Origin: Thermoproteota archaeon
GTDB taxonomy: Archaea; Korarchaeota; Korarchaeia; Korarchaeales; Korarchaeaceae
Assembly: GCA_027491915.1 (NCBI GenBank)
Contig: JAOZGC010000002.1
Coordinates: 160,001 to 224,000, forward strand
Direction: 5' to 3'
DNA: 64,000 nucleotides
This document shows, piece after piece, positions 1 to 64,000 of this stretch. The position numbers and the translations under genes are program-made. Below the pieces are notes generated by a model that was given only the letters and a program-made list of their open reading frames with translations, did not search any database and was not told the DNA's origin. Every line of letters starts with the position of its first letter. Within the stretch, counting starts at the first letter, position 1.

Positions 1-1097
1 CCCTTCAAGGTGGGACGGACGACGCTCCTCGAGATCCTCTCGGGGGTCGAGCGGCGCCCCCTCCTCAAGTCCCCCAGCCTCTGTATCAACGGCTGGTTCC
101 CGGCTATGTTGTTGGCTAGCCTGGCTATGTCGAGCGCGTAGTCTATGGAGTTCCTGTGGGGTTCCGTGAACTTGGTCGACACCAGTAAGGCGAAGTTGGT
201 GTTGTCGGTCTTGCAGCATTCCCTGGCCTGCCCGTTCACCGTCACTATTCCCCAGTAGGACTCCGTCACAACCTCCCCCCCCGGGTTGACGCAGAACACC
301 CTGACCTTGTCGTCGAACGTTGGGGTGTAGTAGATGAGCTTCGGCTCGTACAGCACCTCCGTGAACTCCCTCATGACCTCCTCCGACACCTCCACCCTGA
401 CCCCCAGATCCACCCTCCCCCCCTCAAACGGTATGCCCAGCCTCTCCGCCTCTCCCACCAGCCAGTGGGCCCCGACCCTGCCGGGCGCGGCGATCACGTA
501 TCTCCCAGCCACAAGCTCTCCCCCCTCAAGCTCCACCCCCCCAACCCTCCCCCCGTCGGTCACTATCCTCCTCGCCCTCGTCCTGAACCTGAACTCGACC
601 CCCATCTCCTCAAGCCTCTTCCTGAAGTTCTCGAGCACTGTCCTCCCTCCGTCGCTCCCCATGTGTCTTATTCTGAAGGGAACCAGAAGGAGACCTTGCC
701 TGTAAGCTTTCCTCTTCAATTCCCTGATCCTCTGTCTATCTACCCCATACAGGCGCTTCGGCGCCCCCATCTCCAGGTACACCTCATCCACGTAATCTAT
801 CAAATCCCAGACCGCCTTCTCCCCTATGTAACTGGCTAAGTCCCCTCCAACATCCTTTGTCAGGTTAAGTTTTCCATCGCTGAATGCCCCCGCCCCACCA
901 AAACCGGAGACCACGCCGCAGACAGGGCAGAGGACGCATTTCCCCACGTCTTCGCGGGGACAGTTCCTACCGGTCAGGTCCTCTCCCATCTCCACCAAGA
1001 GGATCTCCGAGTCAGGTTTCAGCCTCTTGATCTCGTAGGCTGCGAATATGCCGGTGGGGCCGGCGCCCACTATGACGACGTCCCACCTTCCGCTCAG
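1..1097 (-). CDS. FAD-dependent oxidoreductase (COG2509-like), truncated by window start
   Basis: Manual minus-strand translation (not in ORF track): WDVVIVGAGPTGIFAAYEI...CPREDVGKCVLCPVCGVVSGFGGAGAFSDGKLNLT. GxGxxG FAD motif plus GGAGxFSDGKL signature. Probable CTG start at 1097. Confidence 0.85.
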   Translation of the reverse strand, partial: MSGRWDVVIVGAGPTGIFAAYEIKRLKPDSEILLVEMGEDLTGRNCPREDVGKCVLCPVCGVVSGFGGAGAFSDGKLNLTKDVGGDLASYIGEKAVWDLIDYVDEVYLEMGAPKRLYGVDRQRIRELKRKAYRQGLLLVPFRIRHMGSDGGRTVLENFRKRLEEMGVEFRFRTRARRIVTDGGRVGGVELEGGELVAGRYVIAAPGRVGAHWLVGEAERLGIPFEGGRVDLGVRVEVSEEVMREFTEVLYEPKLIYYTPTFDDKVRVFCVNPGGEVVTESYWGIVTVNGQARECCKTDNTNFALLVSTKFTEPHRNSIDYALDIARLANNIAGNQPLIQRLGDLRRGRRSTPERISRSVVRPTLK

Positions 1098-1129
1098 CCT
1101 GTTCCCTTGCCGGATCCGGGCTCGGGTGA

Positions 1130-1138
1130 TTATATAAA
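1130..1138. promoter_or_regulatory. TATA box of a divergent promoter
   Basis: TTATATAAA in the short gap between two divergent genes. Confidence 0.55.
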
Positions 1139-1159
1139 GGATCGTCTCAACGTCCGCCC

Positions 1160-1513
1160 GTGGCGCCCAGGGCCCGCCGGATCCGCGACGACCTCAGCCT
1201 CCTACCCCCCGAGAGCGCCATAAAGGCCATAAGGGCCGTTGAGGATGGGAGGGTGATTTCCATACGTGTGGATGGGGAGGATACAGGCGTGAGGTTGGTC
1301 AGAGGGGAAGAGGGCACCTACTTGGTTCTCTCCGGGTCTTTCTGTTCCTGCCCCGACTTCTACGTCAGGGTCCTGTCTAGATCCGAGAGGCCCCTCTGCT
1401 ACCACCTGGCCGCGGTCAGGGTGGCCGAGTCGGAGGGCTCCCTAAGGAGGATTGACCTCTCCCGCGGCAGGCTGATGGAACTAATCTGCCGGCTCCTCTT
1501 CTCGGAAAGCTGA
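1160..1513 (+). CDS. SWIM zinc-finger protein
   Basis: CSCPDF...LCYHL (CxC-xn-CxH) SWIM motif. Confidence 0.8.
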   Translation: MAPRARRIRDDLSLLPPESAIKAIRAVEDGRVISIRVDGEDTGVRLVRGEEGTYLVLSGSFCSCPDFYVRVLSRSERPLCYHLAAVRVAESEGSLRRIDLSRGRLMELICRLLFSES

Positions 1514-1545
1514 CTTTTTATGATTCGAATCCGCCTACCGACAAG

Positions 1546-2301
1546 ATGTCTCCGGGGAATTCGCTGGATGAGGTGACGGCCTCCTACCACAAGAGGATCC
1601 TGAAGGAGATGGTCGCCAAGAAGATAGCCGGGGACATTCTCTTCTCAAAGAATATAGGGCTCGCCATGAGGAAGTGGAGGGAATATTTCAACATTAGGCA
1701 GAGCGAGCTCGCCAGGCTACTGGGGGTATCCGCCTCGGTCATATCCGACTACGAGTCCGGTCGCAGGAAGAGTCCGGGATCCCTCGTGCTGAAGAGGTTC
1801 GTGGAGGCGCTGATAGCAGAAGACGAGAAGAGGGGGGGGGCCGTCATCAGGATAATAGCCAAAACGTCCGGGATATCGGGTCTCCTCACGAGCGTGATAG
1901 ACATAAGGGAGTTCTCTGTTCCTATACCGTCAGAGGAGTTCGTGGAGATGGTCGACGGTGTTGAAATAGTGCCGCCGGAGCCCCAATCATACGTGAACGG
2001 GTACACGATAATAGACAGCATAAAGGCAATCGAAAACCTCTCCGGCTCCGACTTCATGAGGCTCTTCGGGGTCTCGACCGAGAGGGCCCTCATATTCACA
2101 AAAGTCTCCATGGGTAGATCTCCCATGGTGGCGCTCAGGGTCTTCGACATAAGGCCGACCCTGGTTATCCTCCACGGTCCAGATCCAAACAAGGTGGACT
2201 TCCTGGCCACCAAGCTTGCCGAGATCATGCGGGTGGGCCTGGTGGTGACCAGGGTGCCCGACGTGGCCGAGCTGGCCGAGCGACTCAGGGAATCCATCTG
2301 A
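1546..2301 (+). CDS. XRE-type HTH transcriptional regulator (archaeal COG1709-like)
   Basis: MRKWREYFNIRQSELARLLGVSASVISDYESGRRKSPG helix-turn-helix; C-terminal TERALIFTKVSMGRSPMVA conserved block. Confidence 0.85.
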   Translation: MSPGNSLDEVTASYHKRILKEMVAKKIAGDILFSKNIGLAMRKWREYFNIRQSELARLLGVSASVISDYESGRRKSPGSLVLKRFVEALIAEDEKRGGAVIRIIAKTSGISGLLTSVIDIREFSVPIPSEEFVEMVDGVEIVPPEPQSYVNGYTIIDSIKAIENLSGSDFMRLFGVSTERALIFTKVSMGRSPMVALRVFDIRPTLVILHGPDPNKVDFLATKLAEIMRVGLVVTRVPDVAELAERLRESI

Positions 2302-2520
2302 TGCACTTTCGTCTTTCGTCGAATTAGTAGCCGGTCGTGGGCGAAATTTATATCCACGATCGGGCCCCACCCACCGGAACCGAGGGCCGGGGACGGATAG
2401 GTTCTGGATCAATTGTCAACAATACTTCCGATAGGACTAAATATAACTAATATTCGAATATGGGTAACGTTTTTTAAGCGATCGTCGTGGTGCGTCGGTC
2501 CGCGGTCGGGAGGAGTGGAC

Positions 2521-4398
2521 GTGCCCCTCGACGATGATGATGACGCCGAGGTCAGGTTGATGACCGGCAACGAGGCCATAGCCAGGGGGGCCGTCGAGGC
2601 TGGCGTGTCCTTCGCGACGGCCTACCCCGGAACCCCAAGCAGCGAGGTCCTGGCCAACCTGGCGAGGATGACCGATCCGGAGAGGGTGTACGTAGAGTGG
2701 TCCACCAACGAGAAGGTCGCTTTCGAGGCGGCCTACGCCGCGTCTCTGGTCGGGGCTAGGGCCATGGCCGTGATGAAGCACCTGGGAACCCACTGGATTG
2801 TCGACCCCCTGGCGGTCGCCGCAGTCGCAGGGACGCGCGGCGGGTTGGTCGTGGTGAGCGCTGACGACCCCTACCCCCACAGCTCCCAGAGCTCGGTGGA
2901 TACCAGACTCACAGGCAGGCTCGTCAACGTTCCGGTCGTGGAGCCGTCGGATCCAGCCGAGGCCAAATCTCTCCTAAAGGAGTCCTTCAAGTTGTCGGAG
3001 GAGCTGGAGCTCCCGGTACTCTTCAGGTACACCACCAGAGTCGCGCACTCCAAATCCCCCGTTCCCCTGGAGGAGCCCGAGGAACCGGAGAGGATCCCCG
3101 GGGACTTCGAGAGGGACCCGGAGAGGTTCGTCTCCATAGCCCCGAACGCCAGGAAGAACATACCCAAACTCATAGAGAAGATAGACAGGGCCGCCGAGCT
3201 GCTCGCCAGGCCGCCCTTCGTTGTCAGGGAGGGGGCCTCGCGCGGCGAGGTCGGCCTGGTGGCATCTGGGGTTCCATATCTCTACGCCCTGGACGCCATG
3301 GAGGTCCTGGGCAGAGAGATCCCCGTGCTTAAGGTGTCCCTGGCGTATCCCCTCCCGCCGAAACCGGTCGACGATTTCCTGAGCGGTCTGAGCCGGGTTC
3401 TGGTCTTGGAGGAGATGGAACCGGTCATAGAAGATCAGCTGATTAAGACGGCCTACCTCTCCGGGAGGAACGTCGAGATCCTGGGGAAGTCCACCGGGGC
3501 GACCAAGAGATTCGGGGAGACCGATGCCGACGCGACTCTGAGGGCGGTATCCGCTCTGGTTGGGATGGACGCGCCGGCCAGCAAAGTCAGGTGGTTTGAG
3601 GACAGGAGGATACCCCAGATGTGCGCCGGGTGCCCCCACAGGGGAAGCTACCTATCCATAAAGCGGGGCCTCATCAGGGCCCGCAGGGGGAGGGGCGTCA
3701 TCTTCGGCGACAGGGGCTGCTACAATCAGGGCGCCAATCCTCCTCTGGAGGCCATAGACACGTGCATAGCCATGGGGGCGAGCATAGCCATGGCCGCGGG
3801 CGCCAAGAAGGCCGGTCTGAGGGAGCCAGCCGTGGCCGTGATAGGGGACTCGACCTTCTTCCACGGGGGCATACCCCCTCTCATAGACGCCGTGGAGGGG
3901 AGGGCCCCGATAGTCGTCGCGATACTAGACAACAGGTGGACTTGCATGACCGGCCATCAGCCGAGTCCGACCACCGGGAAGAATGCCAGGGGGGAGGAGG
4001 CGCCCGTCATACTCCCCGAGGACGTAGTCAGGTCCCTGGGAGTCGGGCACGTCGAGGTGGTCGACGCCTACGACCTGAGCAGGGGGGAGGAGGCGATCTT
4101 CAGGGCGGTGGAACACGCGGAATCTTCCGGAGAGCCGGCGGTCGTAGTGTTCAGGGGGGAGTGCGTCCTCCAGGTCCTGAGGCGGATGAGCAGATCCGGC
4201 GAGAGACCGACTCCCTACGAGGTCGTTCCCGACAAATGCGTCGGCTGCAGGATGTGTGTCCTGACGGGATGCCCAGCAATCTCCTTCGATCTGGAAGAGT
4301 CAACGGCCTCGATAGAGGCAACTAAGTGTACCGGGTGCGGCGTCTGCGCTCAGGTCTGCCCGACCTCCGCGATAGTAAGATCTGGGGTGGGATCTTGA
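2521..4398 (+). CDS. iorA: Indolepyruvate:ferredoxin oxidoreductase alpha subunit
   Basis: MTGNEAIARGA, YPGTPSSE, NEKVA, CAGCPHR, GDSTFFH...LDN TPP motif, C-terminal 2x[4Fe-4S]. GTG start after GGAGGAG; the ORF-track start at 2413 is likely too long. Confidence 0.93.
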   Translation: MPLDDDDDAEVRLMTGNEAIARGAVEAGVSFATAYPGTPSSEVLANLARMTDPERVYVEWSTNEKVAFEAAYAASLVGARAMAVMKHLGTHWIVDPLAVAAVAGTRGGLVVVSADDPYPHSSQSSVDTRLTGRLVNVPVVEPSDPAEAKSLLKESFKLSEELELPVLFRYTTRVAHSKSPVPLEEPEEPERIPGDFERDPERFVSIAPNARKNIPKLIEKIDRAAELLARPPFVVREGASRGEVGLVASGVPYLYALDAMEVLGREIPVLKVSLAYPLPPKPVDDFLSGLSRVLVLEEMEPVIEDQLIKTAYLSGRNVEILGKSTGATKRFGETDADATLRAVSALVGMDAPASKVRWFEDRRIPQMCAGCPHRGSYLSIKRGLIRARRGRGVIFGDRGCYNQGANPPLEAIDTCIAMGASIAMAAGAKKAGLREPAVAVIGDSTFFHGGIPPLIDAVEGRAPIVVAILDNRWTCMTGHQPSPTTGKNARGEEAPVILPEDVVRSLGVGHVEVVDAYDLSRGEEAIFRAVEHAESSGEPAVVVFRGECVLQVLRRMSRSGERPTPYEVVPDKCVGCRMCVLTGCPAISFDLEESTASIEATKCTGCGVCAQVCPTSAIVRSGVGS

Positions 4399-5021
4399 CG
4401 GGGGGAGAAAAGCTCGACGTGGTTCTGGCCGGCATAGGGGGGCAGGGAGTGGTGCTCGCGTCGGACATACTAGGCAGGGCGGCCATGCGGGCGGGCTTCC
4501 GAGTAAGGATAGCCAACACCCACGGCCTCGCCCAGAGGGAGGGATCCGTCAGCAGCCACGTCAGGATTGGCCGCGGGATCCACGGTCCGATGGTCAGGCT
4601 CGGGGGCGCCGACGTCGTGGTCGGATTCGAGCTGGCCGAGGCGGCCCGCAACCTCAAATACCTGTCCGACTCGGGCGTCCTGATCTCCAACTCCACCCTG
4701 ATCTACCCCTTGGCCCACTACTCAGGTCACTCTCCCTGGCCTGATGGTCGAGAGATACTGCGCATGATAACCGATCAGATCTCCCCAGACCGCCTGATAT
4801 TATTGAACGCCGAATCTCTGGCGCTGCGGGCCGGGAACATCCGCACGGTCAACGTGGTCATGCTGGGCGTCTTGTCCTCCCTCGATCTCCTCCCATTCCC
4901 GGAGGAGATCCTGTTGTCCGAGATAGAGAGATCCGTCCCCAGGTTCGCGGTCGAGAGCAACCTGAGGGCTTTCGAGTATGGCAAATCCGCCGTTGGGGGT
5001 GGAGATGGTGAGACCGGATAG
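4395..5021 (+). CDS. iorB: Indolepyruvate:ferredoxin oxidoreductase beta subunit
   Basis: [31 protein letters not shown]; TTGA start/stop overlap with iorA. Confidence 0.92.
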
Positions 5022-6087
5022 AGGGGTCGGCATAGTTGGTTGGGGGGTGTACATACCCGTCCACAGGATAAGGGCCGAGGAGTTGGCCAGGGCGTGGGGC
5101 AGGGACTGGAAGAGGTTCGCCGCCGGGGTCTTCGTTGAGGAGAAGAGCCTGCCGGGGCTCGACGAGGACACGTTCACGATAGCCTACGAGGCCGCCAAGA
5201 ACGCGCTTAGGAGGGCCAGGATAGATCCCAAGAGCGTGAGGGCGGTCTACGTCGGGACTGAGTCGAAGCCGTACGCCGTCAAGCCAACATCCACCATGTT
5301 GATAGAGGCCCTGGACCTCGGCGAGAGGAGCACCACCGGAGCCGACTTCGAGTTCGCGTGCAAGGCCGGAACAGAGGCCCTGGAGGCCACGATAGGTCTG
5401 GTCGGCTCTGGCATGATAGATTACGGCCTGGTTATAGGCGCCGACACTGCCCAGGGGGCGCCGGGCGATCCCCTGGAGTATACCGCCGCCTCCGGGGGAG
5501 CAGCGCTCGTGATCGGGCCTGTCGAGAACTCGATCGCCGAGATAGTGGCATCTCACTCGTTCGTGACCGACACACCCGACTTCTGGCGTCGGAAACTGGT
5601 TAAGTATCCGGCCCACACGAAGGCCTTCACCGGAGTCCCAGCCTACTTCAGACACATAACGACCGCGGCGAGGGCCCTGATGGACGAGCTGGGAACCAAC
5701 CCAGGGGATTACGACTACGCGGTGTTCCACCAGCCGAACGGCAAGTTCCCCCTGAGGGTCGGCAAGATGCTCGGCTTCCCCAAGGAGAAGATACTACCAG
5801 GCCTGATAACCCCAAAGATCGGAAATACCTACAGCGGATCGTCCCTCGTGGGTTTGTCTGCCGTGTTGGATGTTGCCAAGCCGGGTCAGAAGATCCTCGT
5901 CGCCTCCTTTGGCTCCGGCGCCGGGAGCGACGCCTTCCACATAGAGGTCCTCGACGGGATAGAGGAGGCTCAAGCGCTGGCCCCCAGAGTTTCGGACTAC
6001 GTGAACTGGAAGAGGTACGTGGACTACGCAATCTACGCCAGGAACAGAAGGATGTACAAGATGCCGAACGACATGGGAGCCTACTGA
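5005..6087 (+). CDS. Archaeal HMG-CoA synthase
   Basis: [19 protein letters not shown] (catalytic Cys), [24 protein letters not shown]. Confidence 0.95.
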
Positions 6088-6108
6088 CCTATTTGGAGAG
6101 GTGGGATC

Positions 6109-7245
6109 GTGACGAGCGTGTCGATAACCGGGGTCGGCCTCACCAAGATTGGCCAGCATTGGGATCGCTCCCTCCGGAGCCTCGCCGTCGAGGCCGCCTC
6201 GAGGGCGATGGAGGACTCCGGGATTGAGGGGGTGGATGCCATATTCGTCGGGAACATGATGTCCGGTCTGCTGAACGGCCAGGAGAACCTGGGATCCCTC
6301 TTGGCAGACTACCTCGGCCTGGCGGGGATCCCGTCGGTTAAGGTGGAGGCGGCGTGCGCCTCCGGGGGGGCTGCCGCAGTCCAGGGCTTCATGGCCGTCA
6401 AGTCGGGCCTCTTCCGGAGGGTCCTCGTCGTTGGGGTCGAGAAGATGACCGACATGACCGACTCGGAGGACGTGAGCGCCGCGCTGGCCACGGCCGCCGA
6501 CGCCGAGTACGAGGTGTTCTACGGAGCGACCTTCGTCTCGCTCAACGCCCTCATCATGAGGCTGTACGCCAGGAGATACGGCCTGTCTGAGGAGGACTTC
6601 GGTTACCTCCCCATACTTATGCACTCTAACGCGTCGGACACGCCGCACGCCCAGCTCAGGTTCAAGATAGACATGGAGAGGTATCTGGGCTCCCCCATGA
6701 TCTCGGACCCCCTCAGGCTCATGGATGCGGCCCCAGTGGGGGACGGTGCGGCGGCCGTGGTGTTGGAGGGATCGGATTCCGGGGTTGAGGTGGCAGGCGT
6801 GGGCATGGCCACAGATCAAATTGCCCTCCACAGCAGGGGGGACCTACTCAGACTGCCGGCCGTGGAGCTGGCAGCAAGGAGGGCCATGGAGATGGCTGGT
6901 ATAACCCAAAAGGAAGTCGACGTGTTCCAGATACACGACGCGTTCAGCGTCATGGGCTACCTGAACATGGAGTCGATAGGCCTGGCCGAGCCGGGTCGGG
7001 CTTACATCCTCGCGGAGTCCGGGGAGATCGCCAGGGACGGACCTGTTCCTGTCAACCCGGAGGGCGGTCTGAAGGCCCGGGGCCACCCGGTGGGGGCCAC
7101 CGGGATATACCAGCTGGCGGAGCTGTACAATCAGATAGTCGGCAGGGCCGGCCCGAGTCAGGTAGAGGGGGCGAAGCTGGGCTTCGCGATCAACGTCGGA
7201 GGGACCGGGTCCAACGTCGCCGCGGTAGTGTTGAGGGGGAGGTGA
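6109..7245 (+). CDS. Acetoacetyl-CoA thiolase
   Basis: EAACASGG, GVEKMT, HDAF, GGLKARGHPVGATG. Confidence 0.93.
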   Translation: MTSVSITGVGLTKIGQHWDRSLRSLAVEAASRAMEDSGIEGVDAIFVGNMMSGLLNGQENLGSLLADYLGLAGIPSVKVEAACASGGAAAVQGFMAVKSGLFRRVLVVGVEKMTDMTDSEDVSAALATAADAEYEVFYGATFVSLNALIMRLYARRYGLSEEDFGYLPILMHSNASDTPHAQLRFKIDMERYLGSPMISDPLRLMDAAPVGDGAAAVVLEGSDSGVEVAGVGMATDQIALHSRGDLLRLPAVELAARRAMEMAGITQKEVDVFQIHDAFSVMGYLNMESIGLAEPGRAYILAESGEIARDGPVPVNPEGGLKARGHPVGATGIYQLAELYNQIVGRAGPSQVEGAKLGFAINVGGTGSNVAAVVLRGR

Positions 7246-7251
7246 GCGATC

Positions 7252-7674
7252 GTGTGGTCCGTCAAGGCGAGCGTGCCGTCTCTCTGGAGGGAGGCCCCCT
7301 CCAGATACAGGTTGGAGGCCACCGAGTGCGTCGAGTGCGGCGCCAGACACTACCCACCGAGGGAGATCTGCCCCAGGTGCGGCTCGAAGAATCTCAGGAG
7401 GGTGAGGCTGCCCGAGAGCGGGAAGGTGATCTCCTTCACCCACGTCAGGGCGCCCCTGAGGGGTTTCGAGTACTACACCCCCTTGACGCTGGCGATAATA
7501 GAGCTGGACGACGGGACCAGGATCCTAGGTCAGCTGACCGACGTCGATCCGGAAGATGTGGTCGAGGGGATGAGGGTCTCCGCGGTTATAAGGATCGTCA
7601 GGGTCAGCGGGGAGACGGGCGTCGTCTCTTACGCCCTGAAGTTCAGGCCGGAGATGCCGACTGGTGATCGCTGA
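7252..7674 (+). CDS. DUF35 Zn-ribbon/OB-fold protein (thiolase-HMGS scaffold)
   Basis: CVECG...PPREICPRCGS, OB-fold, YALKF end; adjacent to thiolase and HMGS. Confidence 0.92.
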   Translation: MWSVKASVPSLWREAPSRYRLEATECVECGARHYPPREICPRCGSKNLRRVRLPESGKVISFTHVRAPLRGFEYYTPLTLAIIELDDGTRILGQLTDVDPEDVVEGMRVSAVIRIVRVSGETGVVSYALKFRPEMPTGDR

Positions 7675-7712
7675 GGGGGGGCGAGGGGACGGGGTCGGAT
7701 CTCGCGAGGCGG

Positions 7713-8921
7713 GTGCTGGCGGGCGAGCTCAGCCTGAGGAGGCTATCCGAGCTGACCACCAGCGAGAACGAGGCAGCCGAGCTGAGGAGGAAGTTCCTCG
7801 AGGACGTGACTGGGGCCGACCTGTCCCCGCTGGCAGCCCCCCAACTTAACTTCGACGAGCTGGTCGGCCGCAACATAGAGAATCCTGTGGGGGCCGCCTC
7901 CATACCCCTGGGCGTGGTGGGCCCCCTCAAGGTGGAGGGAGACTACGCCAGGGGGGTTTTCTTCCCCGTGCTAGCCACCAGCGAGGGAGCCCTGGTCGCC
8001 TCGGTCAACAGGGGCGTCGCGGCCATCCACAAATCGGGAGGTGCGAGGGCGGCTGTTCTAAATGACGAGATGACCAGGGCGCCGCTCATCAAGACGAGCG
8101 GACTCGGAGAGTCGCTGAGGATAGCCAGGTGGGTGGAGGACAACCTGACCCTACTCCAAGAGGAGGTCTCCGAGGTGACCCGCCACGGGAGGCTCATCGG
8201 GGTTAGGGCCTTTCCCCACGGCAGGAATCTCTTCCTCAGGCTGAGGTTCTCGACGGGGGACGCCATGGGGATGAACATGGTTACCATAGCCTCGGAGAGA
8301 ATAGTCCGCAGGATAATGGAGGAGTTCCCCGGGGTGATCGAGGTGGCCCTCAGCGGCAACCTGTGCACGGACAAGAAGCCGGCCGCGGTAAACTGGGTGT
8401 CAGGCAGAGGTAAGACCGTGGCGGCGGAGGCCGTCATAGGCAGGAGGATAGTATCCTCCGTCTTGAAGACCTCCCCCGAGGAGATCTTCGAGGTGTACTG
8501 GAGGAAGAATCTCCTGGGATCGGCGGCCGCCGGGACCCTGGGGGGCTTCAACGCCCACTTCGCCAACATAGTGGCGGCCATGTTCGCCGCCTACGGCCAA
8601 GATCTGGCCCAGGTGGTCGAGTCCAGCATGGGAATCAGCGTCTTCGAACTGACAGAGCGAGGGGACCTCTACTCCTCGGTAATCCTGCCGTCCCTGGAAG
8701 TCGGCACCGTTGGAGGCGGGACCCGCCTGCCGCACGCCAGGGCCGCCCTCTCAGCGTTGGGGTGCCTCGGCGGGGGGAGACCTCCCGGTTCCAACGCCAA
8801 GAAGTTCGCGGAGATAGTCGCCGCCACGGTCCTGGCTGGGGAGCTCTCGCTCCTGGCCTCCCTGGCGGAGGGCAGCCTCGCCCGGAGTCACAGGATGTTG
8901 GGCAGGGGGGGCCAACTTTAA
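7713..8921 (+). CDS. hmgA: HMG-CoA reductase, class I
   Basis: ENPVG, ATSEGALVAS, TGDAMGMNMV, GTVGGGT, C-terminal His; in-frame CTG at 7671 may be the true start. Confidence 0.95.
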   Translation: MLAGELSLRRLSELTTSENEAAELRRKFLEDVTGADLSPLAAPQLNFDELVGRNIENPVGAASIPLGVVGPLKVEGDYARGVFFPVLATSEGALVASVNRGVAAIHKSGGARAAVLNDEMTRAPLIKTSGLGESLRIARWVEDNLTLLQEEVSEVTRHGRLIGVRAFPHGRNLFLRLRFSTGDAMGMNMVTIASERIVRRIMEEFPGVIEVALSGNLCTDKKPAAVNWVSGRGKTVAAEAVIGRRIVSSVLKTSPEEIFEVYWRKNLLGSAAAGTLGGFNAHFANIVAAMFAAYGQDLAQVVESSMGISVFELTERGDLYSSVILPSLEVGTVGGGTRLPHARAALSALGCLGGGRPPGSNAKKFAEIVAATVLAGELSLLASLAEGSLARSHRMLGRGGQL

Positions 8922-8945
8922 TCCCAGGGGAGGAGAGATCGAGGG

Positions 8946-10292
8946 ATGGGTCTCTCCTACAGGGGAAGGGCGAGGGCCCTATTGGAGGAAGCCGGGGCTG
9001 AGGACTACGACCTGTTGGAAATGAGGACCGGATCTCGGAAGCTCTCCGGGATCCTGATGCCGAGACCTGAGATACTGGACGATGAGCACGTCGTGATCAA
9101 GTTGGACAACGGCTACAACATGGGAGTAGCCGTCGCCAAGATCTCGGGCGTCAGAGTGCTCAGGAAGGGCGGCGCGGCCCCTGAGCGCAGGCCGCCCGCC
9201 CCGTCTGCCCCCCGTGGAGGCCTTCCCAAGGTCTCCATACTGGCCACCGGCGGGACCATAGCCTCGAGGGTCGAGTATTCCACCGGCGCCGTCAGGCCGA
9301 CCGAGAGTCCTGAGGAGCTCTTGGATCTCATCCCAGAGATGGGAGAGGCGGCCGACGTGTCCTATAAGTCCATAATGGCGGTCTTCAGCGAGGACATCTC
9401 CCCGGAAGACTGGGTCGAGATAGCCCGCGCCGCCGCCTCGGAACTAAACTCGGGGGCCTCCGGAGTGGTGGTGGCCCACGGCACCGACACCATGCACTAC
9501 ACGGCGGCGGCCCTCTCCTTCCTCCTCCAGAATCTCACGAAACCCGTGATCCTCGTGGGGGCTCAGAGATCCATAGACAGACCCAGCACCGACGCCGTGC
9601 TGAACCTCTCCTCCGCCGTGAGGATGGCGGCCTACGGTCCGGCGGCCGAGGTCATGATAGTGATGCACGGGAGCACGTCCGACGACTTTGCCTTTGCCAT
9701 AAGGGGGGTTAAGGCCAGGAAGATGCACACCTCGAGGAGGGACGCGTTCCTCCCGGTGAACGAACCCCCCATCGCCGTCATATCCTCGGGGGGTGACATA
9801 GAGATCACGGGGAGGATAAGGCGTCGGAGGGGGAGTGGGAAGGTGGACGTCGACCCCAGGATAGAACCCAGGGTGGCCCTGATATACGCGTGGCCCTCCA
9901 TTACTGGAGATTACCTGCGGGCGGTATCATCCTCCGGATATGAGGGGGTGGTCATAGCGGGCACCGGCCTGGGCCACGTGCCAAATAGGATCATCTCCGA
10001 GATAGGGGAGCTCGTGGACTCCGGAATCCCCGTGGTGATATCCTCCCAGTGCCTCTTCGGGAGGGTGAACCTGAGGGTCTACTCCACGGGTCGGAGGCTG
10101 CTGGCCGCCGGGGCTATCCCGGCGGGGGACATGCTCCCGGAGGTGGCCACGGTTAAGCTGATGGTCGGGCTGGGGAGGGGATACCGGGGCGACGAGCTGA
10201 GGGAGTTCATGACCTCCAACATCGCCGGGGAGATCTCCGAGTCGATTCCCCCAAACTCCTTCCCGCCGTGCTATCGCCCGGGGGCGATATAG
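8946..10292 (+). CDS. gatD: Glu-tRNA(Gln) amidotransferase subunit D
   Basis: KLDNGYN, TGGTIASR, HGTDT, QRSIDRPS, KMHTSRRDAF. Confidence 0.96.
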   Translation: MGLSYRGRARALLEEAGAEDYDLLEMRTGSRKLSGILMPRPEILDDEHVVIKLDNGYNMGVAVAKISGVRVLRKGGAAPERRPPAPSAPRGGLPKVSILATGGTIASRVEYSTGAVRPTESPEELLDLIPEMGEAADVSYKSIMAVFSEDISPEDWVEIARAAASELNSGASGVVVAHGTDTMHYTAAALSFLLQNLTKPVILVGAQRSIDRPSTDAVLNLSSAVRMAAYGPAAEVMIVMHGSTSDDFAFAIRGVKARKMHTSRRDAFLPVNEPPIAVISSGGDIEITGRIRRRRGSGKVDVDPRIEPRVALIYAWPSITGDYLRAVSSSGYEGVVIAGTGLGHVPNRIISEIGELVDSGIPVVISSQCLFGRVNLRVYSTGRRLLAAGAIPAGDMLPEVATVKLMVGLGRGYRGDELREFMTSNIAGEISESIPPNSFPPCYRPGAI

Positions 10293-12185
10293 TTGGTTGA
10301 CGTTCCCCGCGTCAGGGTCGGACTGGAGATACACCAGAGGCTGGCGACCCACAAGCTCTTCTGCAACTGCCCATCGGAGCTGAGAGAAGATGAGCCGGAC
10401 TACTGGGCGCGTCGCAGGCTCAGGGTGTCGTACAGCGAGCTTGGCTCCATAGACCCGGCCGCCAGATTTGAGAGTCTGAGGAACAGGACGTTCACCTACG
10501 GGGCGTACTCGGACGCCACGTGCGAGGTGGAGCTGGACGAGTCCCCTCCTCTGCCCATGAATCTCGAGGCGCTTGAGATAGCCCTGGAGGTCTCCCTGAT
10601 GCTGGGAATGGATCCCGTGGACGAGGTGCACACCATGAGGAAGATCGTGATAGACGGCAGCAACACCACGGGATTCCAGAGAACCGCCCTGGTGGCCATG
10701 GGGGGAGAGGTGAAGACGTCGAGCGGGACCGTTAGGCTGAAGACCCTATGTCTCGAGGAGGAGAGCGCCTACATAATCTCCACCGCCCCCGAGGGGGCGA
10801 CCTACAGATTGGACAGGCTCGGCATACCCCTAATAGAGCTGGCCACCGAGGCCGACATAACATCACCTTCTCAGGCCAGGGAGACGGCCTTGACCTTGGG
10901 GAGGGTGCTGAGGGCCACGGGAAAGGTGCAGAGGGGAATAGGGACGATACGGCAGGACTTAAACGTCAGCATAGAGGGAGGCGCCAGGCAGGAGATAAAG
11001 GGGGTTCAGGAGCTAGCCCTTATACCCAAGATAGTCGAGAGGGAGGCCGTGAGACAGGCCACCCTCCTGGAGCTCAGGGACAGGATAAGGGAGACCGTGG
11101 GGGAGGTTAGGGTCTCGGAGCCGAGGGACGTGACGTCGGCGCTCCTTGGGTCAAAATCTAGGTTGATAAGGAGGGCCCTCTCCAACGGTGAGAGGATCTT
11201 TGGGGTAAGGGTCGACGGCCTGGCCGGATTCCTCGGCGTCGAGATACAGCCCGGGAGGAGATTTGGGACGGAGCTCTCGGGATACGCCAAGGTTTTTGGA
11301 GGGGTAGGTGGAATAATTCACTCCGACGAGCTGCCGGGATACGGCATATCGGAGGACGAAGTGCGCGCGCTGAGGGAGGCGCTGGGGGCGGACAGGTCAG
11401 ACGCCTTCATACTGGTCCTCGCCGAGGAGGCGGCCGCCTCCACGGCCCTGGAGGCCGTGTCCGAGAGGCTGATCCAAGCGGGTCTGGGGGTCCCCGAAGA
11501 GACCAGGAGGGCCCTGCCCGACGGCAACACAGAGTTCATGAGGCCGCTTCCTGGTCCCGCCAGAATGTATCCCGAGACGGACGTTTTTCCAGTCAAAACC
11601 GGCCCGCTCATCGAGAGAATCTTGAGGAAAGGGCTTCCAGAGATGCCGGATGCGACCATCGATCGTCTGCAGAGAGAATATGGGCTGACTAGGGAGCACG
11701 CGGAGATGCTCTTGGACGAGGGGAGGGTCGGCCTGTTCGAGCGGGTGGCGGCCGCGTCGGGGAACCTATCCCCCAGGTACGTCGCGGCCATCCTGACCTC
11801 CGAGATGAGGGCCCTCAAGAGGGAGGGGGTGGATGTGGAAGGGATAGGGGAGGAATCCCTCTCCGAGATAGTGTCTCTGGTCGACTCCGGCATCCTCCCG
11901 AAGGAGGGAGTCCGCGACGCGTTGACCGAGGTGGCAGAGAGGGGACCCGCAGCCCTAGAAGATCTGCGGAGACGTAAACCGCCGTCCGAATCTGAAATAA
12001 GAGATATCGTGAGAAAGTTAATCAGGGACAACGCGGAGCTGGTCTCCCGCAGGGGCGAAAGGGCGTTCTCCCCCCTGATGGGGGAGGCTATGCGGATCCT
12101 CAGGGGGAGGGCCCCCGGTTCTCTCGTGAGCGGGATCCTTAAGGAGGAGCTGAGGAGGGCCCTCAGAGGTACCCCTCGAGGCTAA
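10293..12185 (+). CDS. gatE: Glu-tRNA(Gln) amidotransferase subunit E
   Basis: GLEIHQRL..KLFC, RKIVIDGSNTTGFQRT, RGIGTIRQDLN, PGPARMYPETD. Confidence 0.96.
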   Translation: MVDVPRVRVGLEIHQRLATHKLFCNCPSELREDEPDYWARRRLRVSYSELGSIDPAARFESLRNRTFTYGAYSDATCEVELDESPPLPMNLEALEIALEVSLMLGMDPVDEVHTMRKIVIDGSNTTGFQRTALVAMGGEVKTSSGTVRLKTLCLEEESAYIISTAPEGATYRLDRLGIPLIELATEADITSPSQARETALTLGRVLRATGKVQRGIGTIRQDLNVSIEGGARQEIKGVQELALIPKIVEREAVRQATLLELRDRIRETVGEVRVSEPRDVTSALLGSKSRLIRRALSNGERIFGVRVDGLAGFLGVEIQPGRRFGTELSGYAKVFGGVGGIIHSDELPGYGISEDEVRALREALGADRSDAFILVLAEEAAASTALEAVSERLIQAGLGVPEETRRALPDGNTEFMRPLPGPARMYPETDVFPVKTGPLIERILRKGLPEMPDATIDRLQREYGLTREHAEMLLDEGRVGLFERVAAASGNLSPRYVAAILTSEMRALKREGVDVEGIGEESLSEIVSLVDSGILPKEGVRDALTEVAERGPAALEDLRRRKPPSESEIRDIVRKLIRDNAELVSRRGERAFSPLMGEAMRILRGRAPGSLVSGILKEELRRALRGTPRG

Positions 12186-14652
12186 CCCTCCCCTTCCCCC
12201 GACCGGAGAGCTCGTCGAAGTCCAGGCCTAGGACGTCCAGTACCTGCTCGAAGGTGCTCCTCATGATCTCCAGGTACTTCCTAACGTCGACGTCCTCCGG
12301 CCTCGCCAGGGCGAGCGGCTTCACCCCATCCTTTCCGGTCGTCTTGACGTATTCTATGACCTCCCCGGGGAGGGGCTCTATTCCGGTAGCCTCTTTGATC
12401 ATGCGGGCAGCCTTTACGTGCTGGGGGGTCGTCTTGACGTACGATGAGATCGGCTTGGTCATAACGACCCTGAAGGAGACCTCCCCCATGTCGAACCTCC
12501 TGTCCTCCAACCTGCTCACGTACCTGGATATCACGTTCTTTATGTTCTCGATCGCCCTATCCAGATCATCCGGCGTGTGGACGGCCCTGAGCTCATCTAT
12601 GACCTCCGAGAAGGCCCTCCTCACTATCTCTGGGACGTTCCTCTTCTTTCCCAGGAGACCCTTTATGTCCACGGTGCCGTCGTCTCTGACCCCCAGGTAG
12701 TTCTTCTTCAGGCTTGAGAGTATGACGTACCTGTAGTGCTTGTCCAACTCTATGTCTATGCCGAGCCTGTCCTCTACGATCTCCTCGAACGATTCCAACT
12801 CGTCCAGATCGGCCCCCTCTATGAACAGGGAATCGGTGTCCCCGTAGATCACCCTGAGCCCCATCTCCCTCGCTATCTCGAGGGAGGTCTTTATCGCCTT
12901 CCTCCCGAGCGCCGCTATCATCTCGGCCACCGGGGGAGAGTATAGCGGGAACTTCTCATATCCGAAGACCCCGTAGGAGGCGTTCAACATGACCTTCAGG
13001 CTGCTCTGAATCACGCCGTACCAGGAGCGCTCCTCCTCAGGGATGCTCTCGTCCCTGGAAAGTCTCTTGTACCTGTAGACCCTCAGATCCCGGAGACCCC
13101 CTATCAGTCTGTGGACCAGTCCCACCTCCCTCCTCTTGCATATCCAGTGGGGGAGGGTCTCCACCGGCCTGTTCGACCTGCACTCGTCGTGGGGACAGTT
13201 TATCGTCTCAAAGGAGACCCTCCACCTCTCTATTATTGAGGGATACAGGCTGGCGAAGTCCATCACCGCGACGTCGAAGTGGGCGCCCGGGACCGGCTCC
13301 AGGACGATCGCCCCGGCGTACTTCTTACCCCTTATCGCGGCGCTGCTGTAGGTCTCGGCCCCCCTCACCCTCAGCACATCCTCCGGATTCGGTATGAGCC
13401 ATCTTCTGGACCTGTACTCCGCGTATATCATGCTCTGAATCCACTGGGATATCCCCTCCCTTGACACGTCCTCCAGCGGGAGCCTGGATATCCTGGCGAA
13501 CACGAACAGCAGCTTGAGAAGCTTGTCCCCTATGGCGGTTCCCAGCCTGTAGGTGAGCTCCGCATCCTTCAGACAATATCTCGCCAACAGCCCTGCGTCT
13601 AGGGATCCCAGGTCCTCGGACGGGAGTTCCACCTTCCCCTCCCCGAGCATGGCCTTGGATATCTCGTCCAGAGTGTGGCCAAGGTACCTGTTCCCGAACA
13701 CGTAAACCTGAACCGATCTGTTGCCGTAGAGCTTGTACAGGTCTATGTGCACCCCGGTCCTCAGGAGGGATCTGTTCCTCTCGACTATAACTGGATGCCT
13801 CTTGATGCCCAAGAACTCGGCCCTGGCGGCCAGGTATGGCAGATCAAATCCGTCTCCGTTGAACGTGAACACCACCGGGAGGCTGGAGATCCTGTCGAAG
13901 ACCTCCCTCAGGAGGTCAACCTCAGTTTCGTGGACCGCAACCCTGGCCCCATCGACCTCCTCGGGCTGACTTCCCCTCTTGAGGACGTGGACCTCCCTCA
14001 AGCCGTCTCCAACGATGGCCACCGCTATGACCGGCCTCTTGGGTTCCCTGGGATCTGGGACGTGTCCAACCGGCGTTGAAACCTCTATGTCCACGGCACC
14101 CCTGCTCATCTCGGGTACGGGGCTCTCCAGAAGCCTGGCATATCTCTCTATTATCCCTGCGGTCGTCTCGTCGCTCTTCGGCACGCCCGATAGGTCGGGA
14201 GTTTCTAGGTCGACCGGCCTGATGCGCCCGCTCCCCTCCACCTCGTAGGGGAGACCCGGAACAATCCCGGTGTCGTATATGTAAGACATGTAGTACCTTA
14301 TCCGCGCCTCCCACGCCCCCCAGCCCGATTTCCTCAGCCTCTCCCTCAGAGAGACTGGAGAGCCGCCTATGGCCAGGGGATCGGCCGCCTCCACCTTGAG
14401 AAGCCTCACCCTCCTGAGTGTCAGCGGATCCCACATCTCCACCTGACTCGCGCCCTCGATTCTGGGGGCCAGGGCGGGTCCGGCCGCCTCCCTGATCTCG
14501 CCCTCCGGGGCGTCGGTAAGCAGGTAAGGTTTGTGCCCTGTCATGTCTTTTATATTAAATATCTCTCTCTTTTCCGGATCATAAAAACGCATAACGACTC
14601 TATTTTCATTCTTATCATAATAAACAGATAGCAGAAAGGCCCTTCTCCTCAT
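12163..14652 (-). CDS. polB1: Family B DNA polymerase, PolB1 type
   Basis: N-terminal FYDP..GHKPY; ExoI DIE, ExoII FNGDGFDLPY, ExoIII YCLKD; DFASLYPS, LKVMLNASYG, YGDTDS; PIP-like C-terminus SLEGYL. Confidence 0.95.
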   Translation of the reverse strand: MRRRAFLLSVYYDKNENRVVMRFYDPEKREIFNIKDMTGHKPYLLTDAPEGEIREAAGPALAPRIEGASQVEMWDPLTLRRVRLLKVEAADPLAIGGSPVSLRERLRKSGWGAWEARIRYYMSYIYDTGIVPGLPYEVEGSGRIRPVDLETPDLSGVPKSDETTAGIIERYARLLESPVPEMSRGAVDIEVSTPVGHVPDPREPKRPVIAVAIVGDGLREVHVLKRGSQPEEVDGARVAVHETEVDLLREVFDRISSLPVVFTFNGDGFDLPYLAARAEFLGIKRHPVIVERNRSLLRTGVHIDLYKLYGNRSVQVYVFGNRYLGHTLDEISKAMLGEGKVELPSEDLGSLDAGLLARYCLKDAELTYRLGTAIGDKLLKLLFVFARISRLPLEDVSREGISQWIQSMIYAEYRSRRWLIPNPEDVLRVRGAETYSSAAIRGKKYAGAIVLEPVPGAHFDVAVMDFASLYPSIIERWRVSFETINCPHDECRSNRPVETLPHWICKRREVGLVHRLIGGLRDLRVYRYKRLSRDESIPEEERSWYGVIQSSLKVMLNASYGVFGYEKFPLYSPPVAEMIAALGRKAIKTSLEIAREMGLRVIYGDTDSLFIEGADLDELESFEEIVEDRLGIDIELDKHYRYVILSSLKKNYLGVRDDGTVDIKGLLGKKRNVPEIVRRAFSEVIDELRAVHTPDDLDRAIENIKNVISRYVSRLEDRRFDMGEVSFRVVMTKPISSYVKTTPQHVKAARMIKEATGIEPLPGEVIEYVKTTGKDGVKPLALARPEDVDVRKYLEIMRSTFEQVLDVLGLDFDELSGRGKGRVSLEGYL

Positions 14653-14746
14653 GTCGGGTTCCCCGGGCGGCGTAGTGTATAACCCCTCCCCGACCCGACA
14701 GCCCCCGCCGTGAAGCCTTTTTTAACCCCCTATCCCAGACGCCGCG

Positions 14747-15775
14747 GTGCTGCCCTTGAGAGAGACCAAAAATATAATCACATATTTGATGTTATTTATG
14801 ACAATAATTACTCTCTACCCCTTAGCAAAAGCATTTTCACAGCCTTTGATAGGTTCGTTCGCTCCGTTCAGGGACGAGTCCTACATCCAGATAACCTTCG
14901 ACGAGAGCATGGTGGGCAGGGTGACCGCCAACATCCTGAGGCCCCTGAGCTACGCCGACGTGGCCAACTTCAACCAACTGGGGATTCCCATCCTCCCAGG
15001 TATGATGTACAACGCCACCATAGAGTTGAAGAGACAGGGAACGAAGCTCAAGGGGAACTACACTCTGGCAATGGCTCCCGTGCCGGCGCCCAACAACGAC
15101 CTGGACCTGGCCATGAAACTCTATGCACAGCTCCAATCCTCCGGCTCCCCGTACCTGATCTTCAATCAGCTGATGTCCGCCCTCTACGGTCAGGACGTCC
15201 TGTCCATACCAAGGCCCTCGGTAGCGCTCACCCAGACGAACGTGAGCATATCTGGCCCGGCCGTGCGCAAGCACTATGTTTTGGTTAAGGGATTGCTACT
15301 GACGGCCCCCGTTTCTTGCAACACTCCATTTATTGACACCCTTAAAGTGAGATATTATCTCGCAATAATGCCAGAAATACAACCTAATTGGACCGGCTAC
15401 ATAAAGTACCGCGTCAACATGAAGACCCTGGAGATGGGAGGTCCCTACCCCGTCTCCGAGGAGTCGGGGAGGATGTCCCTGAACCTGGATCCGATCTTGA
15501 CCCTTCTCCCGAAGGGGGCAACCTCTACAATATACTTGGCCTTCTCCGATCCCTCCCTCAGGATTGTCGGCGGGCAGCCACGTCCTAAACTGACGATATG
15601 GAACTCCGGGGTCTGGCAGTATGATCCGGTTCTGTCCCAGCCCACCCTAGTGGTGGAGGCCGTCAGGTGGGGGGGAGAACCCGGAGGCCTTGATTGGCTC
15701 ACCGCGGCCGCGGTCGTCCCGCCAGTGGCGGCCGGCGCCTACCTGGCGTACACCCTGAGGAGGAGGGCATCCTAG
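14747..15775 (+). CDS. Hypothetical exported/membrane-anchored protein
   Basis: 342-aa ORF; N-terminal hydrophobic signal-like segment; C-terminal TM followed by RRRAS. Confidence 0.7.
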   Translation: MLPLRETKNIITYLMLFMTIITLYPLAKAFSQPLIGSFAPFRDESYIQITFDESMVGRVTANILRPLSYADVANFNQLGIPILPGMMYNATIELKRQGTKLKGNYTLAMAPVPAPNNDLDLAMKLYAQLQSSGSPYLIFNQLMSALYGQDVLSIPRPSVALTQTNVSISGPAVRKHYVLVKGLLLTAPVSCNTPFIDTLKVRYYLAIMPEIQPNWTGYIKYRVNMKTLEMGGPYPVSEESGRMSLNLDPILTLLPKGATSTIYLAFSDPSLRIVGGQPRPKLTIWNSGVWQYDPVLSQPTLVVEAVRWGGEPGGLDWLTAAAVVPPVAAGAYLAYTLRRRAS

Positions 15776-15781
15776 CGAGCC

Positions 15782-15789
15782 TTTAAATA
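15782..15789 (+). promoter_or_regulatory. TATA box of ribosomal protein operon
   Basis: TTTAAATA about 45 bp upstream of rpl22, followed by a GGAGG Shine-Dalgarno. Confidence 0.6.
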
Positions 15790-15830
15790 CCCCGGCCCGA
15801 TCGGGGACGGCGATAAGGGGAGGAGGTCCC

Positions 15831-16292
15831 TTGGGAAGATACGGCTACTCCAGGCCCCCAAGAGGCGAGGGGGAGGTTGCGGCCTCCGCCACCGACCTAG
15901 ACGTCTCCTACAAGGAGATGGTCGAATTATGCCGGTACCTCCGAGGTATGAGGTTGGAGGAGGCCAAGAGGGCCCTCGAGGAGATAGCGGCCCTCAGAAG
16001 GCCGGTCCCCTTCAGGAGATTTCACGGTGGGGTGGGACACAGGAGAGGTCTGACGGGGTGGAAGGCCGGCAGGTATCCTCGAAAGGCGGCAACGATGATG
16101 CTGAAGCTCTTGGCCTCGGCTGAGGCGAACGCGGTCGACAGGGGCCTGGACAGGGGGTCTCTGAGGGTGATCCACGCCGCCGCCCACAAGAGCAGGAATA
16201 TCCGCTCCTTCTTCCCAAGGGCCCAGGGCAGGGCCACCCCTAAGACGAGGCAGATGGTCCGCGTTGAGGTTATTTTGGGTGGGTCCAAATGA
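15831..16292 (+). CDS. rpl22: 50S ribosomal protein uL22
   Basis: VPFRRF..GVGHRRG..GRYPRKAA, NA...GLD, PRAQGRATP. Confidence 0.95.
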   Translation: MGRYGYSRPPRGEGEVAASATDLDVSYKEMVELCRYLRGMRLEEAKRALEEIAALRRPVPFRRFHGGVGHRRGLTGWKAGRYPRKAATMMLKLLASAEANAVDRGLDRGSLRVIHAAAHKSRNIRSFFPRAQGRATPKTRQMVRVEVILGGSK

Positions 16293-17191
16293 GCGAGGGA
16301 GAGGCGTCTCCTATTCGCAGATCTCCTGTGTACAGGAGATTCGTGGAAGAAGGCTGGATAAGATCGCAGGTTTTTGAGTTCCTTGAATCAGAATTCGAGA
16401 GGGCCGGTTTTCACCGAGCCGACGTGGTCACCACTCCTATGAGGGACGTCGTTACGGTCCACGTGGAGAGACCCGGCATAGTCATAGGAAAGGGGGGGAG
16501 GAGGTCTAAGAGGCTCGCGGACGTCATGAAGAAGAGGTTCGGCTTCGAGAATCCCTACATAAAGGCTGTCAAGATAGAGGAGCCCTTCCTGAGCGCCAGG
16601 GTGGTCGCTGGCTACATCGCCCGGAGAATAATGAAGGGAGACAGGCACAAGAGGGTGGCCTACTCCGCCCTGAGGAGGGTAATGGCCGCAGGCGCCAGCG
16701 GAGTTGAGATAAGGCTATCCGGAAAGTTCGGGAGCGACAGGGCGAGGGAGGAGCGGTTCAGAGCCGGCGTCATCTACCGCTGCGGGGAGCACGCCAAGAC
16801 CCACATAGACTACGCCGTCAAGCACGTCATGCTCCCCCAGGGGGTATTGGGAGTCAGGGTTCGGATAGCCAGGCCCTTGGAGAGGCCTCCCGACACGGTG
16901 AATGTGCTTCATGAGGAAATAGAGTCTCTAATTGAAAGTCTCCGCGAGGAGGCTGCCGAGACTCCAGTTGGGGAGGAGGCGATCGAGACCCCGTTCCCCG
17001 TCGAGGGGGCAGCGGGGGTGGGGAGCTCCCCCGGAGCCGGGAGGGATGTCGGCATCGGGGAGGGGGGAGGATCTGGGGAGGTGGAGTCCGTCTCCCTTGG
17101 AGGTGATGTGGGTGCCGTCGAGGAGGGCGGAGGAGCTGAGGAGCCTGAGCAGGGAGGAACTGGAGGAGAAGCTGAGGGAACTCAGGAGTAG
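16289..17191 (+). CDS. rps3: 30S ribosomal protein uS3 with long acidic/Gly-rich C-terminal extension
   Basis: KH domain RPGIVIGKGG, GASGVEIRLSGK, GVLGVRVRI. Confidence 0.93.
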   Translation: MSEGEASPIRRSPVYRRFVEEGWIRSQVFEFLESEFERAGFHRADVVTTPMRDVVTVHVERPGIVIGKGGRRSKRLADVMKKRFGFENPYIKAVKIEEPFLSARVVAGYIARRIMKGDRHKRVAYSALRRVMAAGASGVEIRLSGKFGSDRAREERFRAGVIYRCGEHAKTHIDYAVKHVMLPQGVLGVRVRIARPLERPPDTVNVLHEEIESLIESLREEAAETPVGEEAIETPFPVEGAAGVGSSPGAGRDVGIGEGGGSGEVESVSLGGDVGAVEEGGGAEEPEQGGTGGEAEGTQE

Positions 17192-17318
17192 GCTCTTCTT
17201 CGAGATAGAGTCCAAGCTCGCTGTGGGGGCCCCTCCTGAGAAGTTGCACGTCAGGAGACAAATCAGGAGGGAGATAGCTAGGATTTTAACTATAATGAAG
17301 GAGAAAGGATACAGATGA
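17112..17318 (+). CDS. rpl29: 50S ribosomal protein uL29
   Basis: ELRSLSREELEEKLRELR...RREIARILTI; GGAGGTGA SD just upstream (ATG 17106 or GTG 17112). Confidence 0.92.
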   Translation: MPSRRAEELRSLSREELEEKLRELRSRLFFEIESKLAVGAPPEKLHVRRQIRREIARILTIMKEKGYR

Positions 17319-17590
17319 GGAATCTTAGGAGGACCTCCCATTTGATGTACCACGAGCTGGTGGGTCTCGCGGTCCAGGTGGTCGCGACTCCCCAACCTCA
17401 CGAATTCGGCCTCAGGGGGAAGGTGGTCTGGGAGACTGCCAACCTTTTAATAATCGAGACCCAGCGGGGCCTCAAGAGGATCCCCAAGGGCGGCAGGATC
17501 TTCCGGGTGTCCCTACCGGGCGGGACCGAGGTGGATCTCTCGGGAGATAAGATCCTGGGGCGCCCAGAAGAGAGGGTGAAGAGGTTATGA
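17315..17590 (+). CDS. rnp1: RNase P protein Rpp29
   Basis: HELVGL, GKVVWETAN, IPK, GRPEER; canonical position between uL29 and uS17. Confidence 0.92.
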   Translation: MRNLRRTSHLMYHELVGLAVQVVATPQPHEFGLRGKVVWETANLLIIETQRGLKRIPKGGRIFRVSLPGGTEVDLSGDKILGRPEERVKRL

Positions 17591-17934
17591 GGGTGGAGAC
17601 GAGGAGATCCTTCCCCGGAGTTAGCCCGCCGGAGCGCGCGTGCGGCGACAGGAACTGCCCGTGGCACGGAACAATCTCGGTGAGGGGGAAGACAATGAGG
17701 GGAAAAGTTATATCTACTAAAATGCAACGAACTGTTGTTATTGAAATCAAATATGAACATTATATACCAAAATATAAAAGATATGAGAGAAGAAGATCAA
17801 AAATCCATGCCCACCTTCCACCGTGCTTGGACGTCGCCGAGGGGGACGAGGTCGTCATAGCGGAGACCAGGAGGCTTGCCAAAACCGTGAGCTTCGTGGT
17901 GCTCGGTAAACCTCATGAGGCGAAACAGGGATAA
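17587..17934 (+). CDS. rps17: 30S ribosomal protein uS17
   Basis: CGDRNCPWHG, KYKRYERRRSKIHAHLPPC, ETRRLAKT. Confidence 0.96.
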   Translation: MRVETRRSFPGVSPPERACGDRNCPWHGTISVRGKTMRGKVISTKMQRTVVIEIKYEHYIPKYKRYERRRSKIHAHLPPCLDVAEGDEVVIAETRRLAKTVSFVVLGKPHEAKQG

Positions 17935-17964
17935 AAATTTCGATTACCTCTCCTTATCTTCGGC

Positions 17965-19074
17965 TCACCCTTGGACTTTTCTTTTCCACCCGTACCTATC
18001 TTGATCATAGAACGGCGTCTCGACCACCTCGACGGATATCTTTCCCCTGGGCCCGAGAGACGAGAGCCTGGTTCCCGGCCGAGAACTTTCTATCTGGACG
18101 TACCCCATTCCTATCCCAAGGCCAATCGTAGGGCTGAATGCGCCGCTAGTTACGATACCAACCTCCTCCCCATCCCCTGTCAATAGCCTGTCTCCCGGCC
18201 TGGGCGCCCTCCTCCCGGTCGCCCTGAGGCCCACCCTCTTCTTCTCTCTTCCCCTGTCCCTCTTCTTCTCCAGGGCCTCCTTTCCTATGAAGTCTTCTTT
18301 CTCCATATCCACCGCGAACTCCAGGTCGGCCTCGAAGGGATCGGTCTCCTCGTTCATATCCTCCCCGTACAGGGGGAGACCGGCCTCCAGTCTTAGGATG
18401 TCCCTGGCCTCCAACCCACACGGCTGGGCCCCCATCGCGACCGCCTCCCGAAAGAACGTCGCGCCCTCATCTTGATCGAAGAAGATAATCTCGTAGCCGT
18501 CTTCTCCCGTGTATCCGGTTCTGCTGACCACGAGACCCCTGTCCTCAAGGTGGGCGACCCTAAACTTTCGCCCTGGAAGGTTCTCTCCCAAGATCTCTCT
18601 CACGGTCTGGACCGCTTTTGGCCCCTGAACGGCGACCATGGCCGTCTCCTCCGTTTCATCCTCCACGCTTAACTCCGATCCTCCCCAGGACTCCCTTACC
18701 TCATCTATCCACGAGATTATCTTCTCCCTCGAGGCCGCGTTCACCACCAGTATATATTTTGTATCTTCTAAAACCATAGCTATATCATCATCTTTTATAC
18801 CACCAAGGTTATTCAAAAATAAAGTGTACCTAGTTCTCCCTGGCCTCCCCGGGATGGAGTTAGACGTCGCGTAATTCAGGAAGGATCTCGCCCCGCCGCC
18901 TGAGATGACGATCCTGCCCATGTGCGACACGTCAAAGATGCCGACCGCCTCCCTGACGGCTATAGTCTCCCTCAACGCGCTGGAGTACCTTAGGGGCATG
19001 AACCACCCTCCAAATTCTGTGAACCTGGCGCCGAGATCCCGGTGAACCTCCTCCAGCGGGGTGCGGAGGGCCAT
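17965..19074 (-). CDS. gcvT: Glycine cleavage system aminomethyltransferase T
   Basis: FGGWFMPLRY, FDVSHMG, QGP, SRTGYTGEDGYE, ARDILRLEAG. Confidence 0.95.
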   Translation of the reverse strand: MALRTPLEEVHRDLGARFTEFGGWFMPLRYSSALRETIAVREAVGIFDVSHMGRIVISGGGARSFLNYATSNSIPGRPGRTRYTLFLNNLGGIKDDDIAMVLEDTKYILVVNAASREKIISWIDEVRESWGGSELSVEDETEETAMVAVQGPKAVQTVREILGENLPGRKFRVAHLEDRGLVVSRTGYTGEDGYEIIFFDQDEGATFFREAVAMGAQPCGLEARDILRLEAGLPLYGEDMNEETDPFEADLEFAVDMEKEDFIGKEALEKKRDRGREKKRVGLRATGRRAPRPGDRLLTGDGEEVGIVTSGAFSPTIGLGIGMGYVQIESSRPGTRLSSLGPRGKISVEVVETPFYDQDRYGWKRKVQG

Positions 19075-19118
19075 GACGCTCGCCCGGGAAACTTTATTGA
19101 ATATCGCTTTTAACTACT

Positions 19119-20462
19119 TTGGATCGGTCGATCATGATGGAAGCGGAGTTAGGATCCATATTCAAGCCGATAGTGGGGGAAGATAACTTCTTAGACTCCG
19201 AGATAGACCTCGAGGCCTACTCTATAGACGCCTCCAGGATTGCAGGGAGGCCCAAGGCAGTTGTCAGGCCGGGGGGAGAGGATGAGGTGGCCGAGATCCT
19301 CTCCGTCGCCAGCGAGAATGGAGTGCCCATCACCCCCAGGGGGAGGGGAACCTCCCTCGTCGGCGGGCCGGTGCCCCTGAGGGGCGGGGTAGTCCTCGAC
19401 ATGACCAGGATGACCGGTATACTGGAAGTGGACGAGGAGAACGGCCTGGTCTCAGCCTGGGCTGGCACCCCGGTGTCCGAGCTGCAGGACGCGATCGACG
19501 GCTACACCTTCCCCATAAATCCGGACGGCCTCGGCCTCTCCACCCTGGGGGGAATAGCGGCCGAGGATTCCGCATCGATGCTCTCCTCCATATTCGGCAC
19601 GGCCCGGGCCAACGTGGTGGGAGCTGAGGTGGTCCTCCCCAGCGGGGAGATAGTCGACCTCGGGGGAAAAATTCCTTCTGGTCCGAGGGTAGCCTTGGAT
19701 ACTTTCTTGGGATCAGAGGGAACCCTCGGCGTCTTCATCAAGCTGTCCGTCAAACTGGCGCCCCTGCCACCGTCGGCTAAGACGGTGGAGATAGAGCTCG
19801 TGGACGCCGTCGACGCCATCGACATAAACCAGAGCATGAGAAAATCGTGTCCCGTCCCATACACGATGGAGGTGATCTACCGGGATGTGCTAGATATTCT
19901 ACACGGTGAGGAGAAGGAGGCCGGGGCGGTGGCCAGGGTTGGATTCTATGGAAGTGAGAGCTGCGTGCAGGAGGCGGTCGATGGGCTGATCCGGGAAGCC
20001 TCCAAGTACCATCCTCTATCAACCGACGTAAGGGATGGGATGCCAAAACCGGCTCAGAGAGATCTTTACACCGCCTTGGAGCGGACGGAACTCAGCGTCC
20101 ACGTCCTGAGCGTTGCCGCGTCCCTATCTTACCTCAGAGACCACCTGCAGGAGATAGATCGGGTGTCCAAGAGTTTCAATTTGAATACCGTGAGCCTCGT
20201 TAATGTTCCACTTGGTTGGATATTGGTCGGGGTTCTCTTTGACCCAACCGATAGGAAATCGACCATGAGGACGGACGGCGCCGTGCGCAGGCTGTCAGAG
20301 AACTTCACCAGGAGTGGTGTATTCATGGGCTTCGGAACCGGGGTGGGGGCCTCCATGGCCGGCCAGATTGGGAGAAACGGACTGATCTCTGTCTACTCCC
20401 ACCTAAAGCGTGCCCTCGACCCGGTTGGCGTCATGAATCCCGGGAAGCTAGTCCCACTATAG
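19119..20462 (+). CDS. FAD-binding oxidoreductase, GlcD/GlcE-like (divergent)
   Basis: PRGRGTSLVGG, STLGG, GSEGTLG, LDPVGVMNPGK; C-terminal catalytic His motifs absent. Confidence 0.8.
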   Translation: MDRSIMMEAELGSIFKPIVGEDNFLDSEIDLEAYSIDASRIAGRPKAVVRPGGEDEVAEILSVASENGVPITPRGRGTSLVGGPVPLRGGVVLDMTRMTGILEVDEENGLVSAWAGTPVSELQDAIDGYTFPINPDGLGLSTLGGIAAEDSASMLSSIFGTARANVVGAEVVLPSGEIVDLGGKIPSGPRVALDTFLGSEGTLGVFIKLSVKLAPLPPSAKTVEIELVDAVDAIDINQSMRKSCPVPYTMEVIYRDVLDILHGEEKEAGAVARVGFYGSESCVQEAVDGLIREASKYHPLSTDVRDGMPKPAQRDLYTALERTELSVHVLSVAASLSYLRDHLQEIDRVSKSFNLNTVSLVNVPLGWILVGVLFDPTDRKSTMRTDGAVRRLSENFTRSGVFMGFGTGVGASMAGQIGRNGLISVYSHLKRALDPVGVMNPGKLVPL

Positions 20463-20476
20463 GAGGTGCCTCCTGA

Positions 20477-21520
20477 TTGCCGCTCTTCACTCCCAGGCTA
20501 ACGGCCGACATCAGCAGGTGCGTGAGATGCGGGGCCTGCAACTCCCACTGTCCGGTCTACTCCCTCCACTCTCACGCGGAGACTAAATCTCCAAGATCAT
20601 GGATAAAACTATCTTCCTCAGTAAATAAAAAAGAAATATCCGTCTCTGTAGAGTTTATAGAATTCATGTACGGGTGCACCCAGTGCGCCCTCTGCAGCGG
20701 GGTTTGTCCCGTCGGTTTGGACCCCTCCTACATAATACTCAAAGTTAGAAAGGAGCTCATAGATCAGGGATACGTCCCGCCGATGGCGGTGGCCGCCCTG
20801 CCAGAGGAGGTTCTGGGGGGGGAGGTCTTCCCCACCCCCCTGGAGACGGTCGCCCCGATGGCGGGAGGTAGGCCCACTTACTTGGCCGGATGCTGGGGAG
20901 AATCGACCCCGGAGGTGGACGTTGCAGCCTCTGCCGCGCTGGAGAGACTGCTCGGGAAGATCAGGCTTGGAGATCGCGCTTGCGGCGTCATCCTCAGGTA
21001 CGCCGGTTACTTCGACCAAGAGGAGGAGGTCCTGGAGGTGCTGGTCAGGGAGAATTCGGACGCGCGATTCTTAGTCTCCGCGTGCCCAGAGCAGGTAAGG
21101 GCGATAAGGGAGAGTCATCCGGAGATGGACGTGAGGTTCATCTTCGATCTGCTCGAGGAAATTCCGGTCGGCAGGATCAGGGGGGAGAGATACCTCATCA
21201 TCCCTGACTGCCGAAGCCCGTCGGTTGGTGAGAAGATCGGGGAGATCTTGGCGGCCGCCGGGGCCGAGGCGATGCTGGCCCCGGACGAGTTGTGCTGCTC
21301 GTGCGGGCACCTAGTTACCCGCAGGGCTCAGCCAGACGTGATACGCCGGCTCGCCGTGGGAATTGTGAACGAGGCGACCGCCGTCGGGTCGAGCGCGATA
21401 CTCTTCGTCAATCCGGCTTGCTATGGGATGATCTCGGAGGTTATCAGGTCGGCCAAGGGAATCAAGTTCTCAGGTCGCCTGTCAGAGCCAGCGGAAGAAC
21501 TGCTCCGGCTCTTGAAGTGA
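20477..21520 (+). CDS. Fe-S protein, GlcF/HdrD-like (two 4Fe-4S motifs, eroded CCG domains)
   Basis: CVRCGACNSHCP and CTQCALCSGVCP; remnants ACG, ACP, CCSCG, NPAC. Confidence 0.78.
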   Translation: MPLFTPRLTADISRCVRCGACNSHCPVYSLHSHAETKSPRSWIKLSSSVNKKEISVSVEFIEFMYGCTQCALCSGVCPVGLDPSYIILKVRKELIDQGYVPPMAVAALPEEVLGGEVFPTPLETVAPMAGGRPTYLAGCWGESTPEVDVAASAALERLLGKIRLGDRACGVILRYAGYFDQEEEVLEVLVRENSDARFLVSACPEQVRAIRESHPEMDVRFIFDLLEEIPVGRIRGERYLIIPDCRSPSVGEKIGEILAAAGAEAMLAPDELCCSCGHLVTRRAQPDVIRRLAVGIVNEATAVGSSAILFVNPACYGMISEVIRSAKGIKFSGRLSEPAEELLRLLK

Positions 21521-22883
21521 CGCGCTGCCTCTTGGGTCTCCCAACCCCGGCGTAGAGGAACCCAGCCCTCTCAAAACCCTCCCTGTCGAGGGCGTTCTTT
21601 CCGTCAAACAGGATGACGCGTGATTTCCCGCCCACCATCCTCTTGAGACGCTCCGGCTCGATCCTCTTGAACTCGTCGTGATCCGCCCCCAGGATGATAA
21701 CGTCCGCTCCGCTCAGGGCTTCCTCCAGGCTGCCTGCCCTGGGAAGACCGAAAGACTCGGTGCTCATGGGGTCGTACACCACCACCCTCGCCCCGGCCTC
21801 CGAGAGGCTCAGCGCCAAGTCCCTCACCGGCGTCTCTCTGATGTCCGGCACGTTCCCCTTGTAAGTCACCCCGAGGATGGCCACCTTGGCCCCCTCCGGA
21901 TCCACGCCCTCCTCCTCCATAATCTTCAGTACCTGCTCGGCGCAGATCCTGGGCATGGCCTCGTTGACCTTGCGGGCCGTGGTCGTCAGCTCCAGGTTCA
22001 CCCCCTCCCTGCCCGCGGCCCTCGCCAGGAACAGTGGGTCCTTGGTGAGGCAGCTGCCGCCGACTCCTATGCCGGGTCTGAGTATGCGCACCCTCGGATG
22101 TCTGTTGGCCAGGGAGATCACCGACTCCACGTCCACGTTGAGGGCGGCGCACGCCAGCGCGACCTCGTTTGCGAACGCTATATTGACGTCCCTGTAGGCG
22201 TTCTCCACCAACTTAGACACCTCCGCCACCCTCACGTGGGTCCTGTGGAGCTCCCCGCGGACGAAGGATCCGTAGAGTCTCTCTACCAGATGGGCCGATC
22301 TCTCATCCAGGGAACCGATTATCCTATCATTTTCCCTCATCTCGTACAGAAGTCTTCCTGGAAACGCCCTTTCCGGGCAGAAAGAGTAAAACCAGTCCTC
22401 CCCCAACTCCATCCCCGTCTCCGACTGGACGAAGGGCACTATCTCCATCTCGGAGGTAAGCGGCGGGATGGTGCTCTCCACTATGAGCAGGGTCCCCGCC
22501 GTCATCCTGGCCGACGCCTCCCTCACGGCCGAGTAGACGTACGCCAGGTTGGCCTCGCCGCCGTCTATCCTGGGCGTCGGCACGGCCACGATGAACACGT
22601 CCGACCCATCCATGTCAGACGGATCGTGCGTGGGGGCGTACCTGCCGCTCGAGAGTTCCCCCCTAAGCAGCTCCCCGACGCCTGGCTCTCGATCCACCAG
22701 GTGATGCCTCCCCTCCCTCAACCCATCTATCAACCCGAGATTCAAGTCATACCCCACCACCCTGTATCCGGCGGAGCTAAGCAGCAGCGCCGTCGGCAGG
22801 CCTATGTAACCCTGCCCTATGACGGAGATCTTGGCCCTCCTAGAATCTATTCGGTTTAAAATGGTCAGATACGAACTCTCCAT
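21462..22883 (-). CDS. Nucleotide-sugar dehydrogenase (UDP-ManNAc dehydrogenase WecC-like)
   Basis: GQGYIGLP, VPTP, EST, CPER, KLVENAYRDVNIAFANE, GVGGSCLTKDP, YKGNVPDIRE. Confidence 0.9.
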   Translation of the reverse strand: MESSYLTILNRIDSRRAKISVIGQGYIGLPTALLLSSAGYRVVGYDLNLGLIDGLREGRHHLVDREPGVGELLRGELSSGRYAPTHDPSDMDGSDVFIVAVPTPRIDGGEANLAYVYSAVREASARMTAGTLLIVESTIPPLTSEMEIVPFVQSETGMELGEDWFYSFCPERAFPGRLLYEMRENDRIIGSLDERSAHLVERLYGSFVRGELHRTHVRVAEVSKLVENAYRDVNIAFANEVALACAALNVDVESVISLANRHPRVRILRPGIGVGGSCLTKDPLFLARAAGREGVNLELTTTARKVNEAMPRICAEQVLKIMEEEGVDPEGAKVAILGVTYKGNVPDIRETPVRDLALSLSEAGARVVVYDPMSTESFGLPRAGSLEEALSGADVIILGADHDEFKRIEPERLKRMVGGKSRVILFDGKNALDREGFERAGFLYAGVGRPKRQRVTSRAGAVLPLALTGDLRT

Positions 22884-23003
22884 CGCGATCGGCTCCTACA
22901 GAGGGCAAAATAAGGGTTCCCGGGTGAACGGTAGAAACGGTGTGAACGGTGGGGCCCGGTGGGTTGCCGGCCACCCGAAGGCCAGCCCGGTTCCCCCTAT
23001 CCG

Positions 23004-23207
23004 TCAGACCAGGGTGCCCTGTTCCTCCCTGACCTTCAGTCGGGTGATGTAGCCCGCTATCCTGTTCCTGTACACCTTGGATGGGATGTCCGCGACCCTG
23101 GACAACGTCCTCTTGTTGTGCTCGAAGTCCCTCGTCCAGATCTCTGGGTACTTCTTGACCAGCTCGTAGGCTATCCTCTTTATTGCCCTCTCCCTGACGG
23201 TGCCCAT
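23004..23207 (-). CDS. rps17e: 30S ribosomal protein eS17
   Basis: MGTVR...DFEHNK...SKVYRNRIAGYITR. Confidence 0.95.
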   Translation of the reverse strand: MGTVRERAIKRIAYELVKKYPEIWTRDFEHNKRTLSRVADIPSKVYRNRIAGYITRLKVREEQGTLV

Positions 23208-23223
23208 CTCCCCGCCCCGGGCC

Positions 23224-24345
23224 TCACCACCCACTATTTAAAGATTCGGCGGCGGCCTCGACTATCTTCTCAGCCTGCGGCCTGACCTCCTCCTTTCTCC
23301 TGCGATGTTCCCTCAGGAAAAGAGCCATCCTCTCAGCGACCTCCCTCTTGCAGGGGCCGCACAGCCTCTCGCCGGACACGCACTTGTCCCACATCTCCTT
23401 CAGCTCCTCGTCGTCGTACAGGTGGAATCTGGCCAGCTCGTAGACCACGCACCTCGTGGGATCCCCGCCCAGCCTCCTCTGCTCCTCCGCGGTGTCCCTT
23501 CCCCCGGTGAACGCGTTCATGACCTTCCTGTAGGCGAGATCAGGATCGTCTGCCATGCTGATGAAACTCATGGGATCCCTCTTCGACATCTTCTTGTCAC
23601 CCAGGAGACTCCGCATGAGTAGGTGGTAGGTGGACGACGGCTCCACCAATCCGTACCTCGACCTCATCCTCCCGGCCACGTCCCTGGTTAGGCGGATGTG
23701 GGGATCCTGGTCTATTCCAACGGGGACCACCGTCGGCTTCGGCCCCCCGAGGTCGGGGTGCTGGGGGAGCAGTATGTCTCCCACCTGGATGAGCGCCGAT
23801 AGATACAGCCCTATGCCCCTCTCTCCGTAGACGGCCCTCATGGTGGCCATGGTTATTCCGCGGGCGGCTATCACCGCCATGCGCTGAACCCTGGCCTCCC
23901 TGCTTTGGAAATAGATGTAGGCCCTCTCAGGATCCAGCCCGGCCGCCAGGAGGTCCGCCACGTTGTCCACCGCCACCTCTCTGCTGACGTCGAAGAACTG
24001 TCCGTTGTCTTCCCACGCCTCCACGTCCGCTATGGCGAACACCGCCGAGGAGGCCGTGGACCTCTTCTGGAAGTAGACGAACTCCTTGGCCGTCTGAAAC
24101 GTTCCCAGGTGGTACGGGCCGGTCGGCTTTATGCCCGTTATCACCGCGTACTCCCTCCCGCTGATCACGGCGTCGGCCACCCTCTCGAGGTCCCTGTGGG
24201 CGAAGATGACGCCCCTCCTGAAGAAAGGACTGTCTCCGAACACCTCCATCAGCTTTTCGTCTATCCTCCTTATGCCGAACCTCTCCATAACCTCCTCGTA
24301 GTCCGACACCAGCGTGGTAGCCCATGGGTCGAGCCCTTCGCTCAA
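23224..24345 (-). CDS. trpS: Tryptophanyl-tRNA synthetase
   Basis: LDPW, TGIKPTGPYHLG, PVGIDQDPHIRL, KMSK, AFTGGR, CGPCK. Confidence 0.93.
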   Translation of the reverse strand: MSEGLDPWATTLVSDYEEVMERFGIRRIDEKLMEVFGDSPFFRRGVIFAHRDLERVADAVISGREYAVITGIKPTGPYHLGTFQTAKEFVYFQKRSTASSAVFAIADVEAWEDNGQFFDVSREVAVDNVADLLAAGLDPERAYIYFQSREARVQRMAVIAARGITMATMRAVYGERGIGLYLSALIQVGDILLPQHPDLGGPKPTVVPVGIDQDPHIRLTRDVAGRMRSRYGLVEPSSTYHLLMRSLLGDKKMSKRDPMSFISMADDPDLAYRKVMNAFTGGRDTAEEQRRLGGDPTRCVVYELARFHLYDDEELKEMWDKCVSGERLCGPCKREVAERMALFLREHRRRKEEVRPQAEKIVEAAAESLNSGW

Positions 24346-24420
24346 GGAGACACCCGTCAGACGGCTGGCGTCGAGGTGTTTTTTAATCCCCGCGGCGGCC
24401 CGCCGAGAGGTGCGCCGGTT

Positions 24421-25488
24421 ATGGACCTCGGGCCGGCCCTGACCGAGTTCGTGGAAAATTACAAACCGAAAATAGACGCTAGACTCCAGGAATTCTTGGA
24501 GTCCAGGGAGGAAGATCTGAGCAAAAAGGGGTTCAGCGGATACTACGATCTCCTGAGGGACTACGTCTCCAGGGGGGGTAAGAGGCTGAGGCCGATCTCC
24601 TGCCTAGCCTCGTACCTGGCCTTCGGCGGCAACAGGATGGACGAGATCCTGACCGCGAGCCTGAGCGTGGAGTTCCTCCACAACTCCTCCCTCATCCACG
24701 ACGACATAATGGACAGGAGCAATAAGAGGAGGGGGGGGCCGGCCTTCCACGTCGCCGCGTCCAACCTGATCCCGGGGGTGGACGACGGGGGACACCTGGG
24801 GATATCCCTGGGGATCCTCGGGGGAGACTCCCTGCTCGAGATGGGGGTGGGAGCCCTCATTTCCAGCGGATTTCCAGCCGAAAAGGTCAACTCAGCCATC
24901 TCCACCTTCGTATCAGCCTACAGAAAGCTGATAGAGGGACAGATCCTGGACCTGGCCCTCAGCAGGAGCGTATCGCCTTCCGAGGATGAGGTTCTCAGGA
25001 TGCTCTACCTGAAGACCGGCGCCCTGCTGGAGGCGTCGCTCACGATAGGGGGGATCCTGGCGGGCGCCGGGGACGAGGAGCTGAGAAGGGTGGGGAGGGT
25101 CGGGAAGAGGATAGGAATCGCCTTCCAGATCTGGGACGACTACCTGGGGCTCTACGGGGATCCGGCCGTGACCGGGAAGCCCGTTGGCAGCGACGTCAGG
25201 GAGGGAAAGAGAACCCTCCTCGTCGTGAAGGCCTTGGAGCTGGCCGACTTAGATGGCAGATCCTTGCTCCTCTCGGCCCTCGGCAACGAGTCTCTCACCG
25301 AGGAAGATCTGGAGAGGGTGAGGGAGATAGTAAGGGAGGTGGGCGCGCTGGACTACTCTCTGGGGGTTGCGGAGGAACTCGTGGGGGAGGCGCTCGCCGA
25401 GCTGGAATCCCTGAGGGGCAGTGCCAACGATTCCCACCTGGAGGTCCTCAGGGATCTCTGCAGGTCGGTTATCGGGAGGAACCGTTAA
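24421..25488 (+). CDS. Geranylgeranyl diphosphate synthase (polyprenyl synthetase)
   Basis: GGKRLRP, HDDIMD..RRG, GQILD, KTGAL, FQIWDDYLG, GKPVGSD; ATG 24421. Confidence 0.93.
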   Translation: MDLGPALTEFVENYKPKIDARLQEFLESREEDLSKKGFSGYYDLLRDYVSRGGKRLRPISCLASYLAFGGNRMDEILTASLSVEFLHNSSLIHDDIMDRSNKRRGGPAFHVAASNLIPGVDDGGHLGISLGILGGDSLLEMGVGALISSGFPAEKVNSAISTFVSAYRKLIEGQILDLALSRSVSPSEDEVLRMLYLKTGALLEASLTIGGILAGAGDEELRRVGRVGKRIGIAFQIWDDYLGLYGDPAVTGKPVGSDVREGKRTLLVVKALELADLDGRSLLLSALGNESLTEEDLERVREIVREVGALDYSLGVAEELVGEALAELESLRGSANDSHLEVLRDLCRSVIGRNR

Positions 25489-25512
25489 ATAAGCTCGCGG
25501 GCGCGGCGGCGC

Positions 25513-25596
25513 GCGCCCGCCTCTCATGACCTCCGCAGAGAGAGGAAGGCGTGGGCCGATCTCTGACGCGGAGGACTAGTGGGCGGGCGCACACCG
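25513..25596 (+). ncRNA. Candidate box H/ACA guide sRNA (single hairpin)
   Basis: Lower stem GCGCCCGCC/GGCGGGCGC, internal pocket, upper stem CCTCCGC/GCGGAGG, apical GA/GA K-turn-like motif, ACA directly after the lower stem; TTAAATA box about 25 nt upstream. Confidence 0.6.
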
Positions 25597-25630
25597 GGTT
25601 CGCCCGCGATTTCGGGTCGTTTGAGTCGAG

Positions 25631-26863
25631 GTGATGTTTGGCTTGGGTTCGCACAGGCTGTTTAAGGACCTCAACTCCCAGGAGAAGTATACAATCCATT
25701 TGGAGATAGTCGTCAACGGGCACGTGGACCACAGCGATGTCATCGGGGCGCTCTTTGGTCAGATGGAGGGCCTGTTGGGTCCTGAGCTGGAGCTCAAGGA
25801 GCTCCAGAAGACGGGGAAGGTGGGGCGAATTCACGTCAAGATGAAGACCGAGGGGGAGAAGATGAGGGGGACCATCACGGTCTCTTCCAGCCTAGACAGA
25901 GCCAGGACGGCCCTGCTGGCCGCCGCCCTGGAGACGGTAGATAAAGTGGGTCCATACAACGCCTCGGTGACTCTGAAGAAGATAGTTGACGAGAGAGATG
26001 AGAAGAGGAGAAAGATAGCCAAGAGGGCCGTTCAGATAATAAAACAGTGGAGGGCCGAGTCTGCCGAGTCATACAGGGAGCTCATAGACCTGGTCATCAA
26101 GGAGTCGGCCGAGGAGGAGATCATACTCTACGGCCCCGAGAGGCTGCCGGCCTCTCCCGGCATAGGGGAAGCCGAGAGCGTGATCGTCGTCGAGGGCAGG
26201 GCCGACGTCGTGAACATGATGAGGTACGGTTGGAACAATGTGATATCGATAGGTGGAGCTGTGGAAAAGGTCCCGGAAACGGTGGTGAGATTGATAGGGG
26301 AGAGGGAGGCGACCGCCTTCGTCGACGGCGATAGGGGGGGAGAACTCGTCCTCAGGGCCCTCTTGGAGCAGACCGACGTCGACTTCGTGGCCAGGGCGCC
26401 GCCCGGAAAGACGGTGCAGGACCTGACCGCCAAGGAGATCAGGAAGGCCCTGGCCGCGGCCGAACCAGCGGAGGAGGTCAGGAGGAGGATGGGGATCAAG
26501 GGTCCGAGTCCGGCGCCCGCCGCGGAGGCGGCGCCCCGGACCAGGAGCGCCGAGCCGGAGGTCAGGGACAGGAGGCTCGCCAGGCTCCCCCCCGGCATGA
26601 GGGAGCTGTACAGGAAGGCGGAGGAGGAGGGAGTCGCCATCTTGGCGGACGAGGAGATGACCCCTCTTGCCTCGTTTCCGCTGAGCGATCTCTACGACTC
26701 GATGGACAAGGTTGAGGGTGCGGCATACTTGGTCTACGCCGGTAACCTCACCCAGAGAATAGTGGACAAGGCCTTCAAGTCGGGCCTCAGGGCCATAGCG
26801 GCGAGGAAGCTGTTCGACGTCACCCGGGTCCCGGCCGGGGTCAAGGTGTACACCGCTGAGTGA
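25631..26863 (+). CDS. dnaG: Archaeal DnaG (TOPRIM primase-like, exosome-associated)
   Basis: DVIGALFGQMEGLLG, ELQKTGKVGRI, VVEGRADV, DGDRGG, ARAPPG. Confidence 0.95.
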   Translation: MMFGLGSHRLFKDLNSQEKYTIHLEIVVNGHVDHSDVIGALFGQMEGLLGPELELKELQKTGKVGRIHVKMKTEGEKMRGTITVSSSLDRARTALLAAALETVDKVGPYNASVTLKKIVDERDEKRRKIAKRAVQIIKQWRAESAESYRELIDLVIKESAEEEIILYGPERLPASPGIGEAESVIVVEGRADVVNMMRYGWNNVISIGGAVEKVPETVVRLIGEREATAFVDGDRGGELVLRALLEQTDVDFVARAPPGKTVQDLTAKEIRKALAAAEPAEEVRRRMGIKGPSPAPAAEAAPRTRSAEPEVRDRRLARLPPGMRELYRKAEEEGVAILADEEMTPLASFPLSDLYDSMDKVEGAAYLVYAGNLTQRIVDKAFKSGLRAIAARKLFDVTRVPAGVKVYTAE

Positions 26864-26866
26864 ACG

Positions 26867-27961
26867 GTGCCGAACTTGAGGATCCTCGTGCTGGACGAGC
26901 GCAGGGGCACCGCGAAGCTGAGGCTCGAGGGGGTGGAGGACGTCTACTACCTCTACTCGGTCCTCTCCCCGGGAGACTACGTTAGGGTGAGGACGGCCCG
27001 GAAGGTGAAGGGAGATTCCTCGCGCCCGGACAGCGGTGAGAGGATCCCCATGACGCTGACCCTCGAGGTGGAGAAGCTGGAACTCAATCCAGAGGGAGGG
27101 GGGCTCAGGATACTCGGGATCATAAGGGAGGGACCGGAGAAGTACGGGATCCAGGGCAAGCACCACGCCGTGACCCTGGGCCCCAATCAGGAGGTATCCG
27201 TCAGGAAGACCAGGTGGGAGAAGGTCCACACGGACCTCCTCAGGGAGGCCGAAGGGAAATCTCAGAGGCCGAGGCTCATAGCCGTAGTGCTAGATGAGAG
27301 GAGGGCCATGATCGCCCCGATAACCGACTACAGGATAGAAAAACCGGTAGAGATCGTATCCAAAATACCTGGCAAGGCCGGCGATAGACAGAGGTTCAGG
27401 GATCGAGAAATCAGGAGGTTCTTCGAGGACGTGGCCGCGACGATAGTTGAGCTACAGAGGAGACACGGGGAGATCCCTGTGCTGGTGGCCGGACCGGGGT
27501 TCTTCAAGGAGGAGTTCCTTCGTTACCTGAGCTCCAACTTCCCAGAACTTTCTTCTCACTGTAGGCTAGCTCAGGCCTCCACGGCGACCAGGAGTGGATT
27601 GAGGGAGCTTGTAAGGAGGGGAGAGGTGGCGGCGGTCGTCCGGGATCTCTCCCTAGCCGAGGACGCCGCGGCGGTCGACGAGCTCATGAGAAGGATGGCG
27701 AGGGGATCCCGCCTTGTGGCCTACGGCGAACAGGAGGTCAGGGAGGCCCTGACCTTCGGCGCCGCGGATCTGCTTCTCCTGACCAGCAAATTCGTTTTTT
27801 CCGATGAGACCAGGGAGGTCGCCCTGAAGATGCTCGAGGAGGCCAGGTCCACGAGATGCAGGCACAGGATAGTGGACTCCTCGACGGAACCAGGGGAGAT
27901 CTTAGACGGGCTGGGTGGAGTTGCCGCCCTCCTGAGATTCGATTTCACTCGATCAGATTGA
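26867..27961 (+). CDS. pelA: Pelota/Dom34 mRNA surveillance factor
   Basis: EDVYYL..GD..T.RK, AGPGFFK, VAYGEQEV..A..GA, LGGVAALLRF. Confidence 0.93.
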   Translation: MPNLRILVLDERRGTAKLRLEGVEDVYYLYSVLSPGDYVRVRTARKVKGDSSRPDSGERIPMTLTLEVEKLELNPEGGGLRILGIIREGPEKYGIQGKHHAVTLGPNQEVSVRKTRWEKVHTDLLREAEGKSQRPRLIAVVLDERRAMIAPITDYRIEKPVEIVSKIPGKAGDRQRFRDREIRRFFEDVAATIVELQRRHGEIPVLVAGPGFFKEEFLRYLSSNFPELSSHCRLAQASTATRSGLRELVRRGEVAAVVRDLSLAEDAAAVDELMRRMARGSRLVAYGEQEVREALTFGAADLLLLTSKFVFSDETREVALKMLEEARSTRCRHRIVDSSTEPGEILDGLGGVAALLRFDFTRSD

Positions 27962-28240
27962 GGCTATCGCCTCCAGCACGAAGAACAGGATCACCCCGGC
28001 GGTTATCAGCTTCCTCCCCTTGTAACTGAAGACGTCGCTGGCCCACAGCACTACCCCTATCACTATGAGGGCCCCGGAGAGCACCCTGCCGAAGTCTATG
28101 AACCAATCCTTCAGCTCCAGGACGAACTCCTGTATCAAGCCCAGTTCCCTGAACACGGCGTCCCAAATCTGATTTCCCGGGGAGAGGTGAGGGATGAGGA
28201 GCTTCCCGATCTCCACGTTCACCCGACCTTCCACCCCCAT
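27953..28240 (-). CDS. Small two-TM membrane protein
   Basis: Two hydrophobic helices separated by SYKGRK; coding-like composition. Confidence 0.65.
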   Translation of the reverse strand: MGVEGRVNVEIGKLLIPHLSPGNQIWDAVFRELGLIQEFVLELKDWFIDFGRVLSGALIVIGVVLWASDVFSYKGRKLITAGVILFFVLEAIASI

Positions 28241-28275
28241 CCCACCCCCCCATTTCGGGAAGTCTCCGGCCCCGA

Positions 28276-28974
28276 TCAGAAAACTTCTCCGATCCTCTTC
28301 CTGCTGAGCTTTCTGCTCCTCATCAAGAGGAGGAGCCCGTCCTCGAACTCTTGAAACTCGCCCAAGACTATGGAAGCATAAATTCCGGTCGTTCCAACGA
28401 CCCTGCGCCTGCCCAACACCCTGACCCTCTCCCTCACGGTCTCCACCGACACCCCAACAATTCTGGCCACCAGGGACTCCCTACCCGGCACGTCCAGTTC
28501 GGCGTGCCCGTCCGGAGTCGGGAACACGAGGATGAGGGACTTGTTGACCCCGGGCCTCCTCACCCCGCCCTCCAGATCTCTCTCGGAAACCACCCCCCCA
28601 AACCTGTAGAACTCCTCCTCCCTCGATCTGAGCGGAACCAGGGGGAAGGACACGGTCACCCTGTTCGGCAGAGTGATGTACCCCTTGACGGCGGAATTCG
28701 GAGTCGACTGGACTATCCTCCTCTCCAGCGGACACCCCAATCCGGAGAGGGCATCCTCCAAGATGGATATCGGTCTCGGAGGACGGGGGACGAACACGTC
28801 GACGTCGCTTCCCTCGCTGACGTCTCCTCTGGCCAAGCTTCCGTAGGCGAAAGCCTCAATTCTCAATTTTTTCAGGCTCCTCAGCACCTCTAGAGCCCTC
28901 TCCCTGAGGGAAGAGAGGAGGTTCCACCTGCGTCTATCGTAAAGGACCACCCTGTCCGGGTTAAAAGGCAGCAC
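28276..28974 (-). CDS. Predicted nucleotidyltransferase (Pol-beta superfamily, COG2413-like)
   Basis: YGSLARGDV..SDVDV, QSTP...KGY, GVNKSL, GTTG. Confidence 0.85.
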   Translation of the reverse strand: MLPFNPDRVVLYDRRRWNLLSSLRERALEVLRSLKKLRIEAFAYGSLARGDVSEGSDVDVFVPRPPRPISILEDALSGLGCPLERRIVQSTPNSAVKGYITLPNRVTVSFPLVPLRSREEEFYRFGGVVSERDLEGGVRRPGVNKSLILVFPTPDGHAELDVPGRESLVARIVGVSVETVRERVRVLGRRRVVGTTGIYASIVLGEFQEFEDGLLLLMRSRKLSRKRIGEVF

Positions 28975-29004
28975 ACCTCACCTCGGGGCGGGAGTCCGGA
29001 TAAA

Positions 29005-29673
29005 TTGAGTGGTGGGAGAACACCAGATAGGTGCTCGAGGTGCGGCGCGAGGCCAGCCGTCTACCGCAGGGTGTACTCCGGAGAGTTCCTGTGCCTCGAC
29101 TGCCTGAGGAGATCTGTCCTCCGCGGGATAAAGAGGGTGATATCCAGGTACGGGTTGCTGAGGGAAGACTCCCACATACTCCTGGTCATCCCGAGGTGGG
29201 ACGTGCACCGCGCGGCCGCCGAGCTGTTCGAGCTGGTGGAGGCCGCCTTCCCCAGGGTGAGACTGGATCTGGAAGATGCGCCTGATGTTGGGGGTGACTA
29301 CTGGAGCTCCCTCCTGGCCGCCGCGAAGCTCGCCGCCTCCGACGCCGGTGGCAGGGTGCCGGTGGTTCCGCTCACCCTGGACGACGCCCTGGGGTTCTTC
29401 CTCCTGTTCTACTCCGGTCGCCCGCTGGCCCTAGCAGTAGACGGCAGGTTGAGCCTTGGCCCCGCGGCCGCCGTCGAAGGGACTGTGGCGCTTCCCACCG
29501 TGGAGATCCCGATGGCCGAGATCCAGGTCCTCTTCAAAGTCCAACGTCCCGAGGACCCCATCCTTTCTGCCCTGGACCGGATGGAGGCGGCCGCGCCGGG
29601 GGCCAAGATGAACCTCCTGAGGACCTACCACAGGCTGGTGGCCCCGCGGAGGCGGGAACCGTTTTTTAAGTGA
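29005..29673 (+). CDS. Degenerate TtuA/Ncs6-like protein (Zn finger kept, PP-loop lost)
   Basis: CSRC...YSGEFLCLDC N-terminus, TLDD, LDRMEAAAPGAKMNLL; no SGGxDS. Confidence 0.6.
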   Translation: MSGGRTPDRCSRCGARPAVYRRVYSGEFLCLDCLRRSVLRGIKRVISRYGLLREDSHILLVIPRWDVHRAAAELFELVEAAFPRVRLDLEDAPDVGGDYWSSLLAAAKLAASDAGGRVPVVPLTLDDALGFFLLFYSGRPLALAVDGRLSLGPAAAVEGTVALPTVEIPMAEIQVLFKVQRPEDPILSALDRMEAAAPGAKMNLLRTYHRLVAPRRREPFFK

Positions 29674-29693
29674 GGGTCGCCCGGTCGGGCGAT

Positions 29694-31136
29694 ATGTCCC
29701 ACAAGAAGGCCTTTGAACTTACTCCCAAGGAGGAGAACTTCTCTCAATGGTTTGACGAGACCCTGTTCAAGGCCGAGATACTGGACGAGCGGTATCCCGT
29801 GAAGGGAATGTATGTGTGGCTCCCGTACGGGTACGAAGTCATGGAGAGGATCATGGACATAATGGAGGAGCTCATGAGGAAGACCGGACACAGGCGGGTC
29901 TATTTTCCCGGGGTCGTTCCTGAGAGCGTCTTGGGGAGGGAATTCCGATTCATAAAGGGTTTTGAGGGCTCCGTCTACTGGATAACCATGCTAGGCCGGG
30001 GGCAGGCCCCCGAGAGGCTTGCCCTAAGGCCGACCAGCGAGGCCATAATGTACGAGGTCCTCTCCAGGTGGATCAAGAGCTACTCCGACCTGCCCCTCAG
30101 GATATATCAGATAGTCCCGGTATACAGGTTCGAGACCAAGGCCACTCGACCCATGATAAGGGTGAGGGAGATAGCCTTCTTCAAGGAGGGGCACACCTTC
30201 CACGCCACCTACGAGGAGGCGGTAGAACAGGTTAATCTGGGAGTTAGAATCTACAGGGAATTCTATGACAGGCTCTTGATACCATACTTGGTCGTCAAAA
30301 CCACCAGCTGGGACACCTTCCCCGGGGCGAGGTACAACTACGACCTCTTCACCATAATGCCGGACGGGAAGTGCCTCGAGCTCGGGAGCGTCATAAATTT
30401 CGGAGACCTCTTCGCCCGAACATACAATCTGAAGTACATGGACCGGGATGGGACGGAGAAAAACGTCAACACGACCTCCTTCGGCGTATCTGAGAGGAGC
30501 CTGGCCGCCGTCATAGCGATACACGGAGACGACAGAGGGCTGAGGCTCCCCCCCGAGATAGCCCCCATCCAGGTCGTGGTCGTCCCGATCCCGATCAAGG
30601 GGTCGGTCGGCGAGGTGATGTCGGCTGCCGAGAGGGCATCCTCACTCCTGAGCGAGGCGGGATTCAGGGTTGAGCTTGATGACTCTGACGACAGACCGGG
30701 CTACAAGTTCTACAAGTGGGAGCTCAAGGGGGTCCCGCTGAGGATAGAGGTTGGGCCCAAGGAGGCCAGGGGGGGATACGTGACCGCGGTCAGGAGGGAC
30801 GACGGCTCCAGGGAGGAGGTTCCCAACGAGAAGCTCACCGCCAGGGTGGGGGAACTATTGGAAGAGATTGCCTCTGGGCTTAGGACCCAGGCCCTGGAAT
30901 ACTTCGAGTCCAGGGTGGCGTCGGCCTCCTCCATCCAGGAGATAGAGGAGTTGGTAAGGGACAAGATCGTCTCATTCCCATGGTGTGGCAGAGAGTCTTG
31001 CGGTCACCGGGTGGAGGATCGTGTGGGCTACAGCATAATTGGGTATGAGGAGAACGAACTCGCAGGCAGCGGGGCGAGCTGTGTGGTCTGCGGCGGAGAC
31101 GCGCCGCACCGGGCCTGGATAGGCAGGAAGTACTGA
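29694..31136 (+). CDS. proS: Prolyl-tRNA synthetase (archaeal/eukaryotic type)
   Basis: RYPVKG, LALRPTSE, YRFETK..RPMIRVRE, LPPEIAPIQV, WELKGVPLRIEVG, C-terminal Y. Confidence 0.95.
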   Translation: MSHKKAFELTPKEENFSQWFDETLFKAEILDERYPVKGMYVWLPYGYEVMERIMDIMEELMRKTGHRRVYFPGVVPESVLGREFRFIKGFEGSVYWITMLGRGQAPERLALRPTSEAIMYEVLSRWIKSYSDLPLRIYQIVPVYRFETKATRPMIRVREIAFFKEGHTFHATYEEAVEQVNLGVRIYREFYDRLLIPYLVVKTTSWDTFPGARYNYDLFTIMPDGKCLELGSVINFGDLFARTYNLKYMDRDGTEKNVNTTSFGVSERSLAAVIAIHGDDRGLRLPPEIAPIQVVVVPIPIKGSVGEVMSAAERASSLLSEAGFRVELDDSDDRPGYKFYKWELKGVPLRIEVGPKEARGGYVTAVRRDDGSREEVPNEKLTARVGELLEEIASGLRTQALEYFESRVASASSIQEIEELVRDKIVSFPWCGRESCGHRVEDRVGYSIIGYEENELAGSGASCVVCGGDAPHRAWIGRKY

Positions 31137-31185
31137 CGGCGCCGATTTTTATAGTGCTCCCCCTCCTAGTCCTCGGGGCTAAGGG

Positions 31186-31533
31186 ATGCCGAAGAAGAGG
31201 AAGAACAGGGGCAGGAAGCTCTCTGGGTCCGGCCACGAGAGGGCGGTTCACTGCTCGGCCTGCGGGAGGCTCGTGCCGCTGGACAAGGCCGTCAAGATAA
31301 CCCGATGGGTCTCTCCCGTGGGAGGGACGATCGGGAGAGACTTGGAGAGGCAGGGCGCCTACATCTCGAGGAGGCTTGAGACCAGATACTACTGCGTCAG
31401 CTGCGCCGTCCACATGGGGCTCGTCAGGCCCAGATCCTACGAGGAGAGGAAGGTGGCCCGGCCCCTCCAGTCAAGGGGTCGCGGTAGGAGGAGAACCTCC
31501 TCCAAGGTCCCCCTCAAATTCATGAAGTTCTGA
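31186..31533 (+). CDS. rps26e: 30S ribosomal protein eS26
   Basis: MPKKRKNRGR, CSACG..VPLDKA, YCVSCAVH. Confidence 0.95.
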   Translation: MPKKRKNRGRKLSGSGHERAVHCSACGRLVPLDKAVKITRWVSPVGGTIGRDLERQGAYISRRLETRYYCVSCAVHMGLVRPRSYEERKVARPLQSRGRGRRRTSSKVPLKFMKF

Positions 31534-31950
31534 GAGAAGGGGGAACCAGCCCAGCTGGCCCCGGCATCCTTCCAGGATCTGGTCGTACCGCGGCCGCGGG
31601 CGGGGCCGGATCGGTTCCCGCCCTCTCCTCCGCTCGGTTGGGGGGTCTCCCACCGCGTGGGCCTCCCAGGTCCGTGCCATTCCCCCGAGGGGGCCTCACG
31701 TCCCCTGGTGCCTCGCGCGTAGGCCGGCTCGGCCGAGATCCGGAGCCGCGTGGGGCGATCTTAAATAGGAGGACGTCCCGGTTAGATATAAATTGGAAGC
31801 CCTCGGGCTGGCGGCGATCCGTATTTTGTCCCGGATTTCCCGTCGAGCGGGCCGCTCTCGGTCGATCCAGCAGATCCGCAGGTGCGGGCGTCGGGCTCTG
31901 GATCTAGGATTGGGGGCGGGGTGAGATCCGCCCGGTTGGAGGCGAGATCC
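31534..31950. other. Highly structured intergenic region with two internal TATA boxes (possible ncRNA plus structured leader)
   Basis: Multiple nested GC-rich inverted repeats; TTAAATA at ~31761 and TATAAAT at ~31787; no convincing ORF. Confidence 0.4.
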
Positions 31951-31951
31951 A

Positions 31952-32419
31952 ATGTCCGGCGAATTCAGACCCAGGGGTCTGGTTAGAACCCTGATACTCC
32001 TCTCGCTCTACAGGAGAAAGAGGCACGGTTACGGAATAATGGAAGACGTGGAGCAGGTAATCGGCAAGAGGCCGAGCGCCGGCGAGGTGTACCCCTTCCT
32101 CCGGAGGTTGGAGGAGGGCGGCTATGTGGTCGTGGAGAGGGATCCAACATGTGATCGGAGGAAGGTTTACTCTCTGACGGATAGGGGTAGGAAGCTGGTC
32201 GAGGACTCGATAGATCGGCTGTCCTCGATCTTCGAGGCCATAATAGAATCTAAGTTGTCCGTGTGCGTCAACTGCGGCGTTAAGATATACGAGGGAGGGG
32301 TGGAGGTCGAGTTGGATGGGGAAAAGATGATCTTCTGCTGCGAGCACTGCGCCGCCAATTTCCTGGCCCGCAGGGGGATCGTCAGGGCGGTACGCCCTGA
32401 GTCGGGCGGGGTGGATTAG
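31952..32419 (+). CDS. PadR-family regulator with C-terminal TRASH/YHS metal-binding domain
   Basis: HGYGIM, GEVYPFLRRLEEGGYV, RRKVYSLTDRG; CVNC...FCCEHC. Confidence 0.88.
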   Translation: MSGEFRPRGLVRTLILLSLYRRKRHGYGIMEDVEQVIGKRPSAGEVYPFLRRLEEGGYVVVERDPTCDRRKVYSLTDRGRKLVEDSIDRLSSIFEAIIESKLSVCVNCGVKIYEGGVEVELDGEKMIFCCEHCAANFLARRGIVRAVRPESGGVD

Positions 32420-32426
32420 AGATCTT

Positions 32427-34634
32427 TCAGAGGAAATCCTCCAATCCTCCCCCTCCTCCGCCCTCCTTCCCGACCTCAACCTCCCTGATCGCCCTCAAGG
32501 TTCTGTCCATGACTCCGTCGAACAGCTCCAGGTAGTAGCCGAAGTCCACATCATCAGGACTGACGAACTCCACCGGTCGGGCCCTCTCGTTCACGCTTCC
32601 CCTTCCCTTGACTATCACTATCCTCAGTACCTGGCCCCTGTGTATCTCTATCCCCCTCCCCTTCAGCCACATGCCAACCGCGTATCCCTTGGTCTTCCTC
32701 TGAAAATCCTCCAGCCTCTTGCCCACGGTCTCCACAATCACCAGGTCTTCCATATCCACCTCCCTCCTCTCCAACCTCTTCCTGGCGGAGGCGACAGTCC
32801 TCACTATCTCCTCCATGGGGGCCCCGCGCAGGGCCGCCTCGACGACCCTCCTCTGAGCCTTCTTCACGACGGCGGGATAATCCCTCCTAACGAACTCGAA
32901 GCCTCTGGCCTCCAGCCTCCCACCGACCAAGTGGGCGTACTTCTTCTTGGATAGGTAGAGGGCCGCGTCCGCCACGTATTGGAACTCCAGCGAGAGGGGG
33001 TACTCTGAATCTATCTCCTCGGCCAACCTCAGGTAATCCCCCTCGGAACCGCCGACGAGCTGTATTCCATCGGTGTCCACGTAGATGGGTTTCAAACCCA
33101 TCTCCTCCGCCCTCTTCATGACCTCCTTTATCAGCCTCCTCCCCACGGCGGCGGTCAGCTCGGCAGCCTCCCTACTCTTGAAAAGGGCCGACCCCCATCC
33201 CATGTAACCGTACAGGGCATTCGTCAAGACCTTGATGGCCTTTTCCACCGCCCTGAGTTTCTTAACCTCGCCCGGCCCCGCCGCCGACGACTCCTCTTTT
33301 ATGGCCGCCCTCTCCCTAATGAGCTCCTCGGCAATCCCCGATATTATCCCCCTGGGTTCCGTGCACACCTCCTTGATCGTCCCCTCTCCCTCGACCCTTC
33401 TGGTGGGACACTCCCCGCCGGGCGGGGAGACCGTCTCCGGGCTTATGTTGTAGCCGGCGATTATCGAAGGGTACATGCTCCTGAAATCCAGGTATCCGAC
33501 CTCCCTGTAGAGTCCCGGCCTGTCCAACCACACGAATCCACCCTTGAAATACCCGGCCGACCTTCTCCTCTCCGGGGGGGCCATTCCCTCCCTGAGGGCC
33601 CTCCTCAGCACGAGGGATTCGACGAGTTCACCGACGGGAGACCTGATAGTCTCGTGTATCGGTCTCAGACACCTCCTGGAGAGTTCCTCTTGGTGCGGCA
33701 GTAACCTCTTGGCCATTTCTCTTATGGTATCAACCTTATCCTCCATATATCTCAGAATTCTATCCCTCTCTCCCCTCCACATGTTTGGTATCTTATACTT
33801 CGGTATGGGATTTGGTCTCTCCACTCCAAGGGCGTCGGCCAACTCGTGCCAGGACCTGGTCGGAAGCTGCGGGAAATCTCTCCACGCCAGGGCGAATAGG
33901 TCCAGATCGGCCCTCCCGGGGATCACCCTCTCTACCAGTATGATCCCCCTGAAGAACCTGCCAGTCTCTCTAGGTTCCCCCCCGCCTCTCCCTCCGTCGA
34001 GGTTCACCCCCCCCCTCTCGGCCCTAGCCTGGATGTGGGCCAGCTCGTCCGCGTCCTGGCCGTACCCGACTATCACGTCTGGATCCTCTCTCCTGACGGT
34101 CTTCAAGAATTCTCCTATGATCTCGGAGTCGTCTCCCTCAGGCCCCTCCAGGGAGACGGGCTCCTCATCCCCGACGGCATAGGCCAGGGCTATTATTGGG
34201 CTCTCCCCGACCACCGGATACCCGAGCTTGCTGTACACCACCCCTGTAAAGTACATGATCTTGAGATCCTCGAGTCCGCCGATGCCCACCGGTTCCAGAT
34301 CCTCGGACAGGAGGCTGAAGGGCTCCAACCCCCTCTCCATCAGGAATTGGTGCCACGTCGGGATGTCCCCCGCCCTGACCCCCTTAACCTCCCTCGAAAT
34401 CCTCCTGCGATCCTCCTCCCTCAACCTGACCTTCCTGAACCTCTTCTCCCTGAGGGGATCCCTCAGGACGACCTCTTCCTCCGATAGAATCTTGTCCCTA
34501 AACCTCGCGGGTACCTCAGCCCCCTCGGGTACGAGGACGTAGGGGAGGTATTCGACCTCCTCCCTCCCGCCCCCTCCGACCCAGAGTCTGACCCCGCCGG
34601 GGATCTCCTCCATGTGGTAGAATGTTCCTCTCAA
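32427..34634 (-). CDS. Second family B DNA polymerase (PolB3-like) with degenerate 3'-5' exonuclease
   Basis: DFRSMYPSII, IKVLTNALYGYMG, YVDTDG, KKKY, RGFEFVRRD; exonuclease acidic residues missing; C-terminal GLEDFL. Confidence 0.9.
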   Translation of the reverse strand: MRGTFYHMEEIPGGVRLWVGGGGREEVEYLPYVLVPEGAEVPARFRDKILSEEEVVLRDPLREKRFRKVRLREEDRRRISREVKGVRAGDIPTWHQFLMERGLEPFSLLSEDLEPVGIGGLEDLKIMYFTGVVYSKLGYPVVGESPIIALAYAVGDEEPVSLEGPEGDDSEIIGEFLKTVRREDPDVIVGYGQDADELAHIQARAERGGVNLDGGRGGGEPRETGRFFRGIILVERVIPGRADLDLFALAWRDFPQLPTRSWHELADALGVERPNPIPKYKIPNMWRGERDRILRYMEDKVDTIREMAKRLLPHQEELSRRCLRPIHETIRSPVGELVESLVLRRALREGMAPPERRRSAGYFKGGFVWLDRPGLYREVGYLDFRSMYPSIIAGYNISPETVSPPGGECPTRRVEGEGTIKEVCTEPRGIISGIAEELIRERAAIKEESSAAGPGEVKKLRAVEKAIKVLTNALYGYMGWGSALFKSREAAELTAAVGRRLIKEVMKRAEEMGLKPIYVDTDGIQLVGGSEGDYLRLAEEIDSEYPLSLEFQYVADAALYLSKKKYAHLVGGRLEARGFEFVRRDYPAVVKKAQRRVVEAALRGAPMEEIVRTVASARKRLERREVDMEDLVIVETVGKRLEDFQRKTKGYAVGMWLKGRGIEIHRGQVLRIVIVKGRGSVNERARPVEFVSPDDVDFGYYLELFDGVMDRTLRAIREVEVGKEGGGGGGLEDFL

Positions 34635-34723
34635 GGGCCCCCCCTTCCCAGCGGCCGGTTGATTAATTTCAGCTAGGCGGTTGTGGATCGGGTGTCCCTA
34701 TACCGGAGCGGACCGCGCTGCTG

Positions 34724-35821
34724 GTGAGATATTCGGAGATAGGCCTGAAATCTAAGAGGGTCAGGCCCCGGATGGAGGCCAGACTCGTCGAGAACTTGAA
34801 ATCCACCTTCCTGCACTCGGGGATATCTTTCTCCGGGATCGAGGTGGTCAGGGGGAGGATAATCGTCAGGACTAGGAGCGAGAGGGCCGAGGAGGCGGCC
34901 TCCAGGGTATTCGGGGTAAAGTCGGCCAGCCACGCCGTTGAGGTTCCGGCAGAGATGGAGGCCATAGAGAAGGCGGCCAGGGCCGTCGCCAGAGAGGGGG
35001 AGGGGTCCTTCGCCGTTAGGGCCCGGAGACTGACCAAGGACCTACCGATCAACTCCCAGGAGATAGCTCGGATCGTCGGGGCCGCAATAAGGGAGGAGAC
35101 CGGCAGGCCGGTCGACCTGTCCAATCCCGATCAGGTCATCGGTATAGAGGTGATTGGAGGCAGGGCCTACGTGTTCGACAGCAGGGTGGAGGGGCCGGGC
35201 GGGCTGCCGCTGGGGACCCAGGGGACCGCCGTGGCCCTGATATCTGGAGGAATAGACAGCCCGGTGGCCGCCTGGCTGATGATGAGGAGGGGAGTAGAGA
35301 TCCTCCCTCTCCACATGAAGGTGGGAGATCGATCGGAGGAGTCCTTTTATCGGGTTCTCCGGGTCCTCAGGGAGTACTCGCGCGGGGGAGAGAGGGATCC
35401 GACAGTCCTCGATCACGCCGAGACCATGACCCAGGTGACGTCCGCCCTGGCCGAGGTTGGGGAGCTGAGCTGGACCTGCCTGTTCTGCAAGAGGGCCATG
35501 TTGAAGGCAGCGGAGGAGGTTGCCCGGGCCAGGGGGGCCGAGGCCATAGTTACCGGAGAGTCCTTGGGGCAGGTGGCCTCCCAGACCCTGGCCAACATGT
35601 CGGTGATCTCCAGGGGATTGGAACTCCCCGTCCTCAGGCCACTGATCGGAATGGATAAGGAGGAGATAGTGTCCGTCGCCAAGAGGATAGGGACCTACCA
35701 GGTCTACGAGCGCCCTCCCCCCTGTCCCTTCAGGCCGAAGAGGGTGATCACGTCGGCCAGGTGGGATAAATTCGTTGAGGTGGCCAGGAAGTCCGGGTTA
35801 CACCACCTGCTCAGTCCCTGA
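34724..35821 (+). CDS. thiI: tRNA 4-thiouridine synthase ThiI (THUMP + PP-loop, CxxC+C type)
   Basis: RYSEIGLKS, GPGGLPLG, SGGIDSPVA, CLFCKR, GESLGQVASQT, RPLIG; true start probably slightly upstream. Confidence 0.93.
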   Translation: MRYSEIGLKSKRVRPRMEARLVENLKSTFLHSGISFSGIEVVRGRIIVRTRSERAEEAASRVFGVKSASHAVEVPAEMEAIEKAARAVAREGEGSFAVRARRLTKDLPINSQEIARIVGAAIREETGRPVDLSNPDQVIGIEVIGGRAYVFDSRVEGPGGLPLGTQGTAVALISGGIDSPVAAWLMMRRGVEILPLHMKVGDRSEESFYRVLRVLREYSRGGERDPTVLDHAETMTQVTSALAEVGELSWTCLFCKRAMLKAAEEVARARGAEAIVTGESLGQVASQTLANMSVISRGLELPVLRPLIGMDKEEIVSVAKRIGTYQVYERPPPCPFRPKRVITSARWDKFVEVARKSGLHHLLSP

Positions 35822-37043
35822 TGGACGAAACGTACCTGGAGATCCTGTCCAATCCCTCCCTCAACCTCCCCTCGTTCATGACCAGGGGGGCGAAGGACAG
35901 CCTTACCCACCCCTCCATCCCGAAGTCGACCCCGGGGGCCAGGGCCACCTGCCACCCCCTCAGGAGCTCCTCCGTGAACTCTTTTGATGTTTTTCCCGTT
36001 TCTCCTATATTGAAGAATACATAAAAACCGCCATCGGGTCTCAACGGCCTCAATTTTTCTATGCGTGCTATCCCGTCGTACGCCCTGGCGGCCGTCCTCC
36101 CGTACAGGGATGGGGTCTCGCTCAGCATGTACCTCTTTATTCTTGATCCGGAGGTGTTCTCCATCATCTTGACGAATCCCCTCTGGATTAGCCCCGACGG
36201 AGACAGAGTCCTTGCCTGCTGCACGGTCTCCACAGCCCTGAGGAGATACGGGTCTCCGTAAAGGTACGCGGCCCTCCACCCAGGTATCCTGAACTCTTTC
36301 GACAGTGAGGCCAACCACAACTCATTCTCCCTTCTCTTCCTCGAATAATACGCCGGAATGTCTCCGTAATGGAACATCCTGTAGGCGACATCTATCAGCA
36401 CCCACAGCCCCCTGTCCTCGGCTATGTCCACCACTCCAGAGAGGGTCTCATCGTCGTAGACCTGGCCGTCCGGGTTCCCGGGCGTGGTTATGACTATCAT
36501 CCTCGTATCTGGCGTGATTAATTCGTCCAGATCCCCCAAATCAGGATTAAATTTTCCCCCTTTAATGGTCCTCCACCTCCTGATCCTCGCACCCATGCCG
36601 CTCTCCACGAGGATCTGTCTCTCGTAGTTCAGGTAGAAGGGGGTGGCCATGATGACCTCCGAGCCCCTGTCTAGCGTGGCCAAGAACAATCCGCCGGATA
36701 TGTCCGTGCTCCCCAGACCCGAGAGCAGCTCTTCCGTCTCAATCTCCCTACCGAAGACGATCGACTCGTATTTCGCGATCGCCTCCAGGAACTCCGGGTC
36801 TCCCCTGGTTGGGGGGTACCGAGCGGAGTTCACCAGTTCCCCATCGTCTTCCAGGACAGCAGAGATTCCCTCCCTCAGGAACTCCGGGGGGGGATCCTGA
36901 GGCCAACCTCCGCCCATGTAGATGAGCGGCCTCGGGTACCTCTCCGGGTGTCTCCTGTAGTCGGCGACCAGGTTCATTATCTCCCTTATCGAGCTGGGGT
37001 TCTCGACGGCGAACTCGGCCGTCAAAGAGATCCGGCCGCGCAT
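35811..37043 (-). CDS. PLP-dependent aminotransferase class I/II
   Basis: GWP, PFYLNY, PGNPDG, DVAY, SLSKEFRIPGWR, GGFY, PGVDFG, RLSF. Confidence 0.92.
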   Translation of the reverse strand: MRGRISLTAEFAVENPSSIREIMNLVADYRRHPERYPRPLIYMGGGWPQDPPPEFLREGISAVLEDDGELVNSARYPPTRGDPEFLEAIAKYESIVFGREIETEELLSGLGSTDISGGLFLATLDRGSEVIMATPFYLNYERQILVESGMGARIRRWRTIKGGKFNPDLGDLDELITPDTRMIVITTPGNPDGQVYDDETLSGVVDIAEDRGLWVLIDVAYRMFHYGDIPAYYSRKRRENELWLASLSKEFRIPGWRAAYLYGDPYLLRAVETVQQARTLSPSGLIQRGFVKMMENTSGSRIKRYMLSETPSLYGRTAARAYDGIARIEKLRPLRPDGGFYVFFNIGETGKTSKEFTEELLRGWQVALAPGVDFGMEGWVRLSFAPLVMNEGRLREGLDRISRYVSSIRD

Positions 37044-37115
37044 GGCCCCACCGTGCGCCCGGCGGAAGCTCTGTTAAAAATGGATCCCTGCTCACCGTCG
37101 GACGCGTCTCACATG

Positions 37116-37242
37116 GGGGCTGGCAGCTTCCGCGTTTCCCGGACCCTTGCGGAGTCCAGTACTCCGCGGAACGTGGCCAGGCTTAACTTCCGGGTTCGGA
37201 ACGAGTCCGGGTGTGTCCCTGGCCACTATGGCCGCCCGCCCC
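37116..37242 (-). rRNA. rrf: 5S rRNA (stand-alone)
   Basis: Minus strand GGCGGCCATAG...CACCCGGACTCGTTCCGAACCCGGAAGTTAAGCC...AGTACT...GGGAAA...GCTGCC; terminal helix closes. Confidence 0.95.
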
Positions 37243-37264
37243 GGTCGGGGGTGGGGAAAGGGGG

Positions 37265-37272
37265 ATTTAAAT
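37265..37272. promoter_or_regulatory. Palindromic TATA box between divergent 5S rRNA and ileS
   Basis: ATTTAAAT about 25 nt upstream of the 5S 5' end. Confidence 0.6.
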
Positions 37273-37310
37273 CTACCGTAGCGCGATAGGCCGGCGGCGG
37301 GTGGTCTCGG

Positions 37311-40253
37311 TTGGCCCGTATCAAGAGCAGCCGGGAGAAGTTTGACCCAAAAAAATACGAGGAGGAAGTACTCCGATTCTGGGAAGAGGGCAAAATCTAC
37401 GAGAAGCTGAGGGAGAGACTCAGGGGAGGCCCCAAGTTCTTCTTCCTTGACGGTCCTCCCTACCCCTCTGCCGAGGAGCCCCACCCCGGAACCCTATGGA
37501 ACAAGATCCTCAAGGACTCCGTCATAAGATTCCGCAGGTCCCTGGGTTTCGACGTGCTCGACAGGCCCGGGTGGGACACCCACGGCCTGCCCATCGAGGT
37601 GATGACGGAGAGAAGGTTGGGCCTGAGGTCAAAAAGAGAAATAGAAGAGAGAGGAATAGATAAGTTTATTAATGATTGTAGGTCTTTAGCCCTTCATAAC
37701 ATAGAAAAAATGGGAGATTGGTTTAGAGAGTTCGGAGTATCTATGAGGTGGGACGACGCCTACTTGACCCTCAAGCCGGAGTACATAGACAGCGCGTGGT
37801 GGGGGATCAAGAGGATCTGGGAGCAGGGGCGGCTGAAGCGGGGCCTCAAGGTGGTCCACTGGTGTCCGAGATGCGAGACCGTGCTCTCGGACTACGAGGT
37901 GAACGAGTACAGGAACCTTAAGGACCCTTCCATATACGTGAGATTCCAGCTGGAGGGGAGGCCCGGCGAGTACATCCTCGTGTGGACGACCACGCCCTGG
38001 ACCATACCGGCCAACGTGGCCGTCATGGTGCACCCCAACTTCACCTACGTCAGGGTGAGGGTGGACGACTCCACCTACCTGCTGGCTGAGCAGAGGCTGG
38101 AGGCGGTTGCCAGAGACGTCGGATGGCAGGATTACGAGGTGGTGGAGAGGCTGCCCGGCTCCGCCCTCGAGGGCCTACGTTACGTTCACCCCCTGAGGGA
38201 CCTGATACCCGCCCTGAGGTCTCTCGAGAGGGCGCACTTCGTCATACTCTCCGAAGAGTTCGTCACGCTTGATGAGGGAACGGGATGCGTTCACTCGGCT
38301 CCCGGCCACGGCAGGGAGGACTTCGAGGCCGCCCACGAGAGATACGGCCTGCCCGTGATATCCCCCGTCGACGACAGGGGAAGTTACACGGACGAGGCCG
38401 GGCCCCTAGCAGGGTTGCAGGTCAGGGAGGCCAACGACAGGGTCATTGACATGCTCAGGGAGAGGGGGGCCCTGGTGGCCTCCGGCTGGATAGTGCACAA
38501 GTATCCGGTCTGTTGGAGGTGCGGCACCCCCCTCATCATAAGGGCGACCGAGCAGTGGTTCATCAGGCTCGTCGACCTGAAGGAGAAGCTGATCTCCGAG
38601 GTCAAGGGGGTTAGGTGGGTTCCGGAGTGGGCTGGAGCCCGGAGATTCGTCAACTGGCTGGAGGACCTGGAGGACTGGGTTATCTCCCGCCAGAGATACT
38701 GGGGAACCCCCCTGCCCATATGGGTGTGCGAGAATTGCGGAGAGACCGTGGCCGTCGGGGGACTCAGGGAGTTGGCAGACATGGCAGGCGAGGTTCCGGA
38801 GGATCCCCACAGGCCCTGGGTGGATGGGGTAACCCTGAGGTGCCCGAAATGCGGCGGGGAGATGAGGAGGGTGGAGGACGTGCTCGACGTGTGGTACGAC
38901 TCGGGCGCCTCCTTCTTCGCCTCCCTGGGATACCCCTCCAGGAGAGACGAGTTCGACAGGTGGAGTCCGGTCGACTTCATAGTGGAGGGTCACGATCAGA
39001 TAAGGGGGTGGTTCTTCTCCCTCCTCAGGCTGGGCGTCCTGCTGTTCGGGAAGGCGCCCTACCGGTCAGTCCTGATGCATGGCTTCATGCTGGACGAGAG
39101 GGGGCAGGAGATGCACAAGTCCAAGGGGAACTACGAGCCCCCTAGCAGGATAGTTGAGAGGGCCGGCAGGGACGCCTTCCGCATATTCGTCCTGTCCAAG
39201 GTCCAGTGGAACGACATAAGATTCGTCTGGAGGGAGCTAGAGAACGTAGTCAGGAAGATGGGAATCATCTGGAACGTCTACAGCTTTGCCGGCCTCTACC
39301 TGTCCGACCTAGATCTGCCGGACTCGCCCGAGGGGGAGCTGGACTACTCGGACAGGTGGCTGCTCTCCAGATTCGGGAGCCTCAGGAGGAGGTTCCACTC
39401 GGCCATGGAATCTCTCTCGGTCCATGAGGCGGTCAACTCCCTGCTCAACTTCTACCTGGAAGATCTCAGCCATGGCTACCTGACCTTCGTGAGGAGAGAT
39501 CTGCGCCGCGGGGAAGAGGCCGTCAGGAGGAGGAGGGGGTCCGTCCTCCTCTACGTGCTGCTGAATTCACTCCCCATGCTGGCCGTGATCGCCCCCATAA
39601 TGGCAGAGAAGATCTACCTCTCCTTCTTCTCTTCGGAAGACATGCCAAAGAGCGTGAACTTCCTCGACTTCCCGGACGAGTCGGTGGAATCTTGGATAGA
39701 TGAGGGGCTGGAGGCAGACATGGCCACCGCCATGGAGGTCGCGAGGGCCGCGGCGGCCGCGAGGGCCTCCGCCGGGATAAAGAGGAGGCAGCCGCTGAGG
39801 GAGCTGGTAGTGGTCAGCGCGGATCCGAGGGTTCGATCCTCCCTCGAGAGGTTCTCCGACATACTGACGCTCGAGGCTAACGTGCGATCCGTCAGGATGG
39901 CCGAGGGGCCGCCCGAGGGAGATGGGTGGATCTCGTCCGGGTTCGACCGGGGGGAGGTCTACCTGTACTCCGTGCTGGGCCCGGAGGAGGTGAGGGAGGG
40001 GCTCGCCCGGGAAGTCATAAGGAGGATACAGCAGACCAGGAAAGAGATGGGTCTGACCGTGGGGGTGGAGAAAGTCGAGGTCAGGATAGAGACCGACGAC
40101 GAGACCTGGGACCTCCTGAGCGGCTCGCTCGATCGGGTGGCTGAGGAGACAGATTCCGCGGTCGTGTACCGAGGAGGGCCTGATGAGGGATTCTCCGGTC
40201 GGGTTTGGGACGTTGATGGGAGGTCGATCGGAATTTGGCTGAGGAGATTGTGA
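37311..40253 (+). CDS. ileS: Isoleucyl-tRNA synthetase (type 2)
   Basis: DGPPY, HPGT (HIGH), GWDTHGLPIE, WTTTPWT, GTGCVHSAPGHG, SRQRYWG, EGHDQIRGWF, EMHKS. Confidence 0.96.
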   Translation: MARIKSSREKFDPKKYEEEVLRFWEEGKIYEKLRERLRGGPKFFFLDGPPYPSAEEPHPGTLWNKILKDSVIRFRRSLGFDVLDRPGWDTHGLPIEVMTERRLGLRSKREIEERGIDKFINDCRSLALHNIEKMGDWFREFGVSMRWDDAYLTLKPEYIDSAWWGIKRIWEQGRLKRGLKVVHWCPRCETVLSDYEVNEYRNLKDPSIYVRFQLEGRPGEYILVWTTTPWTIPANVAVMVHPNFTYVRVRVDDSTYLLAEQRLEAVARDVGWQDYEVVERLPGSALEGLRYVHPLRDLIPALRSLERAHFVILSEEFVTLDEGTGCVHSAPGHGREDFEAAHERYGLPVISPVDDRGSYTDEAGPLAGLQVREANDRVIDMLRERGALVASGWIVHKYPVCWRCGTPLIIRATEQWFIRLVDLKEKLISEVKGVRWVPEWAGARRFVNWLEDLEDWVISRQRYWGTPLPIWVCENCGETVAVGGLRELADMAGEVPEDPHRPWVDGVTLRCPKCGGEMRRVEDVLDVWYDSGASFFASLGYPSRRDEFDRWSPVDFIVEGHDQIRGWFFSLLRLGVLLFGKAPYRSVLMHGFMLDERGQEMHKSKGNYEPPSRIVERAGRDAFRIFVLSKVQWNDIRFVWRELENVVRKMGIIWNVYSFAGLYLSDLDLPDSPEGELDYSDRWLLSRFGSLRRRFHSAMESLSVHEAVNSLLNFYLEDLSHGYLTFVRRDLRRGEEAVRRRRGSVLLYVLLNSLPMLAVIAPIMAEKIYLSFFSSEDMPKSVNFLDFPDESVESWIDEGLEADMATAMEVARAAAAARASAGIKRRQPLRELVVVSADPRVRSSLERFSDILTLEANVRSVRMAEGPPEGDGWISSGFDRGEVYLYSVLGPEEVREGLAREVIRRIQQTRKEMGLTVGVEKVEVRIETDDETWDLLSGSLDRVAEETDSAVVYRGGPDEGFSGRVWDVDGRSIGIWLRRL

Positions 40254-41512
40254 GGGTGGGGGGATGGGTTGCCGAGGTTCACGACGTGGGGAGGAGGTTG
40301 AGGTTCATACTGCTGCGTAGGGGTGAGGAGAGGTACCAGCTGACCCTGAAGAGAGGGGTCGTCGCCGAAGACCTCTTCAGGCTCACGGAGGATCTGCCCC
40401 AGGAGAGCGTGATCGAGGCGGAGGGCAGGATCGTCTCCGAGAAGGTAGCCAGGGGAGCGGACTTGGAGATCGTACCGGAGAGAATAGTCGTGCACTCCCT
40501 GGCGGACAGGAAGCTCCCGCTCGATCCCAACTGGAAGGTCAAGGCCCTGCTCCCGACCCGGCTTGACAATAGACCCCTCGACCTCAGGAGGCCCGAGGTC
40601 CAGGCGATCTTCAGGATAACCGCCTCCCTGGTCAGGGGAATGACCGACTGGTTGGATGAGAGGGGGTTCGTCAGGCTGTTCACTCCGGCCATAATCGGGG
40701 GGTACAGCGAGAGCGGCGCCGAGACGTTCAGAGTCCGATACTTCGATCAAACGGCCTATCTGAGGCAGGATCCACAACTTCACAGGCAGCTCGCCATAAT
40801 AGGGGGATTCGACAAGTTGTACGACCTAGGGACCAACTGGCGCGCGGAGCCAAGCCACACCACGAGGCACATAACGGAGTTCAGATCCATAGCCGTGGAG
40901 ATGGCCTTCATAAGAGACGAGAGAGACGTGATGAGGGTGGAGGAGGAGATGATCCGGGCCGGCATCGAGAGGGTGGTCGAGGAGAGACAGAGGGAGCTGG
41001 AGATCCTGGGAGTGGATCTTACAGTCCCCCGGACTCCCTTCCCCGAGCTGAGGTTCCCCGAGGTGTACGACATCCTGAAATCGCGCGGTAAGGACATACC
41101 CTACGGGGAGGACTACGACACGGAGTCCGAGAGGATAATCTGCTCCTACGCCAGGGAGGAGCTTGGATCCGAGTTCGTCTTCGTCAACAGATTTCCTTTC
41201 TCGGCCAAGCCATTCTACGTGATGAAGGCCGATCCCCCTTGGGCCAGGAGCGTGGACCTACTATACAGGGGATTGGAACTGAGTTCTGGAGGACAGAGGG
41301 AGCACAGGCACGAAGTCCTGGTTTCCCAACTGGTGGAAAAGGGAATGAACCCCAAATCCATGGAGTGGTTCACTAAATTCTTCCGCTACGGCGCTCCTCC
41401 CCATGGGGGCTTCGCTCTGGGCATAGAGAGACTGATAACCCAGATGCTGGGACTCGGGAATATCAGAGAGGCGGCCCTCTTCCCCAGAGATCCCTCTAGG
41501 GTGCTTCCCTGA
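40235..41512 (+). CDS. aspS: Aspartyl-tRNA synthetase (archaeal, probably non-discriminating)
   Basis: RLDNRPLDLR, YLRQDPQL, WRAEPSHTTRH, KPFY, ELSSGGQREH, PPHGGFALGIER, FPRDP. Confidence 0.93.
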   Translation: MAEEIVRVGGWVAEVHDVGRRLRFILLRRGEERYQLTLKRGVVAEDLFRLTEDLPQESVIEAEGRIVSEKVARGADLEIVPERIVVHSLADRKLPLDPNWKVKALLPTRLDNRPLDLRRPEVQAIFRITASLVRGMTDWLDERGFVRLFTPAIIGGYSESGAETFRVRYFDQTAYLRQDPQLHRQLAIIGGFDKLYDLGTNWRAEPSHTTRHITEFRSIAVEMAFIRDERDVMRVEEEMIRAGIERVVEERQRELEILGVDLTVPRTPFPELRFPEVYDILKSRGKDIPYGEDYDTESERIICSYAREELGSEFVFVNRFPFSAKPFYVMKADPPWARSVDLLYRGLELSSGGQREHRHEVLVSQLVEKGMNPKSMEWFTKFFRYGAPPHGGFALGIERLITQMLGLGNIREAALFPRDPSRVLP

Positions 41513-43073
41513 GGACCTCCCTCCCTATGGTCCTGTCCCTGTACACCTCCAGCACCATCCCCTCGACCCTCACCGGCTCGGTGGATCTGGCCACCTCGAG
41601 GGCCTTCTGGAGCTTGGACTGCCGCTCGGCGTATATCTCTATAAGGGGATCACCCGCCTCCACCCTGTCTCCCCTCTTTGCGAAGATCTTCACCCCTGCC
41701 CCCTTGTCCCCCGGCGCCCCCGCGGCCCTAGCTATCCTGACTATCGCCCTGTTCGATACGGCGGCCACGTATCCGGAGCTCTTCGCCCTTATCTGCGCGA
41801 CGTGCTCTCCGACGGGCACATCCTCGGGCTTCACATCGGGATCTCCTCCCTGGGCCTCTATTATTTCTCTCATCTTCTCGTAGGCTCTCCCGGTCTCCAA
41901 AATCTCCTTGGCCATTTTCTCACCGGCGCCAATGGCCGCCGCGCCTCCCATCTCGAGCAGCATCCCGGCTATGGCCACCGCCTTCTCTATCACGCTCCTG
42001 GATCCCCTGCCCCCGCTGGACAGTATCTCCAGGGCCTCTCGCGCCTCGAGCGCCGGTCCCACGCACCTGCCAACCGGCTGTCCTCCGTAGGATATCGCCA
42101 CCTGGGTCTCTATACCGAGCCTCTCGCCGAGTTCTATCAGGTTCCTGGCCATCCTCCTGGCCTCCTTGAAAGACTCGACCTTGGCCTCGGAGCCGACCGG
42201 AATGTCGAGAACGAGCCTTTTGACCCCAGCCGCCCTCTTCTTCGACATTATAGAGGCGTATATCAGGCTCTCGGGGTCTATTGATAGGGGATACTCCACC
42301 TTCCTTATGAAGATCCCGTCCACCGGGGACAGGTTGGCCCCCGCGGCCCAGGAGATGGACCCGCCGACCCTCTTGGTTATCTCCACTATCTCGCCGGGAG
42401 TCAGGTCCACCGGGGCCAGGACCTCCATGGTATCGACCGTCCCGGCTGGGCTCATTATGGCCCTGGTGCTCGTCTTCGGCATGAAGAGGCCCGCGGCGGC
42501 GACTATCGGGACAACTATGAGAGCGTCCTTGCTGTTGCCCGGGACGCCGCCGACGCTGTGCTTATCCACCACCAGGTAATCCCCGAAGTCCAGCCTGCTC
42601 CCGACGTCCGCCATGGCCCTGGTGAGGGCCTCCACCTCCTCCATGCTCATCCCGTGGTGATCCAGGCTGACCACGAAGGCCGTCAGCTCGACGTCGCTCA
42701 GCATCCCGTCGTAGACGTCCCTCACCAGGTCGAATATCTCCTTCTCCTCGAGCCTCTCTCCGCGCATCTTTTTCTTCACTGTGGCCACGGAGGGCGGTGG
42801 TGGAATCACCTCCACCGTGACCCGGTCGCCCTCCCTCAGGGGGAGCCTCCTCAAGACGTCGGAGAAGACCCCGAGCTCTCCCCTGCCAACGACGTCGTCC
42901 GACTCGGCGACGCTCGTGAGCGCCACCGCGTAGCTGTCCCCCTTGGCCACCTTGACCCTGTCGTGGGGCGACGCCCCGACCGCCTCCGCATCGGCCGAGT
43001 TCATCACGACGCGGGACTCTCCTATGGACACGTTGAACCTCTTGACCGTCAGCTCCAGGTTATCCAGCCCCAT
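41496..43073 (-). CDS. AMP/NMP phosphorylase
   Basis: N-terminal double-psi domain, DKHSVGGVPGN, KTSTRAIMSPAGT, SIMSKK, GPALEA, AQGG, AGAP.DKGAG. Confidence 0.92.
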   Translation of the reverse strand: MGLDNLELTVKRFNVSIGESRVVMNSADAEAVGASPHDRVKVAKGDSYAVALTSVAESDDVVGRGELGVFSDVLRRLPLREGDRVTVEVIPPPPSVATVKKKMRGERLEEKEIFDLVRDVYDGMLSDVELTAFVVSLDHHGMSMEEVEALTRAMADVGSRLDFGDYLVVDKHSVGGVPGNSKDALIVVPIVAAAGLFMPKTSTRAIMSPAGTVDTMEVLAPVDLTPGEIVEITKRVGGSISWAAGANLSPVDGIFIRKVEYPLSIDPESLIYASIMSKKRAAGVKRLVLDIPVGSEAKVESFKEARRMARNLIELGERLGIETQVAISYGGQPVGRCVGPALEAREALEILSSGGRGSRSVIEKAVAIAGMLLEMGGAAAIGAGEKMAKEILETGRAYEKMREIIEAQGGDPDVKPEDVPVGEHVAQIRAKSSGYVAAVSNRAIVRIARAAGAPGDKGAGVKIFAKRGDRVEAGDPLIEIYAERQSKLQKALEVARSTEPVRVEGMVLEVYRDRTIGREVLREAP

Positions 43074-43127
43074 CCCCCCCTCGCCGCCGGCCCGGCATTA
43101 AATACCTACGGCACCCACTTTGGAGAG

Positions 43128-45638
43128 ATGCCCAGGAACCCTTGGGCCGCCGCCCTCTTGGCGATGCTCCCGGCCGCAGCCGTACCGACCCACTCTGCCC
43201 CGCAGGTCGGTCCGCAGCATTTCGGGATTGCCGTGCCGGGAGGTTTTGCGGCCTACCTGCTGAGGGGGAGTCTCGACGGCGTTGCCGTCTCGGTGCCCGG
43301 CGCCGACTGGTCCGTCATGTCGAAGCCGGTCATCGCGATCAGGTCGGCGGGCGAGGTCTCCCTAGCAGAGGGATGGAACGATCTAGAACTCGAACCATCC
43401 ATCGGTTGCTCTGGCCTCTACGTCTCGTCCTCCGGTTCAGGGGGGCGCCACGAGATCTTCTGCTTCGAGAGGGTGGAGGTTCCCCTCCCCGGCGCGGTTG
43501 AGGTATCCAAGGTGCTGCTGAGCTTCAACCTCACGGGGGAGGGGAGGGAAATCTCCGTTGGAGTTAGGTCCCAGCCCATATCGGACTTTCAAGTGATCGC
43601 CGCCGAGGAGAACGGGACGGCCGAGGTGGAGGTCGGGGAGAGGACCTACAGGGGGAGGTGGATTGCGGCGCTCAGGGGGTGGCTCTTCTCCTCGTCTAGG
43701 AAACTCATGCTCCTCAGCCTGGGAGGGACGCTTCGAAACTATACGGTTCTTCTTCAGACCGTATCAAATTCTCCCATAGAGTTGGATCTCTCGGATAGAG
43801 TTTCCGGCGTCGTTGCGGTCATGTTGGAGCCGGCGCCCAACAAGACCGTCGTGAGAATAGCCCGAGGCGGCCCAATACCGGCGGGCAGAGACCTGTCTCT
43901 AAGCGGGGATATGCCCGGAATTTTCCTGTGGCTCTTGGGTGGGGAGGATTTCCCAACGGAAGCGGAGATACTATCGCTGGAATTGGAGAGGGACCTTTCG
44001 GAGCTGGTCGTCAAAGTACCGGACAACGTCACGGCGGGCGATTACGAAGTGCGGGCCGGCGGCGCCGACCTGGATCTCTCCGTGGTTCCCCGCCCCGGAG
44101 ATGGGGGGATGCGCGTTCAGATACCAACGAGGCTGTCCGCCGGATCCAGGTTCACGATGAAGATGTTACCCCCACCCAACCCCAACGGTTCCGAGATAAT
44201 CCTGCTCAGCGAGATACTCCCATACGCGATAGTGATGAACCTCTCGAGGCTCCCTCCATACGCCTTCGACGTCTCCATCGACATACCACACTCCTCCGTT
44301 GACCTGTCCTCCGAGGTTATGTTGTCGGTGCTCTCCGGGGGAGAGCTGGCGGTCCAGGAGAGGAGGCCGGTGTCCCTGTTAGGATCGGTCAGGGTGAGCG
44401 TCGGTGGTCCGGAGATTTACTCCCTGATTGGAGAACCCATCGAGTTGGAGATACTAAACATGGGAACCAGGCCGCTGACGGTGGTCAACGTCACGCCGGT
44501 GCTGGACGGCGAGCCCGGCGAGACCCTCGACGTGAACCTCACTATCGGCCCCATGACCTCCTCCGACCTGGAGTTGAACGTCGACGTCTCCCCAGGCGAA
44601 CACGAGCTCTCCGTCCTGCTGGGGGTTCAAGATCCCCCCTGGAGCGGGCTGCTGGGGCACGGTCCCGAAAGGCTGATCGCGGCGGAGGCCGCGGCGGAGG
44701 TATATTTGGTCGGAGGGGAGAGGCTCAGGATTGGTGAGCCGGTCAATCTGACCCTAGAGATACGCCCCAACGTTCCCATGAGCGAGCTATCGGTGAGTTT
44801 GAACGTAACCGGTGCGGAATTCAACCTGTCTGGGAGGAATCTGAGCTGGAAGGATCTATCTCCCGGGCGGAGCGTCTCGATCCCCATAATCCTGCTGTCC
44901 GAGGATCCGGGGTCCGCGGAGATAGCGGTCGAGGGGAGGTTCCTGATGCATGGGAGGGAGGGAGTCTTCACCCGGAAGCTGACGGTCGAGTTCGGTGGGA
45001 TAACCGGGAGGGCCGTGGCATCCGTCAATTCCTCCGTCGTTTCGCCCGGATCACCCATCTCGCTGAAGATATCCGTGCTCGGTCCTCCGGGGAGCGTAAC
45101 GGTCATCGTCCCGGAGGGGTTCACCTCGCCGAACGCATCCGATGGGGTCATCGAGCTCCCCTCACCCGGGACCTTCGAGATACCCCTGAGGGCGGAGGCG
45201 AGTCCGGGGACATACCTACTGCCGCTCATGGTCAGGATCGGGAACTCCTCCATTCCGGTCGATCCGGCCGAGATAGTGATCTCAGAATCGACGTCGGGAG
45301 AGGTCAAACACCTACTGGCGAGGCTCCTTGATCTGAAGCGACGGTACAACAGCCTGAGGGAGCTCGGCCGGGGTGAGATATACGTTGTCGTCGGCGGAAA
45401 GAACATGACAGCGGCTGCGGCCCTGTCTCTCGCGTCGAATCTAATAGACTCAGGCCGCTACTCGGAGGCGTCCGAGGTGCTCGACTCGATCGAGGACGGG
45501 CTGGGGGGAGGGGTCTGGGGGGGCCTTGAGTTGGACGAGCCTGACCTGCTCCTGGCTCTGACCGTCATTGGATCGGCCTTGATGATCCTCCTCTCGTCCG
45601 TGAGGAGGGTTTCGGATTGGGATGGTTCGAGGAGTTAG
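43128..45638 (+). CDS. Large exported multi-Ig/CARDB-like surface protein with C-terminal TM anchor
   Basis: Signal-like N-terminus from ATG 43128, beta-rich repeats, many N-x-S/T sequons, helical segment then C-terminal TM. Confidence 0.7.
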   Translation: MPRNPWAAALLAMLPAAAVPTHSAPQVGPQHFGIAVPGGFAAYLLRGSLDGVAVSVPGADWSVMSKPVIAIRSAGEVSLAEGWNDLELEPSIGCSGLYVSSSGSGGRHEIFCFERVEVPLPGAVEVSKVLLSFNLTGEGREISVGVRSQPISDFQVIAAEENGTAEVEVGERTYRGRWIAALRGWLFSSSRKLMLLSLGGTLRNYTVLLQTVSNSPIELDLSDRVSGVVAVMLEPAPNKTVVRIARGGPIPAGRDLSLSGDMPGIFLWLLGGEDFPTEAEILSLELERDLSELVVKVPDNVTAGDYEVRAGGADLDLSVVPRPGDGGMRVQIPTRLSAGSRFTMKMLPPPNPNGSEIILLSEILPYAIVMNLSRLPPYAFDVSIDIPHSSVDLSSEVMLSVLSGGELAVQERRPVSLLGSVRVSVGGPEIYSLIGEPIELEILNMGTRPLTVVNVTPVLDGEPGETLDVNLTIGPMTSSDLELNVDVSPGEHELSVLLGVQDPPWSGLLGHGPERLIAAEAAAEVYLVGGERLRIGEPVNLTLEIRPNVPMSELSVSLNVTGAEFNLSGRNLSWKDLSPGRSVSIPIILLSEDPGSAEIAVEGRFLMHGREGVFTRKLTVEFGGITGRAVASVNSSVVSPGSPISLKISVLGPPGSVTVIVPEGFTSPNASDGVIELPSPGTFEIPLRAEASPGTYLLPLMVRIGNSSIPVDPAEIVISESTSGEVKHLLARLLDLKRRYNSLRELGRGEIYVVVGGKNMTAAAALSLASNLIDSGRYSEASEVLDSIEDGLGGGVWGGLELDEPDLLLALTVIGSALMILLSSVRRVSDWDGSRS

Positions 45639-46633
45639 GATCGGCTGCCGCCGAGGCTATCACGAACTCGGCGGAGTCTTCTGGCCATCTGCTCGTCTTC
45701 TACCCTCCCTCTGTGGACGGGGTGGCGGCCGCCTTCCTGATCAGGGCCGCGCTGGAAGAGAGCTCCGTGGAAACGTCGTCGTTTCCGACCAGGCCGGAGG
45801 GCCTGCTCACCACTCTGGAAGAATCCCTTCGGATCGACTCGGAGGGCGCCGCCCTGGTGCTGTGCAATCCGCCTCCCCCCTCCCTGGCGCAACTCTCCAC
45901 GGAGGTCTTCCAATCCCTGGTGGTGTTGGACTCGAGCCTGCCTGGGGCCCCGGACCTCAGGGGCCTAGGGGTGAGGATCAACCCACTCCTCCTGGGCTGG
46001 CCGGAGCTCCCCTGCTCCCTCATATCCTTGGCCGCGGCCGTGCATATGGCGCCGGACACGGCCACCCTCTGCTGGATCGGCCTCTTGGGATTCATGTTCG
46101 AGGGAGAATACTCCTCCGTCGCGGGGGGAATTTCAATCCCAGGGAGGCCGCCGTCGTGGGGCGAGGTCCACCGACTGCGGACGATCCTCGCCGGCGCCCT
46201 TCTGGCGGAGCCGGAATCAGCCCCTCACCTGATCCAGGGGGTGCTGATGGAAGTCTGGGACGATCCATACCGCCTCCTAATTGGTCGGTCGGCGACCGTG
46301 GAGATCGTCAGGGCGAGTTCTCAGAAGGCCGCCGAGGGCGCGAGGAGGTCGGTCGCCGCGAGACGGATGGGTCCTTTCTCCGTCGTGGAGACCGAGCCGG
46401 ACCGTCGGCTGCCGCTGGCCGACCTCCTCGCCGGAGACGGCCCCGCCTTGATCTACGACGACGACGGGATAGTGGCCCATGCATCCGTGCGTAGACACGG
46501 AGTTTCCGCGATGGAGAGATTTCTCTCCCTGAACGTTGGAGATTTTTACGTGTCTGGTGGGGGCAGGGAGGCCGAGATCGTCGCGAGATCTTCCCTGATG
46601 GGTCTCATATTCGACGCGCTGCTGGGCCGGTGA
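45617..46633 (+). CDS. Degenerate DHH-family (RecJ/Cdc45-like) protein
   Basis: VFYPPSVDGVAAA resembles DHH motif I; LVVLDSS at the DHH position; INP downstream; GGGREA resembles the DHHA1 GGGH motif. Confidence 0.5.
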   Translation: MGWFEELGSAAAEAITNSAESSGHLLVFYPPSVDGVAAAFLIRAALEESSVETSSFPTRPEGLLTTLEESLRIDSEGAALVLCNPPPPSLAQLSTEVFQSLVVLDSSLPGAPDLRGLGVRINPLLLGWPELPCSLISLAAAVHMAPDTATLCWIGLLGFMFEGEYSSVAGGISIPGRPPSWGEVHRLRTILAGALLAEPESAPHLIQGVLMEVWDDPYRLLIGRSATVEIVRASSQKAAEGARRSVAARRMGPFSVVETEPDRRLPLADLLAGDGPALIYDDDGIVAHASVRRHGVSAMERFLSLNVGDFYVSGGGREAEIVARSSLMGLIFDALLGR

Positions 46634-46696
46634 ACGCGCCGCGCTCAGGTATCGTTTTATCCTGTGCGGGTCAGCCGCCGCGGGCCTTGGGAGGTC

Positions 46697-47029
46697 GTGG
46701 CGTTGACTCTCCGGGTTGCTGTTGCGACCGATGATGGAAATAAGGTAAAGGAAGATGAGTTTCATAGGGCAAAATATTTTGCCATATTCGATTTAACAGG
46801 TAGGAGCCCGACGAGGGTGGAGCTCAGGGTCAACACGAGGAGGGACAGGAAGGAACCCGCCTCCGTGCTCGAGATACTAAGGGACTGCGAGGTCCTGGTG
46901 GCCGGCAGCATAGACGATGAGAGCAGGGAGATCATGGAGTCCCTCGGCGTGATCGCCCACGCGACCAAGCGGGAGTCAGTCGAATCCGCGGTTCTTGAGA
47001 TAGCGGAGGGAATCTCCAAGCTTTCCTGA
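46697..47029 (+). CDS. NifX/NifB-like (COG1433) small protein
   Basis: RVAVATDDG...FHRAKYFAIFD...DCEVLVAGSI; start uncertain. Confidence 0.75.
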   Translation: MALTLRVAVATDDGNKVKEDEFHRAKYFAIFDLTGRSPTRVELRVNTRRDRKEPASVLEILRDCEVLVAGSIDDESREIMESLGVIAHATKRESVESAVLEIAEGISKLS

Positions 47030-47041
47030 ATTCTCCGATCG

Positions 47042-47854
47042 TTGGTGGGGGGTGTGACCCCTATAGGACCGCGCGGTGGAAACCTCTGGAAGGGGAGGGA
47101 GGTATACTCCGGCCTGTCCGTCCCGGGAGACCGCCCGGTCGTGGTCAGGGTGGACGGCTGGAACTTCCACTCCCTGGCGAGGGAGGTCGACCTGGCCTGG
47201 CCGTACGATGAGAGGCTGATCAGGGCGGCCGTGGAGGCCGCGGGAGAGGTGCTGAGGAGCGGCCTGCCGATATCGCTGGCCTACCTCTTCTCCGATGAGG
47301 TGTCCTACCTGATCGGGCCCCCTATCCCTTTCTCCGGTCGGGTCGAGAAGATAGTCTCCGTGGTGGCCTCCCTCACCTCCTCGGCCCTCTCGCTCTCCCT
47401 CTGGAGGGAGACCGGGAGGCCAAGGGCGGCGGCGATGGACGGCAGGGTAATCCTCCTTGACTGGGACGAGATCGGGGATTATCTATCCTGGAGACAGTCG
47501 GAGGCGTGGCGGAACCATCTCAACGCCTACGCCCAGCTGGCGCTCTTGAGAAAGGGTCTGAGTGGGAGAGAGGCGGCGGATCGACTGTCGGGCCTGAAAT
47601 CGAGCGATCTGCACGACCTCATATGGAGGGAGCTCGGGATCAATCCGACCGAGACCCCGAGCTGGCAGAGGAGGGGGGTGCTGGTGTACTGGGCCCGGGC
47701 CCCGAGACGCGCGGTCGATCCGAGGACCGAGAAGGAGGTCACCGTGTTCAGGCGGGCCCTCAGGATAGACTGGGAGATCCCAATCTTCTCATCCGAAGAG
47801 GGGAGAAAACTCCTGGGGTCGATATTAGGGTGGGCTCTGGGCGGTCCCGGGTAG
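47042..47854 (+). CDS. tRNA(His) guanylyltransferase / Thg1-like protein
   Basis: VRVDGWNFH, FSDEVS, GRVEK, YLSWRQSEAWRN, PSWQRRG. Confidence 0.93.
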   Translation: MVGGVTPIGPRGGNLWKGREVYSGLSVPGDRPVVVRVDGWNFHSLAREVDLAWPYDERLIRAAVEAAGEVLRSGLPISLAYLFSDEVSYLIGPPIPFSGRVEKIVSVVASLTSSALSLSLWRETGRPRAAAMDGRVILLDWDEIGDYLSWRQSEAWRNHLNAYAQLALLRKGLSGREAADRLSGLKSSDLHDLIWRELGINPTETPSWQRRGVLVYWARAPRRAVDPRTEKEVTVFRRALRIDWEIPIFSSEEGRKLLGSILGWALGGPG

Positions 47855-49996
47855 TCCGAATCTGGCCACCGTTAGGATCTCTCCCAGCTCCACGACCCCG
47901 TTCCCATCATCGTCCACCCACCTGAGGACGTAACCCGTCCCGGGAGAGATCTCCTCCAGGTTGGCCGCCATCCATACCGACGCCGCCATGGTCCCATACC
48001 TGGTGATCCCCATGCCAGCGTAGACTATCCCCCCTCCCTCTTCCCTGTAAGCGAAGACGGCAGCGTAATCCCTCCTGGCCCAATCCCCCCCAGTTACGCT
48101 CCACCCCACCTCTAAGGACTCCACCCACAGCGTGTACGTCCCGTTCTCGCTGGTGAACATGATCCCTCCCACCTCCGCGGCCTCCGCCCCTTCCGGTATG
48201 GCTGAGGGCCCACCCAGCACGATCCTGCTTGGGATGGCCCCAAACCACCCCGCACCGCCGAGGGAGGATAACACCTCCGCGGCCGCCCTGTCCGTCCGCG
48301 CCGACACTATCCTGAGCTCGGTCCCGTTTGGTGCAGCCTCCCCGCCGACCTCCTCCGAGGCGTTTGCTGGCCGAGACTCGCCTCCTACTCCCCCGATCGT
48401 CCCCCTGTCGAACCCCCCTCCAGTCTCGACTTCTGCGGCGGGGACATCCCGCCTCGGATAGCACCCGAAGTACTTCTCCACGACCTCCCCCGGCGGCGAC
48501 CAAGAGTAGAAAGCGAGCCTATTCTGGGGGGACACGGCCGCCGGATTCAGACTGCTCCAATAATCGTGGAGTCCCAGGAAACCCAGCTCAGAGGTCAGCC
48601 TGCAGCACTTTCCAGGCTCCGTCCTCAGGCAGATCCCTCCTCCCAGCTCGTACAGTCCGAACGTCCTCCACCGACCGCACTCGACCGGTCCGCACTCCCC
48701 GTTTCCCGCGTCAGGCTCGACGCTAGTCAACACCCAGGTGAGATTTCCCACCTGCCTCACCTCACCCAGCGGCCAGCTCCCGTTCTCGTCGATGGAGTAC
48801 CAGTAAGGCCCGGCGGCGGTCCCGTTCCACAGCGTGATGGAAGAGATCCCATACCTGGCCTCGGCCACCCTCAGCCACCCCCCGAGGGGGAGGGCGAAGG
48901 GCCCGACCCTCGTCCCGTTTATCCTCAGGTATCCGACCATGAGGGGTCCTTTCTCTCCCTCTAACAGGAACCAGTCGTAATTCGACGGTGGCGCGTCGCG
49001 CGGCCACGTCTTCCCCACCTCCGTGACGTCGGGGATTCCGTCGCCGTCCCGATCAACCCTAAGCAGGACCGAGTTGTCTACCCACGGGCCGCTGAGGACG
49101 ACCTCCATGAACCTCTGGTCAACGTTGTCGACCCTAAGCACGTCCAGGAAGAAGATCACCGGAAAGTCGTCTATCCTGATGCGTGGGCCGCCCAAGTCGT
49201 TCAAGTACACGAACAGCTTTCCCACGTGCCCCGTGGCCGGATCGACCGCCGAGGAGTATTCCAGGAACAGCATCGTCTCGAGCTCACCTCCTCGGTAGAC
49301 CACTATGGTGGCGTTGAGCAGGTTGATGTCCTCCACGAACAACGTCCTGTTCAGGAAGGGGACGTCGTAGCTGGCCCCTTCGTACAGTATCGCGGTTCCG
49401 TGCCCGGTGGTGTCAAAGATCGGGGCGAATCCCGGCTTATTTAGGCTGTAGTACTCGGTTCTCCCCGTGAATATGTCGGTCGCGTTGATCTCCTGATCGC
49501 CCGTCCCTCCTATGTAGAAGAGACCGTCGTCGTATCTGACGGTCACGGGCTCCCAGGCGCCGGGATTCGTGTCTTCGTCCTTGTAGGCCGGGAGCCACGT
49601 CGTTCCCGAGAGGCGGGCGAGCATCACACCCTCCGGAATCTCCTCTATAAGCCTTCCCAGCGAGTAAGACAGAACAGGATAGCGGCAGGTCTGCCCGCCG
49701 ATCGCTGGGCACGAGGGACACGTCCCTGTCTCCAGGGTCTCATTTTCGTACCCTCTGGGAACCAGGAGGAAAGGCGGCGGGGATCCCTCCCCGAGGGGAT
49801 AGGCCACCTGCTCCGGGAACGATCCGGAGAAGGGCGGGTGCGTCGCGCCCCACCCATACCCGAAGGCGAGGCCCACCCCCCCCGGCAGGGATATGGACCC
49901 CACCCTTATCTCCCCCGGCCGGGACGTGAGGACCCGGCCCGCCGGCTGGGTCAAGACGGCAGCGCACACCAGCGCCAGGAAGACCCGCCGACTCAT
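47825..49996 (-). CDS. Exported S-layer-like protein
   Basis: Signal peptide; DxDxDG-type Ca-binding loops (DRDGDGIPD, DDDGNGVVELGE); C-terminal IVLGGP...GITRYGTMAA S-layer-like domain. Confidence 0.6.
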   Translation of the reverse strand: MSRRVFLALVCAAVLTQPAGRVLTSRPGEIRVGSISLPGGVGLAFGYGWGATHPPFSGSFPEQVAYPLGEGSPPPFLLVPRGYENETLETGTCPSCPAIGGQTCRYPVLSYSLGRLIEEIPEGVMLARLSGTTWLPAYKDEDTNPGAWEPVTVRYDDGLFYIGGTGDQEINATDIFTGRTEYYSLNKPGFAPIFDTTGHGTAILYEGASYDVPFLNRTLFVEDINLLNATIVVYRGGELETMLFLEYSSAVDPATGHVGKLFVYLNDLGGPRIRIDDFPVIFFLDVLRVDNVDQRFMEVVLSGPWVDNSVLLRVDRDGDGIPDVTEVGKTWPRDAPPSNYDWFLLEGEKGPLMVGYLRINGTRVGPFALPLGGWLRVAEARYGISSITLWNGTAAGPYWYSIDENGSWPLGEVRQVGNLTWVLTSVEPDAGNGECGPVECGRWRTFGLYELGGGICLRTEPGKCCRLTSELGFLGLHDYWSSLNPAAVSPQNRLAFYSWSPPGEVVEKYFGCYPRRDVPAAEVETGGGFDRGTIGGVGGESRPANASEEVGGEAAPNGTELRIVSARTDRAAAEVLSSLGGAGWFGAIPSRIVLGGPSAIPEGAEAAEVGGIMFTSENGTYTLWVESLEVGWSVTGGDWARRDYAAVFAYREEGGGIVYAGMGITRYGTMAASVWMAANLEEISPGTGYVLRWVDDDGNGVVELGEILTVARFGLPGTAQSPP

Positions 49997-50077
49997 CCTC
50001 GGGGACCGGTGGGACCTGACCTATTAATCCATCCCTAGACGGAATCTAAAGGGTCATTCCGCGGGGGACGGAACATC

Positions 50078-50110
50078 AAAAAAGGCGGGCAGGCGGGCGA
50101 TGGCCCGCCT
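50078..50110 (-). terminator. Putative terminator of gdhA
   Basis: Minus strand AGGCGGGC-CATC-GCCCGCCT hairpin, then GCCCGCC and a T6 tract, just after the gdhA stop. Confidence 0.6.
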
Positions 50111-50127
50111 AGAGAGGGAGAGGTGGC

Positions 50128-51456
50128 TCACGGCCAGATGCCGCGCCACTTCATGGCGCTGACGACCCGGTCTATGGCGAGCCAGAGGGCCGCCGTCCTC
50201 ATGTCAATCTTCTTCTCCTCGTGCAGGCTGTAGACGTCCCTGAAGGCCCTGGTCATCTTTGCCCTGAGCTTGTTCCTGACGGTCTCCAGGTCCCACCACT
50301 CCCTGTACCTGGCCTGAACCCACTCGAAGTAGCTGACGGTGACCCCCCCGGCGTTGGCCAGTATGTCCGGTATCATGAGGACGCCCTTCTCGTGCAGTAT
50401 GTCGTCGGCCTCCGGGGTGGTCGGCCCGTTGGCCGCCTCGGCTATCAGCTTGGCCTTTATCCTGTCGGCGTTGTCCTTCGTTATGACGTTCTCTATGGCC
50501 GCCGGTATGAGGACGTCGACGTCGAGCTCCAGCAGCTTGGCGTTGGCCGCCTTGGCGTCTTTATCCAAATTGGTTGCCCCCGGGAAGTCTCTGACGCTCT
50601 TATCATCGCTCTTCTGCTTGTGAGCCAGCACCGCATCCGGATCCAGTCCGTCGGGATTGTATATGCCTCCCTTGCTGTCGCTGACCGCCACAACCTTCAT
50701 GCCCAACTCGTGCATGAACTTGGCCGCGAAGTACCCGGCGTTCCCGTATCCCTGAACCGCTGCGGTGGCCCTCTTCGGATCTATGTTGAGGACCCTTATG
50801 GCCTCCTCGACGGTGTACTGCAGTCCCCTGGCCGTGGCCTCGTTCCTGCCCTCGCTGCCGCCCACCTCCAGCGGCTTGCCGGTGACCACGCCCGGCTCCG
50901 GATAGCCCACAATCTGGCTGTAGGTGTCCATTATCCAGGCCATCTCCCTGGGTCCGGTGTAGACGTCGGGGGCCGGTATGTCCCTGTTGACTCCTATTAT
51001 GGGGGATATCATGAAGGCGTATCTCCTGGTCAGCCTCTCCAGCTCTCCCTGGCTTAGGGCGTGCGGATCCACCTTTATCCCGCCCTTCGCCCCCCCGTAG
51101 GGTATGTCAACCACGGCGGTCTTCCAGGTCATCCACATAGCCAGGGCCTTCACCTCGTCCCTGTGGACGCCTGGGTGATACCTTATCCCGCCCTTGCACG
51201 GCCCCCTGGCGTCGTTGTGCTGGACCCTCCAACCGAGGAAGACCTCTATGCTGCCGTCGTCCATCCTAACAGGTATCTGGACCTCAAGCACCCTCTTCGG
51301 GGTCGCGAGTATCTTGTGATAGCTTGAATCGAGGTTCATGGCCTCAGCGGCCTTGTCCAGCTGCCTGAGGGCGTTGTACCAGGGATTCACCTCGGGGGGA
51401 GGGGTCGTCCCGAGGACGGCGTACGCCTCCCCTATGGGCACCCTCTTCTCGGTCAT
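50128..51456 (-). CDS. gdhA: Glutamate dehydrogenase
   Basis: RGPCKGGIRY, MTWK, GGAKGG, DIPAPDV, TGKP..GGS.GR, QGYGNAG, EAANGP, PDILANAGGV. Confidence 0.96.
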   Translation of the reverse strand: MTEKRVPIGEAYAVLGTTPPPEVNPWYNALRQLDKAAEAMNLDSSYHKILATPKRVLEVQIPVRMDDGSIEVFLGWRVQHNDARGPCKGGIRYHPGVHRDEVKALAMWMTWKTAVVDIPYGGAKGGIKVDPHALSQGELERLTRRYAFMISPIIGVNRDIPAPDVYTGPREMAWIMDTYSQIVGYPEPGVVTGKPLEVGGSEGRNEATARGLQYTVEEAIRVLNIDPKRATAAVQGYGNAGYFAAKFMHELGMKVVAVSDSKGGIYNPDGLDPDAVLAHKQKSDDKSVRDFPGATNLDKDAKAANAKLLELDVDVLIPAAIENVITKDNADRIKAKLIAEAANGPTTPEADDILHEKGVLMIPDILANAGGVTVSYFEWVQARYREWWDLETVRNKLRAKMTRAFRDVYSLHEEKKIDMRTAALWLAIDRVVSAMKWRGIWP

Positions 51457-51633
51457 TCAGATCACCCCTCTGGGGCGGGTGATCGAGACGGTCGATTCTT
51501 AAAAGTTTTTACATTTAATCATTAGACGATGGAGGGGCGTCCCTCCATCTCTGTATCGTTAGAACTGGCCCTTTTAGATGAAACTACCTGATCTAATATC
51601 AGATCTAATTCTTATAACCTACGAAAATTGGAT

Positions 51634-52776
51634 CTACGGCGAGACGAGGGTCTTCAACCAGGCCAGCGGCAGCCTCCTCTTTGCCCACCTCCAGAACCCG
51701 GAGAAGCTGATCTTTCCTATGGCATAGTCTGTAAATTTTTCTGCTATTGGCCTGTAAACCATCATTATCTCAAAGAATTTTCGGATTCTAGGGAGAACTA
51801 TCTTTGAGACCTTGAGCCTGACGCCGGCCTCCTCCAGGACCGAGGACATCCCATCGACGTAGGACCGGACAGGATCTCCTCCCCCCCGGCGGCGGAGGAG
51901 GGATCTCGCGGCCACCTCCGCGCTCAGGACCGCGTAGTATATGCCCTCCCCCGTGAACGGATCCGCCAGGCCGGCGGCGTCCCCAACCAGCATGACCCTG
52001 TTCCCGGCCACCACGCGGCGGGCCCCGACCGGTATCACCCCTCCCCTGGCCTCCCACCCGTCCGGCTCTCCCAGCCAGCTCAGGTGGGCCCTCAGGGCCC
52101 GGGCCAGGTCCATCCCGGGGTGAGGGATGCCCCCCACCCCGATGTTCAGACCTCCGTCGAACGGGAAGACCCAGCCGTACCCCCCGTCGACGGCGTCCAT
52201 CTTGAACACGAGGTCGTCCCCCGACCTATCCTGGAGCACCACGTCGAGCGCGAGTATGAGCTCGGAGGTCGTCCAACCCGACCTCAGGCCGGCCAACAAC
52301 CCGGTCTTCCCCGCCGCCCCGTCGGCCCCGACCACGTAGTCCGCCTCCAGGATCCCGCCGTCGAACCTCACCTCCCAGCCTCTGGCGATCCGCCTCATCC
52401 CCCTGAGGGAGGTTCCCTCCAACACGTTGGCTCCCCTACTTTCGGCCTCCCTGGCGAGCCACTCGTCGAATTTCGCCCTGTCCGTGACCGCCACGGCGAA
52501 CGGCCTCCTATCCAGCGTTCCCTCCTTACCCCAGCCGATCAGCCTTATCCTCGATATCTTCTTCACCCTCGGTATGCCCTCGACCCGGAAGCCCAGCTCC
52601 CTCAACAGGTTCCAGGTCTTGAGCGTCAGCCCTCCCCCGCACGGCTTTACCCTAGGGATGCCCTCCCTCTCCAGCACCGTCACCCTGAGGCCGGACTCGG
52701 CCAGAAGCGCGGCCGTCACGGATCCGGCCGGACCGGCCCCCACAACCGCCACGTCGCACCTCAAGGCGCCGCACAC
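51634..52776 (-). CDS. Geranylgeranyl reductase family protein
   Basis: VVGAGPAG, KPCGGG, DRAKFD, GADG, YGWVFP, GDAAG..DPFTGEGI. Confidence 0.88.
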   Translation of the reverse strand: MCGALRCDVAVVGAGPAGSVTAALLAESGLRVTVLEREGIPRVKPCGGGLTLKTWNLLRELGFRVEGIPRVKKISRIRLIGWGKEGTLDRRPFAVAVTDRAKFDEWLAREAESRGANVLEGTSLRGMRRIARGWEVRFDGGILEADYVVGADGAAGKTGLLAGLRSGWTTSELILALDVVLQDRSGDDLVFKMDAVDGGYGWVFPFDGGLNIGVGGIPHPGMDLARALRAHLSWLGEPDGWEARGGVIPVGARRVVAGNRVMLVGDAAGLADPFTGEGIYYAVLSAEVAARSLLRRRGGGDPVRSYVDGMSSVLEEAGVRLKVSKIVLPRIRKFFEIMMVYRPIAEKFTDYAIGKISFSGFWRWAKRRLPLAWLKTLVSP

Positions 52777-52846
52777 CGCTCGGTCCTTCCTATATTAGGG
52801 TTGGCCCGCTCATCATCATTAAAAGGGCGGCCGCCCGCGGGACTGG

Positions 52847-54004
52847 ATGCCGACCGCCGTCTTGCCCTTTTTCACGGCAGGCGATCTAGAATCAACCGAG
52901 TTCTCCGACCTGGCGGCCGCGCTGGCTTGGGTCTCCTCGAAGAGGGATAGGGGAGGTGGATTCCTCAGGAGGAGGCCGCCCGAGGAGCTGGATAGGATGG
53001 TCAGGCTGTGTCTCCGACTCGAGCCGCTGAACGTTGGAGAGGGCGGATTGGAGGGATGCGCGCTCTTCGATCCGTCGAACCTCTTTCACCTCAGAATCAA
53101 GATCACCAGCCATCGCCTGATCTCCCCTCCTTCCCTGCAGACCGCGATCCTCACCTCTCCGGACCTCCATACCTTGGCGGCCAGGGCCCGCGCGGCGGCG
53201 GACGCCATATCTACCTCCGCGAGGGAGATGGACTTCCCGGGTCTCGTCCCCGGCCGGGCGGCCGCCGCCGTGTTGAGGGAGGCGAGGGAGGGGGAGTGTC
53301 GCGGGGCGGTTCCCCCTAGATCCGGCGGGGTAGATTCACGCGGGGAGCTTGAGAGGGCTGTCGATCTGGCAAAGAAGTTCGAGCGGGAGCTGCCCAGCAT
53401 CGAGGCGGCGCTGGCCGCCGTCAAGTCAACCATGGAGGCGTGGTCCTCGAGGTTGGCAGACAAGGAGAGGGAACTGATGGAGGGGGGCGATAATTCTGGA
53501 AGCGATCTGCACGACCGTGCGGCGGCCGAGAAAAGTTTGATCTTAGGTTCCCTCGGCAGGCTCAGATCTGTACTGGAATCCGAGGTCTCGAACAGGAGAG
53601 AGCTAATCTTTGCGCTGTCTTGGGACGGGAGCTGTCCTGAGAGGCTCGACTTCCCAGCCTACGTCGCCCTGCTCAGGGGAAGGCGGAGGAGGATCATGTT
53701 CGTACCCCCCCTGGGTCGTGAGAAAGGAGGATTGGGGGAGTCCTTAAAGAGGTTGCTCGGGAGGGCCTCCTACTCCCTGAGGCCGAGAATCCCGACGGCG
53801 GATCTGGTCAACAGGGCTGAGGAGGCCCTGGGCCCCGGGGGATCCATGTGGGAGTGGTTCCGCGATGAGACAGGGAGGTGGGACGAGCTTCCCCTATCAC
53901 CGGACGGCGAGAGGGAGGTGTCAATCTCCCTGGCCAACATGACCCGGGCGGGAATCCTCAACGACAGGGCGGCCTCGGAGACTCTCGAGGTAATCCTGTC
54001 CTGA
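52847..54004 (+). CDS. Hypothetical protein with central coiled coil
   Basis: 385-aa ORF filling the gap; TTAAAA upstream; helical heptad-like middle. Confidence 0.6.
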   Translation: MPTAVLPFFTAGDLESTEFSDLAAALAWVSSKRDRGGGFLRRRPPEELDRMVRLCLRLEPLNVGEGGLEGCALFDPSNLFHLRIKITSHRLISPPSLQTAILTSPDLHTLAARARAAADAISTSAREMDFPGLVPGRAAAAVLREAREGECRGAVPPRSGGVDSRGELERAVDLAKKFERELPSIEAALAAVKSTMEAWSSRLADKERELMEGGDNSGSDLHDRAAAEKSLILGSLGRLRSVLESEVSNRRELIFALSWDGSCPERLDFPAYVALLRGRRRRIMFVPPLGREKGGLGESLKRLLGRASYSLRPRIPTADLVNRAEEALGPGGSMWEWFRDETGRWDELPLSPDGEREVSISLANMTRAGILNDRAASETLEVILS

Positions 54005-54047
54005 TCCTCAATTTTAATCTCCCTGCAGTCAACTGACGGCGGTCGCT

Positions 54048-54467
54048 ATGAGGGTCGAGGTGGCTTCCGGCGGGGGCTCCTACTTCGTCGGCTTTGGGGA
54101 CTCCGGTCACGGAGTCGTGATGGATTCCTCCAAGGAAGAGGGGGGGACCGACCTGGGCCCCAGACCCATAGAACTCTTCCTCATGGCGGCGGCCGGCTGC
54201 ACGGCCTTCGACGTGGCGCAGATCCTCTCCAAGAGCGGAGCCGAGTTCGACGAGATCCGGGTCATCGCCGATGCCGAGAGGGCGCCTGATCACCCGAGGA
54301 TCTTCGTCTCCGTCAGGTTTCACTACGTGATCGTCGGTGACGTCGACCCGAGTTTGGTGGAGAGGGCCATCTCGCTGTCCCAGCGCAGGTACTGCTCGGC
54401 CAGCGCCATGATCAGAAGGTCCGGCGCGGAAATCTATACCTCCTTCGAGTTGATCGGGAGGAAATGA
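54048..54467 (+). CDS. OsmC/YhfA family protein
   Basis: GPRPIELFLMAAAGC...YCSAS (two conserved Cys). Confidence 0.9.
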   Translation: MRVEVASGGGSYFVGFGDSGHGVVMDSSKEEGGTDLGPRPIELFLMAAAGCTAFDVAQILSKSGAEFDEIRVIADAERAPDHPRIFVSVRFHYVIVGDVDPSLVERAISLSQRRYCSASAMIRRSGAEIYTSFELIGRK

Positions 54468-54468
54468 G

Positions 54469-55944
54469 ATGGCCCACAGGGACCTGAGGGAGTACCTGGC
54501 AGCCTTGGAGGAGAGAGGGCTCCTCAGGAGGGTATCTGTTGAGGTGGATCCAATCCTCGAGGCGGCCGAGATCCTCAGGAGGGTCATGTACTCCAGTGGT
54601 CCGGCAGTCCTCTTTGAGAGGCTGAAGGGCCACCCGGGGTGGAAGCTGGTCGGGAACCTGTTCGGGGGCGACGAATTCTTTGAGGCGGCCTTCGGGGCCA
54701 GGAGGCTGGAGTCGCTGGGCGAGAGGCTGACCGGCCTCCTGGCCTCCCCTCCCCCGTCCGGCCTGCTGGAGAAGGTCAGGGGTCTGACTAAGGTGGCGGG
54801 CCTCGCATCTTACCTACCCAGGCCGACGTCCGGGGGTCCCGTAAAGGAGGTCAGACTGGATCCGAGCGAGGAGGGACTCCTCTCTCTCCCCGCCTTGAAG
54901 ACCTGGCCCGGAGATGCCGGCAGGTTTCTCACCTATCCCCTCGTCTTCACCAGAGATCCGGAGACCGGAATCACCGATGTGGGGGTCTACAGGATGCAAA
55001 TATACGACAACGAGACGGCGGGAATGCACTGGCACATCCACAAGAGGGGGGCGGCGTACTCCGAAGCCGCGCTGAGGATGGGGAGGAGGGAGATAGAGGT
55101 CGCGGTCGTCGTGGGTGCGGATCCCGCCACCGCCCTCGCCGCCGCTGCCCCCGTGCCCCACCCTATCGACAAGCTCCTGTTCGCCGGCCTGATCGCCGGT
55201 CGGGGCATTGAGGTCGTTCGGGCCGACTTGGTTGACCTGTGGGTCCCCGCCCGCGCCGAGCTTGTCCTGGAGGGCCGCGTTTCCCTGGAGGAGACGAGGA
55301 TCGAAGGTCCTTTCGGGGACCACACCGGGTACTACACTCCGCCGGCCCCCTACCCCGTCTTCCACCTCGAGAGGATTACCCGGAGGAGGGACCCGATCTT
55401 CCACGCCACCGTCGTGGGCAGGCCCCCCCTTGAGGACGCGCGCATAGGGAAGGCGATAGAGAGGATTTTCCTCCCCCTCCTGAGGACCCTCCTTCCTGAG
55501 GTGGTGGACATCAACCTCCCCGAGTACGGCCTCTTCCAGGGGGTGGCCGTGGTCTCGATAAGGAAGAGGTACCCGGGCCAGGCCAAGAGGGTAATGATGG
55601 GCCTGTGGGGGTTGGGTCAGTTCTCCCTCACCAAGATGATAGTGGTGGTTGACCAGGACGTTGACGTGCACGACCTGAACGAGGTCTTGTACGCCGTGTC
55701 GACCTGCGTCGATCCGGAGAGGGACGTGCTCATAGTGGAAGGGGCTCCGACCGACGTGCTCGACCACTCCTCTCCGGAAGTCGGGTACGGCAGCAAGCTG
55801 GGCATAGACGCGACCCGAAAGCTCCCAGAAGAGATGGACGGGAGGGAATGGCCCGAGCCAGCGAGGCCGGATCCCGAGACCGTGAGGCTGGTGGACGAGA
55901 GGTGGGGTGAATACGGGCTTGGAGATACGGTGGGACCCGGGTGA
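54469..55944 (+). CDS. UbiD-family decarboxylase (menaquinone-type)
   Basis: DLREYL, GVYRMQ, GMHWHIHK, EGPFGDHTGYY, GRPPLED, KRYPGQAK, GSKLGIDAT. Confidence 0.92.
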   Translation: MAHRDLREYLAALEERGLLRRVSVEVDPILEAAEILRRVMYSSGPAVLFERLKGHPGWKLVGNLFGGDEFFEAAFGARRLESLGERLTGLLASPPPSGLLEKVRGLTKVAGLASYLPRPTSGGPVKEVRLDPSEEGLLSLPALKTWPGDAGRFLTYPLVFTRDPETGITDVGVYRMQIYDNETAGMHWHIHKRGAAYSEAALRMGRREIEVAVVVGADPATALAAAAPVPHPIDKLLFAGLIAGRGIEVVRADLVDLWVPARAELVLEGRVSLEETRIEGPFGDHTGYYTPPAPYPVFHLERITRRRDPIFHATVVGRPPLEDARIGKAIERIFLPLLRTLLPEVVDINLPEYGLFQGVAVVSIRKRYPGQAKRVMMGLWGLGQFSLTKMIVVVDQDVDVHDLNEVLYAVSTCVDPERDVLIVEGAPTDVLDHSSPEVGYGSKLGIDATRKLPEEMDGREWPEPARPDPETVRLVDERWGEYGLGDTVGPG

Positions 55945-56821
55945 GTCTCTTGGCGGGGGGCTGAGGGCCTACCTCAGGTTGATCCGCCTCGAGCACACCC
56001 TGTTCAGCCTCCCCTTCGCCTACGCTGGCGGGGCCCTGGCGGTTGGCAGACTGCCAGCGGCGCGGGAGGTTCTCTGGATGACCCTGGCCGTCTTTGGGCT
56101 CAGGTCCGCGGCCATGGCCTACAACAATCTGGCCGATCTGGACATAGACTCCGCCAATCCCAGGACCAGGGGGAGACCCCTGGTAACCGGCGCGGTGACC
56201 CGGCGGGGGGCCTGGGTCGTGGTGGCCCTGGGGAGCATAGTATACTACCTCTCGTCGGCCGCCCTTAACCTCTACGCCGCAGAGCTCAGCCCGATCCTGT
56301 GGGCCCTGGCCATGAGCTACCCCCACTCCAAGAGGATCCACCCTCTTCCCCACCTCCACCTGGGGCTCGTCCTAGGGGCCGTCGTCATGGGCGGCGCGAT
56401 CGGGTGCTCCGGAGACGAGGTCTCCAACCTCTGGGAGGCGATGTCGTCGGTCCCGTGGGGCTACCTGGCGGCCGTGACCCTCTGGGTGGCCGGGTTCGAT
56501 GTCTTCTACTCCATAATGGACATGGACTTTGATAGGTCCATCGGCCTGAAGAGTCTCCCCGCCCTCTTGGGGGTGAACGGAGCCAGGACGGCATCGTCCC
56601 TCATGCACGCCGCTTCTTCCACCCTTCTGCTAGCATCTCCCCGGTTGTACGGGTTGGGGAGCGCGGCGCTGGCGGCGGGATTGCTGGCGGCCGCCGTGAT
56701 GGCGGCGGAGCAGGCGCTCGTATGGCGCGACCTGGATGAGATACCCCGGGCCTTCAACCTGAACCTTGGGCTCGGGTGGGTGATCTCGCTGGGGATCCTC
56801 TTGGACGTCGCCTGGTGGTAG
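55907..56821 (+). CDS. UbiA-family aromatic polyprenyltransferase (MqnP-like)
   Basis: EHTLFSLPFAY, RSAAMAYNNLADLDID..NPRT..RP, WVAGFD.FYSIMD..FD. Confidence 0.9.
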   Translation: MNTGLEIRWDPGESLGGGLRAYLRLIRLEHTLFSLPFAYAGGALAVGRLPAAREVLWMTLAVFGLRSAAMAYNNLADLDIDSANPRTRGRPLVTGAVTRRGAWVVVALGSIVYYLSSAALNLYAAELSPILWALAMSYPHSKRIHPLPHLHLGLVLGAVVMGGAIGCSGDEVSNLWEAMSSVPWGYLAAVTLWVAGFDVFYSIMDMDFDRSIGLKSLPALLGVNGARTASSLMHAASSTLLLASPRLYGLGSAALAAGLLAAAVMAAEQALVWRDLDEIPRAFNLNLGLGWVISLGILLDVAWW

Positions 56822-56823
56822 GC

Positions 56824-57588
56824 TTGAGCGGTACGGACGAGGCCCTGAGGATCCTGCGGAAGCTTGGGCTGTCGGGATACGAGTCCAGGGTTTACCTGTC
56901 CCTCTTAGGGGGGGCGTCCACCCCCAGGGAGATATCCGAGATTTCCGGAGTTCCCACGTCCAGGGTCTACGACGTCCTCTCCAGGCTCGCGGAGAAGGGC
57001 TTTGCAGTCAGGGTGTCGAGGTCTTCCTACTCCCCGGTGAGCCCCGCGGCGGCTGCCGCCTCCCTGGCCGCCAGGATAAGGGCCGCCGCCGACGTCCGGG
57101 CCGCGGAGGTGGAGTCGGCCGCCAGGAAGCTGGCTTCAATGCTCGAGCCGACCGAGGTCCCCAGGACAACGCTGGAACTGCTCAGGGGACTGCCCCAGAT
57201 AACGGCGAGGGTCATCTCCATCTCTAAGAGGGTGGATCGGATGTATTTCATCGTGAGGAAGGCCCTAGAGGCCCTCCCAGAGCTGAGACCTATGGTCGGC
57301 TCCATCGGTCGGAGGGGGATCGACATAAGGGTCATAGTCCCCCCGGATCCGGGGCTTTCCGACCGAGAGCTCGCCCTGGCGAGGGAGGCAGACATCGAGG
57401 TGCGGGTGTCCGCCGAGACCCCCTTCGACGCGGCGATCGCCGGGGGGAGGTACTTCCTGCTGGGCATACCAGATCCCGCTTATCCCCTCCCGGACAAGGC
57501 GGTCGCGATACTGATAGACGACGTTCCCTTTGCCTCCACGGTCGAGAGGTACTTCCTCCGACTCTGGGGGGAGTCTCGACCACCGTAG
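56824..57588 (+). CDS. TrmB-family transcriptional regulator
   Basis: LGLSGYESRVYLSLL...EISEISGVPTSRVYDVLSRL..KG; PLD-like effector domain; TTG start 56824. Confidence 0.88.
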   Translation: MSGTDEALRILRKLGLSGYESRVYLSLLGGASTPREISEISGVPTSRVYDVLSRLAEKGFAVRVSRSSYSPVSPAAAAASLAARIRAAADVRAAEVESAARKLASMLEPTEVPRTTLELLRGLPQITARVISISKRVDRMYFIVRKALEALPELRPMVGSIGRRGIDIRVIVPPDPGLSDRELALAREADIEVRVSAETPFDAAIAGGRYFLLGIPDPAYPLPDKAVAILIDDVPFASTVERYFLRLWGESRPP

Positions 57589-57637
57589 CCGGCCAAACTT
57601 TTTTACCACTATTCGGTGGTAATGAGGGCAGGTGTGC

Positions 57638-58600
57638 ATGAGCCGCGGGACCGCCGTCCTCCTCTCCCTGATTATGGCCGTCTTCCTGGCCTCATACCTT
57701 CTAATCTCCCCGCCGAGAGAAAAACAGATCAGGATCGGAACGATACTGGGGGGAGTTTCCACCCTGGACGTCATGGCGGGGGAGGGTCCACTGGGGGACT
57801 CCCAGGTGGAGGTGAGGGAGATCCAATTCGAGAAGACCCTGGACCTGGCCCGGGCCCTCTCCACCGGAGAGGTCGACGTCGCGGTCATCCCCATTGAGAT
57901 GGCGGCCAAGCTCAGGCAGGGGGGGGCCGACGTTCTGGTCGTCGCGGTCGACATGTTTCAGAATCAGGCCGTGTTGGTCGGACGGGAGTCCGACATACGC
58001 TCGCCCGGCGATCTCGCCGGTAGGGTCGTCGGGGTTTTCACCCCCACCGGAACCTACGCCATGTTCAGGGCCTACATGAGGGAGATATACGGGATCGATC
58101 CAGAGGAAGACATGATCCTCGTGGACGAACCTCCTCCCTCCCTGATCCAGGCCTTCTCCGACGGAGAACTCGACGCCGTCGTCCTGTGGGAGCCCCTCGT
58201 CTCCAAGGCGCTGGCCTCCGGCGGCAGGATGCTGGTAAACTTCTCGGACCTCTGGTCGGAGTGGGCCGGCGGGGGGAGGCCGGTCATGATAGTCTACGCG
58301 GCCAACGGGAACTTCGTCAGGTCTCACCCGGACCTGCTGGACGAACTCGTGGGACTCAGGATGGAGGCGGCCCGATTTTGGAACTCCCACAGGGAGTCGA
58401 TCCTCGACATGCTGGAGGAAAATTACGGCCTGACGCGGCCCGCGGCGGAGTCGGCTTACGACAGGGTGTCGATATGGGAAGGTCCCCTGACGGACGACGT
58501 GGTGCGGGCCTCCATGAAGGTTCTGAGGCTGGCCTGGTTGGGCGGCTACCTCCGGGAGGATCCGGAGGGTCTGGGAGAGACCTTCTTCTGGAGGGGGTAG
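57638..58600 (+). CDS. ABC transporter substrate-binding protein (SsuA/NMT1-like)
   Basis: N-terminal TM, GEVDVAV, DLAGRVVG, GELDAVVLWEP. Confidence 0.88.
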   Translation: MSRGTAVLLSLIMAVFLASYLLISPPREKQIRIGTILGGVSTLDVMAGEGPLGDSQVEVREIQFEKTLDLARALSTGEVDVAVIPIEMAAKLRQGGADVLVVAVDMFQNQAVLVGRESDIRSPGDLAGRVVGVFTPTGTYAMFRAYMREIYGIDPEEDMILVDEPPPSLIQAFSDGELDAVVLWEPLVSKALASGGRMLVNFSDLWSEWAGGGRPVMIVYAANGNFVRSHPDLLDELVGLRMEAARFWNSHRESILDMLEENYGLTRPAAESAYDRVSIWEGPLTDDVVRASMKVLRLAWLGGYLREDPEGLGETFFWRG

Positions 58601-59322
58601 GCTGGATCTCGGCAGTCGCCACCCTCCTGCTCGGATGGGAGGTGATCGCCGACGTCACCAGGTCGATCCCCGGCCCCTGGAGGACTGCCCTCTACCTGGC
58701 GAGCGCAGATCCGGCAGTCCTGGCTCGGGCAGCGTTCATCACCCTGAGAAACGCCTTCCTCGGCTTCTCTCTCGCCGTGGCCGCGGCCGCCATCCTGACC
58801 TTCATCTCCCGGCTTAGTCCCCTGGCGGCGCGCTACGTCCTCGCCCTGAACACCATCGTGCAGAGCGTTTCGGTCCTCGTGTGGGCCATAGTGGCCATCA
58901 TGATATTTGGGGTGCTCAGTCCGGTTCCGCCGGTGCTCGTGTCGGCGGCGGCCGTCTTCCCCCCGACCCTCTCCAACTTCTTGGAGGCGCTCAGGGCTGT
59001 GGACCGCAGGCTCATGGACCTGGCCAGGATACTCGGCGCCGGAAGGTTGGACGAGTTCAGGCACATAATAGTGCCAGCCAGCGTTCCATACCTTGCGGCC
59101 GCCACCAGGAGCGGCCTCGGACTGGCCCTGAGGATAAGCGTCGTCGCCGAGGCCTTCGGCGGATCTGGCGGGGTGGGATTCATGATAGTTCGCAGCTACA
59201 ACCTGATGGAACCGGCCGGGGTCCTCGCGTGGGCCTCCCTCCTGGTCGTCATCATGGTCCTCATGGACGGGCTCTTCCTCACGAGGTTGGTCGGGGTGGC
59301 CGAGAGATGGAGATTGCCGTAG
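58588..59322 (+). CDS. ABC transporter permease (SsuC/TauC-like)
   Basis: Multiple TMs, EAA-loop region LARILGA...IIVP..VP, VVAEAFG..GVG; start uncertain. Confidence 0.88.
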   Translation: MEGVGWISAVATLLLGWEVIADVTRSIPGPWRTALYLASADPAVLARAAFITLRNAFLGFSLAVAAAAILTFISRLSPLAARYVLALNTIVQSVSVLVWAIVAIMIFGVLSPVPPVLVSAAAVFPPTLSNFLEALRAVDRRLMDLARILGAGRLDEFRHIIVPASVPYLAAATRSGLGLALRISVVAEAFGGSGGVGFMIVRSYNLMEPAGVLAWASLLVVIMVLMDGLFLTRLVGVAERWRLP

Positions 59323-59984
59323 AGGCGGCCGGCGTCTCCAAATCCTACTCGGGCAAGGAAGTCCTCTACGGGGTGTCCATGACCGTCGGCAGGGGGGAGG
59401 CGGTCGGAGTGGTCGGACCAAACGGGTGCGGAAAGACGACCCTGCTGAGGATACTCGCTGGGCTCGAGAAGCCGGACTCCGGCGAGGTCCGCGTGCTCGG
59501 GAGGGTGGGTATGGTCTTCCAGGAGGACCTACTCCTACCCTGGAAGAGCCTGGCCGACAACATAGGTCTGGGATTGACCTTCCGCCGCGCGCCCTCGGAG
59601 GAGGTCAGAAGGATCGTGCACGCCCTGGCGGAGGACCTCGGGATCTCACAGTACCTTGGCCTCTACCCGCACCAGGTCAGCGGGGGGACCGCCAGGAAAG
59701 CCGCGCTCGCCCGCGCGCTCGCGACCGATCCGGACGTCCTCCTCCTGGACGAGCCCTATGCTGGCCTGGACGCGGACTCCCGGGCCTCCCTCAACCTGAG
59801 CCTCTCCTCCCTCGCGCGGGGGGGGACGACGATGCTGCTGGTCTCGCATCAGCTGGACGAGCTGCTCTGGCTGGTGGACCGAATGTACGTCCTCACCCCC
59901 CCTCCGGCCCGGGTCAGGGCGGAGGTGAGGCTCAGGGGAATGGACTGGGATGAGAGGAAGAGGGCGATCTTGGAGGTCATCTGA
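59307..59984 (+). CDS. ABC transporter ATP-binding protein (SsuB/TauB-like)
   Basis: GPNGCGKTT, VFQ, VSGG, LLLDEP, VSH. Confidence 0.92.
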   Translation: MEIAVEAAGVSKSYSGKEVLYGVSMTVGRGEAVGVVGPNGCGKTTLLRILAGLEKPDSGEVRVLGRVGMVFQEDLLLPWKSLADNIGLGLTFRRAPSEEVRRIVHALAEDLGISQYLGLYPHQVSGGTARKAALARALATDPDVLLLDEPYAGLDADSRASLNLSLSSLARGGTTMLLVSHQLDELLWLVDRMYVLTPPPARVRAEVRLRGMDWDERKRAILEVI

Positions 59985-61227
59985 GCGCCCCCCCGACCTC
60001 CCCCGTCGTGGGGGCGCCCAATTCGCGGACGGCCCTGGCGACCTCCCCCGCCACCTCGGCGAGGGCGTACACCCTGAGCACGTCGGGGACCTCGGCGATC
60101 CTCCGGGACATGAGGCCTCCAGGGGCCTCATCCAGCGGGACGAGCTCTCCCCCCGGCAGCTCCACCAGGATCTGCTCCACCTTGGACCTCCTTATTCCCG
60201 GCCTGCCGACAAAGATGAATTCCCTCTCAACTCCTGCCCCGATCGATATTACCCCCGGGAGGTCTTCGATCTCAGAGAACCTCTCATACGCCTCATCCCC
60301 CTCCGTGAGTTCGGCGACGAGCCTCGGAGGGATCCTCTCGAGCAGGCACGTGGCCGTCCTGTCCGACCCGGCCCTCTCCCTCACGATCCGCCAGAAGGCG
60401 TGGTCGTCGAACCTCTCCCACCCACCCGACCTAACGAGGTTGACCAGCGACCTGCCAGCGGGCATCTCCCCCTCTTGGACGGCCTCGCTGTACAGCTTCC
60501 GCGCGAGCAGTTCGAAGGCAACCACCGTCCGGTGATGGTAGACCGCCCTGAACATGAATCTCCTGGCGAGGAGGAAGTGTTCGACCGCGTGCATGGCCCT
60601 GAGACCGACCTTCAGCCTGGGCCTACCGCCCACGTTCGCCGCCGACACGACCCTCAGCAGCCTGTCGACGTCCGGCCTGCCGTACACCGCCCCGGTGTGC
60701 AGGCTGTCCCTGAGGAGGTAATCTATCCTATCGGAGTCCAGGGCCGAGGACACTATCAGCGAGGTTACCCCAGGATTCGGCCCCCAGGCTATCCGCGCCA
60801 CTTCCCTCGGGTCGTACCCGCCGTCGGATAAGATCTCCCCCAAGGAAGTCCCCAGGACCACCTCCCTCCCGAGGTCCTCGTGGGAGATCCCGGCCGCCGC
60901 CTCCAGGGTGTGCGACAGGGGGAGCTGACCGACGTCATGGAGCAGGGCCGCGATGCGGACGAGCTCTATCTCCTCCGGGTCTTCCAACCCCACCACCGTC
61001 CTGGCCATCCTGTCGGCGACGAACATCGTACCGAGGGAGTGAGCGAACCTGGTGTGGGTGGCTCCCGGGTACACCAGGTGCGCCAGCCCCAGCTGAGCCA
61101 CCCGCCTCAGCCTCTGAAACTCCGGGGAGTCTATTATCCTCCTCTCCAGCTCCGTGACCTCTATCGGACCGTGGACGTTGTCGTAGATGTAGACGCGGTC
61201 GCGTCCCTCGCCGGGGAGGGGGGACAT
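59977..61227 (-). CDS. HD-domain dNTP triphosphohydrolase-like protein (COG1078/SAMHD1-like)
   Basis: DNVHG, FQRLRRVAQLG, HTRFAHSLG, LLHDVG, SH, DSDRIDYLLRD. Confidence 0.9.
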   Translation of the reverse strand: MSPLPGEGRDRVYIYDNVHGPIEVTELERRIIDSPEFQRLRRVAQLGLAHLVYPGATHTRFAHSLGTMFVADRMARTVVGLEDPEEIELVRIAALLHDVGQLPLSHTLEAAAGISHEDLGREVVLGTSLGEILSDGGYDPREVARIAWGPNPGVTSLIVSSALDSDRIDYLLRDSLHTGAVYGRPDVDRLLRVVSAANVGGRPRLKVGLRAMHAVEHFLLARRFMFRAVYHHRTVVAFELLARKLYSEAVQEGEMPAGRSLVNLVRSGGWERFDDHAFWRIVRERAGSDRTATCLLERIPPRLVAELTEGDEAYERFSEIEDLPGVISIGAGVEREFIFVGRPGIRRSKVEQILVELPGGELVPLDEAPGGLMSRRIAEVPDVLRVYALAEVAGEVARAVRELGAPTTGEVGGALR

Positions 61228-61231
61228 TCCC

Positions 61232-62344
61232 TCACACCTCGACCACCATGAGATCCTCTCCCTTTCTCCCTTCCTTTTCCCCCTCTAAGCCCTCCCCCGG
61301 CAGGGCGAAGGCCCCCACCACGGCCGCCACGCCTGAGAGGAGCAAGATCGCCCTAACGGAGTCCATCCACGTCGGCGGACCGGCGCCTCCTCCCTGAGCC
61401 TGCTCGGGTCCAGCCTCACCCTCAGAGACGTTTATCGTGGTCTCCGCTATAACCTCGCCGTTGCTGAGCGCCTGGACGGTCATAGTCGGAGCCGTTGCCG
61501 GAAACGTCAGGTTCAGGACCTCCCCGGCCTCCAGGTATATCTTCCTGGCCTGTTCCTCCCCCCCACCGGACACCCTCAGGATCACGGAGCCGGCGCCGCC
61601 CCTGTTGACCACCTCCACCACGGCCTCGCTCCCCGATATCCTCCCGGAGAGACTCACCTCCATCCCTGCCCTGGCGGCCACGAAGTTCGGGAGGCCCAGC
61701 AAGAAGACGTACCTGTCGGGGGCTTCTGGCTCGTTGTAGTTCTCCCAGAGGAGATACCTCTCCCCCTCCTGCGTCGGCCCGTGGGCCGACGTCGGTTCCC
61801 AGGTGAAGTTAACCACCTCAACCCCATCTCCGAACTCGAACGATATGACGTCTATCCAGCTCCTCGGATCTATGCTGGTGAAGCTGTCCCTGACCGTCAC
61901 CTCGTATCTCCCTCCCCCCAGGTCCCTGAGGAACTCCGACGTGTTCAGGTACACCCTCAGCCTGAGCACGACGGCCCCGTCAAACTCGTCCATCTCCCCC
62001 CTGTTCAACGCGTCGCAGAGGACGGTCTCGTTCTCCATGAGCGAGAAGTGGGACAGGACGTCGTACCTCACCTTGGTCGGATCGGAGGCGAACATTAGGA
62101 GGACGTCCCTTACCGCGCCCTCCTCCTCCCTCATGAGTCGGGAGACAACCTCCTCATCTTCTATCAGGCTCCTCCCCCGCAAGTCGAAGGGGTGCTCCTT
62201 GACCTTGACCACGGTGGTTCCGTCCGCCGCGAACGCGACGTCGAAATTGAGCGCTATCCAAAACCTCTCCTGCTGCGCCCGGACGGAGCCGGCCGGGAGC
62301 GCGAGGACGAGCAGGGTGATCGCGATGGGGATTCTCTCGTCCAA
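61232..62344 (-). CDS. Hypothetical exported protein with C-terminal TM anchor
   Basis: Signal peptide ending VRA-QQ, CARDB-like segment, C-terminal TM. Confidence 0.7.
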   Translation of the reverse strand: MDERIPIAITLLVLALPAGSVRAQQERFWIALNFDVAFAADGTTVVKVKEHPFDLRGRSLIEDEEVVSRLMREEEGAVRDVLLMFASDPTKVRYDVLSHFSLMENETVLCDALNRGEMDEFDGAVVLRLRVYLNTSEFLRDLGGGRYEVTVRDSFTSIDPRSWIDVISFEFGDGVEVVNFTWEPTSAHGPTQEGERYLLWENYNEPEAPDRYVFLLGLPNFVAARAGMEVSLSGRISGSEAVVEVVNRGGAGSVILRVSGGGEEQARKIYLEAGEVLNLTFPATAPTMTVQALSNGEVIAETTINVSEGEAGPEQAQGGGAGPPTWMDSVRAILLLSGVAAVVGAFALPGEGLEGEKEGRKGEDLMVVEV

Positions 62345-62348
62345 GCGA

Positions 62349-63431
62349 CTACCCTCCCTCCCCAGAGGAGAACTCGAACCTCATGTAGATCAGCTCAGAG
62401 TATCCCGGAATGCAGTAGTCGGCTATCGTGGATCCCCTGAACTTTCTCTCCTCCACCGAGTACAGGATGTGCCTCCACGAGTAATCCCCCACCTTGGGCT
62501 GCAGGTACTCCAACATCTCAACGTCGATCCAACCCCACGGGGGGATGTAAACCTGAGGCCATGTGTGCCCCCCCCAGTGGGAGACCACCTCCTGACTCTC
62601 GTTGTCTTCCAGGCTCAAGTTCAACCAGTAGACCTGATGCTCCCTGTTCTCCAGCAGAAATCCGAATACGGTCCTCGCTGGGACTCCGGAGATCCTCATC
62701 ATGGTGACGAACGTGTCGGCCACCTCGTTGCAGTCCCCCTCTATCTGTGGGATTCCGTCTATCTTTTTTATGGCCCGGTCCACCCCCTTCCTGGGGCCAA
62801 CCTCGTAGTTCACCCGCTCCGTTATCCACTCGGCCACCCGCTCCGCTATCCTGACCGGATTGTCCTCACCGTCGACCACGGATCTCGCGAGACGCCTCAC
62901 GGTCTCGTTGTCCACGTCCCAGAACATGGTCTTGCCAGTGTACCTCTCGACCACGTCTGCGGGGGGCCACCTGGCGGCGGCGTAATTGTAGTGGATCTTG
63001 TACGTCTCGACGGTGACCCTGAAGGTGACGTTGAGCCAGATGCTCTCGCCCGGGTCGAAGCGATACTCATAGAGGGCGAATGGATTCCCCTCCTCATCTT
63101 GCTGTATCGAGCTGACGGGGAGGGTAGATTCCACCATCACCGCGTGCTGGTGGGACGAGTTCTGTGGCATTGGGAGGTATATGAAGTCGTTGAGGGAGGA
63201 ATTCAGCTCGTTCCTGAGGAGGAAACTCTCCCTGACGAGGTAGGTCACGTTCTCCTCCTCCACGCTCCCAGGATCCGTCGGCGGTGGGGTCCAGTTGCCG
63301 CCCCCGGGGATCTGGGGCCGATGGGGTGGTCTAGTCTGATTCCCCCCGGGCCGGGGGGTCAGCAGACCGGTAGCGTACCAAGACGATATCAGCAGGATCC
63401 CCAGAAAGAGAACCGCCTTGTTAATCCTCAT
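62349..63431 (-). CDS. Transglutaminase-like domain exported protein
   Basis: GDCNE (Cys), HTWPQV (His), WIDVE (Asp) triad; N-terminal TM and Pro-rich linker. Confidence 0.88.
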   Translation of the reverse strand: MRINKAVLFLGILLISSWYATGLLTPRPGGNQTRPPHRPQIPGGGNWTPPPTDPGSVEEENVTYLVRESFLLRNELNSSLNDFIYLPMPQNSSHQHAVMVESTLPVSSIQQDEEGNPFALYEYRFDPGESIWLNVTFRVTVETYKIHYNYAAARWPPADVVERYTGKTMFWDVDNETVRRLARSVVDGEDNPVRIAERVAEWITERVNYEVGPRKGVDRAIKKIDGIPQIEGDCNEVADTFVTMMRISGVPARTVFGFLLENREHQVYWLNLSLEDNESQEVVSHWGGHTWPQVYIPPWGWIDVEMLEYLQPKVGDYSWRHILYSVEERKFRGSTIADYCIPGYSELIYMRFEFSSGEGG

Positions 63432-63533
63432 GTCGGGCCCCGGCGCCGCCCCCACTGATATACCTTCCCTTCACCCTGGCCGCCTCGGGGCGCGATCGAT
63501 CGAGGAAAAAGAGAGGGGAGGGAGAAGGGGTCC

Positions 63534-64000
63534 TCACGTGGGCGGGATCTCCTGAAACAGGGTCTTCACGTCCACCCCCCTCTTCTGGTTGTAGACCACG
63601 TACCCCACGAACACGGCGGCCCCGATGGAGTAGAACAGAGCTATCCAGAACATGTCCGATATGGTGGCGTTGGCCCCGACGAGCGCGAGGTAGAGCCACA
63701 GGTTGAACAGGACCGTCAGTATCCCCGCTATGGACATCACGGGGACGCCGGCCACCTCGTGCCTCAGGGGGCTCCTCTCGTAGAGGTCTCTCCTCATGAA
63801 CGGGAGCACGACGGCCGCCATCCCGCCGAACACCGAGGGGAACCACCAGAGGTAGGTGGATATGCCGTCCATGGTGTTGATGAATCCGACGGCCCCCGAG
63901 TATCCTATCTTCTCCGCGAGCCACCACCATATAACGCTGATCTCACCTATCGCCGTCGCCAGCATCACCGAGTAGGTGGGAGAGCCGTACTTGTTGACCT
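63534..64000 (-). CDS. APC-family amino acid permease, C-terminal part (truncated by window end)
   Basis: NKYGSP, multiple TMs, C-terminal KRGVDVKTLFQEIPP. Confidence 0.8.
   Translation of the reverse strand, partial: VNKYGSPTYSVMLATAIGEISVIWWWLAEKIGYSGAVGFINTMDGISTYLWWFPSVFGGMAAVVLPFMRRDLYERSPLRHEVAGVPVMSIAGILTVLFNLWLYLALVGANATISDMFWIALFYSIGAAVFVGYVVYNQKRGVDVKTLFQEIPPT

Follow-up and report, generated by a model that had tools for sequence, protein, structure and literature searches.

AT-rich islands within the genes of the window

The window, meaning the whole 64,000-nt stretch of archaeal DNA analysed here, has a mean GC of 0.618 in 80-bp windows (sd 0.068). Judging from its sequence, sharply bounded short AT-rich patches really do appear to be present in this GC-rich archaeal genome, inside genes that are essential and intact (Table 1). 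The host genes named in a first-pass annotation were supported by Pfam for the two family-B DNA polymerases, ribosomal protein S17, the aminomethyltransferase GcvT and isoleucyl-tRNA synthetase (IleRS), as well as for the class I/II aminotransferase and the FAD-dependent oxidoreductase (the type earlier called GGR). Hosts were also found on both strands, as had been claimed (24 genes on the plus and 18 on the minus strand).

Earlier hand counts of G and C proved exact at 14541-14630 (24/90), 17701-17800 (25/100), 18751-18830 (21/80) and 37631-37720 (27/90), and all 11 patches previously listed as strong held an 80-bp window within the lowest 0.8% of window GC, seven of them with 80-bp windows at GC ≤0.29. 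Over their whole intervals, three of these patches lay above the 25–30% GC given for them, namely 15275-15410 (GC 0.41, core 0.33), 33710-33820 (0.41) and 35975-36065 (0.40), and the eight patches listed as weaker reached only percentiles 0.8–3.9 of window 80-bp GC. The island at 2397-2477 and an intergenic stretch at 51495-51636 were absent from the earlier list, which had also missed that the islands at 14543-14637 and 14768-14851 both lie over the opening ~35 codons of their genes, which are divergent. The intergenic stretch is likely an ordinary promoter/terminator spacer.

Table 1. AT-rich islands of the window, with their host genes and the GC3 of relatives at the island columns.
Position	Strand	GC	GC3	Feature	Host gene or setting	Relatives
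2397..2477	+	0.30	0.19	HMM island, start and first ~22 codons	2413-4398, pyruvate/2-oxoacid:ferredoxin oxidoreductase-like (Pfam TPP_enzyme_C, POR_N, Fer4)	
14543..14637	-	0.27	0.26	Island, codons 6-37	12163-14652, family-B DNA polymerase 1	Orthologous codons end in G/C in 5 relatives
14768..14851	+	0.27	0.32	Island, codons 8-35 (N-terminal hydrophobic segment)	14747-15775, no match in Pfam search	Island lacking
15312..15389	+	0.33	0.27	Second island of this gene, codons 189-215	14747-15775	0.64-0.82
17703..17804	+	0.225	0.09	Strongest island, codons 39-73	17587-17934, ribosomal protein S17	0.66-0.97 (five relatives measured)
18751..18835	-	0.26	0.17	Island, codons 80-108	17965-19074, aminomethyltransferase GcvT	0.64-0.88
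20584..20670	+	0.29	0.24	Island, codons 36-65	20477-21520, Fe-S / CCG-domain protein (Pfam Fer4_8 and CCG)	
33715..33801	-	0.38	0.48	Weak island, codons 278-307 (percentile 0.8 of window GC, under HMM threshold)	32427-34634, second family-B polymerase	
35977..36063	-	0.38	0.38	Moderate island, codons 327-356	35811-37043, class I/II aminotransferase	0.60-0.83
37631..37744	+	0.32	0.24	Island, codons 107-145	37311-40253, isoleucyl-tRNA synthetase	
46716..46796	+	0.36	0.30	Island, codons 18-45	46664-47029, small Nitro_FeMo-Co-domain protein (PF02579)	
51495..51636	.	0.35		HMM island, intergenic AT-rich stretch, 142 bp	Flanked by two minus-strand genes: 3' of the oxidoreductase gene, 5' of the 50128-51456 start	
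51710..51805	-	0.34	0.38	Island, codons 324-356, the last in the region	51634-52776, FAD-dependent, geranylgeranyl-reductase-like oxidoreductase (Pfam FAD_binding_3)	

The islands were compared to a null in which synonymous codons were shuffled inside each gene, preserving protein sequence and codon usage. The genes of the window held seven islands versus 0.08 expected (maximum of 1 over 200 shuffles) and those of contig C4:1-224 kb held 41 versus 4.4 (maximum of 8 over 100 shuffles); 36 genes of the latter stretch contained a 25-codon window with GC3 ≤0.32, versus 0.61 expected from the same shuffle. The islands exceed this null about tenfold or more, and the GC3 runs go beyond random codon choice, a match to which had been named beforehand as speaking against the pattern.

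Shape, composition and chromosomal setting

The islands are 50–110 bp long, with a median of 24.5 codons, and have the abrupt edges first attributed to them, with GC3 back at 0.73–0.80 within 2–5 codons. GC at codon positions 1 and 2, which were unused in setting the edges, steps from ~0.51 to ~0.32 over ~5 codons, and the overall pattern is a two-state, box-shaped one with edges of at most 5 codons. Boxes of such narrowly limited size would suit replacement of whole tracts as well as drift in place. All three codon positions lose GC (GC3 0.33 and GC12 0.31 inside versus 0.78 and 0.52 outside) and the encoded residues shift toward N, K, I, F and Y, with N, K and I being 2.3–3.5-fold commoner inside islands; the signal thus acts at the DNA level and not on codon choice. 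Outside the islands, GC3 is equal in island-bearing genes and in the other genes of the region (0.787 versus 0.779, p 0.65).

Beyond composition, the islands share no motif. The top 6–8-mers occurred in no more islands than shuffled islands, TATA/BRE-like motifs were not enriched beyond base composition, and searches for repeats and for RNA structure in the islands found none. The islands are randomly spaced (CV 0.96) and show no favoured distance to gene starts or ends. Eight of the 42 islands in the region described below are centred within the first 120 nt of a gene, versus 4.5 expected (p 0.07). An AT-rich or rare-codon start region (first ~30 codons) was rejected as a general description, as it fits only these 8/42, and within the window only 2397-2477, 14543-14637 and 14768-14851 have such a location. 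Of the pentamers in islands, 16.8% are A/T-only, versus 0.96% in the window.

The islands are strongly confined, with 42 of the 48 true islands of the genome falling in C4:1-212,000, a stretch of 203 genes, versus six in the 804 remaining genes, leaving four fifths of the genome almost without islands. This stretch is the lowest-GC end of a chromosome-wide GC3 gradient, which is gradual there and without a step, and it includes an Orc1/Cdc6 gene (C4:30.6-31.7 kb) with G-string inverted repeats upstream. Spacers are GC-rich as well (0.60 in the island region, 0.69–0.71 far away). In the rest of C4, the genome's own promoter islands are 32–77 bp long, have a GC of 0.12–0.34 and lie just upstream of start codons. 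The organism is probably thermophilic; a search of this genome for reverse gyrase gave nothing above the cut-off.

Comparison with relatives and candidate origins

Two GC-matched relatives keep the gene order of this genome across 132 genes, and none of 30 islands was found at the same position in relatives with this gene order. The GC3 of the relatives is normal in the island columns (0.868 versus 0.867 outside in one, 0.773 versus 0.798 in the other) and below 0.5 in 0/30 island segments, and with the same threshold their syntenic stretches held 1 island in 148.5 kb and 5 in 220 kb, versus 52 in 220 kb for this genome. The proposal of a second code, or an undescribed system, overlaid on coding sequence was therefore not upheld, given this absence in relatives, the restriction to one 212-kb region, the random spacing and the lack of a common motif; the islands are not a conserved code. 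Being confined to one stretch and absent from relatives, they give the impression of a recent, local peculiarity of the DNA instead of a hidden code that has been conserved.

The proteins are affected as well. Reading frames are intact, as had been observed, but the view that conserved residues are kept held only in part, with identity to relatives being lower inside islands (0.51–0.53 versus 0.60–0.61 outside); in the S17 island, 20–26 of 35 residues are the same as in eight relatives. Open frames and an identity of this level argue that the island sequences are selection-filtered and not products of damage or base-calling error. Residue differences from the relatives amount to 0.47 inside islands and 0.37 outside, the extra change having occurred in this lineage only, and agreement between the two relatives is as good inside as outside (0.879 versus 0.868). 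At positions 1 and 2, GC-to-AT transitions relative to the relatives are raised inside islands (0.234 versus 0.116) and so are transversions (0.143 versus 0.090), with composition-neutral changes the same (0.1525 versus 0.1518). The island segments are AT-richer at positions 1 and 2 in the relatives too (-0.04, 23/30 segments).

A localized GC-to-AT process, the other initial proposal, fits these data better than a second code; it is confined neither to one strand nor to transitions. Strand-coordinated deaminase clusters of the kataegis type were rejected, as per-island A3/(A3+T3) is not overdispersed (chi-square 41.1 on 41 df), and a transition-only change of this type was rejected in view of the raised transversions. 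The two repair families tested do not explain a lineage-specific change, UDG being present and NucS not being found in this genome or in any of the eight same-family relatives searched.

That the islands are rare-codon clusters slowing translation locally, for co-translational folding or 5' initiation efficiency, seems highly improbable. The islands do gather A/T-ending codons, which this genome uses rarely, into strong clusters, those compared with Pfam ranges fall within domains (e.g. S17, GcvT, IleRS and TBP), and the number centred near gene starts points the same way. However, codon rarity at the island positions is not kept in relatives, and this missing positional conservation, seen in the alignments, already weakens the translational reading; furthermore, the protein sequence changes too, and confinement to one region has no translational rationale.

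Box shape and in-frame homology would also suit short mosaic tracts, acquired by short-patch recombination from orthologs of an unsampled AT-rich sister lineage. Short conversion tracts of similar size have reportedly been observed in Sulfolobus. The composition-neutral differences are not raised inside the islands, so that any donor would stand at the same distance from the relatives as the host, and the rps17 island resembles low-GC members of the family (67–88% over 26–116 nt). Those DNA matches, however, cover residues that are identical anyway, for which AT-rich codons leave few choices. No donor was found in 42 other genomes of the phylum, where the best non-self match of the rps17 island was 71% over 116 nt, nor in a set of 5.8 billion proteins, and the best identity of the IleRS island among 119 homologues was 62%; neither these two islands nor the neutral differences revealed a donor matching the tract better than its flanks. 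The DNA identity of donor and recipient would probably be too low for homologous exchange, and one would not expect import to favour those segments in which the relatives are AT-richer, or to end at 212 kb. We regard mosaic import as doubtful.

An assembly or consensus chimera, in which patches of a co-occurring AT-rich relative were stitched into the metagenome-assembled genome, appears similarly improbable. The assembly is a lone one, with no same-genus genome and no second assembly in the collections searched and an IleRS cluster of one member on one contig, and the islands are concentrated in one part of one contig. Judging from the edge sequences, stitching would nevertheless require ~60 entries and ~60 exits, all in frame at homologous codons, and joins would have to form without common long words between 25%-GC and 65%-GC sequence. 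Gene order with relatives is unbroken across the region, the GC3 gradient is stepless and CheckM-type contamination is 0. A chimera would also leave the preference for AT-richer protein segments unexplained, and the AT-rich sister it requires is itself unsampled. Should the islands be chimeric, they would warn that a metagenome-assembled genome of high quality can carry a subtle type of error.

Chromatin, related systems and significance

The genome encodes two histones (PF00808, 68 and 63 bits), and archaeal histones are described in PMC3691661 as excluding A/T-rich oligomers, as had been stated at first pass. At the sequence level the islands thus have what is expected of histone-free DNA, namely encoded histones and dense A/T-only pentamers. 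The islands could be lineage-specific selected DNA elements lying over coding sequence, with AT-richness itself being the signal, an explanation we find unlikely; candidates would be spacers free of histones, sites for unwinding or loading in an origin-proximal chromosome domain, and intragenic sense or antisense promoters. The sharp edges and narrow size, a composition like that of the genome's own promoter islands, positions where AT-rich coding costs least, and clustering around the Orc1/Cdc6 gene with its upstream inverted repeats are all consistent with selection, as is the marking of transcription starts by nucleosome-depleted regions reported for Haloferax volcanii in PMC3510453. On the other hand, relatives with the same gene order also have a histone gene and have kept none of the islands; as described above, nothing beyond composition serves as a motif, spacing and distance to gene ends are random, and most of the genome is nearly island-free. 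Sense-strand oligo-T, which could stop archaeal transcription, is not avoided either (13 runs of at least T5 versus 8.9 expected).

The explanation we favour, with a probability of roughly 0.35, is that the islands are pieces of the organism's own genes that drifted in place, escaping a GC-favouring force, possibly as open or histone-free DNA. A force at the DNA level would keep the whole genome GC-rich, spacers included, and would be weakest in the 212-kb region around the Orc1/Cdc6 gene, inside which sharp-edged stretches of 50–110 bp would escape it. After the split from the nearest sampled relatives, these stretches would have drifted to ~25% GC under the ordinary GC-to-AT mutation spectrum and protein selection, bringing third positions to ~0.23 GC, with K, N, I, F and Y taking the place of tolerant residues. 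Each patch may mark stably open or histone-free DNA, and an open state starting on an already AT-richer segment would reinforce itself. To our knowledge, no force has been demonstrated to leave 75-bp boxes with sharp bounds untouched over long evolutionary times. It is conceivable, if rather unlikely, that the origin domain splits into GC-rich wrapped DNA and self-reinforcing open AT-rich boxes of 50–110 bp, which might serve as dispersed unwinding or loading sites; in this equally speculative two-state reading the chromosome would undergo a compositional 'phase separation', with boxes forming even in essential genes and pulling the protein sequence along.

Several known systems resemble the islands in part. 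Rare-codon clusters inside coding sequences were reportedly described by Clarke and Clark in 2008. Like them, the islands are runs of ~15–35 rare (A/T-ending) codons beyond chance, inside domains of housekeeping genes; unlike them, the islands alter amino acids and are confined to one region. Conserved rare-codon clusters are mostly located within domains (Chaney et al. 2017, PMC5438181), and in contrast to the clusters of that work, the positions of the islands are not conserved in homologues. Membership in this class was rejected: clustering exceeds the null, but positional conservation and an untouched protein were not found. Codon usage can also be under local non-translational selection, through promoters, terminators or other intragenic signals (Callens et al. 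2021, PMC8410138). As with the signals outlined there, a DNA-level property locally overrides the usual codon choice in the islands, which differ in consisting of composition without a motif, a link to gene ends or conservation. The islands share a density of A/T-only oligomers and a histone-encoding host with the histone-excluding DNA of PMC3691661, and their size corresponds to one to two archaeal nucleosome footprints of 60 bp; however, the archaeal nucleosome-depleted regions presented in PMC3691661 and PMC3510453 lie at transcript starts and ends, whereas the islands are random inside genes. Finally, Hildebrand et al. 2010 (PMC2936529) and Lassalle et al. 2015 (PMC4450053) deal with a universal GC-to-AT mutation bias that selection or biased gene conversion opposes. 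The island substitutions follow the usual spectrum and the rest of the genome is GC-rich, in agreement with this bias, but where these two studies address it they treat whole genomes or genes, and the islands would be an escape from the GC-favouring force over 75 bp with sharp limits.

Provided that the islands exist in the cell, a local DNA state would override codon preference and partly protein sequence in essential genes, and would do so in discrete boxes within only one chromosome domain. This would bear on what keeps prokaryotic genomes GC-rich despite a universal AT-ward mutation bias, and on whether archaeal chromatin shapes substitution patterns, as eukaryotic nucleosomes are reported to do. 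It would likewise bear on the extent to which translation accounts for the 'rare-codon cluster' signal of genomes.

AT-rich islands within intact genes

The AT-rich patches that the first-pass annotation had pointed out inside intact genes of this stretch, 50–110 bp long in the present analysis, were confirmed and are statistically strong, the observation being based on a single assembly. The G+C counts made by hand were exact on recount; all 11 patches named as strong contained an 80-bp window within the lowest 0.8% of the GC distribution of the window, and the eight weaker ones were found at percentiles 0.8–3.9. Third-position GC (GC3) was 0.09–0.48 inside the patches vs 0.57–0.85 in the host genes, with GC at codon positions 1 and 2 lowered as well. 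The islands do not correspond to the GC3 runs of a random-codon null, since shuffling of synonymous codons within genes gave far lower expectations than the observed numbers, both for the 52 genes of the window (7 islands observed, 0.08 expected) and for the 219 genes in the first 224 kb of the source contig C4 (41 observed, 4.4 expected). The gene names assigned earlier (two family-B polymerases, S17, GcvT, an aminotransferase, IleRS and a FAD-dependent oxidoreductase) agree with Pfam, and no tRNA genes were found across the 64-kb window.

The islands have the shape of a box with abrupt edges, as originally described: GC3 is approximately 0.23–0.28 inside and reaches 0.73–0.80 by 2–5 codons outside, and GC at positions 1 and 2, which was not used in setting the edges, steps from ~0.51 to ~0.32 across roughly five codons. 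Their median length is 24.5 codons (10th–90th percentiles 17–35). GC3 is not lowered around them, with values of 0.787 for island-bearing genes outside their islands and 0.779 for other genes of the region, and A/T-ending codons of the region still cluster weakly at short range once the islands are masked. They are found in genes on both strands (24 and 18 host genes), are randomly spaced (CV 0.96) and show no departure from uniform placement within genes, with a mild 5' lean. At the divergent polB1/14747 gene pair, the AT-rich DNA begins inside both coding regions and not in the spacer between them.

The base composition of the coding strand in islands is A 0.39, T 0.30, G 0.18 and C 0.13, compared to 0.21, 0.18, 0.34 and 0.26 in the coding DNA of the region, and none of the islands is biased to one strand (chi-square 41.1 on 41 df). 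Asn, Lys, Ile, Phe and Tyr are enriched 1.6–3.5-fold among the encoded residues, while Ala, Gly, Pro and Arg are depleted. Beyond composition, no shared motif was found, and oligo-T runs on the sense strand are not avoided. Folding of the mRNA of 11 islands gave weak energies and z-scores between -2.58 and +0.97 (below -2 in two of the 11), with no consistent RNA structure, and an Rfam search returned nothing but a 5S rRNA gene and no family within islands. Repeats or a mobile element were likewise rejected as a source, as 55 intragenic islands compared by BLAST to the genome matched only themselves (55/55) and had no second copy. Coordinates of individual features are collected in the table.

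Coordinates of island-bearing genes and associated features. C1 and C4 are contigs of the source genome, L numbers are sub-stretches with their own numbering, and G013 and G005 are GC-rich relatives.
Feature	Location	Sub-stretch	Remarks
G-string inverted and direct repeats (AGAGGGGG / CCCCCTCT type)	C4:29821-30511	L026:9821-9842, 10382-10403, 10470-10511	Outside the window; directly upstream of the Orc1/Cdc6 gene
AT island	C4:29846-29936		Between the G-string repeat arms
Orc1/Cdc6 gene, one of two	C4:30564-31748		Within the island region
MCM gene	C4:51667-55116	L027:11667-15116	1149 codons; Pfam intein-splicing match over residues 389-793; hosts two AT islands
TATA-binding protein gene	C4:70984-71577	L028:10984-11577	Longest island (278 bp, GC 0.40, codons 17-109), part of a 3-kb cluster of six islands
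Actin-family (PF00022) gene, presumably crenactin-like cytoskeletal	C4:106745-108022	L030:6745-8022	Carries an AT island
Divergent spacer, polB1/14747 gene	Window 14653-14746		GC-rich; just two compact TATA-like boxes
5S rRNA gene, lone	Window 37118-37239 (-)		Rfam 85.8 bits; between the aminotransferase and ileS genes
Last island of the region	Window 51710-51805		Also the last named in the first-pass annotation
Histone-fold gene (PF00808)	C1:117108-117296	L057	68 bits; 67%-identical orthologues in G013 and G005
Histone-fold gene (PF00808)	C4:287546-287731	L058	63 bits
Hel308-type helicase orthologue	G013:C10:19209-21377	L034	One in-frame TGA within the match

Distribution along the genome and a candidate replication origin

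The source genome comprises 1.117 Mb in four contigs (per-contig GC 64–66%, completeness 91%, contamination 0), and the window corresponds to C4:160001-224000. With a threshold of 80 bp at ≤0.36 GC it holds 70 islands, 58 of them on C4 and 52 of these in its first 220 kb. A two-state HMM placed 79 islands on C4, of which 64 (counted from the list) lie in C4:1-212 kb and are mainly intragenic, with lengths of 41–278 bp (median 81 over the whole genome); those past 212 kb, 15 in number, are short, all but one situated in spacers or across gene starts, and resemble ordinary promoters. In a third-position scan, where a true island was defined as at least 15 codons with positions 1 and 2 AT-shifted as well, C4:1-212 kb yielded 42 true islands in 203 genes, vs six in the other 804 genes. 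A genome-wide phenomenon masked by the absolute threshold was thus rejected: a relative GC3 scan gives dips everywhere, yet only those six qualify outside C4:1-212 kb. Of the 137 dips outside, 48 show elevated GC at positions 1 and 2 and are attributed to mis-called starts or frames.

The GC content of C4 rises gradually, from ~0.59–0.61 (GC3 ~0.74–0.80) in the first 220 kb to 0.70–0.72 (GC3 0.92–0.93) near 600–687 kb. A chimeric junction at 212 kb was rejected, as the GC3 change is gradual with no step there; the best single step (SSE 333.6, vs 350.0 for a line) is positioned at 235 kb and not at 212 kb. Spacers share the gradient (GC 0.60 to 0.69–0.71), which means that the force maintaining the high GC of the genome acts at the level of DNA and not of codons. 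The gradient is not family-wide, as twenty 10-kb samples from a complete relative (G011) span GC 0.43–0.51 without trend.

One of the two Orc1/Cdc6 genes lies within the island region, with G-string repeats directly upstream, and the second is at the start of contig C3. The former locus is a candidate replication origin, and because of this gene and the inverted repeats upstream of it we take the island region to be probably origin-proximal. The number of islands per 20 kb declines with distance from the Orc1/Cdc6 point over the whole of C4 (Spearman -0.78); the same trend in the first 220 kb only is not significant (-0.50, p 0.12).

Comparison with relatives

The genomes compared (43 in the phylum set) include no other representative of the organism's genus, and its nearest relatives share 52–60% of IleRS residues. 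The closest IleRS among 5.8 billion proteins has 60% identity, the organism's own IleRS cluster having a single member, and the closest GcvT in metagenome contigs and the closest PolB in genome contigs have 41–53% and 63% identity, respectively. Gene order matches that of the GC-rich relatives G013 and G005 across 132 genes of the region, which allowed a codon alignment of 41,920 columns, including 1,180 island columns. The GC3 of the relatives does not drop at island columns (0.868 vs 0.867 outside for one, 0.773 vs 0.798 for the other), is below 0.5 in none of the 30 third-position segments with an orthologue, and inspection of the individual codons of polB1, rps17, gcvT, ileS and the 14747 and aminotransferase genes likewise revealed no islands in the relatives. 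At equal threshold, G013 has one island in 148.5 kb and G005 five in 220 kb. The islands are therefore particular to this lineage, and the initial proposal of a second, DNA-level code is unsupported: conservation in relatives, a motif and regular spacing are all absent.

The frames of the host genes are open and conserved residues are kept, as claimed at first, but identity to the relatives does fall inside islands (0.53 and 0.51, vs 0.61 and 0.60 outside). Between the two relatives themselves, agreement is equal in both column classes (0.879 in islands, 0.868 elsewhere), so constraint is the same. At positions 1 and 2 of columns where the relatives agree, GC-to-AT transitions per column are raised in islands (0.234 vs 0.116 outside), as are GC-to-AT transversions (0.143 vs 0.090), AT-to-GC changes are fewer, and composition-neutral transversions are unchanged (0.1525 vs 0.1518). 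The commonest replacements are Val to Ile, Arg to Lys, Glu to Lys, Leu to Phe and Ser to Asn. The changes represent a general AT-ward pressure and not a deaminase signature, and the localized GC-to-AT process that had also been put forward is the better half of the original interpretation. In island segments, the relatives themselves have lower GC at positions 1 and 2 (-0.04; 23 of 30), so islands tend to fall where AT-richer codons are already required by the protein.

By definition the islands qualify as rare-codon clusters. Conserved rare-codon clusters have positional conservation and purely synonymous change as defining features (PMC5438181), and the islands fail both. They belong with local non-translational pressure on codon usage (PMC8410138), but have no motif. 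A search of open-access full texts found no account of AT boxes, bound to one region and not conserved, within archaeal genes.

Origin of the islands

Random damage or base-calling error was rejected, as frames are open and conserved residues retained. An assembly chimera would place foreign patches in the contig, but this is unlikely: it would require ~120 switches, all in frame and homologous, with no long words in common, and leaves the preference of islands for AT-richer protein segments unexplained. Transition-only deamination fits the fourfold-site and whole-island composition (hand calculation) and was rejected because transversions are raised too in the polarised comparison and strand coordination is absent. 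Loss of a repair gene peculiar to this genome was also discarded, as UDG is present and the mismatch endonuclease NucS/EndoMS (PF01939) was found neither here nor in the eight same-family relatives searched, being present in three of four genomes of neighbouring families. Hyperthermophily was not supported by reverse gyrase, for which only a partial match was obtained (156 bits vs a cut-off of 471.7); a crude proteome estimate, based on a formula of Zeldovich et al. (2007), gives ~88 °C.

Dozens of tolerated changes cannot arise from random rewriting of 75 bp in a single step, and the remaining options are templated import and gradual change in place, the latter under a local regime of long duration and with sharp boundaries. 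A distant donor is ruled out because neutral-type divergence is equal inside and outside islands. The IleRS island has at most 62% identity to any of 119 homologues and is conserved like an average stretch of the protein, and the rps17 island DNA has no better matches in low-GC family members than 67–88% over 26–116 nt, which fall on identical residues, where AT-rich codons leave few choices. Import from an unsampled AT-rich sister lineage is possible, but homologous exchange between DNA so unlike would be hard to picture, and we favour gradual change in place.

Under gradual change, the islands resemble DNA that has reached equilibrium under the usual mutation bias from GC to AT (PMC2936529); the GC-favouring force would be locally absent. 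Archaeal histones are described as excluding A/T-only oligomers (PMC3691661), A/T-only pentamers are 17-fold enriched in islands, and the genome encodes two histone-fold proteins. The box boundaries may thus be linked to histone exclusion, and we propose that island DNA may be open or histone-free; against this, relatives that also have the histone gene have no islands. Alternatively, the islands may be selected elements of an origin-proximal domain, a reading that matches their anatomy about as well as change in place does and is a worse fit to the absence of conservation, motif and spacing. With gradual change in place, a histone-free or easily melted stretch would mutate AT-ward and so stay free, a self-reinforcing state that may start more readily where regional GC is lowest.
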